Part shown: piece by piece, positions 1 to 36,133 of the stretch | How the letters are laid out: each line of letters begins with the position of its first letter | Numbering within the stretch: the first letter of the stretch is position 1 | Source: an uncultured Verrucomicrobiota bacterium | Lineage (GTDB): Bacteria > Verrucomicrobiota > Kiritimatiellia > RFP12 > UBA1067 | Assembly (NCBI GenBank): GCA_946615875.1 | Contig: CAMOIK010000002.1 | Coordinates: 1-36,133 of the forward strand | Direction: 5' to 3' | Length of the DNA stretch: 36,133 nucleotides | Notes under the pieces: generated by a model | The model's database searches: none | What the model was told of the DNA's origin: nothing | Seen by the model: only the letters and a program-made list of their open reading frames with translations | Program-made: the position numbers and the translations under genes

Positions 1-271
1 CGGGTGCTTCAGCCGGTTCCTCGGCGGCAGGTTCCTCCGTAACGGCGGGTGCTTCCGCCGGTTCCGTGACTTCCGCATCTGCAACCGCAGGAGCAGGTTC
101 GCCTCCATCGGCTACCGCCGGCGTCTCTGGCTCGACGACGTTGGCCGTCGCTTCCGCCTCCAGATCACGCAAAAGATCATCCAGGTCGCTTTGGGCAAAG
201 ACGCCCCTGGCGCATGCGGCCAAGACTACCGCCGCGCCGAGCGCGACCATGTTCTTCCTAATGTGCATCAT
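1..271 (-). CDS. Partial CDS (N-terminal ~90 aa; continues past the window start). Secreted protein in the position of the Amuc_1098-type pilus secretin.
   Basis: The minus-strand frame from ATG-ATG (271/268) stays open to the window edge. AAGGAG (revcomp of 282-287) lies 10 nt upstream. The translation MMHIRKNMVALGAAVVLAACARGVFAQSDLDDLLRDLEAEATANVVEPETPAV... shows a Sec-type signal peptide followed by an Ala/Glu/Pro-rich linker. It is absent from the ORF track because it is truncated. The secretin call is positional only. Confidence 0.45.
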   Translation of the reverse strand, partial: MMHIRKNMVALGAAVVLAACARGVFAQSDLDDLLRDLEAEATANVVEPETPAVADGGEPAPAVADAEVTEPAEAPAVTEEPAAEEPAEAP

Positions 272-304
272 ACGAACACTGCTCCTTAGAGTTTACGATG
301 AGAT

Positions 305-333
305 ATTATAGCGTATTTGCTTGCTCGTTTCAA
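305..333 (-). promoter_or_regulatory. Sigma70-like promoter TTGAAA-17 nt-TATAAT upstream of the secretin-like gene.
   Basis: The -35 TTGAAA is the revcomp of 328-333 and overlaps the TGA stop (330-332) of the upstream gene. The spacer is exactly 17 nt (311-327). The -10 TATAAT is the revcomp of 305-310. The RBS and ATG follow about 20-35 nt downstream. Confidence 0.45.
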
Positions 334-1451
334 GGGGCGTCAATACTTCTCGTCTTCCCCGTGGCAACATCCTTGAGCACCACGCGGGCGCTGTCGGCAG
401 AGAGCGATTTTATCTCCAAAACCTTGTATTTAGTGCCTTTCAGGTCGATTTCATCGCCAGCGACGACGTCGAATTCCTGCGTTTCGCCGCGGGTGAAGAC
501 GAGCTTGGCCTGCGTATCAACTGGCGTGTGCTTGACCCCCGCTACGATCCGCACGGCCTTTTTGTCGGCCTTGCGCACTATCGTCGCCACGGAAGCGTCA
601 ACCGAGCGCTCCATTCCCTTTCCGCCCTTGATGGACTTCTGCTTCGACTTCTTCTCGAAGGATTCGAGCACGTAGCCGGTGTCGCCGATGTCCCTGCCGA
701 CCATGACGGAGAAGCTCACGCCCTTCGTGCCATAGCCGGTCTTCTTCGTGTCGTCGCGGAAGTAGAGCAGCCAAGAGCCGTTGTAGGGCACCGACTTGTC
801 GCTCTCCAGATAGAACGACAGTCTGGTCTCCTTGAGCGGCAGCTGGAGCTTGAGCGATTCGAGGTCGTCCGGGTGCGACGCCGGATCCTGCGGATCGGTC
901 TGCGCCTCGAACTCTTCCAGGTTGGTGTAGCCGTCGCCGTCTAGATCTCCGGAGATGTCGTTCGGATCTAGCGGGTTCATGCCGTGCGCCTTCTCCCACT
1001 CGTCCGGGATGCCGTCGCCGTCGGAGTCGAGATCCTGCTTCTTCTCCTCCGGCTGCCTGGTCTTGCAGAACGGGCAGACCTTGAGGTCGGCGGGCATCGG
1101 CTTGCCGCAGCTCTTGTGCTCGGTATCGTCGCCCTGCTCGCAGAACACGCGCTTCTCCGAAGCGAGGAAGCTTCCAAGCGTCTCGGCAGGCTCGTCGATC
1201 CTAGACGGGTTCTCGTTCTCCTTCAGGATGATGTCGTAGGGGACCATGTCCAGCTTCTCCACGCCGGTGTCGCTGCGCTTGGAGATCGCGGCGGCCTGCT
1301 CGCCCGTCTCGCTGGCGAGCATTTCGGCGTCCTGCGATTTCTCTATTACGAGGAACGTGGCGCCCCCGGCGAGCGCGAGCACGCCCGCCGCAGCAGCCAG
1401 CCAGTCCCAGTGGGCGGCGAAAAAGCCCTTGTCTGACGATGCCGAAATCAT
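330..1451 (-). CDS. Membrane-anchored pilus-like system protein (Amuc_1099 position). It has an N-terminal TM helix, a Cys4 zinc ribbon, two thrombospondin type-3-like Ca-binding repeats and a C-terminal beta-rich domain.
   Basis: 373-aa ORF. The TM helix is WDWLAAAAGVLALAGGATFLVI. The zinc ribbon is C-x9-C...C-x2-C (CEQGDDTEHKSCGKPMPADLKVCPFC, about nt 1062-1145). The Ca motifs are DLDSDGDGIPDEWE and DLDGDGYTNLEEFE (about nt 885-1035). Its start overlaps the stop of the upstream gene by 4 bp (ATGA at 1448-1451). The family name rests on synteny only. Confidence 0.75.
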   Translation of the reverse strand: MISASSDKGFFAAHWDWLAAAAGVLALAGGATFLVIEKSQDAEMLASETGEQAAAISKRSDTGVEKLDMVPYDIILKENENPSRIDEPAETLGSFLASEKRVFCEQGDDTEHKSCGKPMPADLKVCPFCKTRQPEEKKQDLDSDGDGIPDEWEKAHGMNPLDPNDISGDLDGDGYTNLEEFEAQTDPQDPASHPDDLESLKLQLPLKETRLSFYLESDKSVPYNGSWLLYFRDDTKKTGYGTKGVSFSVMVGRDIGDTGYVLESFEKKSKQKSIKGGKGMERSVDASVATIVRKADKKAVRIVAGVKHTPVDTQAKLVFTRGETQEFDVVAGDEIDLKGTKYKVLEIKSLSADSARVVLKDVATGKTRSIDAP

Positions 1452-2458
1452 TTCTGCTCCTCCTCTCCTTCATTGCCAGCCTCGGCCGCCTCGCCGGAAG
1501 CCTTGGTGCCGAAGTCGTAAGTCGTGATCTTCATGGTGACGGTGAAGGGCACGTCGGTGACGGGATCTACGACCAGCCCCTTGCGGCGCACCTCGCTCTC
1601 GCCCTCGGCCGACGCTTCCTCTTCGCTGGCGCGTCCGCGCCCACGTCCGCGTCCGCGTCCGCGCGAAGGCCGCGCCTCCTCCTTGTCCTTGCCGCCAAGC
1701 GCGTCGCCCAACGCGTCGGTGGCGCGCTCGAACACCAGCGAATCCACCACGATGAACCTCTCGGTGCGGGCGAACTCGTTGATCGTCTTGACCAGCGCGA
1801 GGGGCCTGGCTAGGAACACTATGGTGTAGGTCTGCGCGTCGGCGAGCGGCTTCTCCTCGACCTGCTGCTGGCGGGTGTTGCGCCCCCTCGGCGGCGGCGG
1901 CGCCGGACGCGGCTGCTCCTCGGCCGCCTTGACGTCGCTCTTCTCCACGCTGACGAGCTGGACCGCGCCGTTGGTTGCGAGGGTATCGACGAAGAGCTTG
2001 ATGTCGTCCCACTGGCGCTGGAGCGTCGGCAGGGTCTCGGGCTTGGGCAGGCTGCCTTCGCTCAGTTCCCTGAAGCCGAAGGCGAAATCCTCGTCCACGA
2101 GCTTTCCGTTCACGCCGCCCGGAAGTGCGCGCTTCTCGATCGCCTCCTCGCGCAGCTGGTTGCAGAACTCGGCCACGGTGAGGCGCGGGAACGCTTTGTC
2201 GCCGCGAGACGCCACGTCGAACGCCTTGTCGAACCATATCGCAAGCGTCTTGTGGTTCTCCTCGATCGCCTTGACCGACGCCGCGCTGGGCGCGATCTTG
2301 GCGTTGCTCAGGCGCTTCACGTTCGCCTTCTGTCCTTCCAGCGTATCCTCGTTCTCGACCTTCTCCTCCCATGCGGCGTACGTCAAGTAGCCCAGGACGA
2401 GCGCGGCCACGGCGGCCACTCCGCCTATCGAACCCATCACGATCTTGTTCTTGTTCAT
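1448..2458 (-). CDS. Amuc_1100-family pilus-like protein (PilO-like position), 336 aa.
   Basis: The ORF-track entry 1448..3766 is over-extended. The supported start is MNKNKIVMG at 2458, which overlaps the pilM-like stop by 4 bp (ATGA). There is an N-terminal TM helix (SIGGVAAVAALVLGYLTYAAW). Segment-by-segment resemblance to my recollection of Akkermansia Amuc_1100: AKIAPSAASVKAIEENHKTL vs AEITPSRSSNEELEKEL; TVAEFCNQLREE vs TPTAFQNELKTF; TYTIVFLARPLALVKTINEFARTERFIVVDSLVFER vs PLEIAFQGDRESVLKAMNAITGMQDYLFTVNSIRIRNE. There is a low-complexity (RG)n/acidic linker before the last beta segment. Confidence 0.7.
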   Translation of the reverse strand: MNKNKIVMGSIGGVAAVAALVLGYLTYAAWEEKVENEDTLEGQKANVKRLSNAKIAPSAASVKAIEENHKTLAIWFDKAFDVASRGDKAFPRLTVAEFCNQLREEAIEKRALPGGVNGKLVDEDFAFGFRELSEGSLPKPETLPTLQRQWDDIKLFVDTLATNGAVQLVSVEKSDVKAAEEQPRPAPPPPRGRNTRQQQVEEKPLADAQTYTIVFLARPLALVKTINEFARTERFIVVDSLVFERATDALGDALGGKDKEEARPSRGRGRGRGRGRASEEEASAEGESEVRRKGLVVDPVTDVPFTVTMKITTYDFGTKASGEAAEAGNEGEEEQK

Positions 2459-4107
2459 TTCGCGGCTTCCTTCCTGGCCTCCTTGAACTGGAGCCTGACG
2501 GCGAACTGCTCCACGCAGTCGCCCTTTCCGACGTTCGGTTCCGCCTCCTGCGCCACGGAGTCCGGATCGACAATGGCGTTGGCTTTCAGGCGCGCGATCA
2601 CCAGGTCCTGCGCCGTCGTCTCCTTCGCGCCTTTCGCCTTGGCCCTGTCGACAAAGGCGTCGCTGCGGTCCTTCCAGCCGCGTATCGTCACCTTTCCGTT
2701 GCCCCAGCGCTCTATCCACAGGTCGTTGCCTATGGCCTGGCGGACCGTGTTGAGGTGGACCACCGTCCGCGCCCTGCGGAACATCAGGTCGCGCAGCGCG
2801 TCGGTCTTCGCGGCCTGCTCGTCCACCTTGGCCTGCGCCGCCTTGATCTCCTTGTCGTACTTGCGCACGGCGCTGTCCACGCCCTGTATCGCTTCCTGCT
2901 GGGCGCTCACCACGTCGATCTCGTGGTGCATTCCGAGCAGCGCGCAAACGCAGGCGGCGACGAGGCACGCCGCGCCGGCCGCGACGACGGGTATCTTCTT
3001 GACCTCCGCGCGCTCCTCGACGAGCGAAGGCGGCAGGAGATTGATCGATATGGGCGCGTTGCCGGCTGCGCGAACCGCCAGTCCCGCCGTGGCGGAAAGC
3101 ATGGCCGCCTCCGTGCCGAGCGCATCCTGGTTGACCGCGCTGCCGAACGCCATCATCGCGAACGGGTTGAAGAACTCGACCGCGATGCCCAGCGAGTCCG
3201 CAAAGAACGAGTCGATCTGCGGGAGCAGCGCCGTGCCGCCGGTGATGTAGAGCTTGGCGGGCATGCTGCCGTGCTGCTGGCTGCGGTAGAAGTTGATGGA
3301 GCGCGAAATCTCCGCGTGGAGGCGCGTGAGGACCGCGCGGCAGACTTTCGAGATTCTGTCGAGCGTGGGGTCTTCGTCCTCCGTGACGCCGCCCATCGAC
3401 ACGTAGGCGTTGTCGCGCTTGATCTGCTCGGCCTCCTCCAGAGTGCAGCCGAGCGCCTGCGCGATGTCCTTGGTGATGGTGTTTCCGGCGACCGGGATCG
3501 AGCGGTTGTATATCTTCTCGCCTTCGGAAATCACCAGCGACGTGGTCTTGGCGCCGATGTCGAGCATCACAGAGCACGAACCGTCGTCGCCGAGGATGCC
3601 GCGCATGGCGTTGGTGAGCGCGACCGGCGCCACGTCCACGATGTCCGGCGTGAAACCCGCGCCGGCGATCGCGTTTGTGATCGCCTCTATCTGCTCGATC
3701 TTCGCGGCGACTATGAGGACGGCCTTGTCGCCGTTCTCCGTGTCGCCGAGAATCTGGCGGTCGCACACCATCTCGTCGAGCGGAAACGGTATGTTCTGCT
3801 CGATTTCGTAGCGCACCATCTGCTCGAACTTGTCGTCGCCGCCCGCCTTCGCTATCGCCGCCGGACGGAGGAACGCCATTTGACCGGAGACGGAGACCGC
3901 CACGCGGCCAGGACGAATCCCCTTCTCGCGCACGATCTGCATCAGCGCTGGCGAAAGTATCGCGTCGGCGTTGCCGGCGTCGAGCGGAGCGGCGAGCGGG
4001 GCCAGCCCGTAGTTCACGAGCGTGAGGGCGCCGCCGGAGCCTGCTTCGTACTCCGCCAGCGCTATCCCGCTCGCGCCTATGTTCAACGTGAGAAACTTCT
4101 TGCTCAT
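2455..4107 (-). CDS. pilM: PilM-like actin-fold protein fused to a TM helix and a PilN-like coiled-coil/ferredoxin-like domain (Amuc_1101-type), 550 aa.
   Basis: The N-terminal ~350 aa show PilM/FtsA-like motifs (LNIGASGIALAEYE, MLDIGAKTTSLVI, IPVAGNTITKDIAQALGCTLEEAEQIK, LYITGGTALLPQIDSF). Then come LLPPSLVEERAEVKK and the TM helix IPVVAAGAACLVAACVCALLGM. After that is a coiled coil plus a ~120-aa C-terminal domain, as in PilN. Confidence 0.85.
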   Translation of the reverse strand: MSKKFLTLNIGASGIALAEYEAGSGGALTLVNYGLAPLAAPLDAGNADAILSPALMQIVREKGIRPGRVAVSVSGQMAFLRPAAIAKAGGDDKFEQMVRYEIEQNIPFPLDEMVCDRQILGDTENGDKAVLIVAAKIEQIEAITNAIAGAGFTPDIVDVAPVALTNAMRGILGDDGSCSVMLDIGAKTTSLVISEGEKIYNRSIPVAGNTITKDIAQALGCTLEEAEQIKRDNAYVSMGGVTEDEDPTLDRISKVCRAVLTRLHAEISRSINFYRSQQHGSMPAKLYITGGTALLPQIDSFFADSLGIAVEFFNPFAMMAFGSAVNQDALGTEAAMLSATAGLAVRAAGNAPISINLLPPSLVEERAEVKKIPVVAAGAACLVAACVCALLGMHHEIDVVSAQQEAIQGVDSAVRKYDKEIKAAQAKVDEQAAKTDALRDLMFRRARTVVHLNTVRQAIGNDLWIERWGNGKVTIRGWKDRSDAFVDRAKAKGAKETTAQDLVIARLKANAIVDPDSVAQEAEPNVGKGDCVEQFAVRLQFKEARKEAAK

Positions 4108-4188
4108 GGGGAAAGTGTTCCTTGTTCTCTTCTGCTTGATATCGGCTGGGGCGGCGTCACGGCTTCTTGCCGACGGCGCCGCGTCCGA

Positions 4189-4935
4189 TCACTGTATGAC
4201 CAGTTCGTAGTCGTTGGGGTTTACGAGGGCCCATATCGTCTTGGAGCGGTCCTGCAGGCCCTGGCGGCGTTCGATCATGGGTTCGCCGTTCTGCTGCTTG
4301 GCGTCCATGATGGTGGGGTCGTTCCAAAAAGCCTTTTCGAGCGTCTTGGGATGCGAGGGGATGCCCTTTATCTCGCTCTCGCAGTCGCCTGCCAGCACGT
4401 TGCCGTTGGAATCCTTCACGACCAAGCCGACGGCCTTGGGCTCGCCATACTGCTCAAGGTATGAGGGATGGAGGCAGACGGAGGCGGCGTGGGTGCCGCG
4501 CGGGATGTTGCTGTAGGTGACGGTCTGCTCGAAGTAGGAGTAGGGGGCGAGCTTGGCCTGGCCTTCCTTGTCCTTGGACGTGGCGCTCTTGGTCTCGAGC
4601 AGCACATGCCACTCGAACGTCAGCTGGTCGATGCACCGCTCCTGCGTCTGGTACCTCGCCTCGAGGACAATCCATGGGCGCGGCTTGCCCGTGTAGGCCC
4701 CGATGGTGGAGCCGCCGGATATGCTGGGCGCGGAGAGCGTGGCCTGGCGGCCGAGTTTCGGATACTGCTCGATGCGCACGAGGACTTCCTTGCTCTCTTC
4801 GCCGTCCTCGGCGGCCGCGGCGGCGGCCCTGGCGTTGCGGCCGCCCGCCGTGCGCGAACCTGTCCGCGACGGGGCGGCGACGAGTGCGGTGGCCGCGATG
4901 GCGGCGAACCCGGCTATCAGAAACTGCTTGTTCAT
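4189..4935 (-). CDS. Secreted protein, first gene of the pilus-like cluster (Amuc_1102 position), 248 aa.
   Basis: Signal peptide MNKQFLIAGFAAIAATALVAAP, then an Ala/Arg/Glu-rich linker and a beta-rich body. It lies directly upstream of the pilM-like gene on the same strand. The family name is by position only. Confidence 0.7.
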   Translation of the reverse strand: MNKQFLIAGFAAIAATALVAAPSRTGSRTAGGRNARAAAAAAEDGEESKEVLVRIEQYPKLGRQATLSAPSISGGSTIGAYTGKPRPWIVLEARYQTQERCIDQLTFEWHVLLETKSATSKDKEGQAKLAPYSYFEQTVTYSNIPRGTHAASVCLHPSYLEQYGEPKAVGLVVKDSNGNVLAGDCESEIKGIPSHPKTLEKAFWNDPTIMDAKQQNGEPMIERRQGLQDRSKTIWALVNPNDYELVIQ

Positions 4936-4998
4936 GGTGCTTTTCCTTTCGGTTGGTTGAGTGAGAGAGGGGTAAGAGGGGTAAAAGGTTTGAGGGAG

Positions 4999-5985
4999 TC
5001 ACAATACCTTCATCTTCGGCAGATCGTTGATGTCCACCAGTCCCACGACGCGCCCGGCGGCGTCGCAGACCGGCAAGTCGTCTATGCGCCGCTTCTCGAA
5101 CACCTTGAGCATTTCGGCGGCGAACACGGTATCGCGCACGAAGAGCGGCGACTTCGTCATGTGCCCGCCCACCGGCGAGGCGAGGAGGGCGGAGGCGTCG
5201 CCAGCCGTCATCATGCGCCGGAAGTCGCCATCGGTGAAGATGCCGAGCAGCCTGCCGTCGGCATCGACGACGACCGCGCTGCCGGCCTTCGCCTTCGTCA
5301 TGGTCAGCAGGGCGTCCATGACGGGCGTCTGCGGCGATATCGTGGCGAGGCGCTCGCCGGTGCGCATTATGTCGGTCGCCTTGAGGACGAGCGCGCGGCC
5401 TATGGCGCCCGCCGGGTGGTTCATGGCGTATTGCGAGACGTCGAACTTGATCGCGTCGAGCATGACCATGGCGAGCGCGTCGCCCATGGCCATGGTGGCG
5501 GTGGTGGAGTTGGTGGGGGCCATGCCGAACGGGCAGGCCTCCTTGCCGCACGGTATCTCCAGATGGATGTCGCTCATCGCGGCGAGCGACGAGGCGGGGC
5601 GGCCCGTGACGCCGATCACCTTGAGGCCGTGGCGGCGGATGGCCGGGATCAGGCGCAGTATCTCCTCGGACTCGCCGGAGAACGAGAGCGCGATCAGCAC
5701 GTCGCGCGGCGCGACCATCCCAAGGTCGCCGTGCATCGCCTGCACGGGGTTGAGGACGATCGAGCGCGTGCCGGTGGAAGCGAATATCGCGCTCATCTTC
5801 TCGGCGACGGCGAGGTTCTTGCCGACGCCGGTGACGACGATGATGCCTTCCGAGCGGATGCAGCCGAGCATCAGCTCCACGGCCTTCGTGAAGCTTTCGC
5901 CCAGCGCGTCGCGCGTGCGGCGAAGTCCTTCGATCTCGATGTCGAAGACTTCGCGCGCCCTTGCCAGCATCTTTTCCTTCGTCAT
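4999..5985 (-). CDS. kdsD: KpsF/GutQ-family arabinose-5-phosphate isomerase (SIS domain plus two CBS domains).
   Basis: 328 aa. SIS motifs VVTGVGKNLAVAEKMSAIFASTG and LSFSGESEE. C-terminal CBS pair (GSAVVVDADGRLLGIFTDGDFRR; IDDLPVCDAAGRVVGLVDINDL). Confidence 0.9.
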   Translation of the reverse strand: MTKEKMLARAREVFDIEIEGLRRTRDALGESFTKAVELMLGCIRSEGIIVVTGVGKNLAVAEKMSAIFASTGTRSIVLNPVQAMHGDLGMVAPRDVLIALSFSGESEEILRLIPAIRRHGLKVIGVTGRPASSLAAMSDIHLEIPCGKEACPFGMAPTNSTTATMAMGDALAMVMLDAIKFDVSQYAMNHPAGAIGRALVLKATDIMRTGERLATISPQTPVMDALLTMTKAKAGSAVVVDADGRLLGIFTDGDFRRMMTAGDASALLASPVGGHMTKSPLFVRDTVFAAEMLKVFEKRRIDDLPVCDAAGRVVGLVDINDLPKMKVL

Positions 5986-6012
5986 TGCCTCGTTGCCAGA
6001 TTGCCCGGTCGT

Positions 6013-7050
6013 TTACTTCGTGGTGGACTGAAGAAGGGTGACGCAGATGGTGCCGACGATGTCCTCGGCGGAGCAGCCGCGCGACAGGTCGTTCATCGCC
6101 TTTGCGAGACCCTGGAGGTTGGGGCCGATCGCGTCCGCCTCGCCGAGGCGCTGCGCGATCTTGTAGCCGATGTTTCCGGCCTGCAGGTCCGGGAAGATGA
6201 ACACGTTGGCGTTGCCCTGGACCTCGCCGCCCGGATTCTTCAGCTGGCCGACGGCGGGGACGATGGCGGCGTCGAACTGCATCTCTCCGTCCATCTTGAT
6301 GCCCTTCTCGGCGAATACGGGGCGCGCCAGCTCCACGGCCTTCTGCACCTTCTCCACCAGGTCGCCGGCGGCGGAGCCTTTCGTCGAGAAGGAGAGGTAG
6401 GCCACGCGGGGTTCGTTGCCGGTGAGTTCGCGGTATGTCTGGGCGGTCGCAAGGCCGATATCCACGAGCTGCTCAGCCGTCGGGTTGGGAATCACGGCGC
6501 AGTCGCCGAACGCCAGCACGGTGTCGCCCGAGGGAGTCGGACGCTTGAGATCCATGATGAAGCAGGACGAGGCCGTCTTCACGCCCTTCTGCGTGCCGAG
6601 AGTGTGGAAGGCGGCGCGCAGCATGTCGCCGGTCGAGGCGATGGAGCCGGCGACGAGGCCGTTGACGCGGCCCAGCTTGACCATCATGCCGCCGAAGTAG
6701 ATGCGCTTCGTGCGCAGCGTCTTCTGCGCGGCGGCCAGGTCGATGATCTTCTGCTTCTCGGCGGGCTTGCGCGCCTCCTTGGCGTTCCAGGCCTCGAGGT
6801 AGGCGGCCTCCAGCTCGGCGTCGCCCTGCGTGTAGTCGATCGTCTTTATGCCGCGCTCGGAGAGGCTCAGTCCGGCCTTCGCCTCGGCGGCGGCTATTTC
6901 CTCCGCCGTGCCCAGCACTACGGGAGTGCAGATCTTGCGGTCGATGCAGGCGCACGCGGCGGCGATTACGCGCGCGTCCATGCCCTCGGGCAGCACGACC
7001 GTGCCGTGCAGTTTCGAGGCTTTGGAGATTATTTCCTGTATAGCATTCAT
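6013..7050 (-). CDS. pta: Phosphate acetyltransferase (short PTA_PTB form).
   Basis: 345 aa. Motifs VVLPEGMDARVI, RIYFGGMMVKLGRVNGLVAGS, SFSTKGSA, VFIFPDLQAGNIGYKIAQRLG and NDLSRGCSAEDIV. It lies directly downstream of ackA. Confidence 0.92.
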   Translation of the reverse strand: MNAIQEIISKASKLHGTVVLPEGMDARVIAAACACIDRKICTPVVLGTAEEIAAAEAKAGLSLSERGIKTIDYTQGDAELEAAYLEAWNAKEARKPAEKQKIIDLAAAQKTLRTKRIYFGGMMVKLGRVNGLVAGSIASTGDMLRAAFHTLGTQKGVKTASSCFIMDLKRPTPSGDTVLAFGDCAVIPNPTAEQLVDIGLATAQTYRELTGNEPRVAYLSFSTKGSAAGDLVEKVQKAVELARPVFAEKGIKMDGEMQFDAAIVPAVGQLKNPGGEVQGNANVFIFPDLQAGNIGYKIAQRLGEADAIGPNLQGLAKAMNDLSRGCSAEDIVGTICVTLLQSTTK

Positions 7051-7081
7051 TGTCTTGTTCTTGCTTTGTGTTGTATCGCAC

Positions 7082-8236
7082 CTAACCCAGAAGACGGACG
7101 GTGTCTTTTGCGATCATGAGCTCCTCGTTGGTGGGGAGGACGATCACGGGGATGGCGGAACCTTTCGCGGAGATCACGGCCGTCACGCCGCGCGTCTTCG
7201 CGTTCGCCTTCCTGTCGAGCTTGACGCCGAGCGCGCCCAGCCGCGAAATGACGCGCTCGCGCGCCTCCGCCGAATTCTCGCCGATGCCGCCGGTCATCAC
7301 GATCGCGTCGGCGCCGCCCACGACAGCGTTGTAGCCGCCGATGTAGAAGGCCACGCGATAGGCCCACATTTCGAGCGCGAGCTCTGCGGCCTTGTCGCCC
7401 TTGGCGGCGTTGGCGCAGATGTCGCGCATGTCTCCGCCATTGACGCCGCTCACGGCCTGCAGGCCCGACTGCTTGTTGAGGAGCCTATCCATCTCGGCGG
7501 GGGTCTTGCCCTCGGCCTCCATTATGGAGAGGATGGCGGCGCCGTCGATGTCGCCGCACCTGGTGCCCATGACGAGACCGGCGAGAGGGGTGAGACCCAT
7601 GGAGGTATCGACGCACTGGCCGTTCTTGACGGCGGCGAGGGAGGAGCCGTTGCCGAGGTGGCAGGTCACGAGGTTCACCTTGGCGAGGGGCTTGCCGAGG
7701 AACTCCGCGGCCGCCTGCGTGACGAACTTGTGGCTGGTGCCGTGGAAGCCATACTTGCGTATGCCCATCTTTCTGTAGTACCTGGGGTCGATGGCGTACA
7801 TTGCCGCGCAGTCAGGCATGGTCTGGTGGAACGCGGTATCGAAGACCGCCACGTTCGGCACCCCCTTGAAGATCTGCTGGCACGCCTCGATGCCGCCCAG
7901 GTTCGCCGGCATGTGCAGCGGCCCGAACTTAACGAGCTTCCTGCACTTCGCCATCACCGCCTTGTCAACCTTCACGGAATCCTTGAAGACCTCCGCGCCG
8001 TGCAGTACGCGATGTCCGATCGCGTCGATGTCCGTCGGGTTGCCGAGGTCGGCGACGACCTGCTTCAGGGCCTCGCTGTGGTTGGCGGGCCCGCCCGCGC
8101 CTATGCGTTCCACCAGCCCTTTCGCCAGGCGCGTCTGCGTCGTCATGTCGAAGAGCTGGTATTTCAGCGAACTCGATCCGGAGTTCACCACCAGCACCTT
8201 GCGGATTTCCTTCTTGCCTTTTGCTGTCTTCTTCAT
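7082..8236 (-). CDS. ackA: Acetate kinase.
   Basis: The ORF-track start (8317) is over-extended by 27 codons. The supported start is MKKTAKGKKEIRKVLVVNSGSSSLKYQLF at 8236. Motifs HRVLHG, FDTAFHQTMP, YGFHGTSH, CHLGNGSS, MGTRCGDID and GGIGENS. 384 aa. Confidence 0.92.
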   Translation of the reverse strand: MKKTAKGKKEIRKVLVVNSGSSSLKYQLFDMTTQTRLAKGLVERIGAGGPANHSEALKQVVADLGNPTDIDAIGHRVLHGAEVFKDSVKVDKAVMAKCRKLVKFGPLHMPANLGGIEACQQIFKGVPNVAVFDTAFHQTMPDCAAMYAIDPRYYRKMGIRKYGFHGTSHKFVTQAAAEFLGKPLAKVNLVTCHLGNGSSLAAVKNGQCVDTSMGLTPLAGLVMGTRCGDIDGAAILSIMEAEGKTPAEMDRLLNKQSGLQAVSGVNGGDMRDICANAAKGDKAAELALEMWAYRVAFYIGGYNAVVGGADAIVMTGGIGENSAEARERVISRLGALGVKLDRKANAKTRGVTAVISAKGSAIPVIVLPTNEELMIAKDTVRLLG

Positions 8237-8286
8237 GTGTGTATTTGTATGCCTTGGTTGTTTTCGCCGCGTTTCACCCGGCTTGC

Positions 8287-11200
8287 CTAGTTCTTGATGC
8301 GGATGCGGAAGAAGCACTTCTCGCCGGCATCCTTGGGCTTGGGCACGACGAACTCGCCCGTCTCGAACGTATCGTCGTCCTTCACGTATATCGGGACTTC
8401 ATCGACGCCAGCCGACTTCCAGGAGGATTCGGTGAGGCCGGTCAGGTCGGTGACATACTCCACCTCGCCGTAGAGGTCCGGCGTGTCGGACGCCCCGGTG
8501 CTGGTGTAGAGCCCGCGCGCCCTGCTGGAGACCGCGACGCCGCTGCCGCTCGTCTGCAGGACCTTCGCGCTGCCCCTGGCCGAAAGCGTCACCGTCGCCT
8601 CGTCCGCGCCGATGGCCGAGAATGTCACGTTCGTGGCGTTCGCGGTCGTCACCGTGCCGTCCATGGCGTCCTTCACGGCGAGCAGATACGAGGAGTGCCC
8701 GGACGTGTCAGCGTCGGTGGCTAGCGCGGCGATGCCAGCGTTGTTGATCACGCTGAACACGTATGCGGCCAGGCCGCCGACGGCCGGGGAGCCGTTCTGC
8801 TGATTCTGCAGGTTGCCGGATAGCGTGCGGTTGATCTCGACGCCCGAGTCGAGCGTGTCGTTGAGGTTCTCCGTGCCGTTGTCAAGCCTGCCCCTGTTCT
8901 GCACCATTTCCCAGGCGTCGGGCAGGCAGTTGCCGTTGGTGTCGGCGTCCTCGATGTAGAGGTCGAACGTGTCGCCGAGCCCCATGGTGTCGTCGATCAC
9001 GATAGTGGACGGCGTGAAGATGTCCTTGGCGGCGCCGTCGCGCTTGCAGACGTAGCCCCACGACTCCCAGGCGTCCTTGCGGCGCGTCGTCCCGTAGGAG
9101 TTCATGTCGATGTAGCCGCGCACGTAGTACTTGCCGGGCATGAGGCCGATAAGCGTCGCGTTCACGTCATGCACGGCGTTGGTTGCCGACACGGACGCCT
9201 TGGTGCGCACGTAGGTGCGCGCCACCGGGTCGCCCGAGAAGTCCGGCGTGTCGAACGCCTCGATCCTCACCTCGCCGGCGTTCAGCACGCTGGCGGGGCC
9301 GAAGTATTTCGCGCACACCTTGACCGTCCCCATGCTGTTCGTCAGCGCGTTCATGCGGAACGTGTTGTTGGCGTTCGCCGACCAGTAGTCGCTGCGGAAC
9401 TTGGTGTTGTACATGGTCACGCGCCAGGAGTAGTTCTTGCTCGGGTCGAGCAGGTCGCCGGCATAGACGTCGGGCGTGAACGTATAGACGCCGTTCAAAT
9501 CGCGCGCCGGGGCGCGGCGCACGCCGCTGTCGTAAACGACCGTGTTGCCGTCGCGGACCTGCAGCTTGAAGGCCGTGTAGGAGTTGCTGTCGATCTGCGT
9601 CCCGGCAGCCTCGTTGTCTATCTTCATGGTCCACCGGAACGTCGGGCGGGAGCCGAACACGGCCGACTGCTGCGAACCGGGCGTCTGCGGGACCGGCACG
9701 GTGCGGTAGTCGTCCGAATCGAAGTGCCTGACCGTCGCTATCGTGTAGAGATTGTTCGTAGTGTTTAGCGCGATGGAGCCGTTGCCCAGCACGATGCGGT
9801 AGGTCACCTCGGTCGGGTCGATGCCGCTCGCGACAAGCTTTTCGCTGCCCATCACCTCGCTCTGGAAGTAGTCCCAGTCGATGTCGAAGGCTCCGTTCTC
9901 CAGCACGTCGCCCTCGTAGAGGTAGCTGCGCTGGTCGAGGTTGATCACCTTGTCGAAGATCACGCGGTTCTCCATCTCCAGCGTGTCGATGCCGCTGCCG
10001 TTCACGAGGGTCCGCACCACGCGAACGCGCTCGTACTTGCCGCCGGAAAGCTCGCCCGCCACGAGCGCCGCCTCGTCGCCGTCAGACGAGCCGTACATCG
10101 CCTTGCGGTCGCTCGAAGCCTGCAGCAGATCGACGCGCGTGATGATCGGCGACGTATCTGTCAGCTCGATTTCCGCCACGCCTTGGTGCCAACCGACATC
10201 CGCGACAGTCGAGCCCATTGGCTCGCCATACGTGTACTTGCCGTCGCCGTCGAGGTCGTAGAACGCGACTATCGTGTTCTTCCCTTCCTTTACATAGCCT
10301 TTGTTCGCCTCGCCGAGATAGAGTTCCAGCTTGTTGGCTTGCAGCGTCGGAATGCGGGCGATGTAGTGGAACCTGAACTGCGCAACGTCGATGTCGATCG
10401 TGTTGCCAGATTCATCTTCCGCTCCGTAGAGTTTCGACGTATCTAGCGTGAACTCGCCAGTCACCACGTTGATCGTGCCGATCGTGGCTCCGTTCAGCGC
10501 CAGCGTCGCCTGCGACGAATTGCCGGACTGTATCACGCTGATACCTTTCAGTGTGCGCCACTCCGCCTCATAATCCAGCAACCAGACATTCCCACGACCA
10601 TACTTGTTCACATCGGCCAAATAGGTCTCATACGTTCCCTTGCGGACTCTGACGCCGTAAATCGTCCACTGGTAAACCCTCGAATTCGCCTCCTGGAGAA
10701 CAAGGAGTTCCACGTCGCCTGCCTTGATATATCCCGGAGCAAGGCTGCCCTGGCGGATTTCTCCGCTCACGGAACCGAGATCGAAATACCTCAATGCATC
10801 GACGCCAGGAAGAAGGGTGTAAGACGCATCAGGCACGACGAGTCCCTGCTTGGTGAACGTCTGGACGACGATGCTGCCGACCGCGTTGTTCAGCTGGTTG
10901 TTATATTCGTTCGATTCTCCGCCGCCTTCACCGTCACCCTCCGAAGGAGCAACGAGCGGCTGGTCGCCGTTGTACCGCAGCGTCACCTTGAGCGTCGGAA
11001 TCGGCATGTCTTTGCGCTCGTCGTCGCTATTGATATGACTGATGACCGGCGCGAGGATGGAGGTCGTGAACTGGCTGTAGCGGCGCTCCGCGTAGTTGGA
11101 CCAGCCGTCCTCGTCCTTGTCGAGATCGGCATCCCAGGCGTAGCGGCTGACGTAGGGGACGCCCTGGGCGTCCTCCCAGACGTCCTCCATGAAGTCGTGG

Positions 11201-14200
11201 TCGGTGAAGACCTCTCCGGCGTAGAGCTGGCCGATCTTGAAGAAGTAGTCGCTGTCGTAGGGACTGACGGACTTCGCCTTGACGGGCGAGAAGGCGACCT
11301 CAAACTTGAAATACTCGCTGAGGAGGAACTCCGTGAAGTTGGAGAGGCCGTCGTTGTCGTCGTCGTCCGCGGCGGCGCCCTTGACACCGTAGATGTCGGT
11401 CCACCAGTCTGGCAGGCCGTTCTTGTCGAAGTCCTCGCGGTTCACGTATTCATCGAGGAATTCCTTGGCGGGCAGCATTCCCTTGGCGAGATCGCGGATG
11501 TACGCCTCGTATGCGGACATAAGCGCGCCGTTGCGTTCGATTTCGGTGTCGGCGGCCAAGTCGGCCGGTGCGCCGTAATTGGCCCTGGCGTATTCCTCCC
11601 ACCAGTCGGGCAGATCGTTGGCGTTGGCGTCCGCACCCGTTTCCTGCCATGCGGTCTCAGCGCCCTGCCCGTCCCAGTAGGAGTCTGCGCGCTTGGCGAA
11701 CGCCGAGCCGACCGGCACCAGGTCGGATGTGCCCTCGAAGCCAAGACGGTAGTCGAACAGGAACTGCCTGTAGAAGGCCGCCGAAATCACGCTGTTGGTG
11801 ACGACCGTCCTGTTGTTTATGCTCAACGACCCGCCGCCGTCATGCCAGAACATATTGGCGTACTTGTTGTATAGGTATTCGTCCTCGTAGGTCGTCACGT
11901 TCGAGTTGTACGGATTCATCGTATTGGGGAACGCGAAGCTGTCGGAATCCTGGAAGGTCGAGGGCGTGTATCCCGCGTAGTTCTCAGACCAGTAAACGCT
12001 GTCGGACACGGAACCGCAGAGTTTCGGGAGGTGGGCGACCATGTTCTCCATCCAAGGCACCACATGCTTGGAAGTGTAAACGGTGTTTGCCACGGGAGAC
12101 TGCTGGATCGCAGCCCACCAACCGACCTTCAGGCTGTCGCCGATGTCAGCGGACGGGTTGTCGGGGTTCCTGACGTTGCCGAGGACGTTGGCGGCGAAAC
12201 CCGTCGGCTCGGTGCGGACATACTGCGCATCAGTCGCGTTGGGCAGCGTTGACATATTGTAGTACTGGATGAGTTCCGGAGGAAGCTGCTCGGTGTCGGA
12301 ACCGAGGTTGTCGTTGCGCCGCGCCCCTTCGCACCACTTGCCGAACACCTCCAGCCTGAGCGACTTCACGTCATCGACGGAGAACGACTTGTTGTAGCTG
12401 CCGGAAATGTCCGCCTCCGACCTCGCGCCATCCCAGGTGCGGACTTCGGCGACGCGCCCCTTGTAGAAGTCTGTCGCAATGTCGCTCCAATCCGCCGACG
12501 CCGCCGCCTGCTCGTGGCCGAACGCGCCGTCGCCGTTTGCCCTGCCGCCCATGATTGTGACGGAACGGACGATGCGGTACATGTCATATGGGAAGTCGGC
12601 ATAGCCCTGCGGGTTCTGGACTATGATCGTGACGCCGTTCGCAGGGATGAGCGTGGTGTCGGCGCTCGTCTCGAACCTTCCGTTGCGGTAGAGGCGCAGC
12701 TTTTTGCCGTCGTATGTCGCGGCTATGTGCACCCACTCGCCGTCCACAACCTTGTCGCCGGTGACGCGGGAGGAAAGTTCCGTCGTATTCTGCGTCTCTG
12801 CGAACACATGGCCGGAAGCGTCGATGCCCAGCGCGAAGCACATCCTGATTACGGAGTTCGACGAACTGCCGTGCTCGTCGTGGGACTCCAGATCCCACGC
12901 GCCGTAGCGCGAGGCGCGGCTCACGATGTACTGATCCTGTCCGTTCTCGGATTCGTCGGGCTTGATCCACGCCTCGACAGTGAACTGGCGGAAGAGGTCG
13001 GTGCCGTTCATGTTGCGCGTAATCGGCTTGTAGGAGATCGCGGCGCCGGGAGCGTCCTTTCCACCGAACCAGACGCTCTGGCGACGGGCGGGATCACTGA
13101 AGTCCAGCGGATCTGAGTTCTTGCGGGAAAGGCTCTTCACCTCGCCGGAGTCCGTCCTCCAGTCGTTGTCGGTGTCGTAGCCTTCGTTCTGCTCGAACGA
13201 CGCGATGTAGTCGTGGTTGTAGCAGTTCCACGCTTCGCGCAGACTGTAGTAGGGAGTGAATGCGATTTCCGTGCCGAGAATGCTCGTGAAGACCTGCTCG
13301 TTCAGAGGATTGAGGATTTCGTTCTGGTAGTAGAGCGTTGTATAGGACGGGCTGCCCGCCACCTGGTAGGTCGCGTTCGTTACAAGGTTCGTCGTGATGC
13401 CGGATATGGCGCGGACGAACTCGCCGTTCTCGTCGATGTCATAGACCGGCTGCCCCATGTAGGAGAGATAGTTGGTCGAGACTATCTCGTCCATCCCCAC
13501 AATCGGGTCGAGCGATGGCACGGTTGAGTCCGTCATCCAGAGCGGCGACGGGTCTGTGTGGGCGGAATCGGGGGATGTGACGTTCGCGAGGATTGCCTCC
13601 TCATAGTTCCGGAAACCGTCGCCGTCGGCGTCGCACTCCGCGATACCCATCATCCACGGGAAGCGAATCGGGTCGTTCGGCGGCAGGTCCTCGTTGTCCC
13701 ATCCCACCCATGCGTTGCACCAGGCACTCAGCGTGGTGGACGTGGAGTGGGCGCGGGCGATCACGTCGTTGGCCGTCGCGCCGAACCTGTTGCCGAGCGA
13801 GCCGAGAATCGGGTTGAGGCCGTGGAACAGTTCGTAGTAGTCATCCATGCCGTCGCGGTCCGTATCCCAGAGGCGTGGATCGGTCCCGACGTACTCAAGT
13901 TCATCAATGCTCTCGTCGCGGTACTGCCTGGTCAAGACCTCTCTCGCATCGGTCGTAAGCGTCATGACCGGCGTGGCGACGACCCAATTCGTAGCTGTTG
14001 CACCTTCATAGAGGACGTAGTAGTTGTTGCCGTCCTCATTGTAGATGTTGGTGGCGTAGGTCGAGCCATTGCGCAGCTCCCAGAGCAGCCTGCCGCTCAG
14101 GCTCCTGTCCTGAACAGGTGTGTTCGCCACCATTACGCGCTGACGGATGCGCAGCGGCGGCAGCATATATTTGTTGCCGAGATCGACGCCAGCATGGTCC

Positions 14201-17200
14201 CACGCCTTCGGAGGCGCGGCAAAGTAGCCGAGCATTTCGAGGTAGTTCGGGTAGCGCTTCACGATCTTTGCGAAATTCGGGTAGCCGGCGTCGACAAGCG
14301 TATCGTAGTCCTTCGCCGTGAAAGGCTCAATGTAGCTCGTGCGCAGGAAGCCCTTGTCGCCGTTCCACTGCCCCTGGACGAACGTGCCCGTACCCTCGTC
14401 GAACGCCGGGCAGTCGCGGCCGACGAGCGGCGTCCACGGATCGTCGTAGCGGAAGTGGCGCATCGCCTGCACCATGTATTCCTGCCAGTTCTGGAGGCCG
14501 TCGCCGTCCCAGTCATTGTCCGCAAATCCGATCCCCGGCACTGAAGTGGCGTCGGCGCGGGTCGGGTCCATGCCGCAGAGGATGTGATATACCTTGTCCT
14601 CGGCATTCGTGTAATTGCCCCAGTGCGCCTGTGCGGCGGCACGAAGGTCGTCGTAGATGCCGCTCAGCGGAGTGCCGGACGGGAAGACGTCTACATTCTT
14701 GCCGTCTTCGTCCGTAGTCGTCGTGACAATGTCGTCGTTGAGGAAGAGGAGTCCCGCATACTGGCGCTCCCACGGGTCGGGCAGACCATCAAGGTCTGTA
14801 TCGATGGTGCAGGGGTTCATGCCGCCGCCAGGAATGCACAATTCGCCGCCGCCGTCGGACGGGTCGCCGTAGATTGCGAAGTGGCGGACGGTCGTGACGA
14901 TGGTCTGACCCCAGCGGTTGAAGGTGTAGTCGCTTGACCAACTTCTGCTGCGTTCCGTGCCGTCGCTGATTCCGTCGCCGTCGGTATCCTTGTTGCGCGG
15001 GTCGGTCGGCATGAACTTGTTGTACCACTGGTAGTTCGGATTCGGCTTGTCTGCGCTCGTCTGACTGGGATGGTATGCATAAATGGTCGGGCAGTCGATA
15101 TACGCGGCGCTCGAATCCGTGCCGGCGAACTCGTTCACTAACGAGAGGCCGTCGCTGTAGCCCTCATAGAGACCGAGCGAATAAGGCCAGATCTTGCTGC
15201 CGTTCCAGTAGAGCTTGTCCTCGTCGTCCCCGCGCTTGTTGAAGTCGATGTTCGGGTTGACTCCAATGTAGAGTTCCCAGCCGTCGGGCACCGCGTCGCC
15301 GTCCGTGTCGGCGCCATGCTGCGACTGTTTGTACTTCGTCTCCGAATCGCCCCACGAGAACTCATCGAACGTTTTGTTCGGGTTGGTCGTGCCGGCGGAG
15401 ATTATTGCCTGGATGGTGGTCTTCTTGGCCGCTAGCTTCGCCTGGTCGTCCGCGAGATTCCTGAGGCCGACGATATAGCGGAACTTGAGAAGCAGGAACT
15501 CGTCGATGGCGGTGTAGGGAGCCGTGTTGATGGCGCGTCCCGCCGTATATAAGCTGCCGCCGCTCCACCAGCGCTTGCCCTTGGAAACCGAGCCGTCGTC
15601 GCTGCGGAACCATGCCGTGCGCGGGTCGAAGCCGAAGTAGTTGTGCACCTGATGGTGGTAGAGCGTCACCGTGTTCGTCACGATACCCGCCTTCGGATCG
15701 AAATCGATAGTCCGCTTCTTCGCGTAGCGCTTGGAGTAGTTCTCCGTGTCCTCGGTCGCGACGATGAAGCCGCCGTTGAAGCGCTTGACCTCGAAGCCGT
15801 TGCCGGTGACGGTAATCGCGATTTTGTTCGTGTTGATGTAGCCCGTGTATGCCGTGTCGAGGATCCAGAGCGTTCCGTTCGTGGCGGTGTAGATGTAAGT
15901 GTAGGCGCCCAGCGGGTCGGAGGCATCCGCCTTCCAGCAGGCCATGAAATCGCCGTCGAGGTTGGCCGCGCCGTTGTTGTCTTTGCTGGCCGCGAGCGGA
16001 TTGGAGTTGTACATCACCTCGTAAAGGTCGCTGAGGCCGTCGCGGTCGGTATCCCAGTGCACCGGGCTGGTGCCGATCAGGAACTCCTCGCTGTCGGTGA
16101 TGCCGTCGTTGTCGGTGTCGGTGTCGGTCCAGGATCCGGCGATGTTCGGGTTGTATATCCTCGCGATGTCCTTGGGCGCGATGGCGTCGCTGTAGTCCTC
16201 CAGGTCGGCAAGGTTGAACCTGCTGCCGACGAGCTGGTTGGTGCCGGTGCCGACGGTCGCCGCATACCACATATAGTATTCATAGCCGTCGGGCATTCCG
16301 TCGCCGTCCGTATCGTCCGTCGTGGGGTCGGTGCGGTTCTCTACGGTGAAGCCCCAGGCGACGTTGTTTGCGTTGTGGCTGCGCCATGTGAACGTGATGT
16401 AGTCCTTGGCCGCCTTCTGCTGCGCGTCAAAGAGATCGTTGCCGTTTTCGGAATCGAGCCAGATACCGATCTCCGCCTGGTCGAACGAATAGAGATCGCA
16501 CGGGCTGAGATAGTGGATGTCGGTCGCGTCGTTCTCGTTGGTATATGCGACGAGATTGACGTAGTTGGTCACGACGACAGGCTCCGTGGCGCCGATCGGC
16601 GTGAAGGTGCGCAGCCAGGCGTCGGTGGGAACCGTCTCGTCTTCGCCCGTGTCGCCGTTCGTCACGATCCTGTCGATGCCGCTGGAGATGTTGCCGTCGA
16701 TATACGACCTGTCGGCGTAGAAGAGCCTGTTGTTGCCGTCGGAGGTCGTGACATTCACGGCGCCGCGGTAGTGGATTGTCGCGAGAAGGTTTGTGACGAG
16801 GTTCAGCTCGTCCTCTTCGCAGATCGGCCAGGAATTGTCGAGTTGCCCCTTCGTGTAGAGTTTCTTCAGCAGGTAGTCGCGGCGCTCGAATACCTCGCGC
16901 AGCAGCGCCTTCTTCTCGATCTCGCTCATGCAGAGGTCGGAGAGCCATCCGTATTTGGTAGCCCGCCCGGTCCTATATGCGGTGTATTCCTCGTCTCTCG
17001 CCATGAACATACCGAAGTTGAGGCCGTCGTGGTAGCCGCGGATCTCCCTGACCGCCGTGAAGGCCTGGCCGCTCGTCGCCCAGCCGCTGACCGCGCCTGG
17101 GACGATGGTGGAGGTCGTATCCGCGGCGGCGGGATAGTAGTCTCCGTCGTCGTTCAGCGAGTTGATTGCGACGAGTTCCCCGGCGTTGTCGTCGGTGTCC

Positions 17201-20200
17201 TTGAGGGGGCCGCCATTCCAGTTCGGGTAGAACATGTAGAAGTCGGGGATGCCGTCGTTGTTGATGTCGCCCATGTTGTCGTGCCGGTTGTATTCCTTGG
17301 CGAACACTGCCTCGACGTAAGTCTCGGCATATTTGCCGGAACCGCCGGTTTCAGTCTCCGTCTGCTCGGTCGGCAGCGCCACCTTCGTCGAGGTCACCAC
17401 GGAGCCCATCTGAGGATTGGCGCTGAAGGCGAACTCCGTGCCGCCGGGTTCGCTCGCCGTGATCCAGCCGTAGAAGAAGCTGTCGCGCAGCGAGTCGGGA
17501 TACACGTAGTATTCGTTGGGGTCGGCGGGAGCCGTCGCGTTCGCTGCATGGGCGCCTTCGGATGTCAGCCAGACATCCTTCTTGTTGTCAAGCTGGCCGT
17601 CGTCCACGGCATCCGCCTTGTAGCCGAAGGCGTATGCCATCGCGGTGGAGGAGGACGTGCCGCAGTCCCACGAGAGGTTGAAGTTCTCGGAAGAGACGAA
17701 CGTCGCGTCGCTCACGAAGACGTGGCCGTAGCCGACGCCCGCCGCCATGGCATACTTCATCGAGAGCGGCTTGGCATACGTGTTGCCGCCGGATGGCCAG
17801 TTTGCCACCGTGGTCAGTATCTTGGTGACCTGCGCGGGGTAGTAGTATTCGCCAGAGGTGCTCCTGCCGCCGTCCTTGTCGTAGAAGTCGAAGTACAGCT
17901 TGGCCTCGGCCTGCCCGTTCACGAAGCTCGGGACGATCGTCCCGGTGGTCTTCGCGCCGGCGAAGAAGTTTGTGGTGACGACGTTGACGCCGCGCACGAC
18001 GACGAGTATGCCGGTGCCCTCCTGGCTTGCACTATCCGAGGCCGTGCCGTAGGAAGTGTTTTTCCAGGTGGCGGTCATGTCGGCATTCACGTCGGAGTAG
18101 CCCCAGTCGATGGAAACATTCTTCGCGACGTTGGTGAGAGTGGCGCCGAATGGCGTCATGAGCGCGGCATCTATCTCCGGCGCGGCGTTCACGATCTTGA
18201 CAGGCTTGTTCAGGCTTCCTTCAAGATAATACTTGTTGGCGCTCATCTGCCTGGATTCGAGCACGTCGGTCGTGAGCACGCGCGCAGTGATGTCGAAGCC
18301 CTTCGTGGCGGAGGCGGTCTTCGCCACGCCGTCGATCGAGTCGAGATCCACCTCCAATTCCCAGTCGCGGTAGTTTCCGACGCGGAACGTGTGGCGGTAG
18401 TAGTTGGTCCCGTCAGCCGTTGAATACGTAGCTTCGCCGAACGGAAGCTTGCCGGGATCTTCCTCCGTGAGGCTCTTCCGGCTGACAGCGAGCTCGACCA
18501 CGATATCCTTCTCGTCCGTCCAGTCGTCCAGCCTCACCGTGACCGTCTGCGGCGTGGTCACGTTCTCGTCGAAGGCGTTCTCGCCGGTGGCGCCGCCGTT
18601 GAAGAGCACGGTGATCGCGCTGCCGCCCTTGACCTGGACGAGCTTCTGTATCTTCGAGCCCGGATGGTCGTCCTCCTTGTCAATTCCTGGGTAGTCGTGG
18701 GCGTCCCACACCTCGGCGGTCACGTAGTAGTTGGTGGCTGCGCCGAACGTGTAGGAGAACCAGCCGTCGGGGTCGTCGACCGTCTTGGAGTCGCCCGAAG
18801 AAGTGAAACGGTAAACGCGCTTTCCGGCGCCGTCCAGGTTGAGCATCTCGTCCTTGGTGGCGCCCTGCTTGCGCACCGTCCACTTCACGACCATGTTTGT
18901 GCTCTTGTCGTAGTCGGCGTCGGCCACGCGGACGCGGAAGGCGCGGTTCGTGCCGTACATCACGGTCTCGCTGAAGATGCCGTCGTCGTCGTCGTCCATG
19001 TCCTCCGGATCTTCATAGGTCTTGTCCATGTACATCCACATGGCGGTCGCCTCGGCGGACGCGTTCGCCACGACGATGGTGAGCTCCGTAGATGGCGCAT
19101 TGCCATAGACCTTGGTGGCATCCCACTTGGGCGACGTGCTCAGCACCACGTCGAACGTGGCATTGACCGCCGTGAGCGCCTGGATGTTGATAAGCTGGTC
19201 GTTCTTGCCGGAGCCCACCGGGTAGCCCGTCGGCGCGCTCTCCGCGTTGTCTTTGCAGACCGTGACGACATACGGCGTGCTGTTCGTGAACATCGTGGAG
19301 ACGAGGTTCTCGTCGTTCGTGTTCACCAGGTAGGCGTAGAGCGTGGAATACGAGGAGTCGTTCCAGAAGTTCGGGTAGTGGATGTTGATTCCCATCGTCC
19401 CGCCGGCCGGCACCGTCCCGTCGTCGGACGCGCCGGAGACGATTTCGGCCGACACGTCCTTCGGCACCACCGTGGCGGAGAACGGCATCCAGTCCGTCTT
19501 CTTGTTGCCGATCGGCGAGGTCACGCGGAACGCGGAGTTGGTCTGGAGCTCGCTGGTGAACGTCACCTTCGGGGGCGCGAGCGTCGCGTCGTCGAGGACG
19601 TTGAGGATGTTGTCGGCGTCAAGGTAGAGGTCCTCGAACGTGATCGTGGTGCCGGCGTCGGCGGCGTCTAGCCGCACTTCAAGCTTGTATCCGCCGTCGG
19701 TGCGTCCCTTCTGGATGTCGGCGTATGCGTCGCCCACGCCGATCTCCAGCTCGCACGGGAGGTTCTTCGTGGGCGTCAGCTCGCCCTCCTCCCACGCCGG
19801 ATACGCCACGATGGAGGTCTTGATGGTGATCGGCAGCGCGGAGAAGCCCGCAACGAAAGGATCGGTGCAGCTCGGCGTGAGCGTGACCACGCTGGCGCCG
19901 CCGACGGAACCAAGCCCGTAGATGTAGAACGTGTCGCTTTCCGTCCTGCCGCTCTTGATGGTGAACTCGAGGCTCGTGAGGCCGTCAAGACCGCCGGCGG
20001 GGGGAACGCTGTTGTCGTAGGTGGGCTTGTTGGAGAAGAACACGCAGTCCTGCCAGCCGTCGGACGGCGTGACGGTCACGGAGATGTCGTTCGGCGCGCT
20101 CTTCGACGCAGGAGTCAGGCTGAGCTTGCACGCGACGCACTCGAACCTGTTGGAGGACGCGGTGAGCGTCGCGGGGCCGGAGACGGAAAGCGTGGTCTCG

Positions 20201-21399
20201 CGCGGCTCGCCGACCGCCACAGGGACCGTGACGTAGTCGATGATGCGCTCCATCGGCGCCCCGTTGCGGTAGTTGTAGTGCGGCCAGGCGCTGAGGACGA
20301 GATTGTTCGTCACGCCCTTCACCACGCCGAACACGGCGAAGTTGATGTCGTTCGTGGCTGTGACAGGGATGGTCGCCACCTGCACCTCGTTGGAGACTGG
20401 CTTGAGCGTGGACGTGTCCCAGCCGGTCTGCATCATGACCGGAGCGACGGTGACGCCCATGCTCTTCAAGGCCGCGGTGTTGGTCACCACGAGGCCGCTC
20501 TCGTCGGCGCTCCACACATACACGGGGACGCTCTTCGCGGGGCGGGACACGGCATACAGCGAAAGCGACGAATATTCGACCTCGCCCTCGTGGACGCTGC
20601 GCCACACGCCGGAATCGCTTCCAGAAGGAAACACCTCCCAGTTTGGGTCGAAGCCGATCGTCTGCACGTAGAAGCCAAGCGCCTCCGGCGAACCCGTGAG
20701 CTTGTCGCCGAGGCTCTGCCACTTCGACGTGCTCCAGCCGCTGGCGTCGGCGATATCGACGCAATCGTCGCCGTCCGGAGAGGAAATCACCCAGCGCACT
20801 TCGTCCGAGAGCCCGTCGGGCGCGAACGTGAATTTTTCGGATTCGATGCAGAGCTCCGCGCCGCAGCCCTCGAACTGGTCAGGGACGATCGCGTCGCCGC
20901 TGCGCGTCGCCAGGCGGATGGGCATCGCCAGATCGCCAGGCTCCGAATCATACTCGAACACGAGATCCGTGTATTCCTCGGTCTCGATGATGCCGCCGTC
21001 GATCAGCCTGGCCCACTTTGGCTCGCCGCTGCCGTCCGCGAACACTCCGAGGACGGGGCGATACTGCGCCCAGTCGAGCGCGACCTCCATGTAGTAGGCA
21101 TCTGTTCCAGGGGTGGAGCCGGGCTCGCAGCCGGCCTTGTAGGCCCGCTTCCAGCCGACATACTGGGCCGCACTGCCCACCATGGTGCGGTGGTTCCAGA
21201 GCCGGATGCGCACATACATCGCCTGTCCGACTCCGAACGGCGCATCGCTCGTCGTGTAGGCTTCGACCTGCGCGCCCGTCTTGTCGCATGGCACGATCGA
21301 CCATATGTCGCCCGTTGCCTTGGCGAAAGCGCTCAGGCCCGCACCGATGCAAAGTGCGGCTGCCGCTGCGGCTGCTGTCTTCTTCATGAGGTTTTTCAT
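8287..21399 (-). CDS. Giant secreted protein B (4370 aa): signal peptide, ~1300-aa beta-rich N-terminal region, dispersed thrombospondin type-3-like Ca-binding motifs, and a central LamG/concanavalin-like domain.
   Basis: One uninterrupted ORF. The start is trimmed from 21588 to MKNLMKKTAAAAAAALCIGAGLSAFA at 21399, with GGAAGGGG 7 nt upstream. The track's 63-codon extension is Arg/Pro-rich and overlaps the upstream gene. Domain evidence is given in the separate entries below. Confidence 0.85.
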   Translation of the reverse strand: MKNLMKKTAAAAAAALCIGAGLSAFAKATGDIWSIVPCDKTGAQVEAYTTSDAPFGVGQAMYVRIRLWNHRTMVGSAAQYVGWKRAYKAGCEPGSTPGTDAYYMEVALDWAQYRPVLGVFADGSGEPKWARLIDGGIIETEEYTDLVFEYDSEPGDLAMPIRLATRSGDAIVPDQFEGCGAELCIESEKFTFAPDGLSDEVRWVISSPDGDDCVDIADASGWSTSKWQSLGDKLTGSPEALGFYVQTIGFDPNWEVFPSGSDSGVWRSVHEGEVEYSSLSLYAVSRPAKSVPVYVWSADESGLVVTNTAALKSMGVTVAPVMMQTGWDTSTLKPVSNEVQVATIPVTATNDINFAVFGVVKGVTNNLVLSAWPHYNYRNGAPMERIIDYVTVPVAVGEPRETTLSVSGPATLTASSNRFECVACKLSLTPASKSAPNDISVTVTPSDGWQDCVFFSNKPTYDNSVPPAGGLDGLTSLEFTIKSGRTESDTFYIYGLGSVGGASVVTLTPSCTDPFVAGFSALPITIKTSIVAYPAWEEGELTPTKNLPCELEIGVGDAYADIQKGRTDGGYKLEVRLDAADAGTTITFEDLYLDADNILNVLDDATLAPPKVTFTSELQTNSAFRVTSPIGNKKTDWMPFSATVVPKDVSAEIVSGASDDGTVPAGGTMGINIHYPNFWNDSSYSTLYAYLVNTNDENLVSTMFTNSTPYVVTVCKDNAESAPTGYPVGSGKNDQLINIQALTAVNATFDVVLSTSPKWDATKVYGNAPSTELTIVVANASAEATAMWMYMDKTYEDPEDMDDDDDGIFSETVMYGTNRAFRVRVADADYDKSTNMVVKWTVRKQGATKDEMLNLDGAGKRVYRFTSSGDSKTVDDPDGWFSYTFGAATNYYVTAEVWDAHDYPGIDKEDDHPGSKIQKLVQVKGGSAITVLFNGGATGENAFDENVTTPQTVTVRLDDWTDEKDIVVELAVSRKSLTEEDPGKLPFGEATYSTADGTNYYRHTFRVGNYRDWELEVDLDSIDGVAKTASATKGFDITARVLTTDVLESRQMSANKYYLEGSLNKPVKIVNAAPEIDAALMTPFGATLTNVAKNVSIDWGYSDVNADMTATWKNTSYGTASDSASQEGTGILVVVRGVNVVTTNFFAGAKTTGTIVPSFVNGQAEAKLYFDFYDKDGGRSTSGEYYYPAQVTKILTTVANWPSGGNTYAKPLSMKYAMAAGVGYGHVFVSDATFVSSENFNLSWDCGTSSSTAMAYAFGYKADAVDDGQLDNKKDVWLTSEGAHAANATAPADPNEYYVYPDSLRDSFFYGWITASEPGGTEFAFSANPQMGSVVTSTKVALPTEQTETETGGSGKYAETYVEAVFAKEYNRHDNMGDINNDGIPDFYMFYPNWNGGPLKDTDDNAGELVAINSLNDDGDYYPAAADTTSTIVPGAVSGWATSGQAFTAVREIRGYHDGLNFGMFMARDEEYTAYRTGRATKYGWLSDLCMSEIEKKALLREVFERRDYLLKKLYTKGQLDNSWPICEEDELNLVTNLLATIHYRGAVNVTTSDGNNRLFYADRSYIDGNISSGIDRIVTNGDTGEDETVPTDAWLRTFTPIGATEPVVVTNYVNLVAYTNENDATDIHYLSPCDLYSFDQAEIGIWLDSENGNDLFDAQQKAAKDYITFTWRSHNANNVAWGFTVENRTDPTTDDTDGDGMPDGYEYYMWYAATVGTGTNQLVGSRFNLADLEDYSDAIAPKDIARIYNPNIAGSWTDTDTDNDGITDSEEFLIGTSPVHWDTDRDGLSDLYEVMYNSNPLAASKDNNGAANLDGDFMACWKADASDPLGAYTYIYTATNGTLWILDTAYTGYINTNKIAITVTGNGFEVKRFNGGFIVATEDTENYSKRYAKKRTIDFDPKAGIVTNTVTLYHHQVHNYFGFDPRTAWFRSDDGSVSKGKRWWSGGSLYTAGRAINTAPYTAIDEFLLLKFRYIVGLRNLADDQAKLAAKKTTIQAIISAGTTNPNKTFDEFSWGDSETKYKQSQHGADTDGDAVPDGWELYIGVNPNIDFNKRGDDEDKLYWNGSKIWPYSLGLYEGYSDGLSLVNEFAGTDSSAAYIDCPTIYAYHPSQTSADKPNPNYQWYNKFMPTDPRNKDTDGDGISDGTERSRSWSSDYTFNRWGQTIVTTVRHFAIYGDPSDGGGELCIPGGGMNPCTIDTDLDGLPDPWERQYAGLLFLNDDIVTTTTDEDGKNVDVFPSGTPLSGIYDDLRAAAQAHWGNYTNAEDKVYHILCGMDPTRADATSVPGIGFADNDWDGDGLQNWQEYMVQAMRHFRYDDPWTPLVGRDCPAFDEGTGTFVQGQWNGDKGFLRTSYIEPFTAKDYDTLVDAGYPNFAKIVKRYPNYLEMLGYFAAPPKAWDHAGVDLGNKYMLPPLRIRQRVMVANTPVQDRSLSGRLLWELRNGSTYATNIYNEDGNNYYVLYEGATATNWVVATPVMTLTTDAREVLTRQYRDESIDELEYVGTDPRLWDTDRDGMDDYYELFHGLNPILGSLGNRFGATANDVIARAHSTSTTLSAWCNAWVGWDNEDLPPNDPIRFPWMMGIAECDADGDGFRNYEEAILANVTSPDSAHTDPSPLWMTDSTVPSLDPIVGMDEIVSTNYLSYMGQPVYDIDENGEFVRAISGITTNLVTNATYQVAGSPSYTTLYYQNEILNPLNEQVFTSILGTEIAFTPYYSLREAWNCYNHDYIASFEQNEGYDTDNDWRTDSGEVKSLSRKNSDPLDFSDPARRQSVWFGGKDAPGAAISYKPITRNMNGTDLFRQFTVEAWIKPDESENGQDQYIVSRASRYGAWDLESHDEHGSSSNSVIRMCFALGIDASGHVFAETQNTTELSSRVTGDKVVDGEWVHIAATYDGKKLRLYRNGRFETSADTTLIPANGVTIIVQNPQGYADFPYDMYRIVRSVTIMGGRANGDGAFGHEQAAASADWSDIATDFYKGRVAEVRTWDGARSEADISGSYNKSFSVDDVKSLRLEVFGKWCEGARRNDNLGSDTEQLPPELIQYYNMSTLPNATDAQYVRTEPTGFAANVLGNVRNPDNPSADIGDSLKVGWWAAIQQSPVANTVYTSKHVVPWMENMVAHLPKLCGSVSDSVYWSENYAGYTPSTFQDSDSFAFPNTMNPYNSNVTTYEDEYLYNKYANMFWHDGGGSLSINNRTVVTNSVISAAFYRQFLFDYRLGFEGTSDLVPVGSAFAKRADSYWDGQGAETAWQETGADANANDLPDWWEEYARANYGAPADLAADTEIERNGALMSAYEAYIRDLAKGMLPAKEFLDEYVNREDFDKNGLPDWWTDIYGVKGAAADDDDNDGLSNFTEFLLSEYFKFEVAFSPVKAKSVSPYDSDYFFKIGQLYAGEVFTDHDFMEDVWEDAQGVPYVSRYAWDADLDKDEDGWSNYAERRYSQFTTSILAPVISHINSDDERKDMPIPTLKVTLRYNGDQPLVAPSEGDGEGGGESNEYNNQLNNAVGSIVVQTFTKQGLVVPDASYTLLPGVDALRYFDLGSVSGEIRQGSLAPGYIKAGDVELLVLQEANSRVYQWTIYGVRVRKGTYETYLADVNKYGRGNVWLLDYEAEWRTLKGISVIQSGNSSQATLALNGATIGTINVVTGEFTLDTSKLYGAEDESGNTIDIDVAQFRFHYIARIPTLQANKLELYLGEANKGYVKEGKNTIVAFYDLDGDGKYTYGEPMGSTVADVGWHQGVAEIELTDTSPIITRVDLLQASSDRKAMYGSSDGDEAALVAGELSGGKYERVRVVRTLVNGSGIDTLEMENRVIFDKVINLDQRSYLYEGDVLENGAFDIDWDYFQSEVMGSEKLVASGIDPTEVTYRIVLGNGSIALNTTNNLYTIATVRHFDSDDYRTVPVPQTPGSQQSAVFGSRPTFRWTMKIDNEAAGTQIDSNSYTAFKLQVRDGNTVVYDSGVRRAPARDLNGVYTFTPDVYAGDLLDPSKNYSWRVTMYNTKFRSDYWSANANNTFRMNALTNSMGTVKVCAKYFGPASVLNAGEVRIEAFDTPDFSGDPVARTYVRTKASVSATNAVHDVNATLIGLMPGKYYVRGYIDMNSYGTTRRKDAWESWGYVCKRDGAAKDIFTPSTIVIDDTMGLGDTFDLYIEDADTNGNCLPDAWEMVQNRGRLDNGTENLNDTLDSGVEINRTLSGNLQNQQNGSPAVGGLAAYVFSVINNAGIAALATDADTSGHSSYLLAVKDAMDGTVTTANATNVTFSAIGADEATVTLSARGSAKVLQTSGSGVAVSSRARGLYTSTGASDTPDLYGEVEYVTDLTGLTESSWKSAGVDEVPIYVKDDDTFETGEFVVPKPKDAGEKCFFRIRIKN
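12380..13090 (-). other. LamG (Laminin_G_3 / concanavalin A-like) domain inside giant protein B.
   Basis: Translation: SVWFGG...FRQFTVEAWIKPDESENGQDQYIVSRAS...GEWVHIAATYDGKKLRLYRNGRF...GRVAEVRTWDGARSEADI. The 'W.H.A.tYDG..l.lY.nG' and 'de.r.w' signatures are typical of this family. Confidence 0.75.
13140..16320 (-). repeat. Region of giant B with dispersed TSP3-like DxDxDGxxDxxE motifs (10 copies here; about 7 more at ~17240-17280, 11080-11640, 10220-10265 and 8905-8955).
   Basis: Examples: DTDGDGMPDGYE, DTDNDGITDSEE, DTDRDGLSDLYE, DTDGDAVPDGWE, DTDGDGISDGTE, DTDLDGLPDPWE, DWDGDGLQNWQE, DTDRDGMDDYYE, DADGDGFRNYEE, DTDNDWRTDSGE. These are protein-level motif repeats, not DNA tandem repeats. 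Confidence 0.7.
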
Positions 21400-21430
21400 T
21401 GTGTTTCCCCTTCCCTGTTTAGAAATGGTG

Positions 21431-22012
21431 CTACTTGCCGCCCAGGCTGCGCAGAGTCTGTTCGGCGGTGTTGTGGTTTTCCGCAAGCTTTTTGACGAGC
21501 GCGTCCAGCTCGGCCTTGAGCGCCGCCTTCCTGTCTTCGCCGGCCCCCTCGGCCTCGGCGTCGGCCAGCCGCTTCTTGGCCGCTTCAATTTCCGCCATTG
21601 TCGCCGCCTCCCTGGCGCGGTATTCGTCCAGCGTCTTGACGTGTTCGGGATGCTGCTCCTTCCAGAGTTCGCGGCGCAGGTTGTCGCGCATCCTGGCGCG
21701 GTCCAGTTCGAGATTCTTCTCCGCCTCGGCCACCGCGTCCTCCAGCTCCTTGATTATCTCCGGCTCCAGCTTCGCCTCCTTCGCCTCCTCCAGGTTCTGG
21801 CGGGCGCGGGCGATTTCGCCCATCGTCTTGCGCTGGGCGGCCTTTTCGTTTTCGAGCATCTTGAGATACTCCGGATTCTTCATGCGGTCGTAGATGGCCG
21901 TCTCCGGCTCGGCGGCGGATTCGCCGCGCCGCATCCAAAGGGCCGCCAGGATCGCGGCGGCGACGGCGGCCGCGGCGACGACGAGCAGAACTATCTTTGT
22001 TTTCCTTGACAT
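21431..22012 (-). CDS. Single-pass membrane protein with a long Glu/Lys/Ala-rich coiled coil (193 aa), between the two giant genes.
   Basis: The preferred start is MSRKTKIVLLVVAAAAVAAAILAALW at 22012, with AGGA about 10 nt upstream. An alternative ATG at 22054 would add 14 polar residues. The remainder is heptad-like (EEAKEAKLEPEIIKELEDAVAEAEKNLELDRARM...). I recognise no family. Confidence 0.7.
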   Translation of the reverse strand: MSRKTKIVLLVVAAAAVAAAILAALWMRRGESAAEPETAIYDRMKNPEYLKMLENEKAAQRKTMGEIARARQNLEEAKEAKLEPEIIKELEDAVAEAEKNLELDRARMRDNLRRELWKEQHPEHVKTLDEYRAREAATMAEIEAAKKRLADAEAEGAGEDRKAALKAELDALVKKLAENHNTAEQTLRSLGGK

Positions 22013-22055
22013 TTCCGTATCCTGGGATCTGTGATGTTGCTTTTTCGCCGCCACG

Positions 22056-25000
22056 TCAATACAAGACCTCCTCGAACGTGTTCGTCTTGAACAGCAGCTG
22101 CGGGCCCGTTACGTCGGTGGCGTCGTTGATTGTCCAGTAGTAGAAGGGATGGTCGGAGGGATTCTCGATGAGCCAGTTGCGCCACTGCTCGTAGGCCGGC
22201 GACGACTCCGGCGCCTTGCAGTCGAGCACCTCCACCACCGCCTGGAAATCGTCGTCGAACGATCCCCTGTAGAACACGAACTTCCTCAGGGCGAGCCAGT
22301 AGGAGCGCGGATCGGTGCCCATCAGCGACATCAGCTTGCCCTGTATCTTGAACGTCGCGTTCGTCCAGGCGGATTTCATGCCGCCGTCCACGTAGCCCCA
22401 CGACGTGCCGTCGATGTCGGGCTGCATTCCCTGTAGGATGTACGGCGCCCACGCCTTCTTCCCGCCGACGGAGTAGGAGGAGTTTTCGTTGGCGTTGGTG
22501 ATGTACATCTTGACCGTCAGCAAGGTGTTTTCAAGCTCTTCGCCGGTCTTCTTGCGGATGCGGACGATCGGGCTGACATCCGATATTCCGCCGACGAGCC
22601 ACATGTTGGATGTCGTCGGGGGGATGTCCAGCCAATACATCTGCGTCAGCGTCAGCGGGCCGGTGTACGTCCCGCCGAGCGAATGGAACTCCGCCATGTA
22701 GAGTTCGTCGCTCTCGTCCCACGCGTCGCCGTAGGCGTTCTCGCTGTTGGCGAGCCAGTCCACGATCGCCTCGCGGTAGCGGTTGCCGGAGCCTATGAGG
22801 GCGGCGACGCGGTCGTCAAGCTCCGCGTGCGCGGTCACGGTCACGCTGCCCTCGACGTTGGTGCCCACGTTCACGCGCCACTCGTTGCCGGAGCCGCCGT
22901 AGATCTTGCTGGCGTATGTGGTGTTGGTCACGGACGAACCCGTCTCCGCCCACGTCACGCCGCGCACCACGTGCCACTTGGGGACGCGATAGACGATGTT
23001 GGTGCCCACGCTGCGCTGCACGTACATCGTGATGTCGTTCGCGGTCCACAACTCGCCCGCCTCGTCCGGCTCGCCCTCCGGGTCCCACTGTTCGATGCGC
23101 CCGCCCGTCAATGTCGAGAAGATCAGCCGGCTCATGCCGCCCGGGCTCGGCGGCGTCCCCTCGATCGTCTGGCCGATGTTGAGGCGGCCAGGCGTGCGGC
23201 CCACGCCGTTCGTCCAGCAGGAGAACGTGCCGTTCGTCCAGCAGGCGTAGGAGCCGCCGACGTTCGTCACCACGCTGAGGGAATTGGTGATTATGCCGTT
23301 GAGCGTGTTGTCGTCCGTGCCGATGTACAGGAACTCCGCGTCGCCGATGAGATGGTTGAGGTTCGTGGCCATGACCTCTGGATAGAACGCCTTGGCGTAT
23401 TCCGTGTCGAACTGCGCGAAGTAGTTGGTGCCTATCGCCACCACCTCGGACTCCAGAATGCCTTTCGGGCGGACGAGCTGCACCGCGATCGGATAGAACG
23501 GGGATATTTCGCCGCGCGCGTAAACGACGGTGGAGCCGTCGAACGTCCATACGCCGTCGAGCGTGCCGTCCGTGTATTTCAGCAAACCGCCCGCGCTATC
23601 CTGGGAATAAGGCGAACCGATCACGCGGAACGTCATGCCGTATTTGGTGTTCACGTAGCGGTCCTTGACGCCGGAAAGCCCGTTCGTGCCGAACACGGCG
23701 GCGACGTTGGTCACCACCTCTTCGCCACTCACCGCCAGCATCTGCAGCTGCCATCCCGTGAGGTCGGCGCCGGCCGGGGCGGCGATCTCCACGTACTGGC
23801 ATTTCGCGTCGGTGTTGTCGTAGCCGTCCATCGCGCCGAGTATGTTCACCTCGTTTATCCACGCCCAGTGCGGAGCCACGGTGTCCAGTATCGTATAGGC
23901 GGAGAAGTCGGCGCCGCTCTCCCCGCCCTTGTCCCTGTTGTAGTCGAGCGGCCTGTACCATTCTGGCGTGTTCCAGTCGGCGGAGGTCAGGAAGTTTGTG
24001 GAGGGAATGCTCTCGCCAGCGTCGTTGTACTGGTTGTAGCGCACTTCCAGCATATACTGGACCACAGTGCCGGGCGTGCGCGATTCCGGGACGATCGTGT
24101 CGGAACCCTTCTGGTAGCTGGAGCGGAACACGAAATTGGTCACTTCGCTATCCTCTGGAATCTCGGCGCGCATCAACTCGACCGAATGTGCGGCGGAGTT
24201 CGTCCGCCAGTTGTTGAAGCCCCACACGTCCTCGCCAGAATACCAGTGCAGTATCACCTTCGGAGGATTCGACTCGGAAGCGAAATCTATCTTGTCCGGC
24301 AACTGCGCCTTGTAGATTTCGCACTGCACGCCCCATCCTTCCTTGCACAGCGGCTGTTCGGCTTCGCTCGGCACGTTCGGCACCTCGTATATGCCGTTCA
24401 TGTCGCTGCGGAACGCACCCACCCCGCGGAAGCCCACGCGAGGGCGGATCGCCTCGGTCACCGAGACTTCGTCGAGCAGCACGCGCATCGGCGCTTCACC
24501 GTCCCACTTCTGGGAATCGCCGGCGGCGGAATCGTCGTATTCGGAAGCTTCCTCCACGCCTTCCACGCCGCGCACGACGAGACGGAAGGCCCTGTAGGTC
24601 TCGCTCGCCGAAGTAGTGTAGGAGAAGTTTTCGTAGAGGTTGGTGGTGACCGCGAAATCCTTAAGCCAGATCCACTTGCCCTTATCTTCGCCGTCCTGCG
24701 ACCCATATAGCGCGACGTAGGCCGGGCGCTCGTCGGCGGCGTTGTATTTGCGCGCCTTGAACGTGACGCCGCCCACGATGTTCGTCCCGAACGTCGGCGT
24801 CTGCACGAACGGCAGATGGCGGGTGTATTCGTCGTATTCGTCGCCGTCGATATCCGCCGAAACGGAATTGTTGAGCGCGAGGGCGAGTCCCGGCGCCAAA
24901 GGCTCGGAAATGTCGGAGAGCAGCATCCTCTTCTCGGAATCCTCCGGGTCGCCGAGCGTCCTCACGTTCCAGCCCCACCACGAGCGGTAGTCTATCTCCG

Positions 25001-28000
25001 GCTCGTCGCGCACGGTCACGCTGTCTATGTAGATGTCGCCGAACGCTTTCTCGTCCGTGGAATCCGCCACCTCGGCCACGAGAGCGTCATCGACGCTTAT
25101 CCTGACAAGGCCGTGGACGCCGTGATATCCGAAGTAGCAGCTGCGGACGCCGCTTTCGCCGTTCGTGAAGGTGAGCGTCTCCACCGTCTGCCAGTCGCCG
25201 GCCTTCGTCCAGGCGTAGGAATAGGCGTCGCCTTGCGTGATGTTCGTCGCATTCGTCAGCACCTGGACGCAAAGCCTGGCGTTCGCCTGCGCCCCGTGGA
25301 AGCGGAAGGATATCTGGCCGATGCCCTTCCCTGCGCGGTATCCGTCGGAATACTCCCAGCCATCCATCAGCGGCGAGACGATGGAGGCCACGCCGTCGGT
25401 GGACGTGCGGCGAGCGGAAAGCAGCACGGTGCGGCCCGGCGTGTCGCCGCCGTCGTCCCAGTCCTGCACCCATGCCGACGTGAACGTGAAGTTGGTGTAT
25501 GCGTAGCGCGAAACGTCGCGCGTCGGCTTGTTCGTGACCACCTCGCGGCCGAGCTCGCTCCAGTCGGCGCCGCGCCACTGCGTCAATTCGATGTTGTCGA
25601 TGACGACCTCGGCGGGATTGTCCTCCTCGATGACGCGAATCTGCACCGAGCAATCGTCCGTCTTGCGCAACTGGACCGCGTGGGGCTGCGTGAGGAAGGA
25701 AGCCACCTCCATCGTCGCCACGGGCTCGTCGTCGAAGGCCGTCGAACCAGCCTGTCCCAGGAACACGCCCAGCGTCTGCGCCGGCGCGATCGCCCGCAGG
25801 GCGTTTCGCTTGGACGGGCCGAGTATCTCCGCCATCATGCGCCCCGGCGCGATCGCCCACTCTTCATAGTCGCACGGCATGCCCGCATCGTCGGAGATCA
25901 GGCCGTTCAGCGCATAGTTCGGGCCGTATGCGGAGCTTGGGAACTTGGCCGTCGTGCTGCTGTATGCCGCCATGCCCGACAGACTTCCTCCATCCACGCC
26001 GCCCGAGGAGCCGCCGCTGCGCGTCAACGGATGCGTGTAGTAGCGCGGCCGGTAGAACAGCGCCGGGCAGTTCGCGGAGATGACGCCAGCCGTGCCTTTC
26101 GTCAACGCCGCGCCGCCCGCCGACGCGCCGGTGTCTGTGAATTCCACCCAGTTGCAGGTGACGTCGCTGCCGCTTTCCGCGTCGCCTCCGTAGGTCGCGG
26201 TTTTGCTCGTCTTGATCGCGCCGACGACCTTGACCGAGGTTTCGGTGAGATTCGTCACGGAGATGGCGAGCTTCGCCCACTCGGTGGCGCTGCCGGTCAG
26301 GCCCGAATTCGCGGAAATGCCGGACCAGTGCGCCGATCCCAGGAAGAAGCTCTTCATCTTGCTGCCGGACTTCGCCCACTTCCAGAGCTGCAGATAGCCC
26401 ACGTTCGCCTGTCTTTGGACATAGCGCAGCTCGTAGCATCCCTTGGTCGGACGGTAGTTGGCGACGAGCGACACCGAATACGCGCCTTCCAGCGTGCCGT
26501 TGGTGATTGCGGATACGCCAGAGACGAACGTGTAGTTCTTGAGCGCCGTCATGCCGTCCTCGTCGGAATAGCAGATGTCGTCCCACTCGATGGAGTTCGC
26601 CTGCCTGGCGGTGAAGGAGAGCGTGTCGATACCGCGAGGCTGCGTAGCCCCGCTCGTGACGTATTCGATAGAGCCAAGTCCGTCGCCGCGCATCTGCAGG
26701 GCGTATGCCTTGGACGCTGGATCGTCGTATTTCTCGTAGATGTATTTCGCGTAATTGGCCGTCCAGCCGTTGAGCGTGGTCGCCGTCTTGAAGAAATTGG
26801 TGCTCACTTCGGTCGTCGTGGAAAACGACTCCTTCCAGTATGCCGAGCCGGCGGGCATCGCATTCCATTCGGAGGCGAAGTCGGAGGCAAAAGTCTGTTT
26901 CGCGCCCGACGTGCCGATGGCGGGTCCGCCGTCGAGTTCGTTGAATGCGCCCACGAACGTGCCGCTCGCGCTGACGGCGTCGGTCCATTCGTTGAAGTTC
27001 TGGTAGTCGGCGTGGACGACCGTGATGGAGCGCCCCGACTCTTCCGCCTGGAAAAGCAGGTAGCCCGTCTTGGCGTCTATCGGTATCTCGCACCAGTCGT
27101 TTTCGCCGAACTCGTCCCTTTCGCCGTATGTCGCCGTCAGCACCCCCTGGCCGCCTTCACCGTCGGTGGCGACCGCCTCAACCGCGAAAAGGACGGTGTT
27201 CGTCGCCCACTGGCGCGATCCGTCCGTCTGGCGGTTCACGCCTTCCAGGCGGAACTTGACCGTGCCCGTCTCGTTCGTAGGCGTCTTCAGGTAGCAGCGC
27301 CACGTGGCCTCGTCGGCAAGCGTCGCGTAGTGCGTGTTCGTCGCGCCGTTGCCATCGACGATCGTCACGGCGAACTTCTCCCATGCGCTCGAACCGTCGC
27401 GCAGCCTCACGAACCAATCCGTGCCGAGGGTCTTGCCGAAGACGCTGGCGTTCCCACAGCGGTTCGTGACGGCTTTCACCTCTTCCGTGTAGCCGGGCGT
27501 GCCGATGTCCAGCCCGGAATAGTCGCAATAAACGTAGAACGGCGCCGCCTGCACCACCTCGGTCCAGAACTCTATGTCGCCGGAACGCCGGGGCACGTCG
27601 AGCGGAGCCGTCGAACGGAAGCCGGCGTTGCGCGCGAGCGGCACGCTCTTCCATTCGTTTTCCCCCGCCGGATCAAACGCGTGGGAAAGATTGCGCCAAC
27701 GGTAGAACATCGTCGCGGACACGACCATGTTGCTGCCGCCATCCGTGACCTGCTGCAGCGAATTCGTGTAGAACTCGCCCTCCATGCGGGCATAGATCGC
27801 CCTGCTCGCGACCGACGGAAACGCCGGCTCGAAGGCTCCGCTCCATCCAGTCGTCTGCCGACCGCCCTTCGCCGCGTCGAAATTCCCCAACGGCTTCAAA
27901 TCGACCCTCATCGGCGGCGGCGTCACCTGTATGTTGTCGATCAAAATGAAGCCGCCTTCGTCAAGCGCGAAACCGCCGCTGCCTTTCGTAGGCGGCGCGG

Positions 28001-31000
28001 ACGTCCGCCTGATCCTGAATCTGGCAGGCTCGCGTATTCCCAGAGCGTCCTTATCGACGATCACGCGGTAGAAGCTGTTGGTGCCGCCGCCGTTTTCGAT
28101 ATCGAGAGCCAGCTCTTCGGTATCTACCGTTTCGGCGGCGACGCCATCGACAATCTTTATCGCCGTCATCTTCACTCGCCGCCAGCAGCTGTCGTCAAGC
28201 GCGGCGAAGCGGTTTGTCGAAACGGCGCCCGTGTCGTTCCCTTCGGCGTCGATCACGGCTTCGTAGCCGTGCACGTTCTCGTCGTAGGGAGCCTGCCCGA
28301 TCTTGTTCTCCACGCAGACCTCTACGGCAAGGCAATAACTCTCGACACCCCCCGCGACATGGTTCGTCCAGCCGTTGACGGCGTCGAAATACAACGACCC
28401 GATGCCGTCGCGGTAGCACGCGGAGTAGATGGCCGCGTCCTCCAGGTTGCGCATCACCAGGTGCGCGCTCTCGTCGATCGAACCGGTCGCGCCGTCTTCG
28501 GCGGAGACCGCTTTCGCCGTGGCGGCCTGCGGCAATCCGTTCTTCGCCGGATTTTCCAGCCTGACTCCGGAGACGTACTGGTAGATGTTGCCGATGCGGA
28601 CATTGTCCAGATACCATATTTCCCTGGAACCGCAGAGTTCCGCCACCGGGGACGCGCTCTCGAGCACGTTCGTGGTTCCCGCGAAGAGATGCAGGAACAC
28701 GTTGGCCACGCTCACCTCGTTCTCGTGCACCCAGTAGGTGGCGTCGTCGCCGGAGACGTTCTCCTTGGAACGATAGTAGGCCTGCCCCTCAACAGGCTGG
28801 ATTTCGTTCGCGTCGTCGTTCGCCAGCAGGATTCGCCCGAGGCGCGTGACGGACGCGGCGTCGCCCATGCTGTAAACGGGAAGGAACTGGTTGACCGTAA
28901 TCGTCACGGTCTGCTCCAGCCCAGTCCAGGTGCGGGTGCCGTGATCGCCGTCGCCGGATTCATCTACGGTGAACGTCAGCAGATACGTGCCGGCGGGCAG
29001 CGCCTTCGCATCGACGCCCATGTCAATTCCATCAAGAGTGCGGAAGCGCCAGACGACGTTCGTGGAGCCGTATGCCGCCTCGCCGACCGTCACCTCTATG
29101 CTTTCGCCTGTTTTGATGGTTGTCGGCGACGCGGACGATTCGGCCAGCCAGCGGTTCAGGAACTTCGCCTTGCGGGTGATGTATAGTCCGCTCGCCACGT
29201 TCGCGCCAGCGGCCTGCGCATATTCCGCCTTCGCCCAGGCCGCGCTCACACCGCCAATGCGGATTCGCCATTCGTCGAACGCCCCCACGAACTTCACCTG
29301 CGAAGAAGAAGTGTTTCCGCCGATGCTGATTGCCATGGCGCTGTCCGTCACCGCCGTTTTCAACGTCTGGGTCCCCTTGAAGGCGTCGCCATCGCCGTAG
29401 ATCGTCGCGCTGGCGCCGTCAAAAGCGACCAGCACGTGGATGTAGCCGCGCGTGCGCGTGTCGATGGAGGATATCTGCTGGCCAACGGCGCCGCTGCCGC
29501 CGCCGAACAGGGCGATGTTTCTGGGGGCGGTCACGCCCCAGATCGCGATTTCCCACCCGCCGTCGGTCGCATTCATGGCGGACTTGCGGGAAATGATGCC
29601 GTTCGAGCCGTTTATGGCCGCCACGTCCATCCATCCGGAAACGGTGAATTTTGATCCAAGCGTCAAGGCCGAAGTGTTGGCGAGCTCGAACCTGTTTATC
29701 TGGCCAGATGCCGTAGCGTTCACGCGACCGCACCCGAACACGCCGTTCGTCGAAACCATGCGCGCGCCATTCGCGGCGTTGTTGGAGACGGGCGTGGCGT
29801 CGTGTCCATTGCCGGTCGCATCGGGCGAAACGGCGGTGGCGGCGGCATCGGCGGCGATTTCCTCCGCGAAATGCCAGACGCCGACATACTCGCTCCAGAC
29901 GGAGTCTGCGGGGTTGTCGGGGATCGGGACGGGGATTTCTTCTCCGCTTTCCTCGTCGAGCGTCACGATTTCGCCCCAGCTCATGACGACCTGCGCGCCG
30001 GCCTTGTATTCCGGCATCTTCACCCAGACGAGCGACTCGCCGGAAGGATCCCATGTATCGATTTCATATGCGAGCGGCGTATCCGGATCTTCCGGCAAGG
30101 TGAAGCGGATATCGCTGCGGTCGCCACGCGTGTTGCGGTATATCCCTGGCTGGCCGGCCTCGTCGATCCTGACGAGCATCGGGAAATTGGTCAGCGTCTC
30201 GCCGGGATCTTCCGTCACGGTATATACCGTATGATAGCCGAGGTAATCCGGGAAGCCGAGGTCTTCGTAGTTCCAGACGCTGAACGACGCCACGGCCGCG
30301 GCCGACACGTAGCCCGCGCCATAGGGCGTCCATTCGTCGCCCAGCGAATAGTTTTCGTTCTCGTAAACGATGATCCGCAGCTCGTAGTCGCCCGTGCCGA
30401 GAGGCGTGCCGGCCTCCCACGCGAGCCACGCGGAACTGCCTTTGGGACGGATTTCGCAGCCATACCACGAAGGATCGAGGGTCGGGGTCGAAGAAACCAC
30501 GGGCACGTTCGGGACTTCCCCCTGCTGCCATCCGCTAATGCGCAGGCCGGATACCTGCAGCTGCTGCCGCGTCACGCGCCAGCTACAGGTCACGGAATCC
30601 GAGGTGCCGTCGCTCCACACGATGCCGGTTTTCGGCGTCACAGTGAACTCGTACTCGCCCACGGCATACGCTTTCAGAGTGCCCGTGACATCCAGGAAAT
30701 TCTCGTCGCAGTCGGCGTATGGACAGTATTCCTTGACGCCGTCAAACGGGATCGCCCCCAAATCTGCGGCAGGCTTCTCGAACACGCCATCATGGACCGC
30801 CTCTATGCGGATGATGACAACGCCGCTGCCGCCGGCCCCGCCGCATTCCAGATAGCGGCCGCCACCACCGCCGGAACCTGTGCCCGCCTTGCCTTGCTCT
30901 GCGGATTTAGGTTCCGCCTTCGTCCCGCCGGCGCCATTGCCGCCGATTATTTTGCCGTCGCTTCCCGCGCCTCCCTGTCCGCCGGTTTGCTCGGACGTGG

Positions 31001-31772
31001 AATCTGCCCTTGTGCCGCCGCCGCCGCCAGCCGCGTAGAACAACTCCGGCCCGGTTATGTCGCTTGGCCTGGGTGCGCCGCCGGCGCCGCCCTTGTCTGC
31101 CGAGGAAGCGCCGCCGGGGCCGCCCGCGCCGCCGCCACCGCCGCCGGTCTGGTTGGCGGTGCACGCGCCGCCGGCATTGCCTTGCCCTTCGACGCCTTCG
31201 CCAGGATCGAGGACATATTTCGCCGAATAGCGCGAACCGCCGCCGCCGGAGCCGCCATTCTGGCCCGCATACTGGGTCTGCGACGCCGGAGCGCCGCCGC
31301 CGCCGCCGCCATGCGCAAAGAGATTGGTGGTCACGCCATCGCACAGGATGTACGACGGTTTGCCGCTTTCACCGAAAGTTGTTACCGTTTTGTCCGCCGG
31401 CACGTCGCCGCCGGCGCCGGCCACGACGAGATACGACCCGGCCTTGAAATAGAAGATGTCGTCTATCATGCCGCCGGCGCCGCCGCCGCCGGCGCCGCCA
31501 CGCGTCGAGGACGCCGCACCAGGGGTTGCGCCAGCGCCGCCGCCGCCAACCGCGAGGACCCGCGCCTTTACGGCGCCATTGACCTGAAACACGCCATTCG
31601 TATCAAACTTGTAGTACGTCTTGCCGTTCGCATCGCCGACGACAGCGCCTTCCACGGAGACGACGCTCGTGCTTGCGAGCGAATTTGTGGTGCCGCGAGC
31701 ATGAAACGCCAGCAGCGCGGCAAATGCCGCGATGCACAGCGCTTGCGCCCTCCTACGCGCGCAAATTCTCAT
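22056..31772 (-). CDS. Giant secreted protein A (3238 aa): signal peptide, glycine-rich domain, DUF2341, LamG, a long series of beta-sandwich-like modules, a lamin-tail-like domain, and a ~500-aa C-terminal region.
   Basis: One uninterrupted ORF. The start is trimmed from 31886 to MRICARRRAQALCIAAFAALLAFHARG at 31772, with a strong RBS GGAAGGAGGTG about 7 nt upstream. Several modules end with a similar strand: FILIDNIQVT (~27911-27950), VVIDNIELTQW (~25575-25610), IYIDSVTVRDE (~25003-25040), VLLDEVSVTE (~24445-24485). Confidence 0.85.
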   Translation of the reverse strand: MRICARRRAQALCIAAFAALLAFHARGTTNSLASTSVVSVEGAVVGDANGKTYYKFDTNGVFQVNGAVKARVLAVGGGGAGATPGAASSTRGGAGGGGAGGMIDDIFYFKAGSYLVVAGAGGDVPADKTVTTFGESGKPSYILCDGVTTNLFAHGGGGGGAPASQTQYAGQNGGSGGGGSRYSAKYVLDPGEGVEGQGNAGGACTANQTGGGGGGAGGPGGASSADKGGAGGAPRPSDITGPELFYAAGGGGGTRADSTSEQTGGQGGAGSDGKIIGGNGAGGTKAEPKSAEQGKAGTGSGGGGGRYLECGGAGGSGVVIIRIEAVHDGVFEKPAADLGAIPFDGVKEYCPYADCDENFLDVTGTLKAYAVGEYEFTVTPKTGIVWSDGTSDSVTCSWRVTRQQLQVSGLRISGWQQGEVPNVPVVSSTPTLDPSWYGCEIRPKGSSAWLAWEAGTPLGTGDYELRIIVYENENYSLGDEWTPYGAGYVSAAAVASFSVWNYEDLGFPDYLGYHTVYTVTEDPGETLTNFPMLVRIDEAGQPGIYRNTRGDRSDIRFTLPEDPDTPLAYEIDTWDPSGESLVWVKMPEYKAGAQVVMSWGEIVTLDEESGEEIPVPIPDNPADSVWSEYVGVWHFAEEIAADAAATAVSPDATGNGHDATPVSNNAANGARMVSTNGVFGCGRVNATASGQINRFELANTSALTLGSKFTVSGWMDVAAINGSNGIISRKSAMNATDGGWEIAIWGVTAPRNIALFGGGSGAVGQQISSIDTRTRGYIHVLVAFDGASATIYGDGDAFKGTQTLKTAVTDSAMAISIGGNTSSSQVKFVGAFDEWRIRIGGVSAAWAKAEYAQAAGANVASGLYITRKAKFLNRWLAESSASPTTIKTGESIEVTVGEAAYGSTNVVWRFRTLDGIDMGVDAKALPAGTYLLTFTVDESGDGDHGTRTWTGLEQTVTITVNQFLPVYSMGDAASVTRLGRILLANDDANEIQPVEGQAYYRSKENVSGDDATYWVHENEVSVANVFLHLFAGTTNVLESASPVAELCGSREIWYLDNVRIGNIYQYVSGVRLENPAKNGLPQAATAKAVSAEDGATGSIDESAHLVMRNLEDAAIYSACYRDGIGSLYFDAVNGWTNHVAGGVESYCLAVEVCVENKIGQAPYDENVHGYEAVIDAEGNDTGAVSTNRFAALDDSCWRRVKMTAIKIVDGVAAETVDTEELALDIENGGGTNSFYRVIVDKDALGIREPARFRIRRTSAPPTKGSGGFALDEGGFILIDNIQVTPPPMRVDLKPLGNFDAAKGGRQTTGWSGAFEPAFPSVASRAIYARMEGEFYTNSLQQVTDGGSNMVVSATMFYRWRNLSHAFDPAGENEWKSVPLARNAGFRSTAPLDVPRRSGDIEFWTEVVQAAPFYVYCDYSGLDIGTPGYTEEVKAVTNRCGNASVFGKTLGTDWFVRLRDGSSAWEKFAVTIVDGNGATNTHYATLADEATWRCYLKTPTNETGTVKFRLEGVNRQTDGSRQWATNTVLFAVEAVATDGEGGQGVLTATYGERDEFGENDWCEIPIDAKTGYLLFQAEESGRSITVVHADYQNFNEWTDAVSASGTFVGAFNELDGGPAIGTSGAKQTFASDFASEWNAMPAGSAYWKESFSTTTEVSTNFFKTATTLNGWTANYAKYIYEKYDDPASKAYALQMRGDGLGSIEYVTSGATQPRGIDTLSFTARQANSIEWDDICYSDEDGMTALKNYTFVSGVSAITNGTLEGAYSVSLVANYRPTKGCYELRYVQRQANVGYLQLWKWAKSGSKMKSFFLGSAHWSGISANSGLTGSATEWAKLAISVTNLTETSVKVVGAIKTSKTATYGGDAESGSDVTCNWVEFTDTGASAGGAALTKGTAGVISANCPALFYRPRYYTHPLTRSGGSSGGVDGGSLSGMAAYSSTTAKFPSSAYGPNYALNGLISDDAGMPCDYEEWAIAPGRMMAEILGPSKRNALRAIAPAQTLGVFLGQAGSTAFDDEPVATMEVASFLTQPHAVQLRKTDDCSVQIRVIEEDNPAEVVIDNIELTQWRGADWSELGREVVTNKPTRDVSRYAYTNFTFTSAWVQDWDDGGDTPGRTVLLSARRTSTDGVASIVSPLMDGWEYSDGYRAGKGIGQISFRFHGAQANARLCVQVLTNATNITQGDAYSYAWTKAGDWQTVETLTFTNGESGVRSCYFGYHGVHGLVRISVDDALVAEVADSTDEKAFGDIYIDSVTVRDEPEIDYRSWWGWNVRTLGDPEDSEKRMLLSDISEPLAPGLALALNNSVSADIDGDEYDEYTRHLPFVQTPTFGTNIVGGVTFKARKYNAADERPAYVALYGSQDGEDKGKWIWLKDFAVTTNLYENFSYTTSASETYRAFRLVVRGVEGVEEASEYDDSAAGDSQKWDGEAPMRVLLDEVSVTEAIRPRVGFRGVGAFRSDMNGIYEVPNVPSEAEQPLCKEGWGVQCEIYKAQLPDKIDFASESNPPKVILHWYSGEDVWGFNNWRTNSAAHSVELMRAEIPEDSEVTNFVFRSSYQKGSDTIVPESRTPGTVVQYMLEVRYNQYNDAGESIPSTNFLTSADWNTPEWYRPLDYNRDKGGESGADFSAYTILDTVAPHWAWINEVNILGAMDGYDNTDAKCQYVEIAAPAGADLTGWQLQMLAVSGEEVVTNVAAVFGTNGLSGVKDRYVNTKYGMTFRVIGSPYSQDSAGGLLKYTDGTLDGVWTFDGSTVVYARGEISPFYPIAVQLVRPKGILESEVVAIGTNYFAQFDTEYAKAFYPEVMATNLNHLIGDAEFLYIGTDDNTLNGIITNSLSVVTNVGGSYACWTNGTFSCWTNGVGRTPGRLNIGQTIEGTPPSPGGMSRLIFSTLTGGRIEQWDPEGEPDEAGELWTANDITMYVQRSVGTNIVYRVPKWHVVRGVTWAETGSSVTNTTYASKIYGGSGNEWRVNVGTNVEGSVTVTAHAELDDRVAALIGSGNRYREAIVDWLANSENAYGDAWDESDELYMAEFHSLGGTYTGPLTLTQMYWLDIPPTTSNMWLVGGISDVSPIVRIRKKTGEELENTLLTVKMYITNANENSSYSVGGKKAWAPYILQGMQPDIDGTSWGYVDGGMKSAWTNATFKIQGKLMSLMGTDPRSYWLALRKFVFYRGSFDDDFQAVVEVLDCKAPESSPAYEQWRNWLIENPSDHPFYYWTINDATDVTGPQLLFKTNTFEEVLY
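23560..23875 (-). other. Lamin-tail-domain (LTD)-like segment in giant A (residues ~2635-2740).
   Basis: WAWINEVNILGAMDGYDNTDAKCQYVEIAAPAGADLTGWQLQML resembles the bacterial LTD signature INEv....d....eyvEl.n.....dLsGW.L. Confidence 0.55.
29208..29900 (-). other. LamG (Laminin_G_3-like) domain in giant A, immediately after DUF2341 (residues ~625-855).
   Basis: VGVWHFAEE...DATGNGHDATPV...KFTVSGWMDV...GGWEIAIWG...YIHVLVAFDGASATIYGDGDAF...FDEWRIRIGGVSAAWAKAEY. DUF2341 followed by LamG is a known recurrent pairing. Confidence 0.7.
29973..30245 (-). other. DUF2341-like domain in giant A (residues ~510-600).
   Basis: TNFPMLVRIDEAGQPGIYRNTRGDRSDIRFTLPEDPDTPLAYEIDTWDPSGESLVWVKMPEY matches the characteristic 'FP.lv.l...DiRF....g..L.yEi..wd.....vWVk.p' pattern. 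Confidence 0.7.
30798..31565 (-). other. Glycine-rich domain at the N-terminus of giant A (residues ~70-325).
   Basis: It begins RVLAVGGGGAGATPG...GGAGGGGAGGMI. It contains repeated GGGGG blocks separated by short beta-like segments. It ends GGAGGSGVVIIRIE. This is the same overall pattern as the 'glycine-rich domain-containing protein' family seen in phage and bacterial fibre-like proteins (recalled, not searched). Confidence 0.55.
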
Positions 31773-31809
31773 GTCCCACACCTCCTTCCGTACCAAAACT
31801 TCCTTTTTG

Positions 31810-31825
31810 TGCCGCATTTGCGGCA
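31810..31825. promoter_or_regulatory. Perfect 7+2+7 inverted repeat TGCCGCA-TT-TGCGGCA in the leader of giant gene A.
   Basis: Read directly from the sequence. It lies 38-53 nt upstream of the ATG at 31772. It could be a protein operator or a short RNA hairpin. Confidence 0.35.
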
Positions 31826-31868
31826 TTTTACACCTCATATAGGCATCTACGCATTCCGCACCGAATAG

Positions 31869-31897
31869 AACAAAACCCGCCTCCACATTCGCGGGCT
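31869..31897 (-). terminator. Intrinsic-terminator-like hairpin: either the MFS gene terminator or a leader attenuator of giant gene A.
   Basis: The minus-strand RNA reads AGCCCGC-GAAUGUGGAG-GCGGGUU followed by UUGUUCUAUU. That is 5 G:C pairs plus a G:U and an A:U, a 10-nt loop and a U-rich tail. It lies 75-100 nt downstream of the MFS stop codon. Confidence 0.45.
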
Positions 31898-31925
31898 GCT
31901 ATTTGCCTATCTCAATGCACATTGC

Positions 31926-31954
31926 ATTATATCATAAGCGTTCGCCCCGTGCAA
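31926..31954 (-). promoter_or_regulatory. Sigma70-like promoter with extended -10: TTGCAC-17 nt-(TGA)TATAAT.
   Basis: The -35 TTGCAC is the revcomp of 31949-31954. The spacer is 17 nt. TG is at 31934-31933. The -10 TATAAT is the revcomp of 31926-31931. It lies in the 198-bp gap between the MFS gene and giant gene A. Confidence 0.45.
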
Positions 31955-31970
31955 GGGGGCGTATTCAAAT

Positions 31971-33269
31971 TTATGGTCTCGCTTCCGGCCGCCTGGAGAC
32001 GTCCGGACTGGAAAGGAAGGCCGCATAGACCGCCAGATATGCGAGACCGGCGATGCTGACCAGGAACGCAGGCATGAACCCGACGCGATCGGCCATCACT
32101 CCTTGCAGGAGCGGCAGCACGCCACCGCCGACGATCATGGCCATGAACAGACCCGAGGCGGCATTGGTGTATTTGCCAAGGTTCTCGACCGCAAGATTGT
32201 AGGTGCACGGGAAGCCGACGGACGTGCAAAGCCCGCACAGCACGAAAAACACCGCGGAAAGCGGAATGGTCTGCAGCACGAACGAGAACTTTGCGGCATC
32301 GAAGACCGGAAACCGGACGGATACGCCCGACGTGCACATTCCCGCCGCAACCAGGCAGACGGCCACGGATTCCGCAACCATCAACATCGTCCTGCTGGAC
32401 ACCTTGCCGCCGATGGCGCTGCCGATGGTCCGCCCGACGATCATCATCATCCAGTATGTCGCAGCCACGCATCCGGCAATACCCACGTAGCCATCCACTC
32501 CTGCGGAGGATAGCGGGCCGTCCTTGGCGGAAAGCCAGAGGTTCATCGTCGCGGGAATGCCCACTTCCACGCCGACGTAGCAGAAAATGCCGATGACGCC
32601 GAACAGCGTGTGCCGGAACCTGAGCGGTTCGAGCGCGCCTATCTTCTCGCTGGTCGCCACGCCTTCCGGATCCTCGATCCTCAGCATAGAAAGAACCGCG
32701 AAAACCGCCGCGAAAACACCCAGCGCGATGTAGAGGACGAGATTGACATCCGCCATCTTCGTCTTGCTGGTGATCTCGCCGATCAGCATCCCGACCAGCA
32801 GAGGCGTGAGCGTGCCGGTCACGGAATTGAACGTCATGCCTATCATGTTCAGCTGGTTGCCGCGCCGTCCGCCGCCGCCCAGCGTGTTCAGCATCGGGTT
32901 TGTCACCACGTTCAGGAGGCACATCGATATGCCGGCGACGAACGCGCCCGCCAGATAGACCGCGAAACCGAAATCGCCGCCACCCGTCAATCCGGACAGA
33001 TACTGGATCAGCACGCCCGCGAAGCCGGTGGCGATCGCCACGAGCGCCGTTCTCTTGTAGCCCAGCCGCGACAGCATCGCGCCCGAAGGAACTCCCGCCA
33101 CGAGATAGGCGGCGAAGTTCATCAGGTTGCCCATCATCCCCGCCGTGTTCGACCCGGCCATCGCGTATTTCCACACGTTGCCTATCGGCGCGGCGAGATT
33201 GGTGACGAACGAGATCATCCCGCACAAAAACACCATTGCGATTATTGCGATCCAGCGTGTCTTCTTCAT
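31971..33269 (-). CDS. Sugar MFS transporter of the FucP/GlcP (fucose or glucose/galactose:H+ symporter) family, 432 aa.
   Basis: About 12 hydrophobic segments. Family-like motifs: GVPSGAMLSRLGYKRT, LNVVTNPMLNTLGG, FCYVGVEVGIPATM, MAMIVGGGVLPLLQGVMADRVG. Substrate not assignable. Confidence 0.8.
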   Translation of the reverse strand: MKKTRWIAIIAMVFLCGMISFVTNLAAPIGNVWKYAMAGSNTAGMMGNLMNFAAYLVAGVPSGAMLSRLGYKRTALVAIATGFAGVLIQYLSGLTGGGDFGFAVYLAGAFVAGISMCLLNVVTNPMLNTLGGGGRRGNQLNMIGMTFNSVTGTLTPLLVGMLIGEITSKTKMADVNLVLYIALGVFAAVFAVLSMLRIEDPEGVATSEKIGALEPLRFRHTLFGVIGIFCYVGVEVGIPATMNLWLSAKDGPLSSAGVDGYVGIAGCVAATYWMMMIVGRTIGSAIGGKVSSRTMLMVAESVAVCLVAAGMCTSGVSVRFPVFDAAKFSFVLQTIPLSAVFFVLCGLCTSVGFPCTYNLAVENLGKYTNAASGLFMAMIVGGGVLPLLQGVMADRVGFMPAFLVSIAGLAYLAVYAAFLSSPDVSRRPEARP

Positions 33270-33300
33270 GTTCTACCGTTCCTTTCGATTGTGTGAACAT

Positions 33301-33309
33301 ATTATACCA
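33301..33309 (-). promoter_or_regulatory. Extended -10 element TGGTATAAT upstream of the MFS transporter gene.
   Basis: It is the revcomp of 33301-33309, in an AT-rich stretch about 32 nt upstream of the ATG at 33269. AAAGGAACGG RBS-like sequence lies in between. Only a weak -35 is present (TGCACA at 18 nt). Confidence 0.4.
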
Positions 33310-33485
33310 TATTTTCAACCACTATGTGCATATCGATTTATAGCCGCATAACATTCTATGTTCCATATCTAGGTTCGCCGCATTCGCCACAGCTGGATGC
33401 AACGCCTCTCCGTCATCCGGCCCGGCCCGGCCTTGTATCTGTTGCGACCCTTGGTCATCGTTCTTTTCGTCTCGCCAAATCCCAG

Positions 33486-33507
33486 CCCCGCGTCCCCTCC
33501 CCTCCCC
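33486..33507 (-). other. G-quadruplex-type motif G4-A-G4-A-G4-ACGC-G4 on the minus strand, just downstream of mnmG.
   Basis: The plus strand reads CCCCGCGTCCCCTCCCCTCCCC. It lies about 52 nt after the mnmG stop codon and is embedded in an imperfect GC-rich hairpin (about 33481-33517). Confidence 0.4.
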
Positions 33508-33558
33508 GGGGCTAGGGGCCAGCTTTGGCTTGACTTATGTCATTTGCGTGCGCATTGG

Positions 33559-35424
33559 CTATGCCGTATGTGCGGCGGAAACGGCTCCGCGCTTTATGAT
33601 TACGGCCAGAACCGCTATGTCGGCAGGGTTCACGCCTGGGATTCTCGCCGCCTGAAGCAATGTTTCCGGGCGATGCTCGCGGAGTTTCTGGCGGCTTTCA
33701 AAACGCAGCGCCGTGCACGCGTCATAATCCAGCCAATGCGGGATGGCGACGGATTCGCATTCGCGAAGCCGATCCGCGGCCTTCTTTTCCTGTTCGATAT
33801 AGGGGGCGTAATGGCGCATTATCGCAAGCTCCCGTTCTATGTCTTCGGCCGAAAACCAGCGCGACACGGGCGGCGGAAGGTCGGAACGCCCCGTAGCCAT
33901 TGCCGCCTCCATGTAGTCTAAAACTCGTTTTGTCGCGGCAATCTGGTCGCGACCGACAATGCCAATTCGTTCAGCGGCGGACACCAGGCGGAACCTGGCA
34001 TTGTCCTGGCGCAGCAACAGGCGGCGCTCGGCACGGCTCGTAAACATCCGATATGGTTCGTCCGTGCCTTTCGTGACAAGATCGTCGATCATCACGCCAA
34101 TGTAGGCGTCTTGCCGGATCAAGACCAGTCCATCTTCGCCGCGAGACTTGAAAGCGGCGTTTACGCCCGCCACAAAACCCTGCGCGGCCGCCTCTTCATA
34201 GCCGGTCGTGCCGTTTATCTGCCCGGCGAAAAACAATCCGGGCACGCGCTTTGCCTCAAGAGTGTGGCGCAGTTCGCGCGCGTCTATCGCGTCGTATTCA
34301 ATCGCGTATGCATACGCCAGGAAGCGGGCGCGTTCCAGTCCCGGAACGGAATGGACCATCCGCACCTGCACCTCCTCAGGGAGGGAGCAGCTGAGTCCGT
34401 TCGGATATATGACGGAGCCGGACGAATCTTCCGGCTCGAGTACCACATGGTGGGACTCTGCATTTGCAAACCTTACTATCTTGTCCTCGATCGAAGGGCA
34501 GTATCTGACGCCCGTTCCCTCGATTGCGCCGCCGTAGAGCGCCGATCTTTTGAGGTTTTCCCGGATTATTTCGTGTGTTTCCTGGGTGGTGTGGGTCATA
34601 TAGCACGGCATTTCAGGCAGTTGGCGGCGCTGTTCCACGTGGAACACTTGCCCAAACCGAGCGCCGTCCTCCGCCGCGCCATCCAAGCCGCGATGTTCCA
34701 CGTGGAACACGGGGCGGGGGATTTCGCCGTCTTCGCGGACGCAAGACCCAAAATCGCACGACTCGGCGGCGAGGCGAGGCGGGGTTCCCGTCTTGAGACG
34801 AAACATCCGAAACCCCAACCGCTCAAGGGATTCAGAAAGAAGATCGGCCGCCGGTCGTCCGTCGCCGCCGCCGGACGACCCGTCCTTGCCAATCCATATA
34901 CGTCCGCGCAAACTGGTCCCGGCGGTCAAGACCACCGCGTCGGCCCTGACGACCGCTCCGCTCCGGACGCGAACACCCTCACACATCGGCGTCTGGTCAC
35001 GCTCCCGCCGCCCCGAATCGTCGCCGACAAGAACCTCGACGGCGACATCCTCAAGAACGGAAAGATTCGGCGCATTCTCTATCACGCCCTGCATCCGCTC
35101 CGAATATTCCTTTTTGGCGCACTGCACGCGGGTCGCCCGGACCGCGGGGCCGCGGCTCATGTTCAGCGTCTTGGCGTGCATGGCGGTCTCATCGGCGTTC
35201 AATCCCATCTCGCCGCCCAAGGCGTCAAGCTCATAGACAAGATGGCTCTTGGCGAGTCCTCCGATCGCGGGGTTGCAGGGCATCTTGGCAATATCCGCTT
35301 TTTTCGCGGTGACGAGGAGCGTGGCGGCGCCCATGCGGGCGCTGGCCAAGGCGGCCTCCGCGCCTGCATGGCCGCCGCCGACCACTACTACGTCGTATTT
35401 CCATTGATTTTCCATGACATCCAT
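33559..35424 (-). CDS. mnmG: tRNA uridine 5-carboxymethylaminomethyl modification enzyme MnmG (GidA).
   Basis: 621 aa. Motifs [94 protein letters not shown]. An alternative start lies 3 codons downstream (MENQ...). Confidence 0.95.
34631..34646. promoter_or_regulatory. parS: parS-type ParB/Spo0J binding site, perfect 16-bp palindrome TGTTCCACGTGGAACA (copy 1).
   Basis: Read directly from the sequence. It matches 15/16 positions of the Bacillus-type parS TGTTCCACGTGAAACA and fits the consensus tGTTNCACGTGAAACa as a symmetric TGTTCCAC half-site dimer. It lies inside mnmG and encodes VFHVEQ. Confidence 0.7.
34694..34709. promoter_or_regulatory. parS: parS-type ParB/Spo0J binding site, perfect 16-bp palindrome TGTTCCACGTGGAACA (copy 2).
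   Basis: An identical 17-nt string TGTTCCACGTGGAACAC lies exactly 63 bp (21 codons) from copy 1. It encodes VFHVEH. Confidence 0.7.
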
Positions 35425-35712
35425 AGTCTAGCACACCCGCGGCGGAATTGTGAACAATTATTTATATTTTGTTATGCGGCCAATTCGCATACAGTGGCGT
35501 GCGAAAAACCCAATAAAAACAGGGCTGAACAAATTTCGCCGGATTTTGTCAAGGGATAAAGGGCGATTTCGTGTAAACAATTATCAAGAAGTTATCTACA
35601 AAACCGGCACAGGCTTTGAGAAAGGCTTTCCACGAGCCGTCTATCGCTCCAAAGTCCGTCGGGGAAACGTCTGCAAGAGCTGGGGGAGGCCCCGTGGGTG
35701 GTTCTCAAAACC

Positions 35713-35815
35713 CCATGGATGGCGTTCACGCGATCCCATAAGATGGACAACCGAGATTCCATAGATTGAAAACGAGGGGGTGCCATAGATGGTCGCCGAG
35801 GGGTGCCATGGAAGG
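35713..35815. repeat. Array of five phased inverted-repeat motifs CCAT-N2-3-ATGG (iteron/operator-like) in the non-coding region upstream of mnmG.
   Basis: CCATGGATGG (35713), CCATAAGATGG (35736), CCATAGATTG (35759), CCATAGATGG (35783), CCATGGAAGG (35806). Spacings are 23, 23, 24 and 23 bp. Units 4 and 5 share a longer repeat, GAGGGGTGCCATNGANGGTC. A more degenerate unit may start at about 35692. Confidence 0.55.
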
Positions 35816-36133
35816 TCTCTAGAGATTTGCGGGAACGAAGGACGTGCACGGTTATTGGTCAAGGCAAAACCTGGCGGTTGCACGGCATCAGCGTCCACTT
35901 TCGTAAAAATTTCGCTGTCGCCGTGAACAGTGGCTGGAGTTTACCCATTTTTTGAGCGTGGAAATGCGTCGCACCCTAGTAAATAAAGGCTAAAGTGCGT
36001 TTCGGGATGTGGTTTTCGGCGTTTCGCGTCCGAAACGGCTATCCGTCGTCGGTGTCAAGGAGTTCGGCGAAGCCCGGCAGAAGCTGGATCGCCGGGATCT
36101 CTGGAGCTTTGGTGCTGGTCTAAAATGATTTTG

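Follow-up and report, generated by a model that had tools for sequence, protein, structure and literature searches.

[quoted passage not shown] Genes resembling this cluster occupy the left end of the 36,133-nt stretch of DNA analysed here (the window), whose host belongs to the Kiritimatiellae (PVC group) of the gut or rumen. This raises the question of whether they encode the same machine and, if so, what that machine does. The results make it likely that the region specifies a scaffold that spans the envelope and belongs to a type-IVa-pilus-like machine of the Amuc_1098-1102 (MUL2) type known from Akkermansia, most likely serving glycan attachment and uptake. The locus clearly belongs to a family already described, though as a divergent member, and is not a new kind of system.

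Organization of the locus

The locus comprises five co-directional minus-strand genes, as delineated by ORF calls (Table 1), with a GC content of 0.60-0.67 across the region. The Akkermansia-type gene order claimed in an earlier, sequence-only reading was borne out by profile searches with the NCBIfam Amuc models, which matched all four intact genes in the same order as in Akkermansia: 1102, 1101 (PilM), 1100, 1099 and 1098, the fifth being assigned through its N-terminus and synteny with relatives. The description of the locus as complete was wrong, because the secretin gene is cut off after 90 codons by the window edge. The three middle genes (PilM-PilN, Amuc_1100-like, and Amuc_1099-like) overlap by 4 nt, and both ATGA overlaps claimed earlier are seen in the sequence. 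The overlap between the PilM-PilN and Amuc_1100-like genes is kept in 78 of 82 related loci and that between the Amuc_1100-like and Amuc_1099-like genes in 74 of 79; such overlaps may couple translation of the three genes.

The strong sequence divergence that had been claimed is reflected in the scores. Among the window proteins, only the match to Amuc_1099_fam reaches the NCBIfam curated equivalog cut-off, and four of the five family matches (1100, 1101, 1102, and, for 1098, those of the relatives' secretins) fall below theirs. E-values are still significant for the 1099, 1100, 1101, and 1098 families.

Table 1. Coordinates of genes and sequence elements of the MUL2-type locus in the window
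Feature	Position	Strand	Basis or remark
Amuc_1102 (MUL2A)-like secreted protein, 248 aa	4189..4935	-	NCBIfam and precomputed Pfam
Amuc_1101 (MUL2B)-like PilM-PilN fusion, 550 aa	2455..4107	-	TIGR01175, Amuc_1101_fam, PilM_2
INLLPP motif, aa 355-360	3028..3045	-	Directly C-terminal of PilM domain
TM helix of PilN-like part, aa 369-395	2923..3003	-	Hydropathy scan, maximum KD 2.5
ATGA overlap	2455..2458	-	PilM-PilN stop over Amuc_1100-like gene start
Amuc_1100-like, PilO-fold protein, 336 aa	1448..2458	-	NF038287, PF28028, Foldseek
ATGA overlap	1448..1451	-	Amuc_1100-like gene stop over Amuc_1099-like gene start
Amuc_1099-like bitopic membrane protein, 373 aa	330..1451	-	NF042425, TSP3_bac
Sigma-70-like promoter element, TTGAAA-17-TATAAT	305..333	-	11/12 consensus matches
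AAGGAG Shine-Dalgarno sequence	282-287	-	Ahead of secretin ATG
Amuc_1098-type secretin gene, 5' end, 90 codons	1..271	-	ATG at 271, runs off left edge

A PilM-PilN fusion and a PilO-fold partner

In the Amuc_1101-like protein, an actin-like PilM domain on the cytoplasmic side (aa 8-347) is followed by an INLLPP motif and a TM helix, which leads into a PilN-like part in the periplasm. It scores 173 bits with the TIGR01175 PilM model, over the 133-bit cut-off, and matches Pfam PilM_2 (PF11104; E 2.5e-44) and Amuc_1101_fam (E 1.1e-113; 381 bits versus a 650-bit cut-off). INLLP is the conserved N-terminal peptide of PilN that binds PilM. At the corresponding site, I, N, L, P, and P are invariant across 26 aligned homologues, and the motif aligns with residues 5-9 (INLLP) of PilN in structure 3JC8. 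A profile of the C-terminal part (A6) matches Myxococcus xanthus PilN (3JC8_Na, E 4.8e-6); the Pfam PilN model gave no match to this part, and hhalign against the 1100 family aligned its TM region alone. The INLLP motif, single TM helix, and periplasmic domain of PilN are all present, as a fusion to PilM.

The N-terminal TM segment (aa 4-29) of the Amuc_1100-like protein, whose start is read from an internal ATG within a longer GTG ORF, runs into a long helix. The core is a two-fold alpha-beta-beta arrangement, aa 264-276 form a disordered RGRGRG insert, and the tail is acidic. The protein's sequence identity to Amuc_1100 is only 12-14%. It matches NF038287 (Amuc_1100_fam) with E 1.7e-18 (67 bits versus a 180-bit cut-off), PF28028 (Amuc_1100) is a precomputed match, without a 'weak' mark, for it and for its listed relatives, and the clade profile (A1) matches the PDB entries 6LAD and 6KNY of Amuc_1100 at E ~1e-5. 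A single-sequence PDB search found nothing relevant, the Sm D1 matches being spurious products of the RG repeat.

When the AlphaFold model (pLDDT 75) was compared with the PDB using Foldseek, the ten best matches were all Amuc_1100 chains (E 1e-7 to 9e-6, target TM 0.66-0.75), with 6KNY, 6LAD, and 6LAF as the reference crystals for this fold. Structures of PilO, a protein with a TM helix, a coiled coil, and a ferredoxin-like core, came next (3JC8_Oa, E 2.9e-3, probability 0.99; 2RJZ, E 2.2e-2; and 5UVR), and GspM (5HL8) was matched weakly (E 8). The predicted structure in this way matches both Amuc_1100 and PilO, with Amuc_1100 ranked first. The PilM-PilN fusion and the PilO-like protein would form an inner-membrane alignment pair. 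Work on Akkermansia has assigned Amuc_1100 to the outer membrane or the surface of the cell (PMC5332112), and this location fits poorly with an inner-membrane PilO-like role.

Amuc_1102-like and Amuc_1099-like proteins

The first gene of the locus encodes a Sec-type secreted protein. Its hydrophobic N-terminal signal (aa 3-23) is followed by an Ala/Arg/Glu linker of low complexity and by ~170 aa that make up a conserved domain. Its match to NF042424 (Amuc_1102_rel) has an E-value of 1.3e-3 (18 bits versus a 55-bit cut-off), and this model is matched by 15 of 31 clade homologues, at best with 3e-8. Pfam PF28178 (Amuc_1102) is a precomputed match for the window protein, without a 'weak' mark, and for all 120 of its listed relatives; the PF28178 and PF28028 matches are both precomputed records. 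Neither the single sequence nor the clade profile (A4) had a relevant PDB match, and a prepilin motif was not found in the protein. It is a probable Amuc_1102 relative on weak or precomputed profile matches. The structure of Amuc_1102 itself (7DSZ) has been described as archaeal type IV pilin-like (PMC13174399).

The Amuc_1099-like protein scores 70 bits with NF042425 (Amuc_1099_fam), over the 50-bit cut-off. Its features are a TM helix (aa 17-37), four Cys residues that are invariant in the family (C104, C115, C126, and C129) in a zinc-ribbon-like arrangement, TSP3-type calcium-binding repeats (aa ~142-190; Pfam TSP3_bac, E 3.6e-12), and an all-beta C-terminal region (aa 200-372). Zinc-ribbon Pfam matches are weak and occur in 9-12 of 31 family members. 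A PDB search with its AlphaFold model (pLDDT 79) yielded neither PilP nor GspC (best E 0.01, TM <=0.15), BFVD gave no significant structural match to the model, and the family profile detected no PDB relatives; homology to PilP or GspC is therefore unsupported. Moreover, the protein is TM-anchored and without a lipobox, whereas PilP is a lipoprotein whose beta-sandwich domain is bound to the secretin. Because the model lacks a PilP or GspC match, it is by gene position only that this protein would link the alignment pair to the secretin. The proposal of a PilMNOPQ-like machine is supported, with the caveat that no PilP or GspC fold is detectable in the protein at the PilP position.

Secretin gene start and promoter-like element

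The product of the truncated fifth gene has a signal peptide, followed by the conserved N-terminus of the mature protein (Q-S/D-DLDDLL) and the onset of a Pro/Glu/Ala-rich linker; the secretin domain lies outside the window, and the 90-codon fragment had no family match. The predicted secretin was identified through relatives: over its first 34 aa it shares 76% identity with the N-terminus of a relative's syntenic protein of 1,231 aa, which matches NF042912 Amuc_1098_fam (E 7e-125) and Pfam Secretin (E 6e-34). The syntenic fifth gene encodes a 1,000-1,250-aa Amuc_1098-family secretin in ~68 related species, and secretin N-termini are conserved across 77 loci. These secretins reach about 418 bits with Amuc_1098_fam (E about 1e-125; cut-off, 750 bits), carry the Pfam Secretin domain, and also match TIGR02515 PilQ (E ~1e-32, under its cut-off), GspD (E ~1e-37), and the MshL model. 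All four public contigs with this exact locus break inside the same Pro/Glu/Ala-rich stretch. The idea of a liposecretin was dropped, as the lipobox (LAAC) in the signal peptide of the window secretin occurs in only 21 of 77 loci.

The sigma-70-like element overlaps the stop codon of the Amuc_1099-like gene and lies 33 nt upstream of the secretin ATG. The same element, as TTGAAC-N17-TATAAT, is found at the 1099/secretin junction in 66 of 68 related loci, compared with 2% of background 130-nt windows. It is a putative promoter, and the secretin may be made separately and in larger amounts.

Conservation in relatives and genomic context

Related loci were collected with a PilM alignment in a search that reached the Kiritimatiellae clade only, and the order 1102, PilM-PilN, 1100, 1099, secretin was found in essentially all of ~80 Kiritimatiellae species genomes. 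Conservation beyond Akkermansia had been anticipated by the sequence-only reading, and this spread is already visible in databases and the literature: NCBI gives Amuc_1100 and Amuc_1099 family names to proteins of Kiritimatiellae MAGs, and the MUL2 (Amuc_1098-1102) locus was mapped across Verrucomicrobiales in a 2026 paper (PMC13174399). A representative-library search returned a family of 1,744 clusters at E<=1e-3. Of the 52 loci whose sequence reaches far enough, 33 have coaE and rho after the secretin gene, and the same flank is reported for Akkermansiaceae MUL2 (PMC13174399).

As claimed earlier, no pilin, prepilin peptidase, or PilB/PilT gene is present in the window: a six-frame scan found no prepilin-type motif, and no PilB, PilT, PilC, or prepilin-peptidase gene was found among the other genes examined in the 36 kb. 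These include kdsD/kpsF-like, pta, and ackA genes, an MFS sugar transporter gene, mnmG, and two genes for giant secreted proteins with lectin domains (Laminin_G_3), located 3-27 kb upstream of the locus and syntenic in the window and in relatives. At 31927-33318, an ORF with 21% Arg is spurious, and the true gene spans 31971-33269. The Rfam scan returned nothing for the window, and no tRNAs occur in it. In a close relative, two genes lie 3.5-5 kb past the secretin gene: one is GspF/PilC-like (T2SSF family), and the other has an AFTLIEM prepilin leader. Genes for the motor ATPase, the platform protein, and the subunits of the fibre would lie elsewhere in the genome.

Proposed function and alternative explanations

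By analogy with Akkermansia, where the MUL2 cluster is described as important for mucin acquisition (bioRxiv 10.64898/2025.12.30.696933; PMC13174399; PMC12418764), the machine would most likely be used to attach to complex glycans of host or dietary origin and to take them up, rather than for motility, a role that would be carried over from one distant organism. An unlikely alternative is that the scaffold belongs to an ordinary type IVa pilus that serves adhesion, twitching, or DNA uptake and has no particular connection with glycan acquisition. PilM over its TIGR01175 cut-off, the detectable PilN and PilO relationships, the matches of relatives' secretins to PilQ, GspD, and MshL models, and the PilC/GspF-like and prepilin-leader genes nearby in a close relative are all consistent with such a pilus. 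Against it stand the lack of a PilP-like protein, the added Amuc_1102-like and Amuc_1099-like components specific to the Akkermansia-type cluster, and the only genetic evidence cited in those papers, which ties the homologous cluster to mucin acquisition. It is rather unlikely, too, that the locus represents a distinct, PVC-wide apparatus for glycan capture and import, in which the scaffold works with a Sec-exported Amuc_1102-like protein and no canonical prepilin-processed pilin, a protein with four Cys, calcium-binding repeats, and a new beta fold takes PilP's place in connecting to the secretin, and the secretin is transcribed separately and strongly. If true, the apparatus would count as a functionally new class of secretin machine, vertically inherited next to coaE and rho since before the split of Akkermansiaceae and Kiritimatiellae.

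GspC, a component of type II secretion systems (T2SS), is a bitopic inner-membrane protein, and so is the Amuc_1099-like protein. Together with the GspD matches of relatives' secretins (E ~1e-37) and the syntenic giant Laminin_G_3 proteins as potential substrates, this likeness could indicate a T2SS-like channel exporting folded proteins such as glycoside hydrolases, or the two giant proteins themselves. This is very unlikely, given that PilM and an INLLP-bearing PilN are hallmarks of type IVa pili and not of T2SS, that no GspC HR-domain match and no GspE, GspL, or GspM genes were found, and that housekeeping genes (ackA, pta, and kdsD-like) separate the giant genes from the locus. There is an almost negligible chance that the likeness to the Akkermansia cluster is only superficial, with unrelated hypothetical genes sitting inside a generic PilM/secretin neighbourhood. 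Low identity to Amuc_1100, empty single-sequence PDB searches, and mostly sub-cut-off NCBIfam scores might suggest it, but four independent family models match in the right order, profile and fold searches both rank Amuc_1100 first, and coaE and rho flank the relatives' loci as reported for Akkermansiaceae; the family-model, profile, and fold searches refute it for practical purposes.

For the favoured reading, an Akkermansia-type scaffold, the value of the locus is comparative. The published range of MUL2 (Verrucomicrobiales) is widened to a second PVC lineage, which is an incremental step and not a new system. The cluster occurs in fixed order in ~80 gut and rumen Kiritimatiellae species, and the PilM-PilN fusion, gene overlaps, promoter-like element, and coaE-rho flank travel along with it. 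This comparative set of invariant residues and constant features supports the view that Amuc_1100 is an assembly component of PilO type rather than a pilin.

Comparison with known systems

T2SS (GspC/L/M/D) shares with the locus a secretin, in that relatives' secretins resemble the GspD model, a gene for a bitopic inner-membrane protein adjoining the secretin gene, and the ferredoxin-like PilO fold common to GspM. It differs in that GspL, GspE, and the GspC HR domain were not detected here and the cytoplasmic partner is PilM instead of GspL. Like the PilMNOPQ systems of Pseudomonas aeruginosa and M. xanthus (3JC8), the locus encodes a PilM domain, a PilO-fold partner, a predicted secretin, and a PilN that has both the INLLP motif and a TM helix; its genes also follow the sequence M-N-O-(P position)-Q. 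In contrast to those systems, PilM and PilN form one polypeptide, the pilP position is held by a TM-anchored four-Cys/TSP3 protein without a PilP fold match, an additional Amuc_1102-like gene lies upstream, and pilin or ATPase genes are not adjacent.

The A. muciniphila cluster Amuc_1098-Amuc_1102 matches the locus in its five gene families and their order, in the fold of Amuc_1100, and in a long PilM with a C-terminal extension (the Amuc_1101_fam profile spans 608 positions), and its downstream dephospho-CoA kinase and rho genes are shared with relatives' loci (PMC13174399). The locus described here differs in its host, which belongs to Kiritimatiellota and not Verrucomicrobiales, and in its great divergence, with 12-14% identity to Amuc_1100 and four of five families under equivalog cut-offs. 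Further distinguishing features are the RG-repeat insert of its Amuc_1100 homologue and, in relatives, secretins of 1,000-1,250 aa, compared with 805 positions in the family profile, that carry an acidic Pro/Ala-rich N-terminal linker of 200-300 aa.

Gene layout and family assignment

In the ORF listing, five co-directional minus-strand genes take up the leftmost 4.9 kb of the window, as the sequence-only reading had proposed, in a region with a GC content of 0.60-0.67. The ATGA junctions that it described were found at 2455-2458 and 1448-1451, and, apart from its claim that the locus is complete, which does not hold since the fifth gene breaks off at the window edge, its observation and interpretation were essentially right. 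Hydropathy analysis placed an N-terminal hydrophobic segment in the 248-, 336-, and 373-aa proteins, as well as in the 90-codon fragment. The 550-aa protein has a single internal transmembrane (TM) helix by the same analysis (aa 369-395).

Coordinates of the pilus-like locus and of neighboring features in the window
Feature	Position	Strand	Remarks
248-aa protein gene (Amuc_1102-like)	4189-4935	minus	
550-aa protein gene (PilM-PilN)	2455-4107	minus	
336-aa protein gene (Amuc_1100-like)	1448-2458	minus	internal ATG within longer GTG-initiated ORF
373-aa protein gene (Amuc_1099-like)	330-1451	minus	
Promoter-like element	333-305	minus	sigma-70-like TTGAAA-17-TATAAT; 11/12 consensus match; -10 element at 305-310
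Fifth gene, open frame (putative secretin)	from ATG 271	minus	runs off left window edge after 90 codons
Arabinose-5-phosphate isomerase (KdsD/KpsF family), pta, ackA	4999-8317	minus	
Giant ORF	8287-21588	minus	4,433 aa as listed; likely start M64, then signal peptide
Giant ORF	22056-31886	minus	3,276 aa as listed; likely start about M39, then signal peptide
MFS sugar transporter (gluP/NagP/fucP-like), mnmG	31971-35424	minus	
Transporter gene	31971-33269	minus	432 aa

The Akkermansia-family identity and gene order proposed earlier are supported by NCBIfam matches for all four complete proteins, which follow the Akkermansia order: Amuc_1102_rel (248-aa protein; E 1.3e-3, 18 bits, curated cut-off 55), Amuc_1101_fam (550-aa protein; E 1.1e-113, 381 bits, cut-off 650), Amuc_1100_fam (336-aa protein; E 1.7e-18, 67 bits, cut-off 180), and Amuc_1099_fam (373-aa protein; E 2.4e-19, 70 bits, cut-off 50). 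The 550-aa protein also matched TIGR01175 PilM (173 bits; cut-off 133), and among these four proteins curated thresholds were passed only for the Amuc_1099 and PilM models. Judged by profile scores, the matches are distant yet significant, and the Amuc_1102 assignment is weak. This assignment is strengthened by the Amuc_1102_rel matches of 15 of 31 clade homologues (best 3e-8), together with precomputed Pfam PF28178 matches for the window protein and all 120 listed relatives. Likewise, the 336-aa protein has a precomputed match to Pfam PF28028 (Amuc_1100), and its family comprises 1,744 clusters at 50% identity (E<=1e-3) in a library of 1.84 billion proteins.

Structure of the putative inner-membrane components

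A single-sequence PDB search with the 336-aa protein gave no relevant match; a profile of 26 homologues matched the crystal sequences of Amuc_1100 (6LAD and 6KNY; E about 1e-5). Its AlphaFold model (pLDDT 75) has a TM helix running into a long helix, followed by more helices and a repeated alpha-beta-beta core. Amuc_1100 chains take the top ten places among the PDB matches of this model (E 1e-7 to 9e-6, target TM 0.66-0.75), at 12-14% identity, and PilO ranks directly behind them (Myxococcus xanthus 3JC8_Oa, E 2.9e-3; Pseudomonas aeruginosa 2RJZ and 5UVR), in keeping with the relationship to Amuc_1100 and PilO suggested from sequence. A PilO/PilN-like fold has already been reported for Amuc_1100 (bioRxiv 10.64898/2025.12.30.696933). 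The PilO-like fold of the homologue conflicts with the location at the cell surface that has been reported. The protein also carries an RGRGRGRGRGR repeat (aa 264-276; window 1631-1669, minus strand) with acidic residues on either side, which is disordered in the model; an Arg/Gly-rich stretch is retained in the clade consensus. PDB matches to Sm D1 were spurious, being caused by this repeat.

In the 550-aa protein, a PilM domain (aa 8-347) is followed directly by an INLLPP motif (aa 355-360), invariant in 26 homologues; the TM helix comes next, and after it a periplasmic part of about 150 residues. When searched as a profile, this C-terminal part matched M. xanthus PilN (3JC8_Na) at E 4.8e-6, the alignment beginning at the INLLP of PilN; the Pfam PilN model gave no match to the same part. 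Because PilN binds PilM through its INLLP peptide, a PilM-PilN fusion hard-wires that contact. Since the profile of the Akkermansia Amuc_1101 family also spans about 600 positions, the C-terminal extension is a family trait.

The Amuc_1099 homologue has an N-terminal TM anchor and a C-terminal region that is all-beta in its AlphaFold model (pLDDT 79). Four cysteines are invariant in the family (C104, C115, C126, and C129; C-x10-C-x10-C-x2-C), lying on the predicted periplasmic side of the TM helix and adjoining calcium-binding TSP3 repeats, with weak zinc-ribbon Pfam matches in 9-12 of 31 members. For a periplasmic location, a zinc-ribbon-like motif is unusual. Comparison of the model with the PDB gave nothing significant (best E 0.01, TM at most 0.15), and BFVD yielded no structural match. 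Homology to PilP fails on this evidence, neither PilP nor GspC being among the top structural matches, and we infer a connector role only from the position of the gene, in the slot where pilP would lie.

The secretin gene and its putative promoter

Over its first 34 residues, the fifth gene product shares 76% identity with the N-terminus of a syntenic 1,231-aa protein from L005. Among relatives represented by a long contig, L005 is the closest, and the other proteins of its locus share 63-88% identity with those of the window. This 1,231-aa protein and two more distant ones matched Amuc_1098_fam (about 1e-125, about 418 bits; cut-off 750), as well as the Pfam Secretin and GspD/PilQ/MshL models, supporting the earlier designation of the truncated gene as a putative secretin. 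Secretins of Kiritimatiellae are 1,012-1,250 aa long, and their Amuc_1098_fam match begins only at residue 208-296, so that a long (200-300-aa), acidic, Pro/Ala-rich, low-complexity linker precedes it. At the mature N-terminus, the sequence AQ|DDLDDLLKDLE is almost invariant across about 75 species (the window and related loci L005-L082); no lipobox is conserved among the N-termini compared. The four public contigs with exactly this locus all stop at one Pro/Glu/Ala-rich stretch of the fifth gene, probably because the assembly broke on low-complexity sequence.

Just ahead of the secretin gene, a promoter-like element overlaps the Amuc_1099-like stop codon; it is found at the same junction in 66 of 68 related loci (L005-L089), compared to 2% of background windows.

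Distribution and genomic context

Scanning species-representative genomes with a PilM alignment identified 109 relatives, of which 80 loci were kept, almost all from gut or rumen Kiritimatiellae MAGs (goat, sheep, yak, cattle, and human gut samples). Four bins carrying a Kiritimatiellae-type locus (L017, L019, L048, and L058) are labeled Faecalibacterium, Anaerovoracaceae, Gemmiger, or Muribaculaceae, which looks like mis-binning or mislabeling. The order ackA, pta, kdsD/kpsF-like, 1102, PilMN, 1100, 1099, secretin is found in essentially all 80 loci, with coaE and rho downstream of the secretin in 33 of the 52 with enough sequence. The 4-nt overlaps are also kept (PilMN/1100 in 78/82 loci; 1100/1099 in 74/79).

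Both giant ORFs beyond ackA encode Laminin_G_3 (ConA-like lectin) domains, the one at 22056-31886 also Gly_rich_2, and three related loci (L001, L005, and L007) have a comparable giant Laminin_G_3 gene on the upstream side of ackA. A 463-aa ORF with a TTG start (31927-33318, minus strand) is a spurious frame over the transporter gene, with 21% arginine.

Proposed mechanism and function

The PilM-PilN fusion and the PilO-like protein would form an inner-membrane alignment pair, with the Amuc_1099-like protein possibly bridging it to the secretin. The three overlapping genes would be translationally coupled, and the secretin gene may receive additional transcription from its own putative promoter. 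By analogy with Akkermansia, the locus most likely functions in attachment to complex glycans and in their uptake. It may instead serve as an ordinary pilus or in secretion. No pilin, peptidase, ATPase, or platform genes occur in the window, as the earlier reading had noted for the pilin, prepilin peptidase, and ATPase. Two genes 3.5-5 kb past the secretin of L005 (19370-21014) are of this type: one is T2SSF (PilC/GspF-like), and the other encodes 414 aa headed by an AFTLIEM prepilin leader (RRAFTLIEMLIV). The lineage therefore owns type IV filament parts; none of the other 80 loci showed such a linkage.

Comparison with known systems

In the literature, the Akkermansia cluster figures both as a type IV pili cluster whose PilQ is Amuc_1098 (PMC10688800, PMC5332112) and as the MUL2 locus, important in mucin acquisition (bioRxiv 10.64898/2025.12.30.696933). 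According to a 2026 study (PMC13174399), Akkermansiaceae and other Verrucomicrobiales have a conserved MUL2, conservation is lower in Chthoniobacterales, and Methylacidiphilales lack the locus. The neighbors given there, namely a secretion channel protein, dephospho-CoA kinase, and rho, form the same flank as in the Kiritimatiellae loci, with coaE and rho. That study makes no mention of Kiritimatiellae, which NCBI taxonomy places in Kiritimatiellota, a phylum of the PVC group separate from Verrucomicrobiota; in the NCBI pipeline, proteins from Kiritimatiellae MAGs already receive the names "Amuc_1100 family" and "Amuc_1099 family". The locus is a divergent member of a family already represented in NCBIfam, Pfam, and the literature, to which this analysis adds the explicit PilM-PilN fusion, the negative outcome of the PilP test and the four-Cys motif of the Amuc_1099 family, the conserved promoter-like element before the secretin, and strict synteny over about 80 Kiritimatiellae species.

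What the first reader, a model, noticed from the sequence alone, without database searches (positions are those of the whole stretch)
8287..31772. 23-kb 'giant - coiled-coil - giant' module encoding two secreted LamG proteins of 3238 and 4370 aa
Two intact giant ORFs, each with a clear signal peptide and a LamG core, flank a 193-aa single-pass coiled-coil membrane protein. The intergenic gaps are about 31-43 bp. Neither giant shows a sorting signal I can recognise: no LPXTG, PEP-CTERM, autotransporter barrel, T9SS CTD or RTX/T1SS tail. The route of export and anchoring is therefore unexplained. The small coiled-coil protein is a candidate membrane tether or assembly factor. The module sits directly upstream, on the same strand, of a secretin-containing pilus-like cluster and next to a sugar importer. 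That is the kind of context (giant genes beside T2SS/T4P-like machinery and carbohydrate uptake) that I recall being reported for giant genes in some other uncultivated lineages. I recall this from memory and it should be verified. I cannot name a described system with this composition.
Basis: partly seen in the sequence, partly recalled or inferred. Interest (0 to 1): 0.8.

Follow-up and report, generated by a model that had tools for sequence, protein, structure and literature searches.

The report
Conserved hypervariable giant-protein pair, rumen Kiritimatiellae
Two huge exported proteins with a small membrane-anchored helper gene between them form a real three-gene cassette that recurs in uncultured rumen Kiritimatiellae and diverges far faster than its housekeeping neighbours, which fits a variable surface-binding structure, although its function and export route are not shown.

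Summary
On the minus strand lie G1 (31772..22056, 3238 aa), a 193-aa membrane-anchored helical protein SM (22012..21431) and G2 (21399..8287, 4370 aa), separated by 43 and 31 bp.

The cassette is conserved:
- A G2 homologue directly follows the G1 homologue in 60 of 75 related loci.
- At least 53 of those 60 junctions encode a small protein with a lipobox or TM anchor and a helical hairpin.
- All named source genomes are rumen or gut Kiritimatiellae-type MAGs.

About 90-97% of each giant has no Pfam match. Recognisable parts are a Gly_rich_2 domain and LamG in G1, and LamG plus ten TSP3-type calcium motifs in G2. A moderate AlphaFold model of the G1 C-terminal third matches CBM, MAM and discoidin-type jelly-roll binding modules.

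The giants are 27-50% identical between genomes whose adjacent pta and ackA are 79-99% identical. Near-identical strains differ in a mosaic, recombination-like pattern.

My best reading is Sec-exported, surface-exposed binding proteins plus a periplasm-facing tether or chaperone. The outer-membrane route is unknown.

ackA-pta-kpsF separate G2 from the pilus-like genes. No secretin lies in the window. The "sugar importer" is a generic, non-conserved MFS transporter.

The parts
22056..31772 (-). G1, a 3238-aa exported giant protein. It has a signal peptide, a Gly_rich_2 domain, LamG, about 2400 aa without annotation, and a family-specific C-terminal domain.
30804..31580 (-). G1 Gly_rich_2 domain (residues 65-323).
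   Evidence: Pfam PF21722, E 4.6e-14. phrog_2295, E 7.8e-34. No tblastn match in the GenBank phage collection.
29262..29684 (-). G1 LamG / concanavalin-like domain (residues 697-837).
   Evidence: Pfam Laminin_G_3, E 5.8e-10.
22059..25505 (-). G1 conserved C-terminal third (residues 2090-3238), predicted as a chain of beta-sandwich or jelly-roll domains.
   Evidence: AlphaFold2 mean pLDDT 65. Foldseek matches to reelin repeats, tandem CBM22, meprin/MAM and factor V/VIII C domains, E down to 6e-11. Viral library matches to CUB, PA14, F5/8-C and CBM.
22059..23132 (-). G1 C-terminal domain (residues 2881-3238, motif MYWLDIPPT). It marks the G1 family.
   Evidence: 176 hits among 1.84 billion cluster representatives. 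In every full-length hit it lies at the extreme C-terminus of a 2200-7000 aa protein. Invariant columns.
21431..22012 (-). SM, a 193-aa protein with an N-terminal TM anchor and a charged helical hairpin (duplicated in this copy).
   Evidence: No Pfam, NCBIfam, PHROG or PADLOC family.
8287..21399 (-). G2, a 4370-aa exported giant protein. It has a signal peptide, a variable N-terminal 1500 aa, a TSP3-motif-rich core, LamG, a conserved core and a C-terminal tail module.
11086..16314 (-). G2 region carrying ten strict DxDxDGxxDxxE (TSP3-type calcium-binding) motifs, residues 1696-3438.
   Evidence: Pfam TSP3_bac in the window (weak) and in homologues.
12607..12993 (-). G2 LamG domain (residues 2803-2931).
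   Evidence: Pfam E 3.6e-14. Profile match to the pappalysin-2 LamG, 2.8e-7. It is the only confidently modelled part of the G2 core.
8290..8505 (-). G2 C-terminal tail of about 70 aa, ending ...KCFFRIRIKN. The G[FY][FY][RK][VIL] end motif is conserved in all complete G2 homologues.
4999..8200 (-). ackA, pta and kpsF (SIS+CBS), housekeeping genes between G2 and the pilus-like genes. They are syntenic context, not shown to be part of the module.
   Evidence: Synteny.
330..4935 (-). Amuc_1102-family gene (4189-4935), PilM with a C-terminal TM extension (2455-4107), Amuc_1100-family gene (1448-2458) and a TSP3-repeat protein (330-1451). This is a conserved downstream neighbour cluster.
   Evidence: PilM_2 2.5e-44, TSP3_bac. 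(PF28178 Amuc_1102, PF28028 Amuc_1100, precomputed on exact-copy contigs). No PDB sequence match.
31971..33269 (-). MFS_1 transporter upstream of G1. It is not conserved next to the module.

Best explanation
G1-SM-G2 is a lineage-restricted cassette of rumen and gut Kiritimatiellae.

Proposed mechanism: it encodes two very large, non-repetitive, beta-rich proteins that enter the periplasm through Sec. They end up exposed at or outside the cell surface as a ligand- or glycan-binding structure, that is, adhesin or surface-coat like. Binding would come from jelly-roll modules (CBM, MAM, discoidin, LamG type). G2 would be stiffened by at least ten TSP3-type calcium sites. Exposure to phages, protists or host antibody would explain why the locus evolves as a hypervariable, recombining 'surface antigen' locus.

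The small protein: SM is tethered to a membrane by either a TM helix or a lipid anchor, and its helical hairpin faces the periplasm. Its gene lies between the regions encoding the conserved G1 C-terminal domain and the G2 N-terminus. It most likely acts as a dedicated periplasmic holdase, dock or anchor for one or both of those termini.

What is shown:
- gene structure and conservation of the cassette;
- restricted distribution;
- the listed domains;
- hypervariability and mosaicism;
- absence of known sorting signals.

What is inferred:
- Sec export, from N-terminal features read by eye;
- surface exposure;
- a binding function;
- the role and location of SM;
- any use of a secretin for crossing the outer membrane.
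For: Cassette conservation:
- G2 directly follows G1 in 60 of 75 loci.
- At least 53 of 60 junctions encode a 95-200 aa protein with a lipobox or TM anchor and shared RMxDPxY and NRxK..VRxR motifs.
- No minus-strand terminator was found between the three genes.

Distribution:
- 3, 11 and 7 hits among 5.8 billion proteins.
- 8 loci among 185,579 species genomes, all labelled Kiritimatiellae/Kiritimatiellia or, in older labels, Verrucomicrobia or Lentisphaerae. Record titles name rumen, omasum and abomasum.

Extracellular-type parts:
- Signal peptides.
- LamG, TSP3_bac and Gly_rich_2, and ten Ca motifs.
- PKD in a G2 homologue, and He_PIG, MAM and M4 peptidase in the proteins encoded next to G2 homologues.
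- The G1 C-terminal model matches tandem CBM22, MAM/meprin, factor V/VIII C, neuropilin b1b2, SGBP-B and a Ca-stabilised adhesin, and phage CUB, PA14, F5/8-C and CBM proteins. No catalytic fold appeared.

Hypervariability:
- G1 C-terminal part is 27-50% identical and G2 32-48%, against pta 89-97% and ackA 79-99%, in the same genome pairs.
- G1 and G2 similarity rankings disagree. L010-L012 is the closest pair for G1, L008-L012 for G2.
- Strains L027 and L037 are about 95% identical in DNA. dS is about 0 over G2 codons 1500-3000 but 0.23-0.65 across the G1 C-terminus, SM and G2 N-terminus.
- dN/dS of 0.28-0.43 shows the proteins are under constraint.
Against: - There is no direct evidence of surface location, expression or binding.
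- The export route across the outer membrane is unknown.
- Structural evidence is limited. One model has mean pLDDT 65. The G2 core model is poor apart from LamG (mean pLDDT 50). More than 85% of G1 and more than 95% of G2 remain unannotated.
- SM is absent from 5 of 60 junctions that leave no room for it.
- Overall dN/dS below 1 gives no proof of positive selection. High divergence could also reflect weak constraint on long linker-like regions.
- Jelly-roll folds are generic and also occur in enzymes' accessory modules.
Confidence: 0.5

Rival explanations
1. Released substrate-capture or scaffold proteins. G1 and G2 are secreted into the rumen fluid or onto plant or mucin particles, where they bind polysaccharide for nutrient acquisition. 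They are not a cell-attached antigenic structure.
For: - CBM-like, LamG and MAM-like folds.
- Distant G2-bearing loci lie next to sulfatases and a secreted M4 peptidase with He_PIG and MAM domains.
- Kiritimatiellae are known glycan degraders (my background knowledge).
Against: - Substrate-binding modules for a fixed set of polysaccharides would not be expected to fall to about 30% identity between genomes with 79-99% identical neighbours.
- No glycoside hydrolase, lyase or sulfatase domain was found in either giant.
- A dedicated membrane-anchored partner gene suggests attachment to the cell.
Confidence: 0.2
2. Structural envelope coat. G1 and G2 co-assemble into an S-layer-like or sheath lattice whose main role is protection, with SM as its membrane anchor.
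For: - The pattern of strain-level hypervariability with recombination is typical of S-layer and capsule loci.
- Calcium motifs are present.
- There is a weak LamG-region match to an 'S-layer domain-containing protein', 4qvs, E 0.0018.
- Two partner proteins are always encoded together.
Against: - No SLH or other known S-layer anchoring module was found.
- Proteins of 340-470 kDa with no repeats are atypical lattice subunits.
- There is no abundance data.
Confidence: 0.15
3. Polymorphic toxin plus immunity. G1 is a giant delivered toxin and the small gene after it encodes its immunity protein.
For: - A giant exported protein followed by a small gene resembles CdiA/CdiI and Rhs layouts.
- Divergence between strains is strong.
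Against: - The G1 C-terminus is its most conserved part, and it is one shared domain across 176 clusters. That is the opposite of variable toxin tips.
- No toxin, TPS, Rhs/YD or PT-domain hit was found.
- SM has conserved motifs and a periplasm-facing anchor across the family.
- No TpsB-like partner is present.
Confidence: 0.03
4. Prophage or tailocin remnant. The giants are phage tail-fibre-like proteins.
For: - The Gly_rich_2 region matches phrog_2295, E 7.8e-34.
- The model matches phage minor tail, tail fibre and lambda gpJ entries at low TM-score.
Against: - No phage genes flank the module. It lies in a conserved chromosomal position beside ackA, pta and kpsF in 8 of 8 loci.
- There is no tblastn match in 50,697 phage records.
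- The structural matches are to generic jelly-roll binding modules.
Confidence: 0.02

Closest known systems
Giant genes of Omnitrophota next to T2SS-like loci (West-Roberts et al., bioRxiv 10.1101/2023.11.21.568195)
   Same: - Very large, mostly unannotated exported proteins in an uncultivated lineage.
- Attachment-type domains that are found only by structure prediction.
- Secretin- or pilus-type genes nearby.
   Different: - Those genes are far larger, above 25 kb. They are preceded by a secretion locus of more than 10 subunits with gspD, gspE and gspF, and followed by pilZ genes.
- Here the genes are 9.7 and 13.1 kb and always come as a pair with a small anchored protein.
- No GspD/E/F or PilZ was seen. 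The nearest pilus-type genes are separated from G2 by three housekeeping genes.
- No sequence homology between the two sets was tested or found.
Akkermansia muciniphila Amuc_1098-1102 pili-like cluster (PMC4960237, PMC5332112)
   Same: - The window's downstream genes belong to the Amuc_1102, PilM (Amuc_1101-like) and Amuc_1100 families and occur in the same order.
- The L006 orthologue of the truncated next gene has a signal peptide followed by a region I read by eye as TPR-like, as described for the N-terminal part of PilQ/Amuc_1098.
   Different: - No secretin domain was seen. The window and all retrieved contigs end before it, and 718 aa of the orthologue give no Pfam hit.
- No phmmer match to any PDB chain was found, so none to any deposited Amuc_1100 or Amuc_1102 structure.
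- I found no report of giant genes next to the Akkermansia cluster, and I did not check that genome.
Giant Gram-negative adhesins (T1SS RTX adhesins such as LapA/MpIBP; T5SS FHA/CdiA)
   Same: - Size.
- Calcium-binding motifs in G2.
- A beta-rich multi-domain build with ligand-binding modules. Foldseek lists the Ca-stabilised ice-binding adhesin 4p99 among its matches.
   Different: - Those adhesins are built from long tandem repeats. T1SS types have a C-terminal signal and no Sec signal peptide. T5SS types have a TPS domain plus a TpsB partner, or a barrel.
- G1 and G2 have no internal repeats and do have N-terminal signal peptides.
- They have no RTX, TPS or barrel features, and no transporter gene is adjacent.
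Hypervariable surface-structure loci (S-layer, O-antigen/capsule, pilin, flagellin loci)
   Same: - Fixed chromosomal position between conserved genes.
- Extreme allelic divergence.
- Mosaic recombination between close strains.
   Different: The gene content is entirely different. The comparison concerns evolutionary behaviour only.

Membership tests
LamG / concanavalin-like domain proteins | Laminin_G_3 (PF13385) domain above the gathering score. | tested here: met
   G1 39.9 bits and G2 53.6 bits against a cutoff of 27.6. Profile match to the pappalysin-2 LamG. The domain covers only about 3-4% of each protein.
T5SS (autotransporter / two-partner secretion) | C-terminal beta-barrel, or an N-terminal TPS domain with an adjacent TpsB (POTRA/ShlB) gene, and haemagglutinin-type beta-helix repeats. 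| tested here: not met
   No such Pfam or NCBIfam hit in G1, SM or G2. Neighbouring genes are MFS, ackA, pta and kpsF.
T1SS RTX adhesins | No Sec signal peptide, C-terminal secretion signal with GGxGxD nonapeptide repeats, tandem Ig-like repeats, and adjacent ABC/MFP/TolC genes. | tested here: not met
   N-terminal signal peptides are present. GGxGxD occurs once in G1 and never in G2. No internal repeats. No transporter genes are adjacent.
T9SS cargo | C-terminal Por_Secre_tail / type B CTD. | tested here: not met
   No NCBIfam or Pfam CTD hit at E<=0.01. T9SS is to my knowledge a system of Bacteroidota and close relatives, not of the PVC group.
PEP-CTERM / LPXTG sorted proteins | C-terminal PEP or LPXTG motif followed by a TM helix and a basic tail. 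| tested here: not met
   No such motif, and no C-terminal hydrophobic segment. No NCBIfam hit.
Omnitrophota-type giant gene loci | Gene of at least about 25 kb. | tested here: not met
   The genes are 9.7 and 13.1 kb.
Omnitrophota-type giant gene loci | Preceded by a multi-subunit T2SS-like locus (GspD/E/F) and followed by pilZ genes. | tested here: not met
   Upstream lie MFS and mnmG. Downstream lie ackA, pta, kpsF and then Amuc_1102, PilM and Amuc_1100.
Amuc_1098-1102-type pili-like cluster (the neighbour cluster) | Amuc_1102-family, PilM/FtsA-like (Amuc_1101) and Amuc_1100-family genes in order. | tested here: met
   PilM_2 E 2.5e-44. PF28178 and PF28028 hits on exact-copy contigs.
Amuc_1098-1102-type pili-like cluster (the neighbour cluster) | PilQ secretin with a C-terminal secretin domain. 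| not testable with these tools
   The window holds only about 100 N-terminal codons. All retrieved contigs break there. 718 aa of the L006 orthologue give no Pfam hit, and in Amuc_1098 the secretin domain lies at residues 650-876 of 907.
Polymorphic toxin / CDI systems | Conserved N-terminal delivery region, hypervariable C-terminal toxin domain, and a cognate immunity gene directly downstream. | tested here: not met
   The G1 C-terminal domain is the most conserved part and is shared family-wide. The N-terminus is the variable part. No toxin domain was found.
Anti-phage defence systems (PADLOC) | A match to any defence-system protein model. | tested here: not met
   0 families for all three proteins.

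The most novel reading that the evidence does not exclude
The cassette is a previously unrecognised surface-display system of Kiritimatiellae. Two giant partner proteins carry family-specific C-terminal sorting or anchoring modules: the 358-aa G1 C-terminal domain, and the roughly 70-aa G2 tail ending in GFF[RK]V. That tail motif also ends several unrelated secreted proteins in the same loci. A dedicated membrane-tethered helical-hairpin protein would hand the giants to, or anchor them at, the neighbouring PilQ-type (Amuc_1098-1102-like) outer-membrane machine. This would give that enigmatic 'pili-like' PVC cluster a cargo.
Probability: 0.1. Interest if true: 0.75.

Novelty: new variant of a known kind. 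Interest (0 to 1): 0.5.

Why it matters
Kiritimatiellae are common in rumen and gut communities, and as far as I know almost none from these habitats have been cultured. How they interact with particles, hosts, phages and predators is essentially unknown. This cassette spends about 23 kb of genome on two proteins that lack annotation over roughly 90% or more of their length. It sits at a fixed chromosomal site in one clade and diverges far faster than its housekeeping neighbours. That marks it as a likely main interface of these cells with their surroundings and a useful strain-typing locus. It also supplies a concrete, testable candidate cargo for the unexplained Amuc_1098-1102-type pili-like machinery of the PVC group, and two candidate new C-terminal sorting modules. 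If the giants turn out to be ordinary adhesins, the finding is a new protein family and not a new principle.

Tried and rejected
- The full-length G2 query to the 5.8-billion-protein search timed out, so I used segments instead.
- Sequence and profile searches against PDB returned only the LamG domain.
- NCBIfam and PADLOC gave no family for any of the three proteins. PHROGs gave only one family of unknown function, for the Gly-rich domain.
- The phage collection gave no match to the Gly-rich domain. No paper mentions PF21722. Literature searches on Kiritimatiellae giants or adhesins found nothing relevant.
The fallback G2-core model with 10 sequences was poor outside LamG (mean pLDDT 50) and was not fold-searched.
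- Scanning 47 small proteins against Pfam gave only scattered noise, such as PycTM and LptM lipobox matches.
- I tested whether the G2 C-terminal tail is a domain shared with other secreted proteins. A regex finds it on 4-5 non-G2 proteins, but an HMM built from G2 tails alone recovers only one of them, at iE 0.0013. The shared sorting-tag idea is therefore not established.
- The window's Amuc_1100- and Amuc_1102-family proteins gave no phmmer match to any PDB chain. Family membership came only from precomputed newer Pfam models.
- Terminator and promoter scans were uninformative. There are no tRNA, Rfam or notable tandem repeats in the window.
- I considered and rejected four readings: a high-GC ORF artefact, a prophage, a toxin-immunity pair and a defence system. 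The reasons are given under the rival explanations.
Full report
**1. What is in the window**

All recognisable genes lie on the minus strand. In order they are:
- mnmG (35424..33559);
- an MFS_1 transporter (33269..31971);
- G1 (31772..22056, 3238 aa);
- SM (22012..21431, 193 aa);
- G2 (21399..8287, 4370 aa);
- ackA (about 8200..7082), pta (7050..6013) and kpsF (5985..4999);
- an Amuc_1102-family protein (4935..4189);
- PilM with a C-terminal TM extension (4107..2455);
- an Amuc_1100-family protein (2458..1448);
- a TSP3-repeat protein (1451..330);
- about 100 N-terminal codons of one further gene.

The G1-SM and SM-G2 gaps are 43 and 31 bp. G1's ATG follows a GGAAGGAGG ribosome-binding site. 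An independent assembly carries the identical MFS-G1-SM-G2 arrangement, with SM of 193 aa and G2 of 4370 aa.

**2. Anatomy of the three proteins**

- G1 and G2 are not detectably similar to each other, and neither contains internal repeats. That is unusual for giant bacterial surface proteins.
- Both start with a signal-peptide-like N-terminus and have no other hydrophobic segment. SM has one strong TM helix at residues 3-29 and is otherwise charged and helical.
- Pfam finds only Gly_rich_2 (65-323) and Laminin_G_3 (697-837) in G1. In G2 it finds Laminin_G_3 (2803-2931) and a weak TSP3_bac hit.
- NCBIfam and PADLOC find nothing. PHROGs finds one family of unknown function over the Gly-rich domain.
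- PDB sequence and profile searches return only the LamG domain.
- G2 has ten strict DxDxDGxxDxxE calcium-binding motifs between residues 1696 and 3438. G1 has none.
- No LPXTG, PEP-CTERM, RTX, T9SS CTD, autotransporter or TPS feature is present.
- Homologues show the same sparse annotation.

**3. Structure**

I modelled G1 residues 2090-3238 with AlphaFold2 and a 12-sequence alignment. The model is moderate (mean pLDDT 65) and almost all-beta, with several domains.

Foldseek against PDB matches reelin repeats, tandem CBM22, meprin and enteropeptidase MAM regions, factor V/VIII C domains, neuropilin b1b2, a Bacteroides surface glycan-binding protein and a calcium-stabilised adhesin. E-values reach 6e-11, but TM-scores are low, as expected for a multi-domain query. 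The viral library returns CUB, PA14, F5/8-C, CBM, LamG and minor-tail proteins. These are all jelly-roll binding modules. No catalytic fold appeared.

The G2 core model (residues 2690-3500) was confident only over LamG. I did not use it further.

**4. Relatives and the module test**

*Rarity.* Homologues are very rare in protein databases. Segment queries gave 3, 11 and 7 hits among 5.8 billion proteins, none with a functional name.

*Taxonomic range.* A scan of one genome per species (185,579 species) found 8 loci. All are MAGs labelled Kiritimatiellae/Kiritimatiellia or, in older labels, Verrucomicrobia or Lentisphaerae. Several titles name rumen, omasum or abomasum. A metagenome scan with the G1 family profile found 75 loci, none more than about 40% identical to the window's G1.

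*G1-G2 linkage.* Mapping the window proteins onto all loci shows that a G2 homologue begins within 36-850 bp of the G1 stop in 60 of 75 loci with at least 1.2 kb downstream of G1. One of them, L040, has a larger estimated gap of 1170 bp. The 15 exceptions are the most distant G1-like proteins (26-33% identity). Many of these are followed by ordinary-sized genes, including proteins of about 870-970 aa in four loci; in three short contigs a small ORF and then an ORF running off the contig end follow, so an undetected divergent partner is not excluded.

*The small gene.* In at least 53 of the 60 junctions the gap encodes a 95-200 aa protein. It has either a lipoprotein lipobox or an uncleaved TM helix, followed by two charged helices with shared motifs: RMxDPxY near the start and NRxK..VRxR near the end. 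Five junctions have gaps of 58 bp or less and no such gene. The window's SM carries an extra second hairpin, shared only with its closest relative, L004 (61% identity). The family has no Pfam match.

The module is real.

**5. Variants**

- In more distant genomes (L011, L013, L090) a G2 homologue carrying PKD, TSP3 and LamG domains occurs without G1. It is preceded by the small anchored protein. It is followed by a protein of about 1500 aa with He_PIG and MAM domains, which in L090 also has an M4 peptidase domain. Sulfatases and DUF481 lie nearby.
- In L089 the cassette is followed by a third giant, called at 8076 aa.
- G2 homologues range from 3435 to 6358 aa.

**6. Context claims**

*Downstream cluster.* The block ackA-pta-kpsF-Amuc_1102-PilM-Amuc_1100-TSP3 protein follows G2 in every locus of the window's clade that reaches that far. 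These are the window plus L002, L006-L010 and L012, or 8 of 8. Those genomes have 79-99% identical ackA and pta. Conserved synteny is expected from relatedness alone and does not show a functional link. The block is absent from the distant G2-bearing loci.

*Family membership.* Precomputed Pfam hits on exact-copy contigs assign the 248-aa and 336-aa proteins to the Amuc_1102 and Amuc_1100 families.

*Secretin.* In Akkermansia the cluster ends with the PilQ secretin Amuc_1098, a 907-aa protein with N-terminal TPR repeats and its secretin domain at residues 650-876 (PMC4960237). Here the corresponding gene is cut after about 100 codons. Three independent assemblies break at the same acidic repeat. 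The 718 aa available from the L006 orthologue give no Pfam hit. The secretin is therefore inferred, not observed.

*Upstream gene.* It is an MFS_1 transporter. It is absent upstream of G1 in all other loci, where the upstream genes vary.

*Literature.* The recalled precedent is real: Omnitrophota giant genes lie beside T2SS-like and carbohydrate-import loci. Those loci differ in gene size and gene content.

**7. Evolutionary behaviour**

*Divergence against neighbours*:
- Across the same genome pairs, pta is 89-97% identical, ackA 79-99%, kpsF 71-80% and PilM 57-73%.
- The G1 C-terminal half is only 27-50% identical and G2 32-48%.
- L010 and L012 share 99% ackA and 97% pta, but only 50% G1 and 37% G2.
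- L008 and L012 share 96% ackA, but 28% G1 and 48% G2. G1 and G2 therefore have discordant histories.

*Mosaicism between close strains*:
- Strains L027 and L037 are about 95% identical in DNA.
- Synonymous divergence is near zero over 1500 codons of G2.
- It is 0.23-0.65 across the G1 C-terminus, SM and the G2 N-terminus. This patchy pattern indicates an imported recombination tract spanning the junction.
- Overall dN/dS is 0.43 for G1 and 0.28 for G2, so the proteins are constrained and functional.

*Conserved and variable regions:*
- The N-terminal part of G1 is its most variable region.
- The G1 C-terminal 358 aa is its most conserved region. It occurs in only 176 of 1.84 billion cluster representatives. 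In every full-length hit it lies at the extreme C-terminus of a 2200-7000 aa protein.

**8. Interpretation**

The evidence that bears on function is:
- Sec-type N-termini;
- extracellular-type binding modules and calcium motifs;
- no catalytic or toxin domain;
- a fixed chromosomal site with extreme, recombining allelic diversity under purifying selection;
- a dedicated membrane-anchored partner gene.

Together these best fit a pair of surface-exposed, ligand- or glycan-binding giant proteins. They would form an adhesin-like or coat-like structure that diversifies under pressure from phages, protists or host immunity.

SM alternates between a TM helix and a lipid anchor. The location common to both anchors is the periplasmic face of a membrane, most simply the inner membrane. 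I therefore favour a periplasmic holdase, dock or anchor role over an outer-surface tether. The junction-spanning recombination tract hints that the G1 C-terminus, SM and the G2 N-terminus are co-adapted. That rests on one strain pair.

How the giants cross the outer membrane is unknown. A T2SS-type route or the neighbouring PilQ-type machine are candidates, without evidence for either. I give this explanation a confidence of about 0.5. The rivals are released substrate-capture proteins (0.2), a structural coat (0.15), a toxin-immunity pair (0.03) and a phage remnant (0.02).

**9. Novelty and score**

No described family or system matches the composition, and I found no literature on it. The likely kind, giant exported binding proteins at a hypervariable surface locus, is known.

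The new features are:
- the obligate non-homologous, non-repetitive pair;
- the conserved small anchored hairpin protein between them;
- the family-specific C-terminal modules;
- the restriction to rumen and gut Kiritimatiellae.

I rate it a new variant of a known kind, with interest 0.5. The most novel reading not excluded is a new display system that feeds the Amuc_1098-1102-type machine through new C-terminal sorting modules. I give that a probability of about 0.1.

Noticed in passing
window 8290-8505 (-); L002, L006-L013, L090 G2 ends; L013:4208, L011:16754, L090:16018; L003:3393, L016:83, L021:1179: Every complete G2 homologue ends with a module of about 70 aa, 'YxVEY..L....W ... G[FY][FY][RK][VIL]xV', 0-8 residues from the stop. 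A similar ending is found on the He_PIG/MAM proteins downstream of G2 in the G1-less loci, and on three unrelated proteins just upstream of G1. The regex hits 17 of 999 ORFs, against about 1.2 expected by my estimate. An HMM built from G2 tails alone recovers only one non-G2 protein (iE 0.0013). A shared sorting tag is therefore a lead, not a finding.
   Followed up: partly
L089:14032-23978 (ENA ERZ919342 scaffold_725): In this 84-kb contig the G1-small-G2 cassette is followed on the same strand by a third giant gene, called at 8076 aa with no Pfam hit.
   Followed up: no
L011:5796-21181; L013; L090:4854-20601: A G1-less variant occurs in more distant Kiritimatiellae. Its order is small anchored protein, then a G2 homologue with PKD, TSP3 and LamG, then a protein of about 1500 aa with He_PIG and MAM domains. 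In L090 that last protein also has FTP and Peptidase_M4 domains. Sulfatases and DUF481 lie upstream.
   Followed up: partly
L027 vs L037, L026, L028 (ERZ8082xx contigs): Near-identical strains show mosaic divergence. dS is about 0 over G2 codons 1500-3000 but 0.23-0.65 across the G1 C-terminus, the small gene and the G2 N-terminus. A stretch of about 900 bp near the G1 N-terminus cannot be aligned between L027 and L026 or L028.
   Followed up: partly
L048, L050, L051, L058, L061-L063, L066, L067, L070, L075, L076, L082, L083, L087: A distant G1-like subfamily (26-33% identity, with the same C-terminal domain) has no detectable G2 after it. In four loci a protein of about 870-970 aa follows, and in others unrelated ordinary-sized genes.
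   Followed up: partly
window 1-330 (-); L091, L092 and L093 ends: The window and three independent assemblies all stop within the same acidic, proline- and glutamate-rich repeat at the start of the gene after the TSP3 protein, which is the presumed PilQ. This repeat seems to break assemblies, and it is why the secretin cannot be checked.
   Followed up: partly
window 2455-4107 (-): The PilM homologue is 550 aa. PilM_2 covers residues 8-347. A TM segment and about 170 further residues follow, which looks like a PilM-PilN-type fusion.
   Followed up: no
window 1448-2458 (-) and 330-1451 (-): The Amuc_1100-family protein carries an RGRGRGRGRGR low-complexity stretch. That stretch caused spurious Sm-protein matches in the PDB search. 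The next protein combines an N-terminal TM segment, a CxxC...CxxC zinc-ribbon-like motif and TSP3 calcium repeats like those of G2.
   Followed up: no
window 35425-36133: About 700 bp after mnmG contain no convincing gene, tRNA or Rfam family. I did not examine this stretch further.
   Followed up: no

What the first reader, a model, noticed from the sequence alone, without database searches (positions are those of the whole stretch)
34631..34709. Two identical perfect parS palindromes 63 bp apart, written in-frame into a duplicated VFHVE(H/Q)R peptide of MnmG
TGTTCCACGTGGAACA occurs twice (34631-34646 and 34694-34709) and nowhere else in the window; other CACGTG cores I checked lack the flanks. 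It is a symmetric version of the Spo0J/ParB parS site. Both copies translate as V-F-H-V-E. From memory of E. coli MnmG the homologous stretch is shorter (...PVFSF, about 10 residues, then PCYITHT). Here it reads [42 protein letters not shown]. This looks like a ~21-residue insertion that creates the second site. It would be a case of a cis-acting chromosome-segregation signal shaping, and apparently expanding, a conserved enzyme's coding sequence. It also marks the window as origin-proximal.
Basis: partly seen in the sequence, partly recalled or inferred. Interest (0 to 1): 0.65.

Follow-up and report, generated by a model that had tools for sequence, protein, structure and literature searches.

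The report
Centromere sites written inside mnmG gene
Two perfect copies of the bacterial centromere sequence parS lie inside the coding sequence of the tRNA-modification enzyme MnmG, in a floppy surface loop, and the same arrangement is conserved at the DNA level in Kiritimatiellae and two Verrucomicrobiota lineages, so a chromosome-segregation signal has shaped and lengthened a conserved enzyme.

Summary
TGTTCCACGTGGAACA occurs at 34631-34646 and 34694-34709 and nowhere else in the window, even with 3 mismatches. Both copies lie in frame in mnmG (33559-35424, minus strand).

The 16-mer is identical to parS2/parS3 of Pseudomonas aeruginosa, the sites its ParB binds best.

- All 120 closest MnmG homologues (Kiritimatiellae) carry 1-4 such sites in the same loop, and 117 have two or more.
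- The 16-mer is read in all three frames in different lineages, and within single genes: [V/L/M]FHVE[H/Q], CSTWN and VPRGT.
- 24 of 25 site peptides in relatives' DNA use exactly the parS codons, although GC3 ranges from 0.33 to 0.70.
- In 305 kb of relatives' loci, every site lies inside mnmG, with one lineage as the exception.
- The loop is 70 residues in ordinary bacteria, 89 here, and up to 479 in relatives.
- It is the only low-confidence internal stretch of a good AlphaFold model.
- Coraliomargarita/Puniceicoccaceae and Limisphaerales (Verrucomicrobiota) show the same feature.
- In most relatives mnmG is within 10 kb of dnaA-dnaN.

Not shown: ParB binding, a parB gene in this genome, and origin proximity of this contig itself. 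No description of this arrangement was found in the literature searched.

Verdict: real parS sites, a new variant of a known kind.

The parts
34694..34709 (.). parS copy A, perfect palindrome TGTTCCACGTGGAACA. On the minus strand it is read as (G)TG TTC CAC GTG GAA CA(T), giving V239 F H V E H244 of MnmG. It overlies the ancestral P-x-F motif (E. coli PVFSF).
   Evidence: F240, H241, V242 and E243 are invariant in 52 Kiritimatiellae homologues. The 16-mer is identical to P. aeruginosa parS2/parS3 (PMC4368675).
34631..34646 (.). parS copy B, perfect palindrome TGTTCCACGTGGAACA, read as V260 F H V E Q265. It lies in the part of the loop that has no counterpart in E. coli MnmG.
33559..35424 (-). 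mnmG (gidA) coding sequence, 621 aa. It appears to be an intact enzyme. The catalytic cysteines corresponding to E. coli C47 and C277 are present as C50 and C309.
   Evidence: Pfam GIDA 6.5e-142 and SAM_GIDA_C 3.2e-20. Matches solved MnmG structures at 1e-149. AlphaFold model has pLDDT 86.6 and pTM 0.90. Foldseek TM 0.83-0.85 to GidA 2ZXI, 9HIP and 3CP8. C50 and C309 are invariant.
34609..34704 (-). Hypervariable loop of MnmG insertion domain 2, residues 241-272 ([32 protein letters not shown]). It is 19 residues longer than in E. coli and is predicted to be disordered.
   Evidence: Alignment to E. coli. The KTGTPPR[10 protein letters not shown] distance is 89-90 residues here, against about 70 in ordinary bacteria and 75-479 in relatives. 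pLDDT per 10-residue block is 55/45/59 for residues 241-270, against 88 and 93 for the flanks. Domain assignment is from PMC12397908.
34624..34749 (.). Two diverged 63-nt units (34624-34686 and 34687-34749), each starting with a parS. This is probably the trace of an old tandem duplication that made the second site.
   Evidence: A 24-nt repeat at 92% identity and a second 10-nt match in the same 63-nt register. 22 of 47 positions are identical outside the 16-mers, P about 0.003 against random pairs from the gene.
35425..36133 (.). Non-coding stretch upstream of mnmG, running to the contig end. In relatives this neighbourhood holds dnaA. Here only one DnaA-box-like 9-mer is seen (TTATCTACA, 35592-35600).
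   Evidence: No Rfam family. A second assembly of the same organism ends only 56 nt further on (L081).

Best explanation
The two 16-mers are real chromosomal parS sites, the loading sites where ParB dimers bind and, with CTP, close into sliding clamps that build the partition complex used by ParA and SMC. They sit inside mnmG, in a disordered surface loop of insertion domain 2 that tolerates almost any sequence and length.

Selection acts on the DNA palindrome. The enzyme simply carries whatever peptide the palindrome encodes in the local frame: FHVE, CSTWN or VPRGT. New copies arise by small tandem duplications inside the loop and are lost by point mutation, so the copy number (1-5), spacing (28-400 nt) and loop length (75-479 aa) drift while the 16-mer stays exact.

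mnmG is a conserved gene that stays beside dnaA-dnaN in this clade, so the centromere is held close to the replication origin.

Shown: sequence identity to a validated parS, DNA-level conservation in three frames, restriction of the sites to mnmG, the loop's location and disorder, and the dnaA neighbourhood in relatives.

Inferred: ParB binding, presence of parAB in this genome, origin proximity of this contig, and the duplication mechanism.
For: 1. The 16-mer is exact and unique in the window. It equals P. aeruginosa parS2/parS3, the sites that ParB binds best (PMC4368675).

2. All 120 closest homologues have 1-4 site-encoding peptides in the loop, and 117 have two or more.

3. Three reading frames are used: 246 FHVE, 35 CSTWN and 5 VPRGT in that set. 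Frames are mixed within single genes. L002 has 3 FHVE plus 1 CSTWN, and L005 and L006 have FHVE plus VPRGT 28 nt apart.

4. Flanking residues vary only as the partial codons allow. V/L/M (NTG codons) precede FHVE in 714 of 725 cases, and H/Q (CAN codons) follow in 719 of 725. T/K/N/S follow CSTWN and I/S precede VPRGT.

5. 24 of 25 site peptides in 11 relatives' genes use exactly the parS codons. The per-site probability from each gene's own codon usage is 0.0002-0.023, and the summed log10 P is -54.8. GC3 ranges from 0.33 to 0.70.

6. In 16 distinct Kiritimatiellae-type loci (305 kb), 35 sites with 2 or fewer mismatches lie in mnmG. Three lie outside, all in L008. In 15 further loci (116 kb), 33 lie inside and none outside. 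None of the 71 Firmicutes and other loci has a site in mnmG.

7. The rest of the loop has no majority residue. It is the only internal stretch with pLDDT below 50 in a model with pLDDT 86.6.

8. dnaA lies within 10 kb of mnmG in L082, L085, L086, L087, L088, L210/L211 and L212/L213, usually as mnmG-dnaA-dnaN.

9. The same loop holds parS pairs in Coraliomargarita/Puniceicoccaceae and in Verrucomicrobiae/Limisphaerales. This includes three perfect sites in the complete genome of C. algicola, CP138858.1.

10. Of 120 metagenome contigs with closely paired perfect sites, 17 have the pair inside mnmG and 14 within 300 nt of it.
Against: - No ParB-like ORF was found in the window or in any Kiritimatiellae-type flank. 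No parB Pfam hit appeared among the called neighbours either. Whether this genome encodes ParB is therefore untested.
- No binding data exist.
- The window itself shows no dnaA, and only one DnaA-box-like 9-mer upstream of mnmG.
- In the C. algicola record, mnmG lies at 2.86 Mb of 5.38 Mb with no dnaA within 10 kb. The origin coordinate of that record is unknown.
- In the two Verrucomicrobiota lineages only the FHVE frame is seen. There the three-frame argument does not apply, and only the flank and codon arguments do.
- One Kiritimatiellae lineage (L008) has a long loop without sites, with its sites just outside mnmG.
Confidence: 0.8

Rival explanations
1. The repeated FHVE(H/Q) peptide is selected at the protein level, for example as a His/Glu metal-binding or interaction motif of MnmG. 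On this view the DNA palindrome is a by-product.
For: F-H-V-E is invariant at the first position in Kiritimatiellae. It is the only frame used in the two Verrucomicrobiota lineages. In two cases the peptide is kept while the DNA has one synonymous change: L082 has CAT and L088 has GTA.
Against: The same 16-mer is read as CSTWN or VPRGT elsewhere, even within one gene. L004 and L007 keep the ancestral PLFSL and have only CSTWN sites. 24 of 25 sites use exactly one of the 32 or more synonymous spellings. Flank residues follow the codon fragments TG and CA. The loop is predicted disordered and otherwise unconserved.
Confidence: 0.03
2. The palindrome is an operator for some other DNA-binding protein, or an mRNA hairpin. 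It would control expression of mnmG, and of dnaA downstream of it in many relatives, and would not be a ParB-dependent centromere.
For: In L085, L087, L088 and L212, dnaA follows mnmG on the same strand after 121-320 nt. Anything bound in mnmG could therefore affect read-through. No parB was seen nearby. ParB bound at parS can itself repress neighbouring genes in P. aeruginosa (PMC7022226).
Against: All 16 positions are invariant, including the central CACGTG, and there are no compensatory changes. That pattern points to protein-DNA recognition rather than RNA pairing. The sequence is exactly the pan-bacterial parS. In the same metagenome scan, the same paired 16-mers lie beside parB, or immediately upstream of or in the 5' end of the parA reading frame, in other organisms. 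In this window dnaA is not downstream of mnmG.
Confidence: 0.08
3. The sites are copies of a short mobile or repetitive element that has landed in a tolerant loop. They would have no role of their own.
For: The loop accepts other internal repeats, such as four 64-nt units encoding LTQRRRxAE in L082. The two window copies share some flanking identity.
Against: No copy lies outside mnmG in about 420 kb of related DNA, apart from L008. No flanks are conserved between lineages. The 16-mer stays exact across MnmG lineages that are only 44-48% identical in protein sequence.
Confidence: 0.03

Closest known systems
Chromosomal parS sites of the ParABS system (B. subtilis consensus TGTTNCACGTGAAACA; P. 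aeruginosa parS2/parS3 TGTTCCACGTGGAACA)
   Same: The 16-bp palindrome is identical to P. aeruginosa parS2/parS3. There are several copies close together. Relatives place them next to dnaA. An intragenic position is not unusual in itself: 9 of 10 P. aeruginosa sites are in coding sequence (PMC4368675).
   Different: Here the whole local cluster lies inside one conserved enzyme gene and in one particular loop. That placement is kept across Kiritimatiellae and two Verrucomicrobiota lineages. The loop has grown to as much as seven times its normal length, and the site is read in three frames. In the library searched I found no paper describing this.
The canonical mnmG(gidA)-rsmG(gidB)-parA-parB origin-region cluster with parS beside it
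   Same: mnmG is a classic neighbour of the partition genes and of parS. In the metagenome scan, 14 of 120 paired sites lie within 300 nt of an mnmG end, and others lie immediately upstream of or in the 5' end of the parA reading frame. In P. aeruginosa, gidAB-parAB form one operon (PMC13438810).
   Different: In this window and its relatives, parA and parB are not within 10 kb of mnmG. The sites are inside the gene rather than beside it.
parS within the B. subtilis spo0J (parB) coding sequence
   Same: A functional centromere site lies inside an open reading frame, so DNA and protein constraints overlap. This rests on my own knowledge (Lin and Grossman 1998, cited); I did not re-read it here.
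   Different: That case is a single site in a structured part of the partition gene itself. It is not an array in an expandable, disordered loop of an unrelated enzyme.

Membership tests
parS (ParB-binding chromosomal centromere site) | 16-bp palindrome matching the consensus tGTTNCACGTGNAACa | tested here: met
   Two perfect matches, identical to P. aeruginosa parS2/parS3.
parS (ParB-binding chromosomal centromere site) | Rare in the genome and clustered, not evenly spread | tested here: met
   Within what could be read: 2 sites in the 36 kb window, both in mnmG. In 305 kb plus 116 kb of related loci, 68 sites lie in mnmG and 3 outside, all three in L008. A whole-genome count for the source organism was not possible.
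parS (ParB-binding chromosomal centromere site) | Located in the origin-proximal part of the chromosome | tested here: inconclusive
   dnaA-dnaN lies within 10 kb of mnmG in 7 related contexts. The window has no dnaA and only one DnaA-box-like 9-mer upstream of mnmG. In the C. algicola record mnmG is mid-record, with the origin coordinate unknown.
parS (ParB-binding chromosomal centromere site) | The same genome encodes a cognate ParB, and usually ParA | not testable with these tools
   No ParB-like ORF in the window or the related flanks. The rest of the genome is not available. ParABS homologues are reported for the verrucomicrobium A. muciniphila (PMC10197239).
parS (ParB-binding chromosomal centromere site) | Bound by ParB in vitro or in vivo and needed for segregation | not testable with these tools
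   This needs EMSA, ChIP-seq and recoding experiments.
parS (ParB-binding chromosomal centromere site) | Conserved as DNA, independent of any coding role | tested here: met
   Three reading frames, exact codons in 24 of 25 sites, and flank residues restricted to NTG and CAN codons.
MnmG/GidA tRNA uridine-5-carboxymethylaminomethyl synthesis enzyme | GIDA FAD-binding domain plus C-terminal helical domain, above the curated thresholds | tested here: met
   PF01134 scores 473.6 bits (cut-off 22.1). PF13932 scores 72.1 bits (cut-off 27.1).
MnmG/GidA tRNA uridine-5-carboxymethylaminomethyl synthesis enzyme | The two catalytic cysteines (E. coli C47 and C277) are present | tested here: met
   C50 (MPCNPAIGG) and C309 (RYCPSIEDK) align to them and are invariant in 88 sequences. 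Their roles are described in PMC12397908.
MnmG/GidA tRNA uridine-5-carboxymethylaminomethyl synthesis enzyme | MnmG fold | tested here: met
   Model pLDDT 86.6 and pTM 0.90. Foldseek TM 0.83-0.85 to 2ZXI, 9HIP and 3CP8.

The most novel reading that the evidence does not exclude
In Kiritimatiellota and much of Verrucomicrobiota, the chromosome's main, perhaps only, centromere is housed inside one open reading frame. The MnmG loop has become a dedicated, evolvable centromere cassette that is transcribed and translated. ParB loading there is functionally coupled to expression of mnmG and of dnaA immediately downstream. This would link segregation, replication initiation and translational fidelity.
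Probability: 0.15. Interest if true: 0.8.

Novelty: new variant of a known kind. Interest (0 to 1): 0.62.

Why it matters
The case shows, unusually cleanly, a non-coding signal and a protein sharing the same bases. The signal clearly wins: the same 16 bases are kept exact while the enzyme is made to carry three unrelated peptides and a loop up to seven times its normal length.

For the chromosome-segregation field, it identifies the likely centromere of the little-studied Kiritimatiellae and of two Verrucomicrobiota lineages. It also offers a natural system in which ParB loading, transcription and translation run over the same DNA.

The experiment is simple. Synonymous recoding destroys the sites without changing the protein. 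Cultured hosts exist, such as Coraliomargarita.

In practice, the paired 16-mers inside mnmG mark the dnaA region in metagenome bins of these groups. They also explain the odd-looking long MnmG gene calls of 650-1,100 aa.

Tried and rejected
1. ParB. I searched all six-frame ORFs of the window and of every held locus with a Spo0J sequence recalled from memory. It found ParB/Noc in many Firmicutes loci (E as low as 5e-78) but nothing in the window or any Kiritimatiellae-type locus, even with filters off. Nine look-ups of neighbouring genes showed no ParB family either. The question stays open.

2. oriC in the window. A DnaA-box scan (TTATCCACA, 1 mismatch or fewer) gave 4 hits against 2.4 expected, and only one upstream of mnmG. 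The clade's box seems to be TTATCAACA, seen in pairs between mnmG and dnaA in relatives, but it is absent from the window's tail. The GC-skew profile is dominated by two giant repetitive genes, and I gave it no weight.

3. The first AlphaFold run, with 52 close homologues, was poor (pLDDT 66) and was discarded. A second run with 88 sequences from three lineages was good.

4. Helical phasing of site spacing. There is no general phasing in Kiritimatiellae (R = 0.26). The high values in the other two sets merely reflect close relatedness.

5. RNA families. There are no Rfam matches in the window.

6. Livny et al. 2007 (PMC2168934), the main survey of parS locations, is not held in the library. 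I could not check whether it lists sites in gidA.

7. I tested whether the LTQRRRxAE-coding repeat in some loops is a dispersed element. In the held loci it occurs only in that one lineage's mnmG loop.
Full report
OBSERVATION

The 16-mer TGTTCCACGTGGAACA is present at 34631-34646 and 34694-34709. It has no other match in the window, even with three mismatches. Shuffles give an expected 0.07 matches, and none of 100 shuffles reached two. The degenerate consensus finds the same two sites only.

Both sites lie in a 621-codon ORF on the minus strand, 33559-35424. This ORF is MnmG/GidA: PF01134 6.5e-142 and PF13932 3.2e-20. It matches solved MnmG structures at 1e-149.

On the coding strand each site reads (G)TG TTC CAC GTG GAA CA(N). 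That gives V239-FHVE-H244 and V260-FHVE-Q265.

The HMMER alignment to E. coli MnmG puts [23 protein letters not shown] against [42 protein letters not shown]. The window is therefore 19 residues longer. The first site overlies the ancestral P-x-F motif, and the second lies in the extra sequence.

WHOSE GENOME

The window is a whole contig. Its MnmG is most like those of gut and rumen Kiritimatiellae (PVC group) MAGs, at 54-76% identity. A second assembly of the same organism (L081) ends only 56 nt further upstream of mnmG than the window does.

THE KEY RESULT: THE DNA IS CONSERVED, NOT THE PEPTIDE

All 120 closest homologues carry 1-4 site-encoding peptides in the same loop, and 117 of them have two or more.

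The peptides come in three kinds, which are the three reading frames of the same 16-mer:
- [V/L/M]FHVE[H/Q], 246 occurrences
- CSTWN, 35 occurrences
- VPRGT, 5 occurrences

Frames are mixed within single genes:
- L002 has three FHVE and one CSTWN.
- L005 and L006 have FHVE and VPRGT 28 nt apart.
- L004 and L007 keep the ancestral PLFSL and have only CSTWN sites.

The residues flanking the core follow the partial codons. Residues with NTG codons (V/L/M) precede FHVE in 714 of 725 cases, and residues with CAN codons (H/Q) follow it in 719 of 725. CSTWN is followed only by T/K/N/S, all of which have codons beginning with A. VPRGT is preceded by I or S, which have codons ending in T.

In the DNA of 11 relatives, 24 of 25 site peptides are spelled with exactly the parS codons. 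Each gene's own codon usage gives that a per-site probability of 0.0002-0.023, and GC3 ranges from 0.33 to 0.70. The summed log10 P is -54.8. The sites are not fully independent, so this figure is an upper bound on significance.

The few imperfect copies (1-2 mismatches) also lie only in the loop. Two of them are synonymous changes, CAC to CAT and GTG to GTA.

There is no covariation between the arms of the palindrome. All 16 positions, including the central CACGTG, are fixed. That pattern speaks for recognition by a protein on DNA, not for an RNA hairpin.

WHERE THE SITES ARE AND ARE NOT

In 16 distinct Kiritimatiellae-type loci (305 kb), all 35 sites with two or fewer mismatches lie inside mnmG, apart from three in L008. 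In 15 further loci (116 kb), all 33 are inside mnmG.

L008 is a more distant Kiritimatiellae lineage (46% identity). Its MnmG loop is long but free of sites. Its three perfect sites lie 66 nt and about 2 kb downstream of mnmG.

None of the 71 Firmicutes and other loci has a site in mnmG.

THE LOOP

The distance from KTGTPPR to YCPSIEDK is about 70 residues in ordinary bacterial MnmG. It is 89-90 in the window and 75-479 in representatives of the Kiritimatiellae clade, which carry up to five sites.

Apart from the sites, the loop has no majority residue in an alignment of 52 homologues.

The loop lies in insertion domain 2 (E. coli residues 161-174 and 193-348; PMC12397908), at about E. coli residues 227-241.

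An AlphaFold model built from 88 sequences of three lineages is confident (pLDDT 86.6, pTM 0.90). Its only internal stretch below pLDDT 50 is residues 249-260, the spacer between the two sites. Blocks 241-270 score 55, 45 and 59, against 88 and 93 for the flanking blocks. The model superposes on solved GidA/MnmG structures with TM 0.83-0.85.

The catalytic cysteines are conserved as C50 and C309. The enzyme therefore looks intact, and the loop looks like a tolerated, disordered surface insertion.

HOW COPIES ARISE

In the window, the two sites head two 63-nt units. Outside the 16-mers these units still share 22 of 47 positions (P about 0.003). This suggests an old tandem duplication.

Other lineages show regular arrays of sites with periods of 30 to 51 nt. 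L082 has four 64-nt internal repeats in the loop.

The shortest start-to-start spacing is 28 nt. There is no general helical phasing.

GENOMIC NEIGHBOURHOOD

In relatives, mnmG is directly followed by dnaA-dnaN (L085, L087, L088, L212/L213), lies divergent from dnaA across a 600-nt spacer (L086), or lies 6-10 kb from dnaA (L210/L211, L082). Pairs of TTATCAACA lie between mnmG and dnaA in several of them.

In the window, mnmG is followed by an MFS transporter gene and two giant genes. Upstream are 709 nt of non-coding DNA, then the contig end, with only one DnaA-box-like 9-mer.

Origin proximity of this contig is therefore an inference from relatives.

No ParB-like ORF is present in the window or in any of these flanks.

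BREADTH

- 17 have the pair inside mnmG, 15 of them in this same loop.
- 14 have it within 300 nt of an mnmG end.
- 7 have mnmG elsewhere on the locus.
- 26 have parB on the locus.
- 56 have neither.

Several of the pairs not in mnmG lie immediately upstream of or in the 5' end of the parA reading frame.

Two of the more distant in-mnmG lineages could be named:
- One is Coraliomargarita/Puniceicoccaceae (Verrucomicrobiota, Opitutae). 118 of its 120 homologues have 2-3 sites. The complete genome of C. algicola has three perfect sites in mnmG and none elsewhere in 22 kb.
- The other is Verrucomicrobiae/Limisphaerales. 119 of its 120 homologues have 1-2 sites.

In these two lineages only the FHVE frame is used.

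The arrangement is therefore found in Kiritimatiellae and in two Verrucomicrobiota lineages. It is either old or repeatedly reinvented.

COMPARISON WITH WHAT IS KNOWN

The 16-mer is identical to parS2/parS3 of P. aeruginosa, the perfect palindromes its ParB prefers. Nine of that organism's ten sites are intragenic (PMC4368675). Intragenic parS is therefore known, and so is the closeness of parS to gidA-gidB-parA-parB (PMC13438810). ParABS homologues are reported in a verrucomicrobium (PMC10197239).

What I did not find described is the following:
- a centromere array held in one loop of one conserved enzyme across Kiritimatiellae and two Verrucomicrobiota lineages;
- the same site read in three frames;
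- large loop expansion associated with it.

The searches combined parS with mnmG, gidA, Kiritimatiell-, Verrucomicrobi- and intragenic, and also used the peptides themselves. The library lacks many subscription papers. In particular it lacks Livny et al. 2007, so the absence of a prior description is not proof.

VERDICT

The most likely mechanism is ParB loading at sites embedded in a tolerant MnmG loop next to the origin region (confidence 0.8). Its main gaps are the untested presence of ParB and the untested binding.

Rivals are weak:
- A peptide-level function is contradicted by the frame and codon evidence.
- An RNA hairpin or another operator is contradicted by the lack of covariation and by identity to the canonical parS.
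- A mobile repeat is contradicted by the exclusive location in mnmG.

This is a new variant of a known kind. It is of moderate-to-high interest and can be tested directly by synonymous recoding in cultured Coraliomargarita or Kiritimatiella.

Noticed in passing
window 8287-21588 (-) and 22056-31886 (-): Two giant ORFs of 4,433 and 3,276 aa fill most of the contig. The copy on L081 has Pfam Gly_rich_2 and Laminin_G_3 hits. Similar giant Laminin_G_3/DUF2341 genes lie near mnmG in several relatives. The GC skew changes sign between the two ORFs although both are on the minus strand.
   Followed up: no
L153:217-1878 (-), metagenome contig Ga0224524_1001045: Six perfect parS 16-mers lie inside one 554-aa ORF with an O-antigen-ligase (Wzy_C) domain, in a 38% GC contig. 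This may be a second case of a centromere array inside a coding gene.
   Followed up: partly
L008:791-2887, with sites at 2953, 4883 and 4947: A more distant Kiritimatiellae MAG has a long MnmG loop (about 90 extra residues) without any parS. Three perfect sites lie just downstream of the gene. So loop expansion and site residence can be uncoupled.
   Followed up: partly
L082:10715-11174 (same as L009, L083, L084): Four 64-nt direct repeats lie inside the mnmG loop, each encoding LTQRRRxAE-like peptides. Similar LLTQRRKDAEDAE peptides occur in the loops of P0043 and P0055 from another lineage. The core 16-mer is found nowhere else in the held loci. Their nature is unknown.
   Followed up: partly
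L209 (Coraliomargarita algicola CP138858.1, 2,854,351-2,876,327): In this complete genome the three-site mnmG lies mid-record, at 2.86 of 5.38 Mb. mnmE is upstream and there is no dnaA within 10 kb. Either the record does not start at the origin, or the centromere is far from dnaA.
   Followed up: no
window 35425-36133, and L081 1-765: Two independent assemblies of this organism both break 709-765 nt upstream of mnmG. This hints at a repeat or a coverage anomaly there, in a region where relatives have dnaA or an origin-like spacer.
   Followed up: no
L003 11937-11959, L005 1893-1915, L085 11958-11980: Convergent pairs of TTATCAACA / TGTTGATAA lie right after the mnmG stop and upstream of dnaA. 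These are probably the clade's DnaA boxes.
   Followed up: partly
P0140, P0150, P0178, P0194, P0230, P0268: In unrelated MnmG lineages (42-49% identity), single parS-encoded peptides appear at the extreme N-terminus of the gene call, or at residues 460-541. parS therefore touches mnmG sporadically elsewhere too.
   Followed up: no
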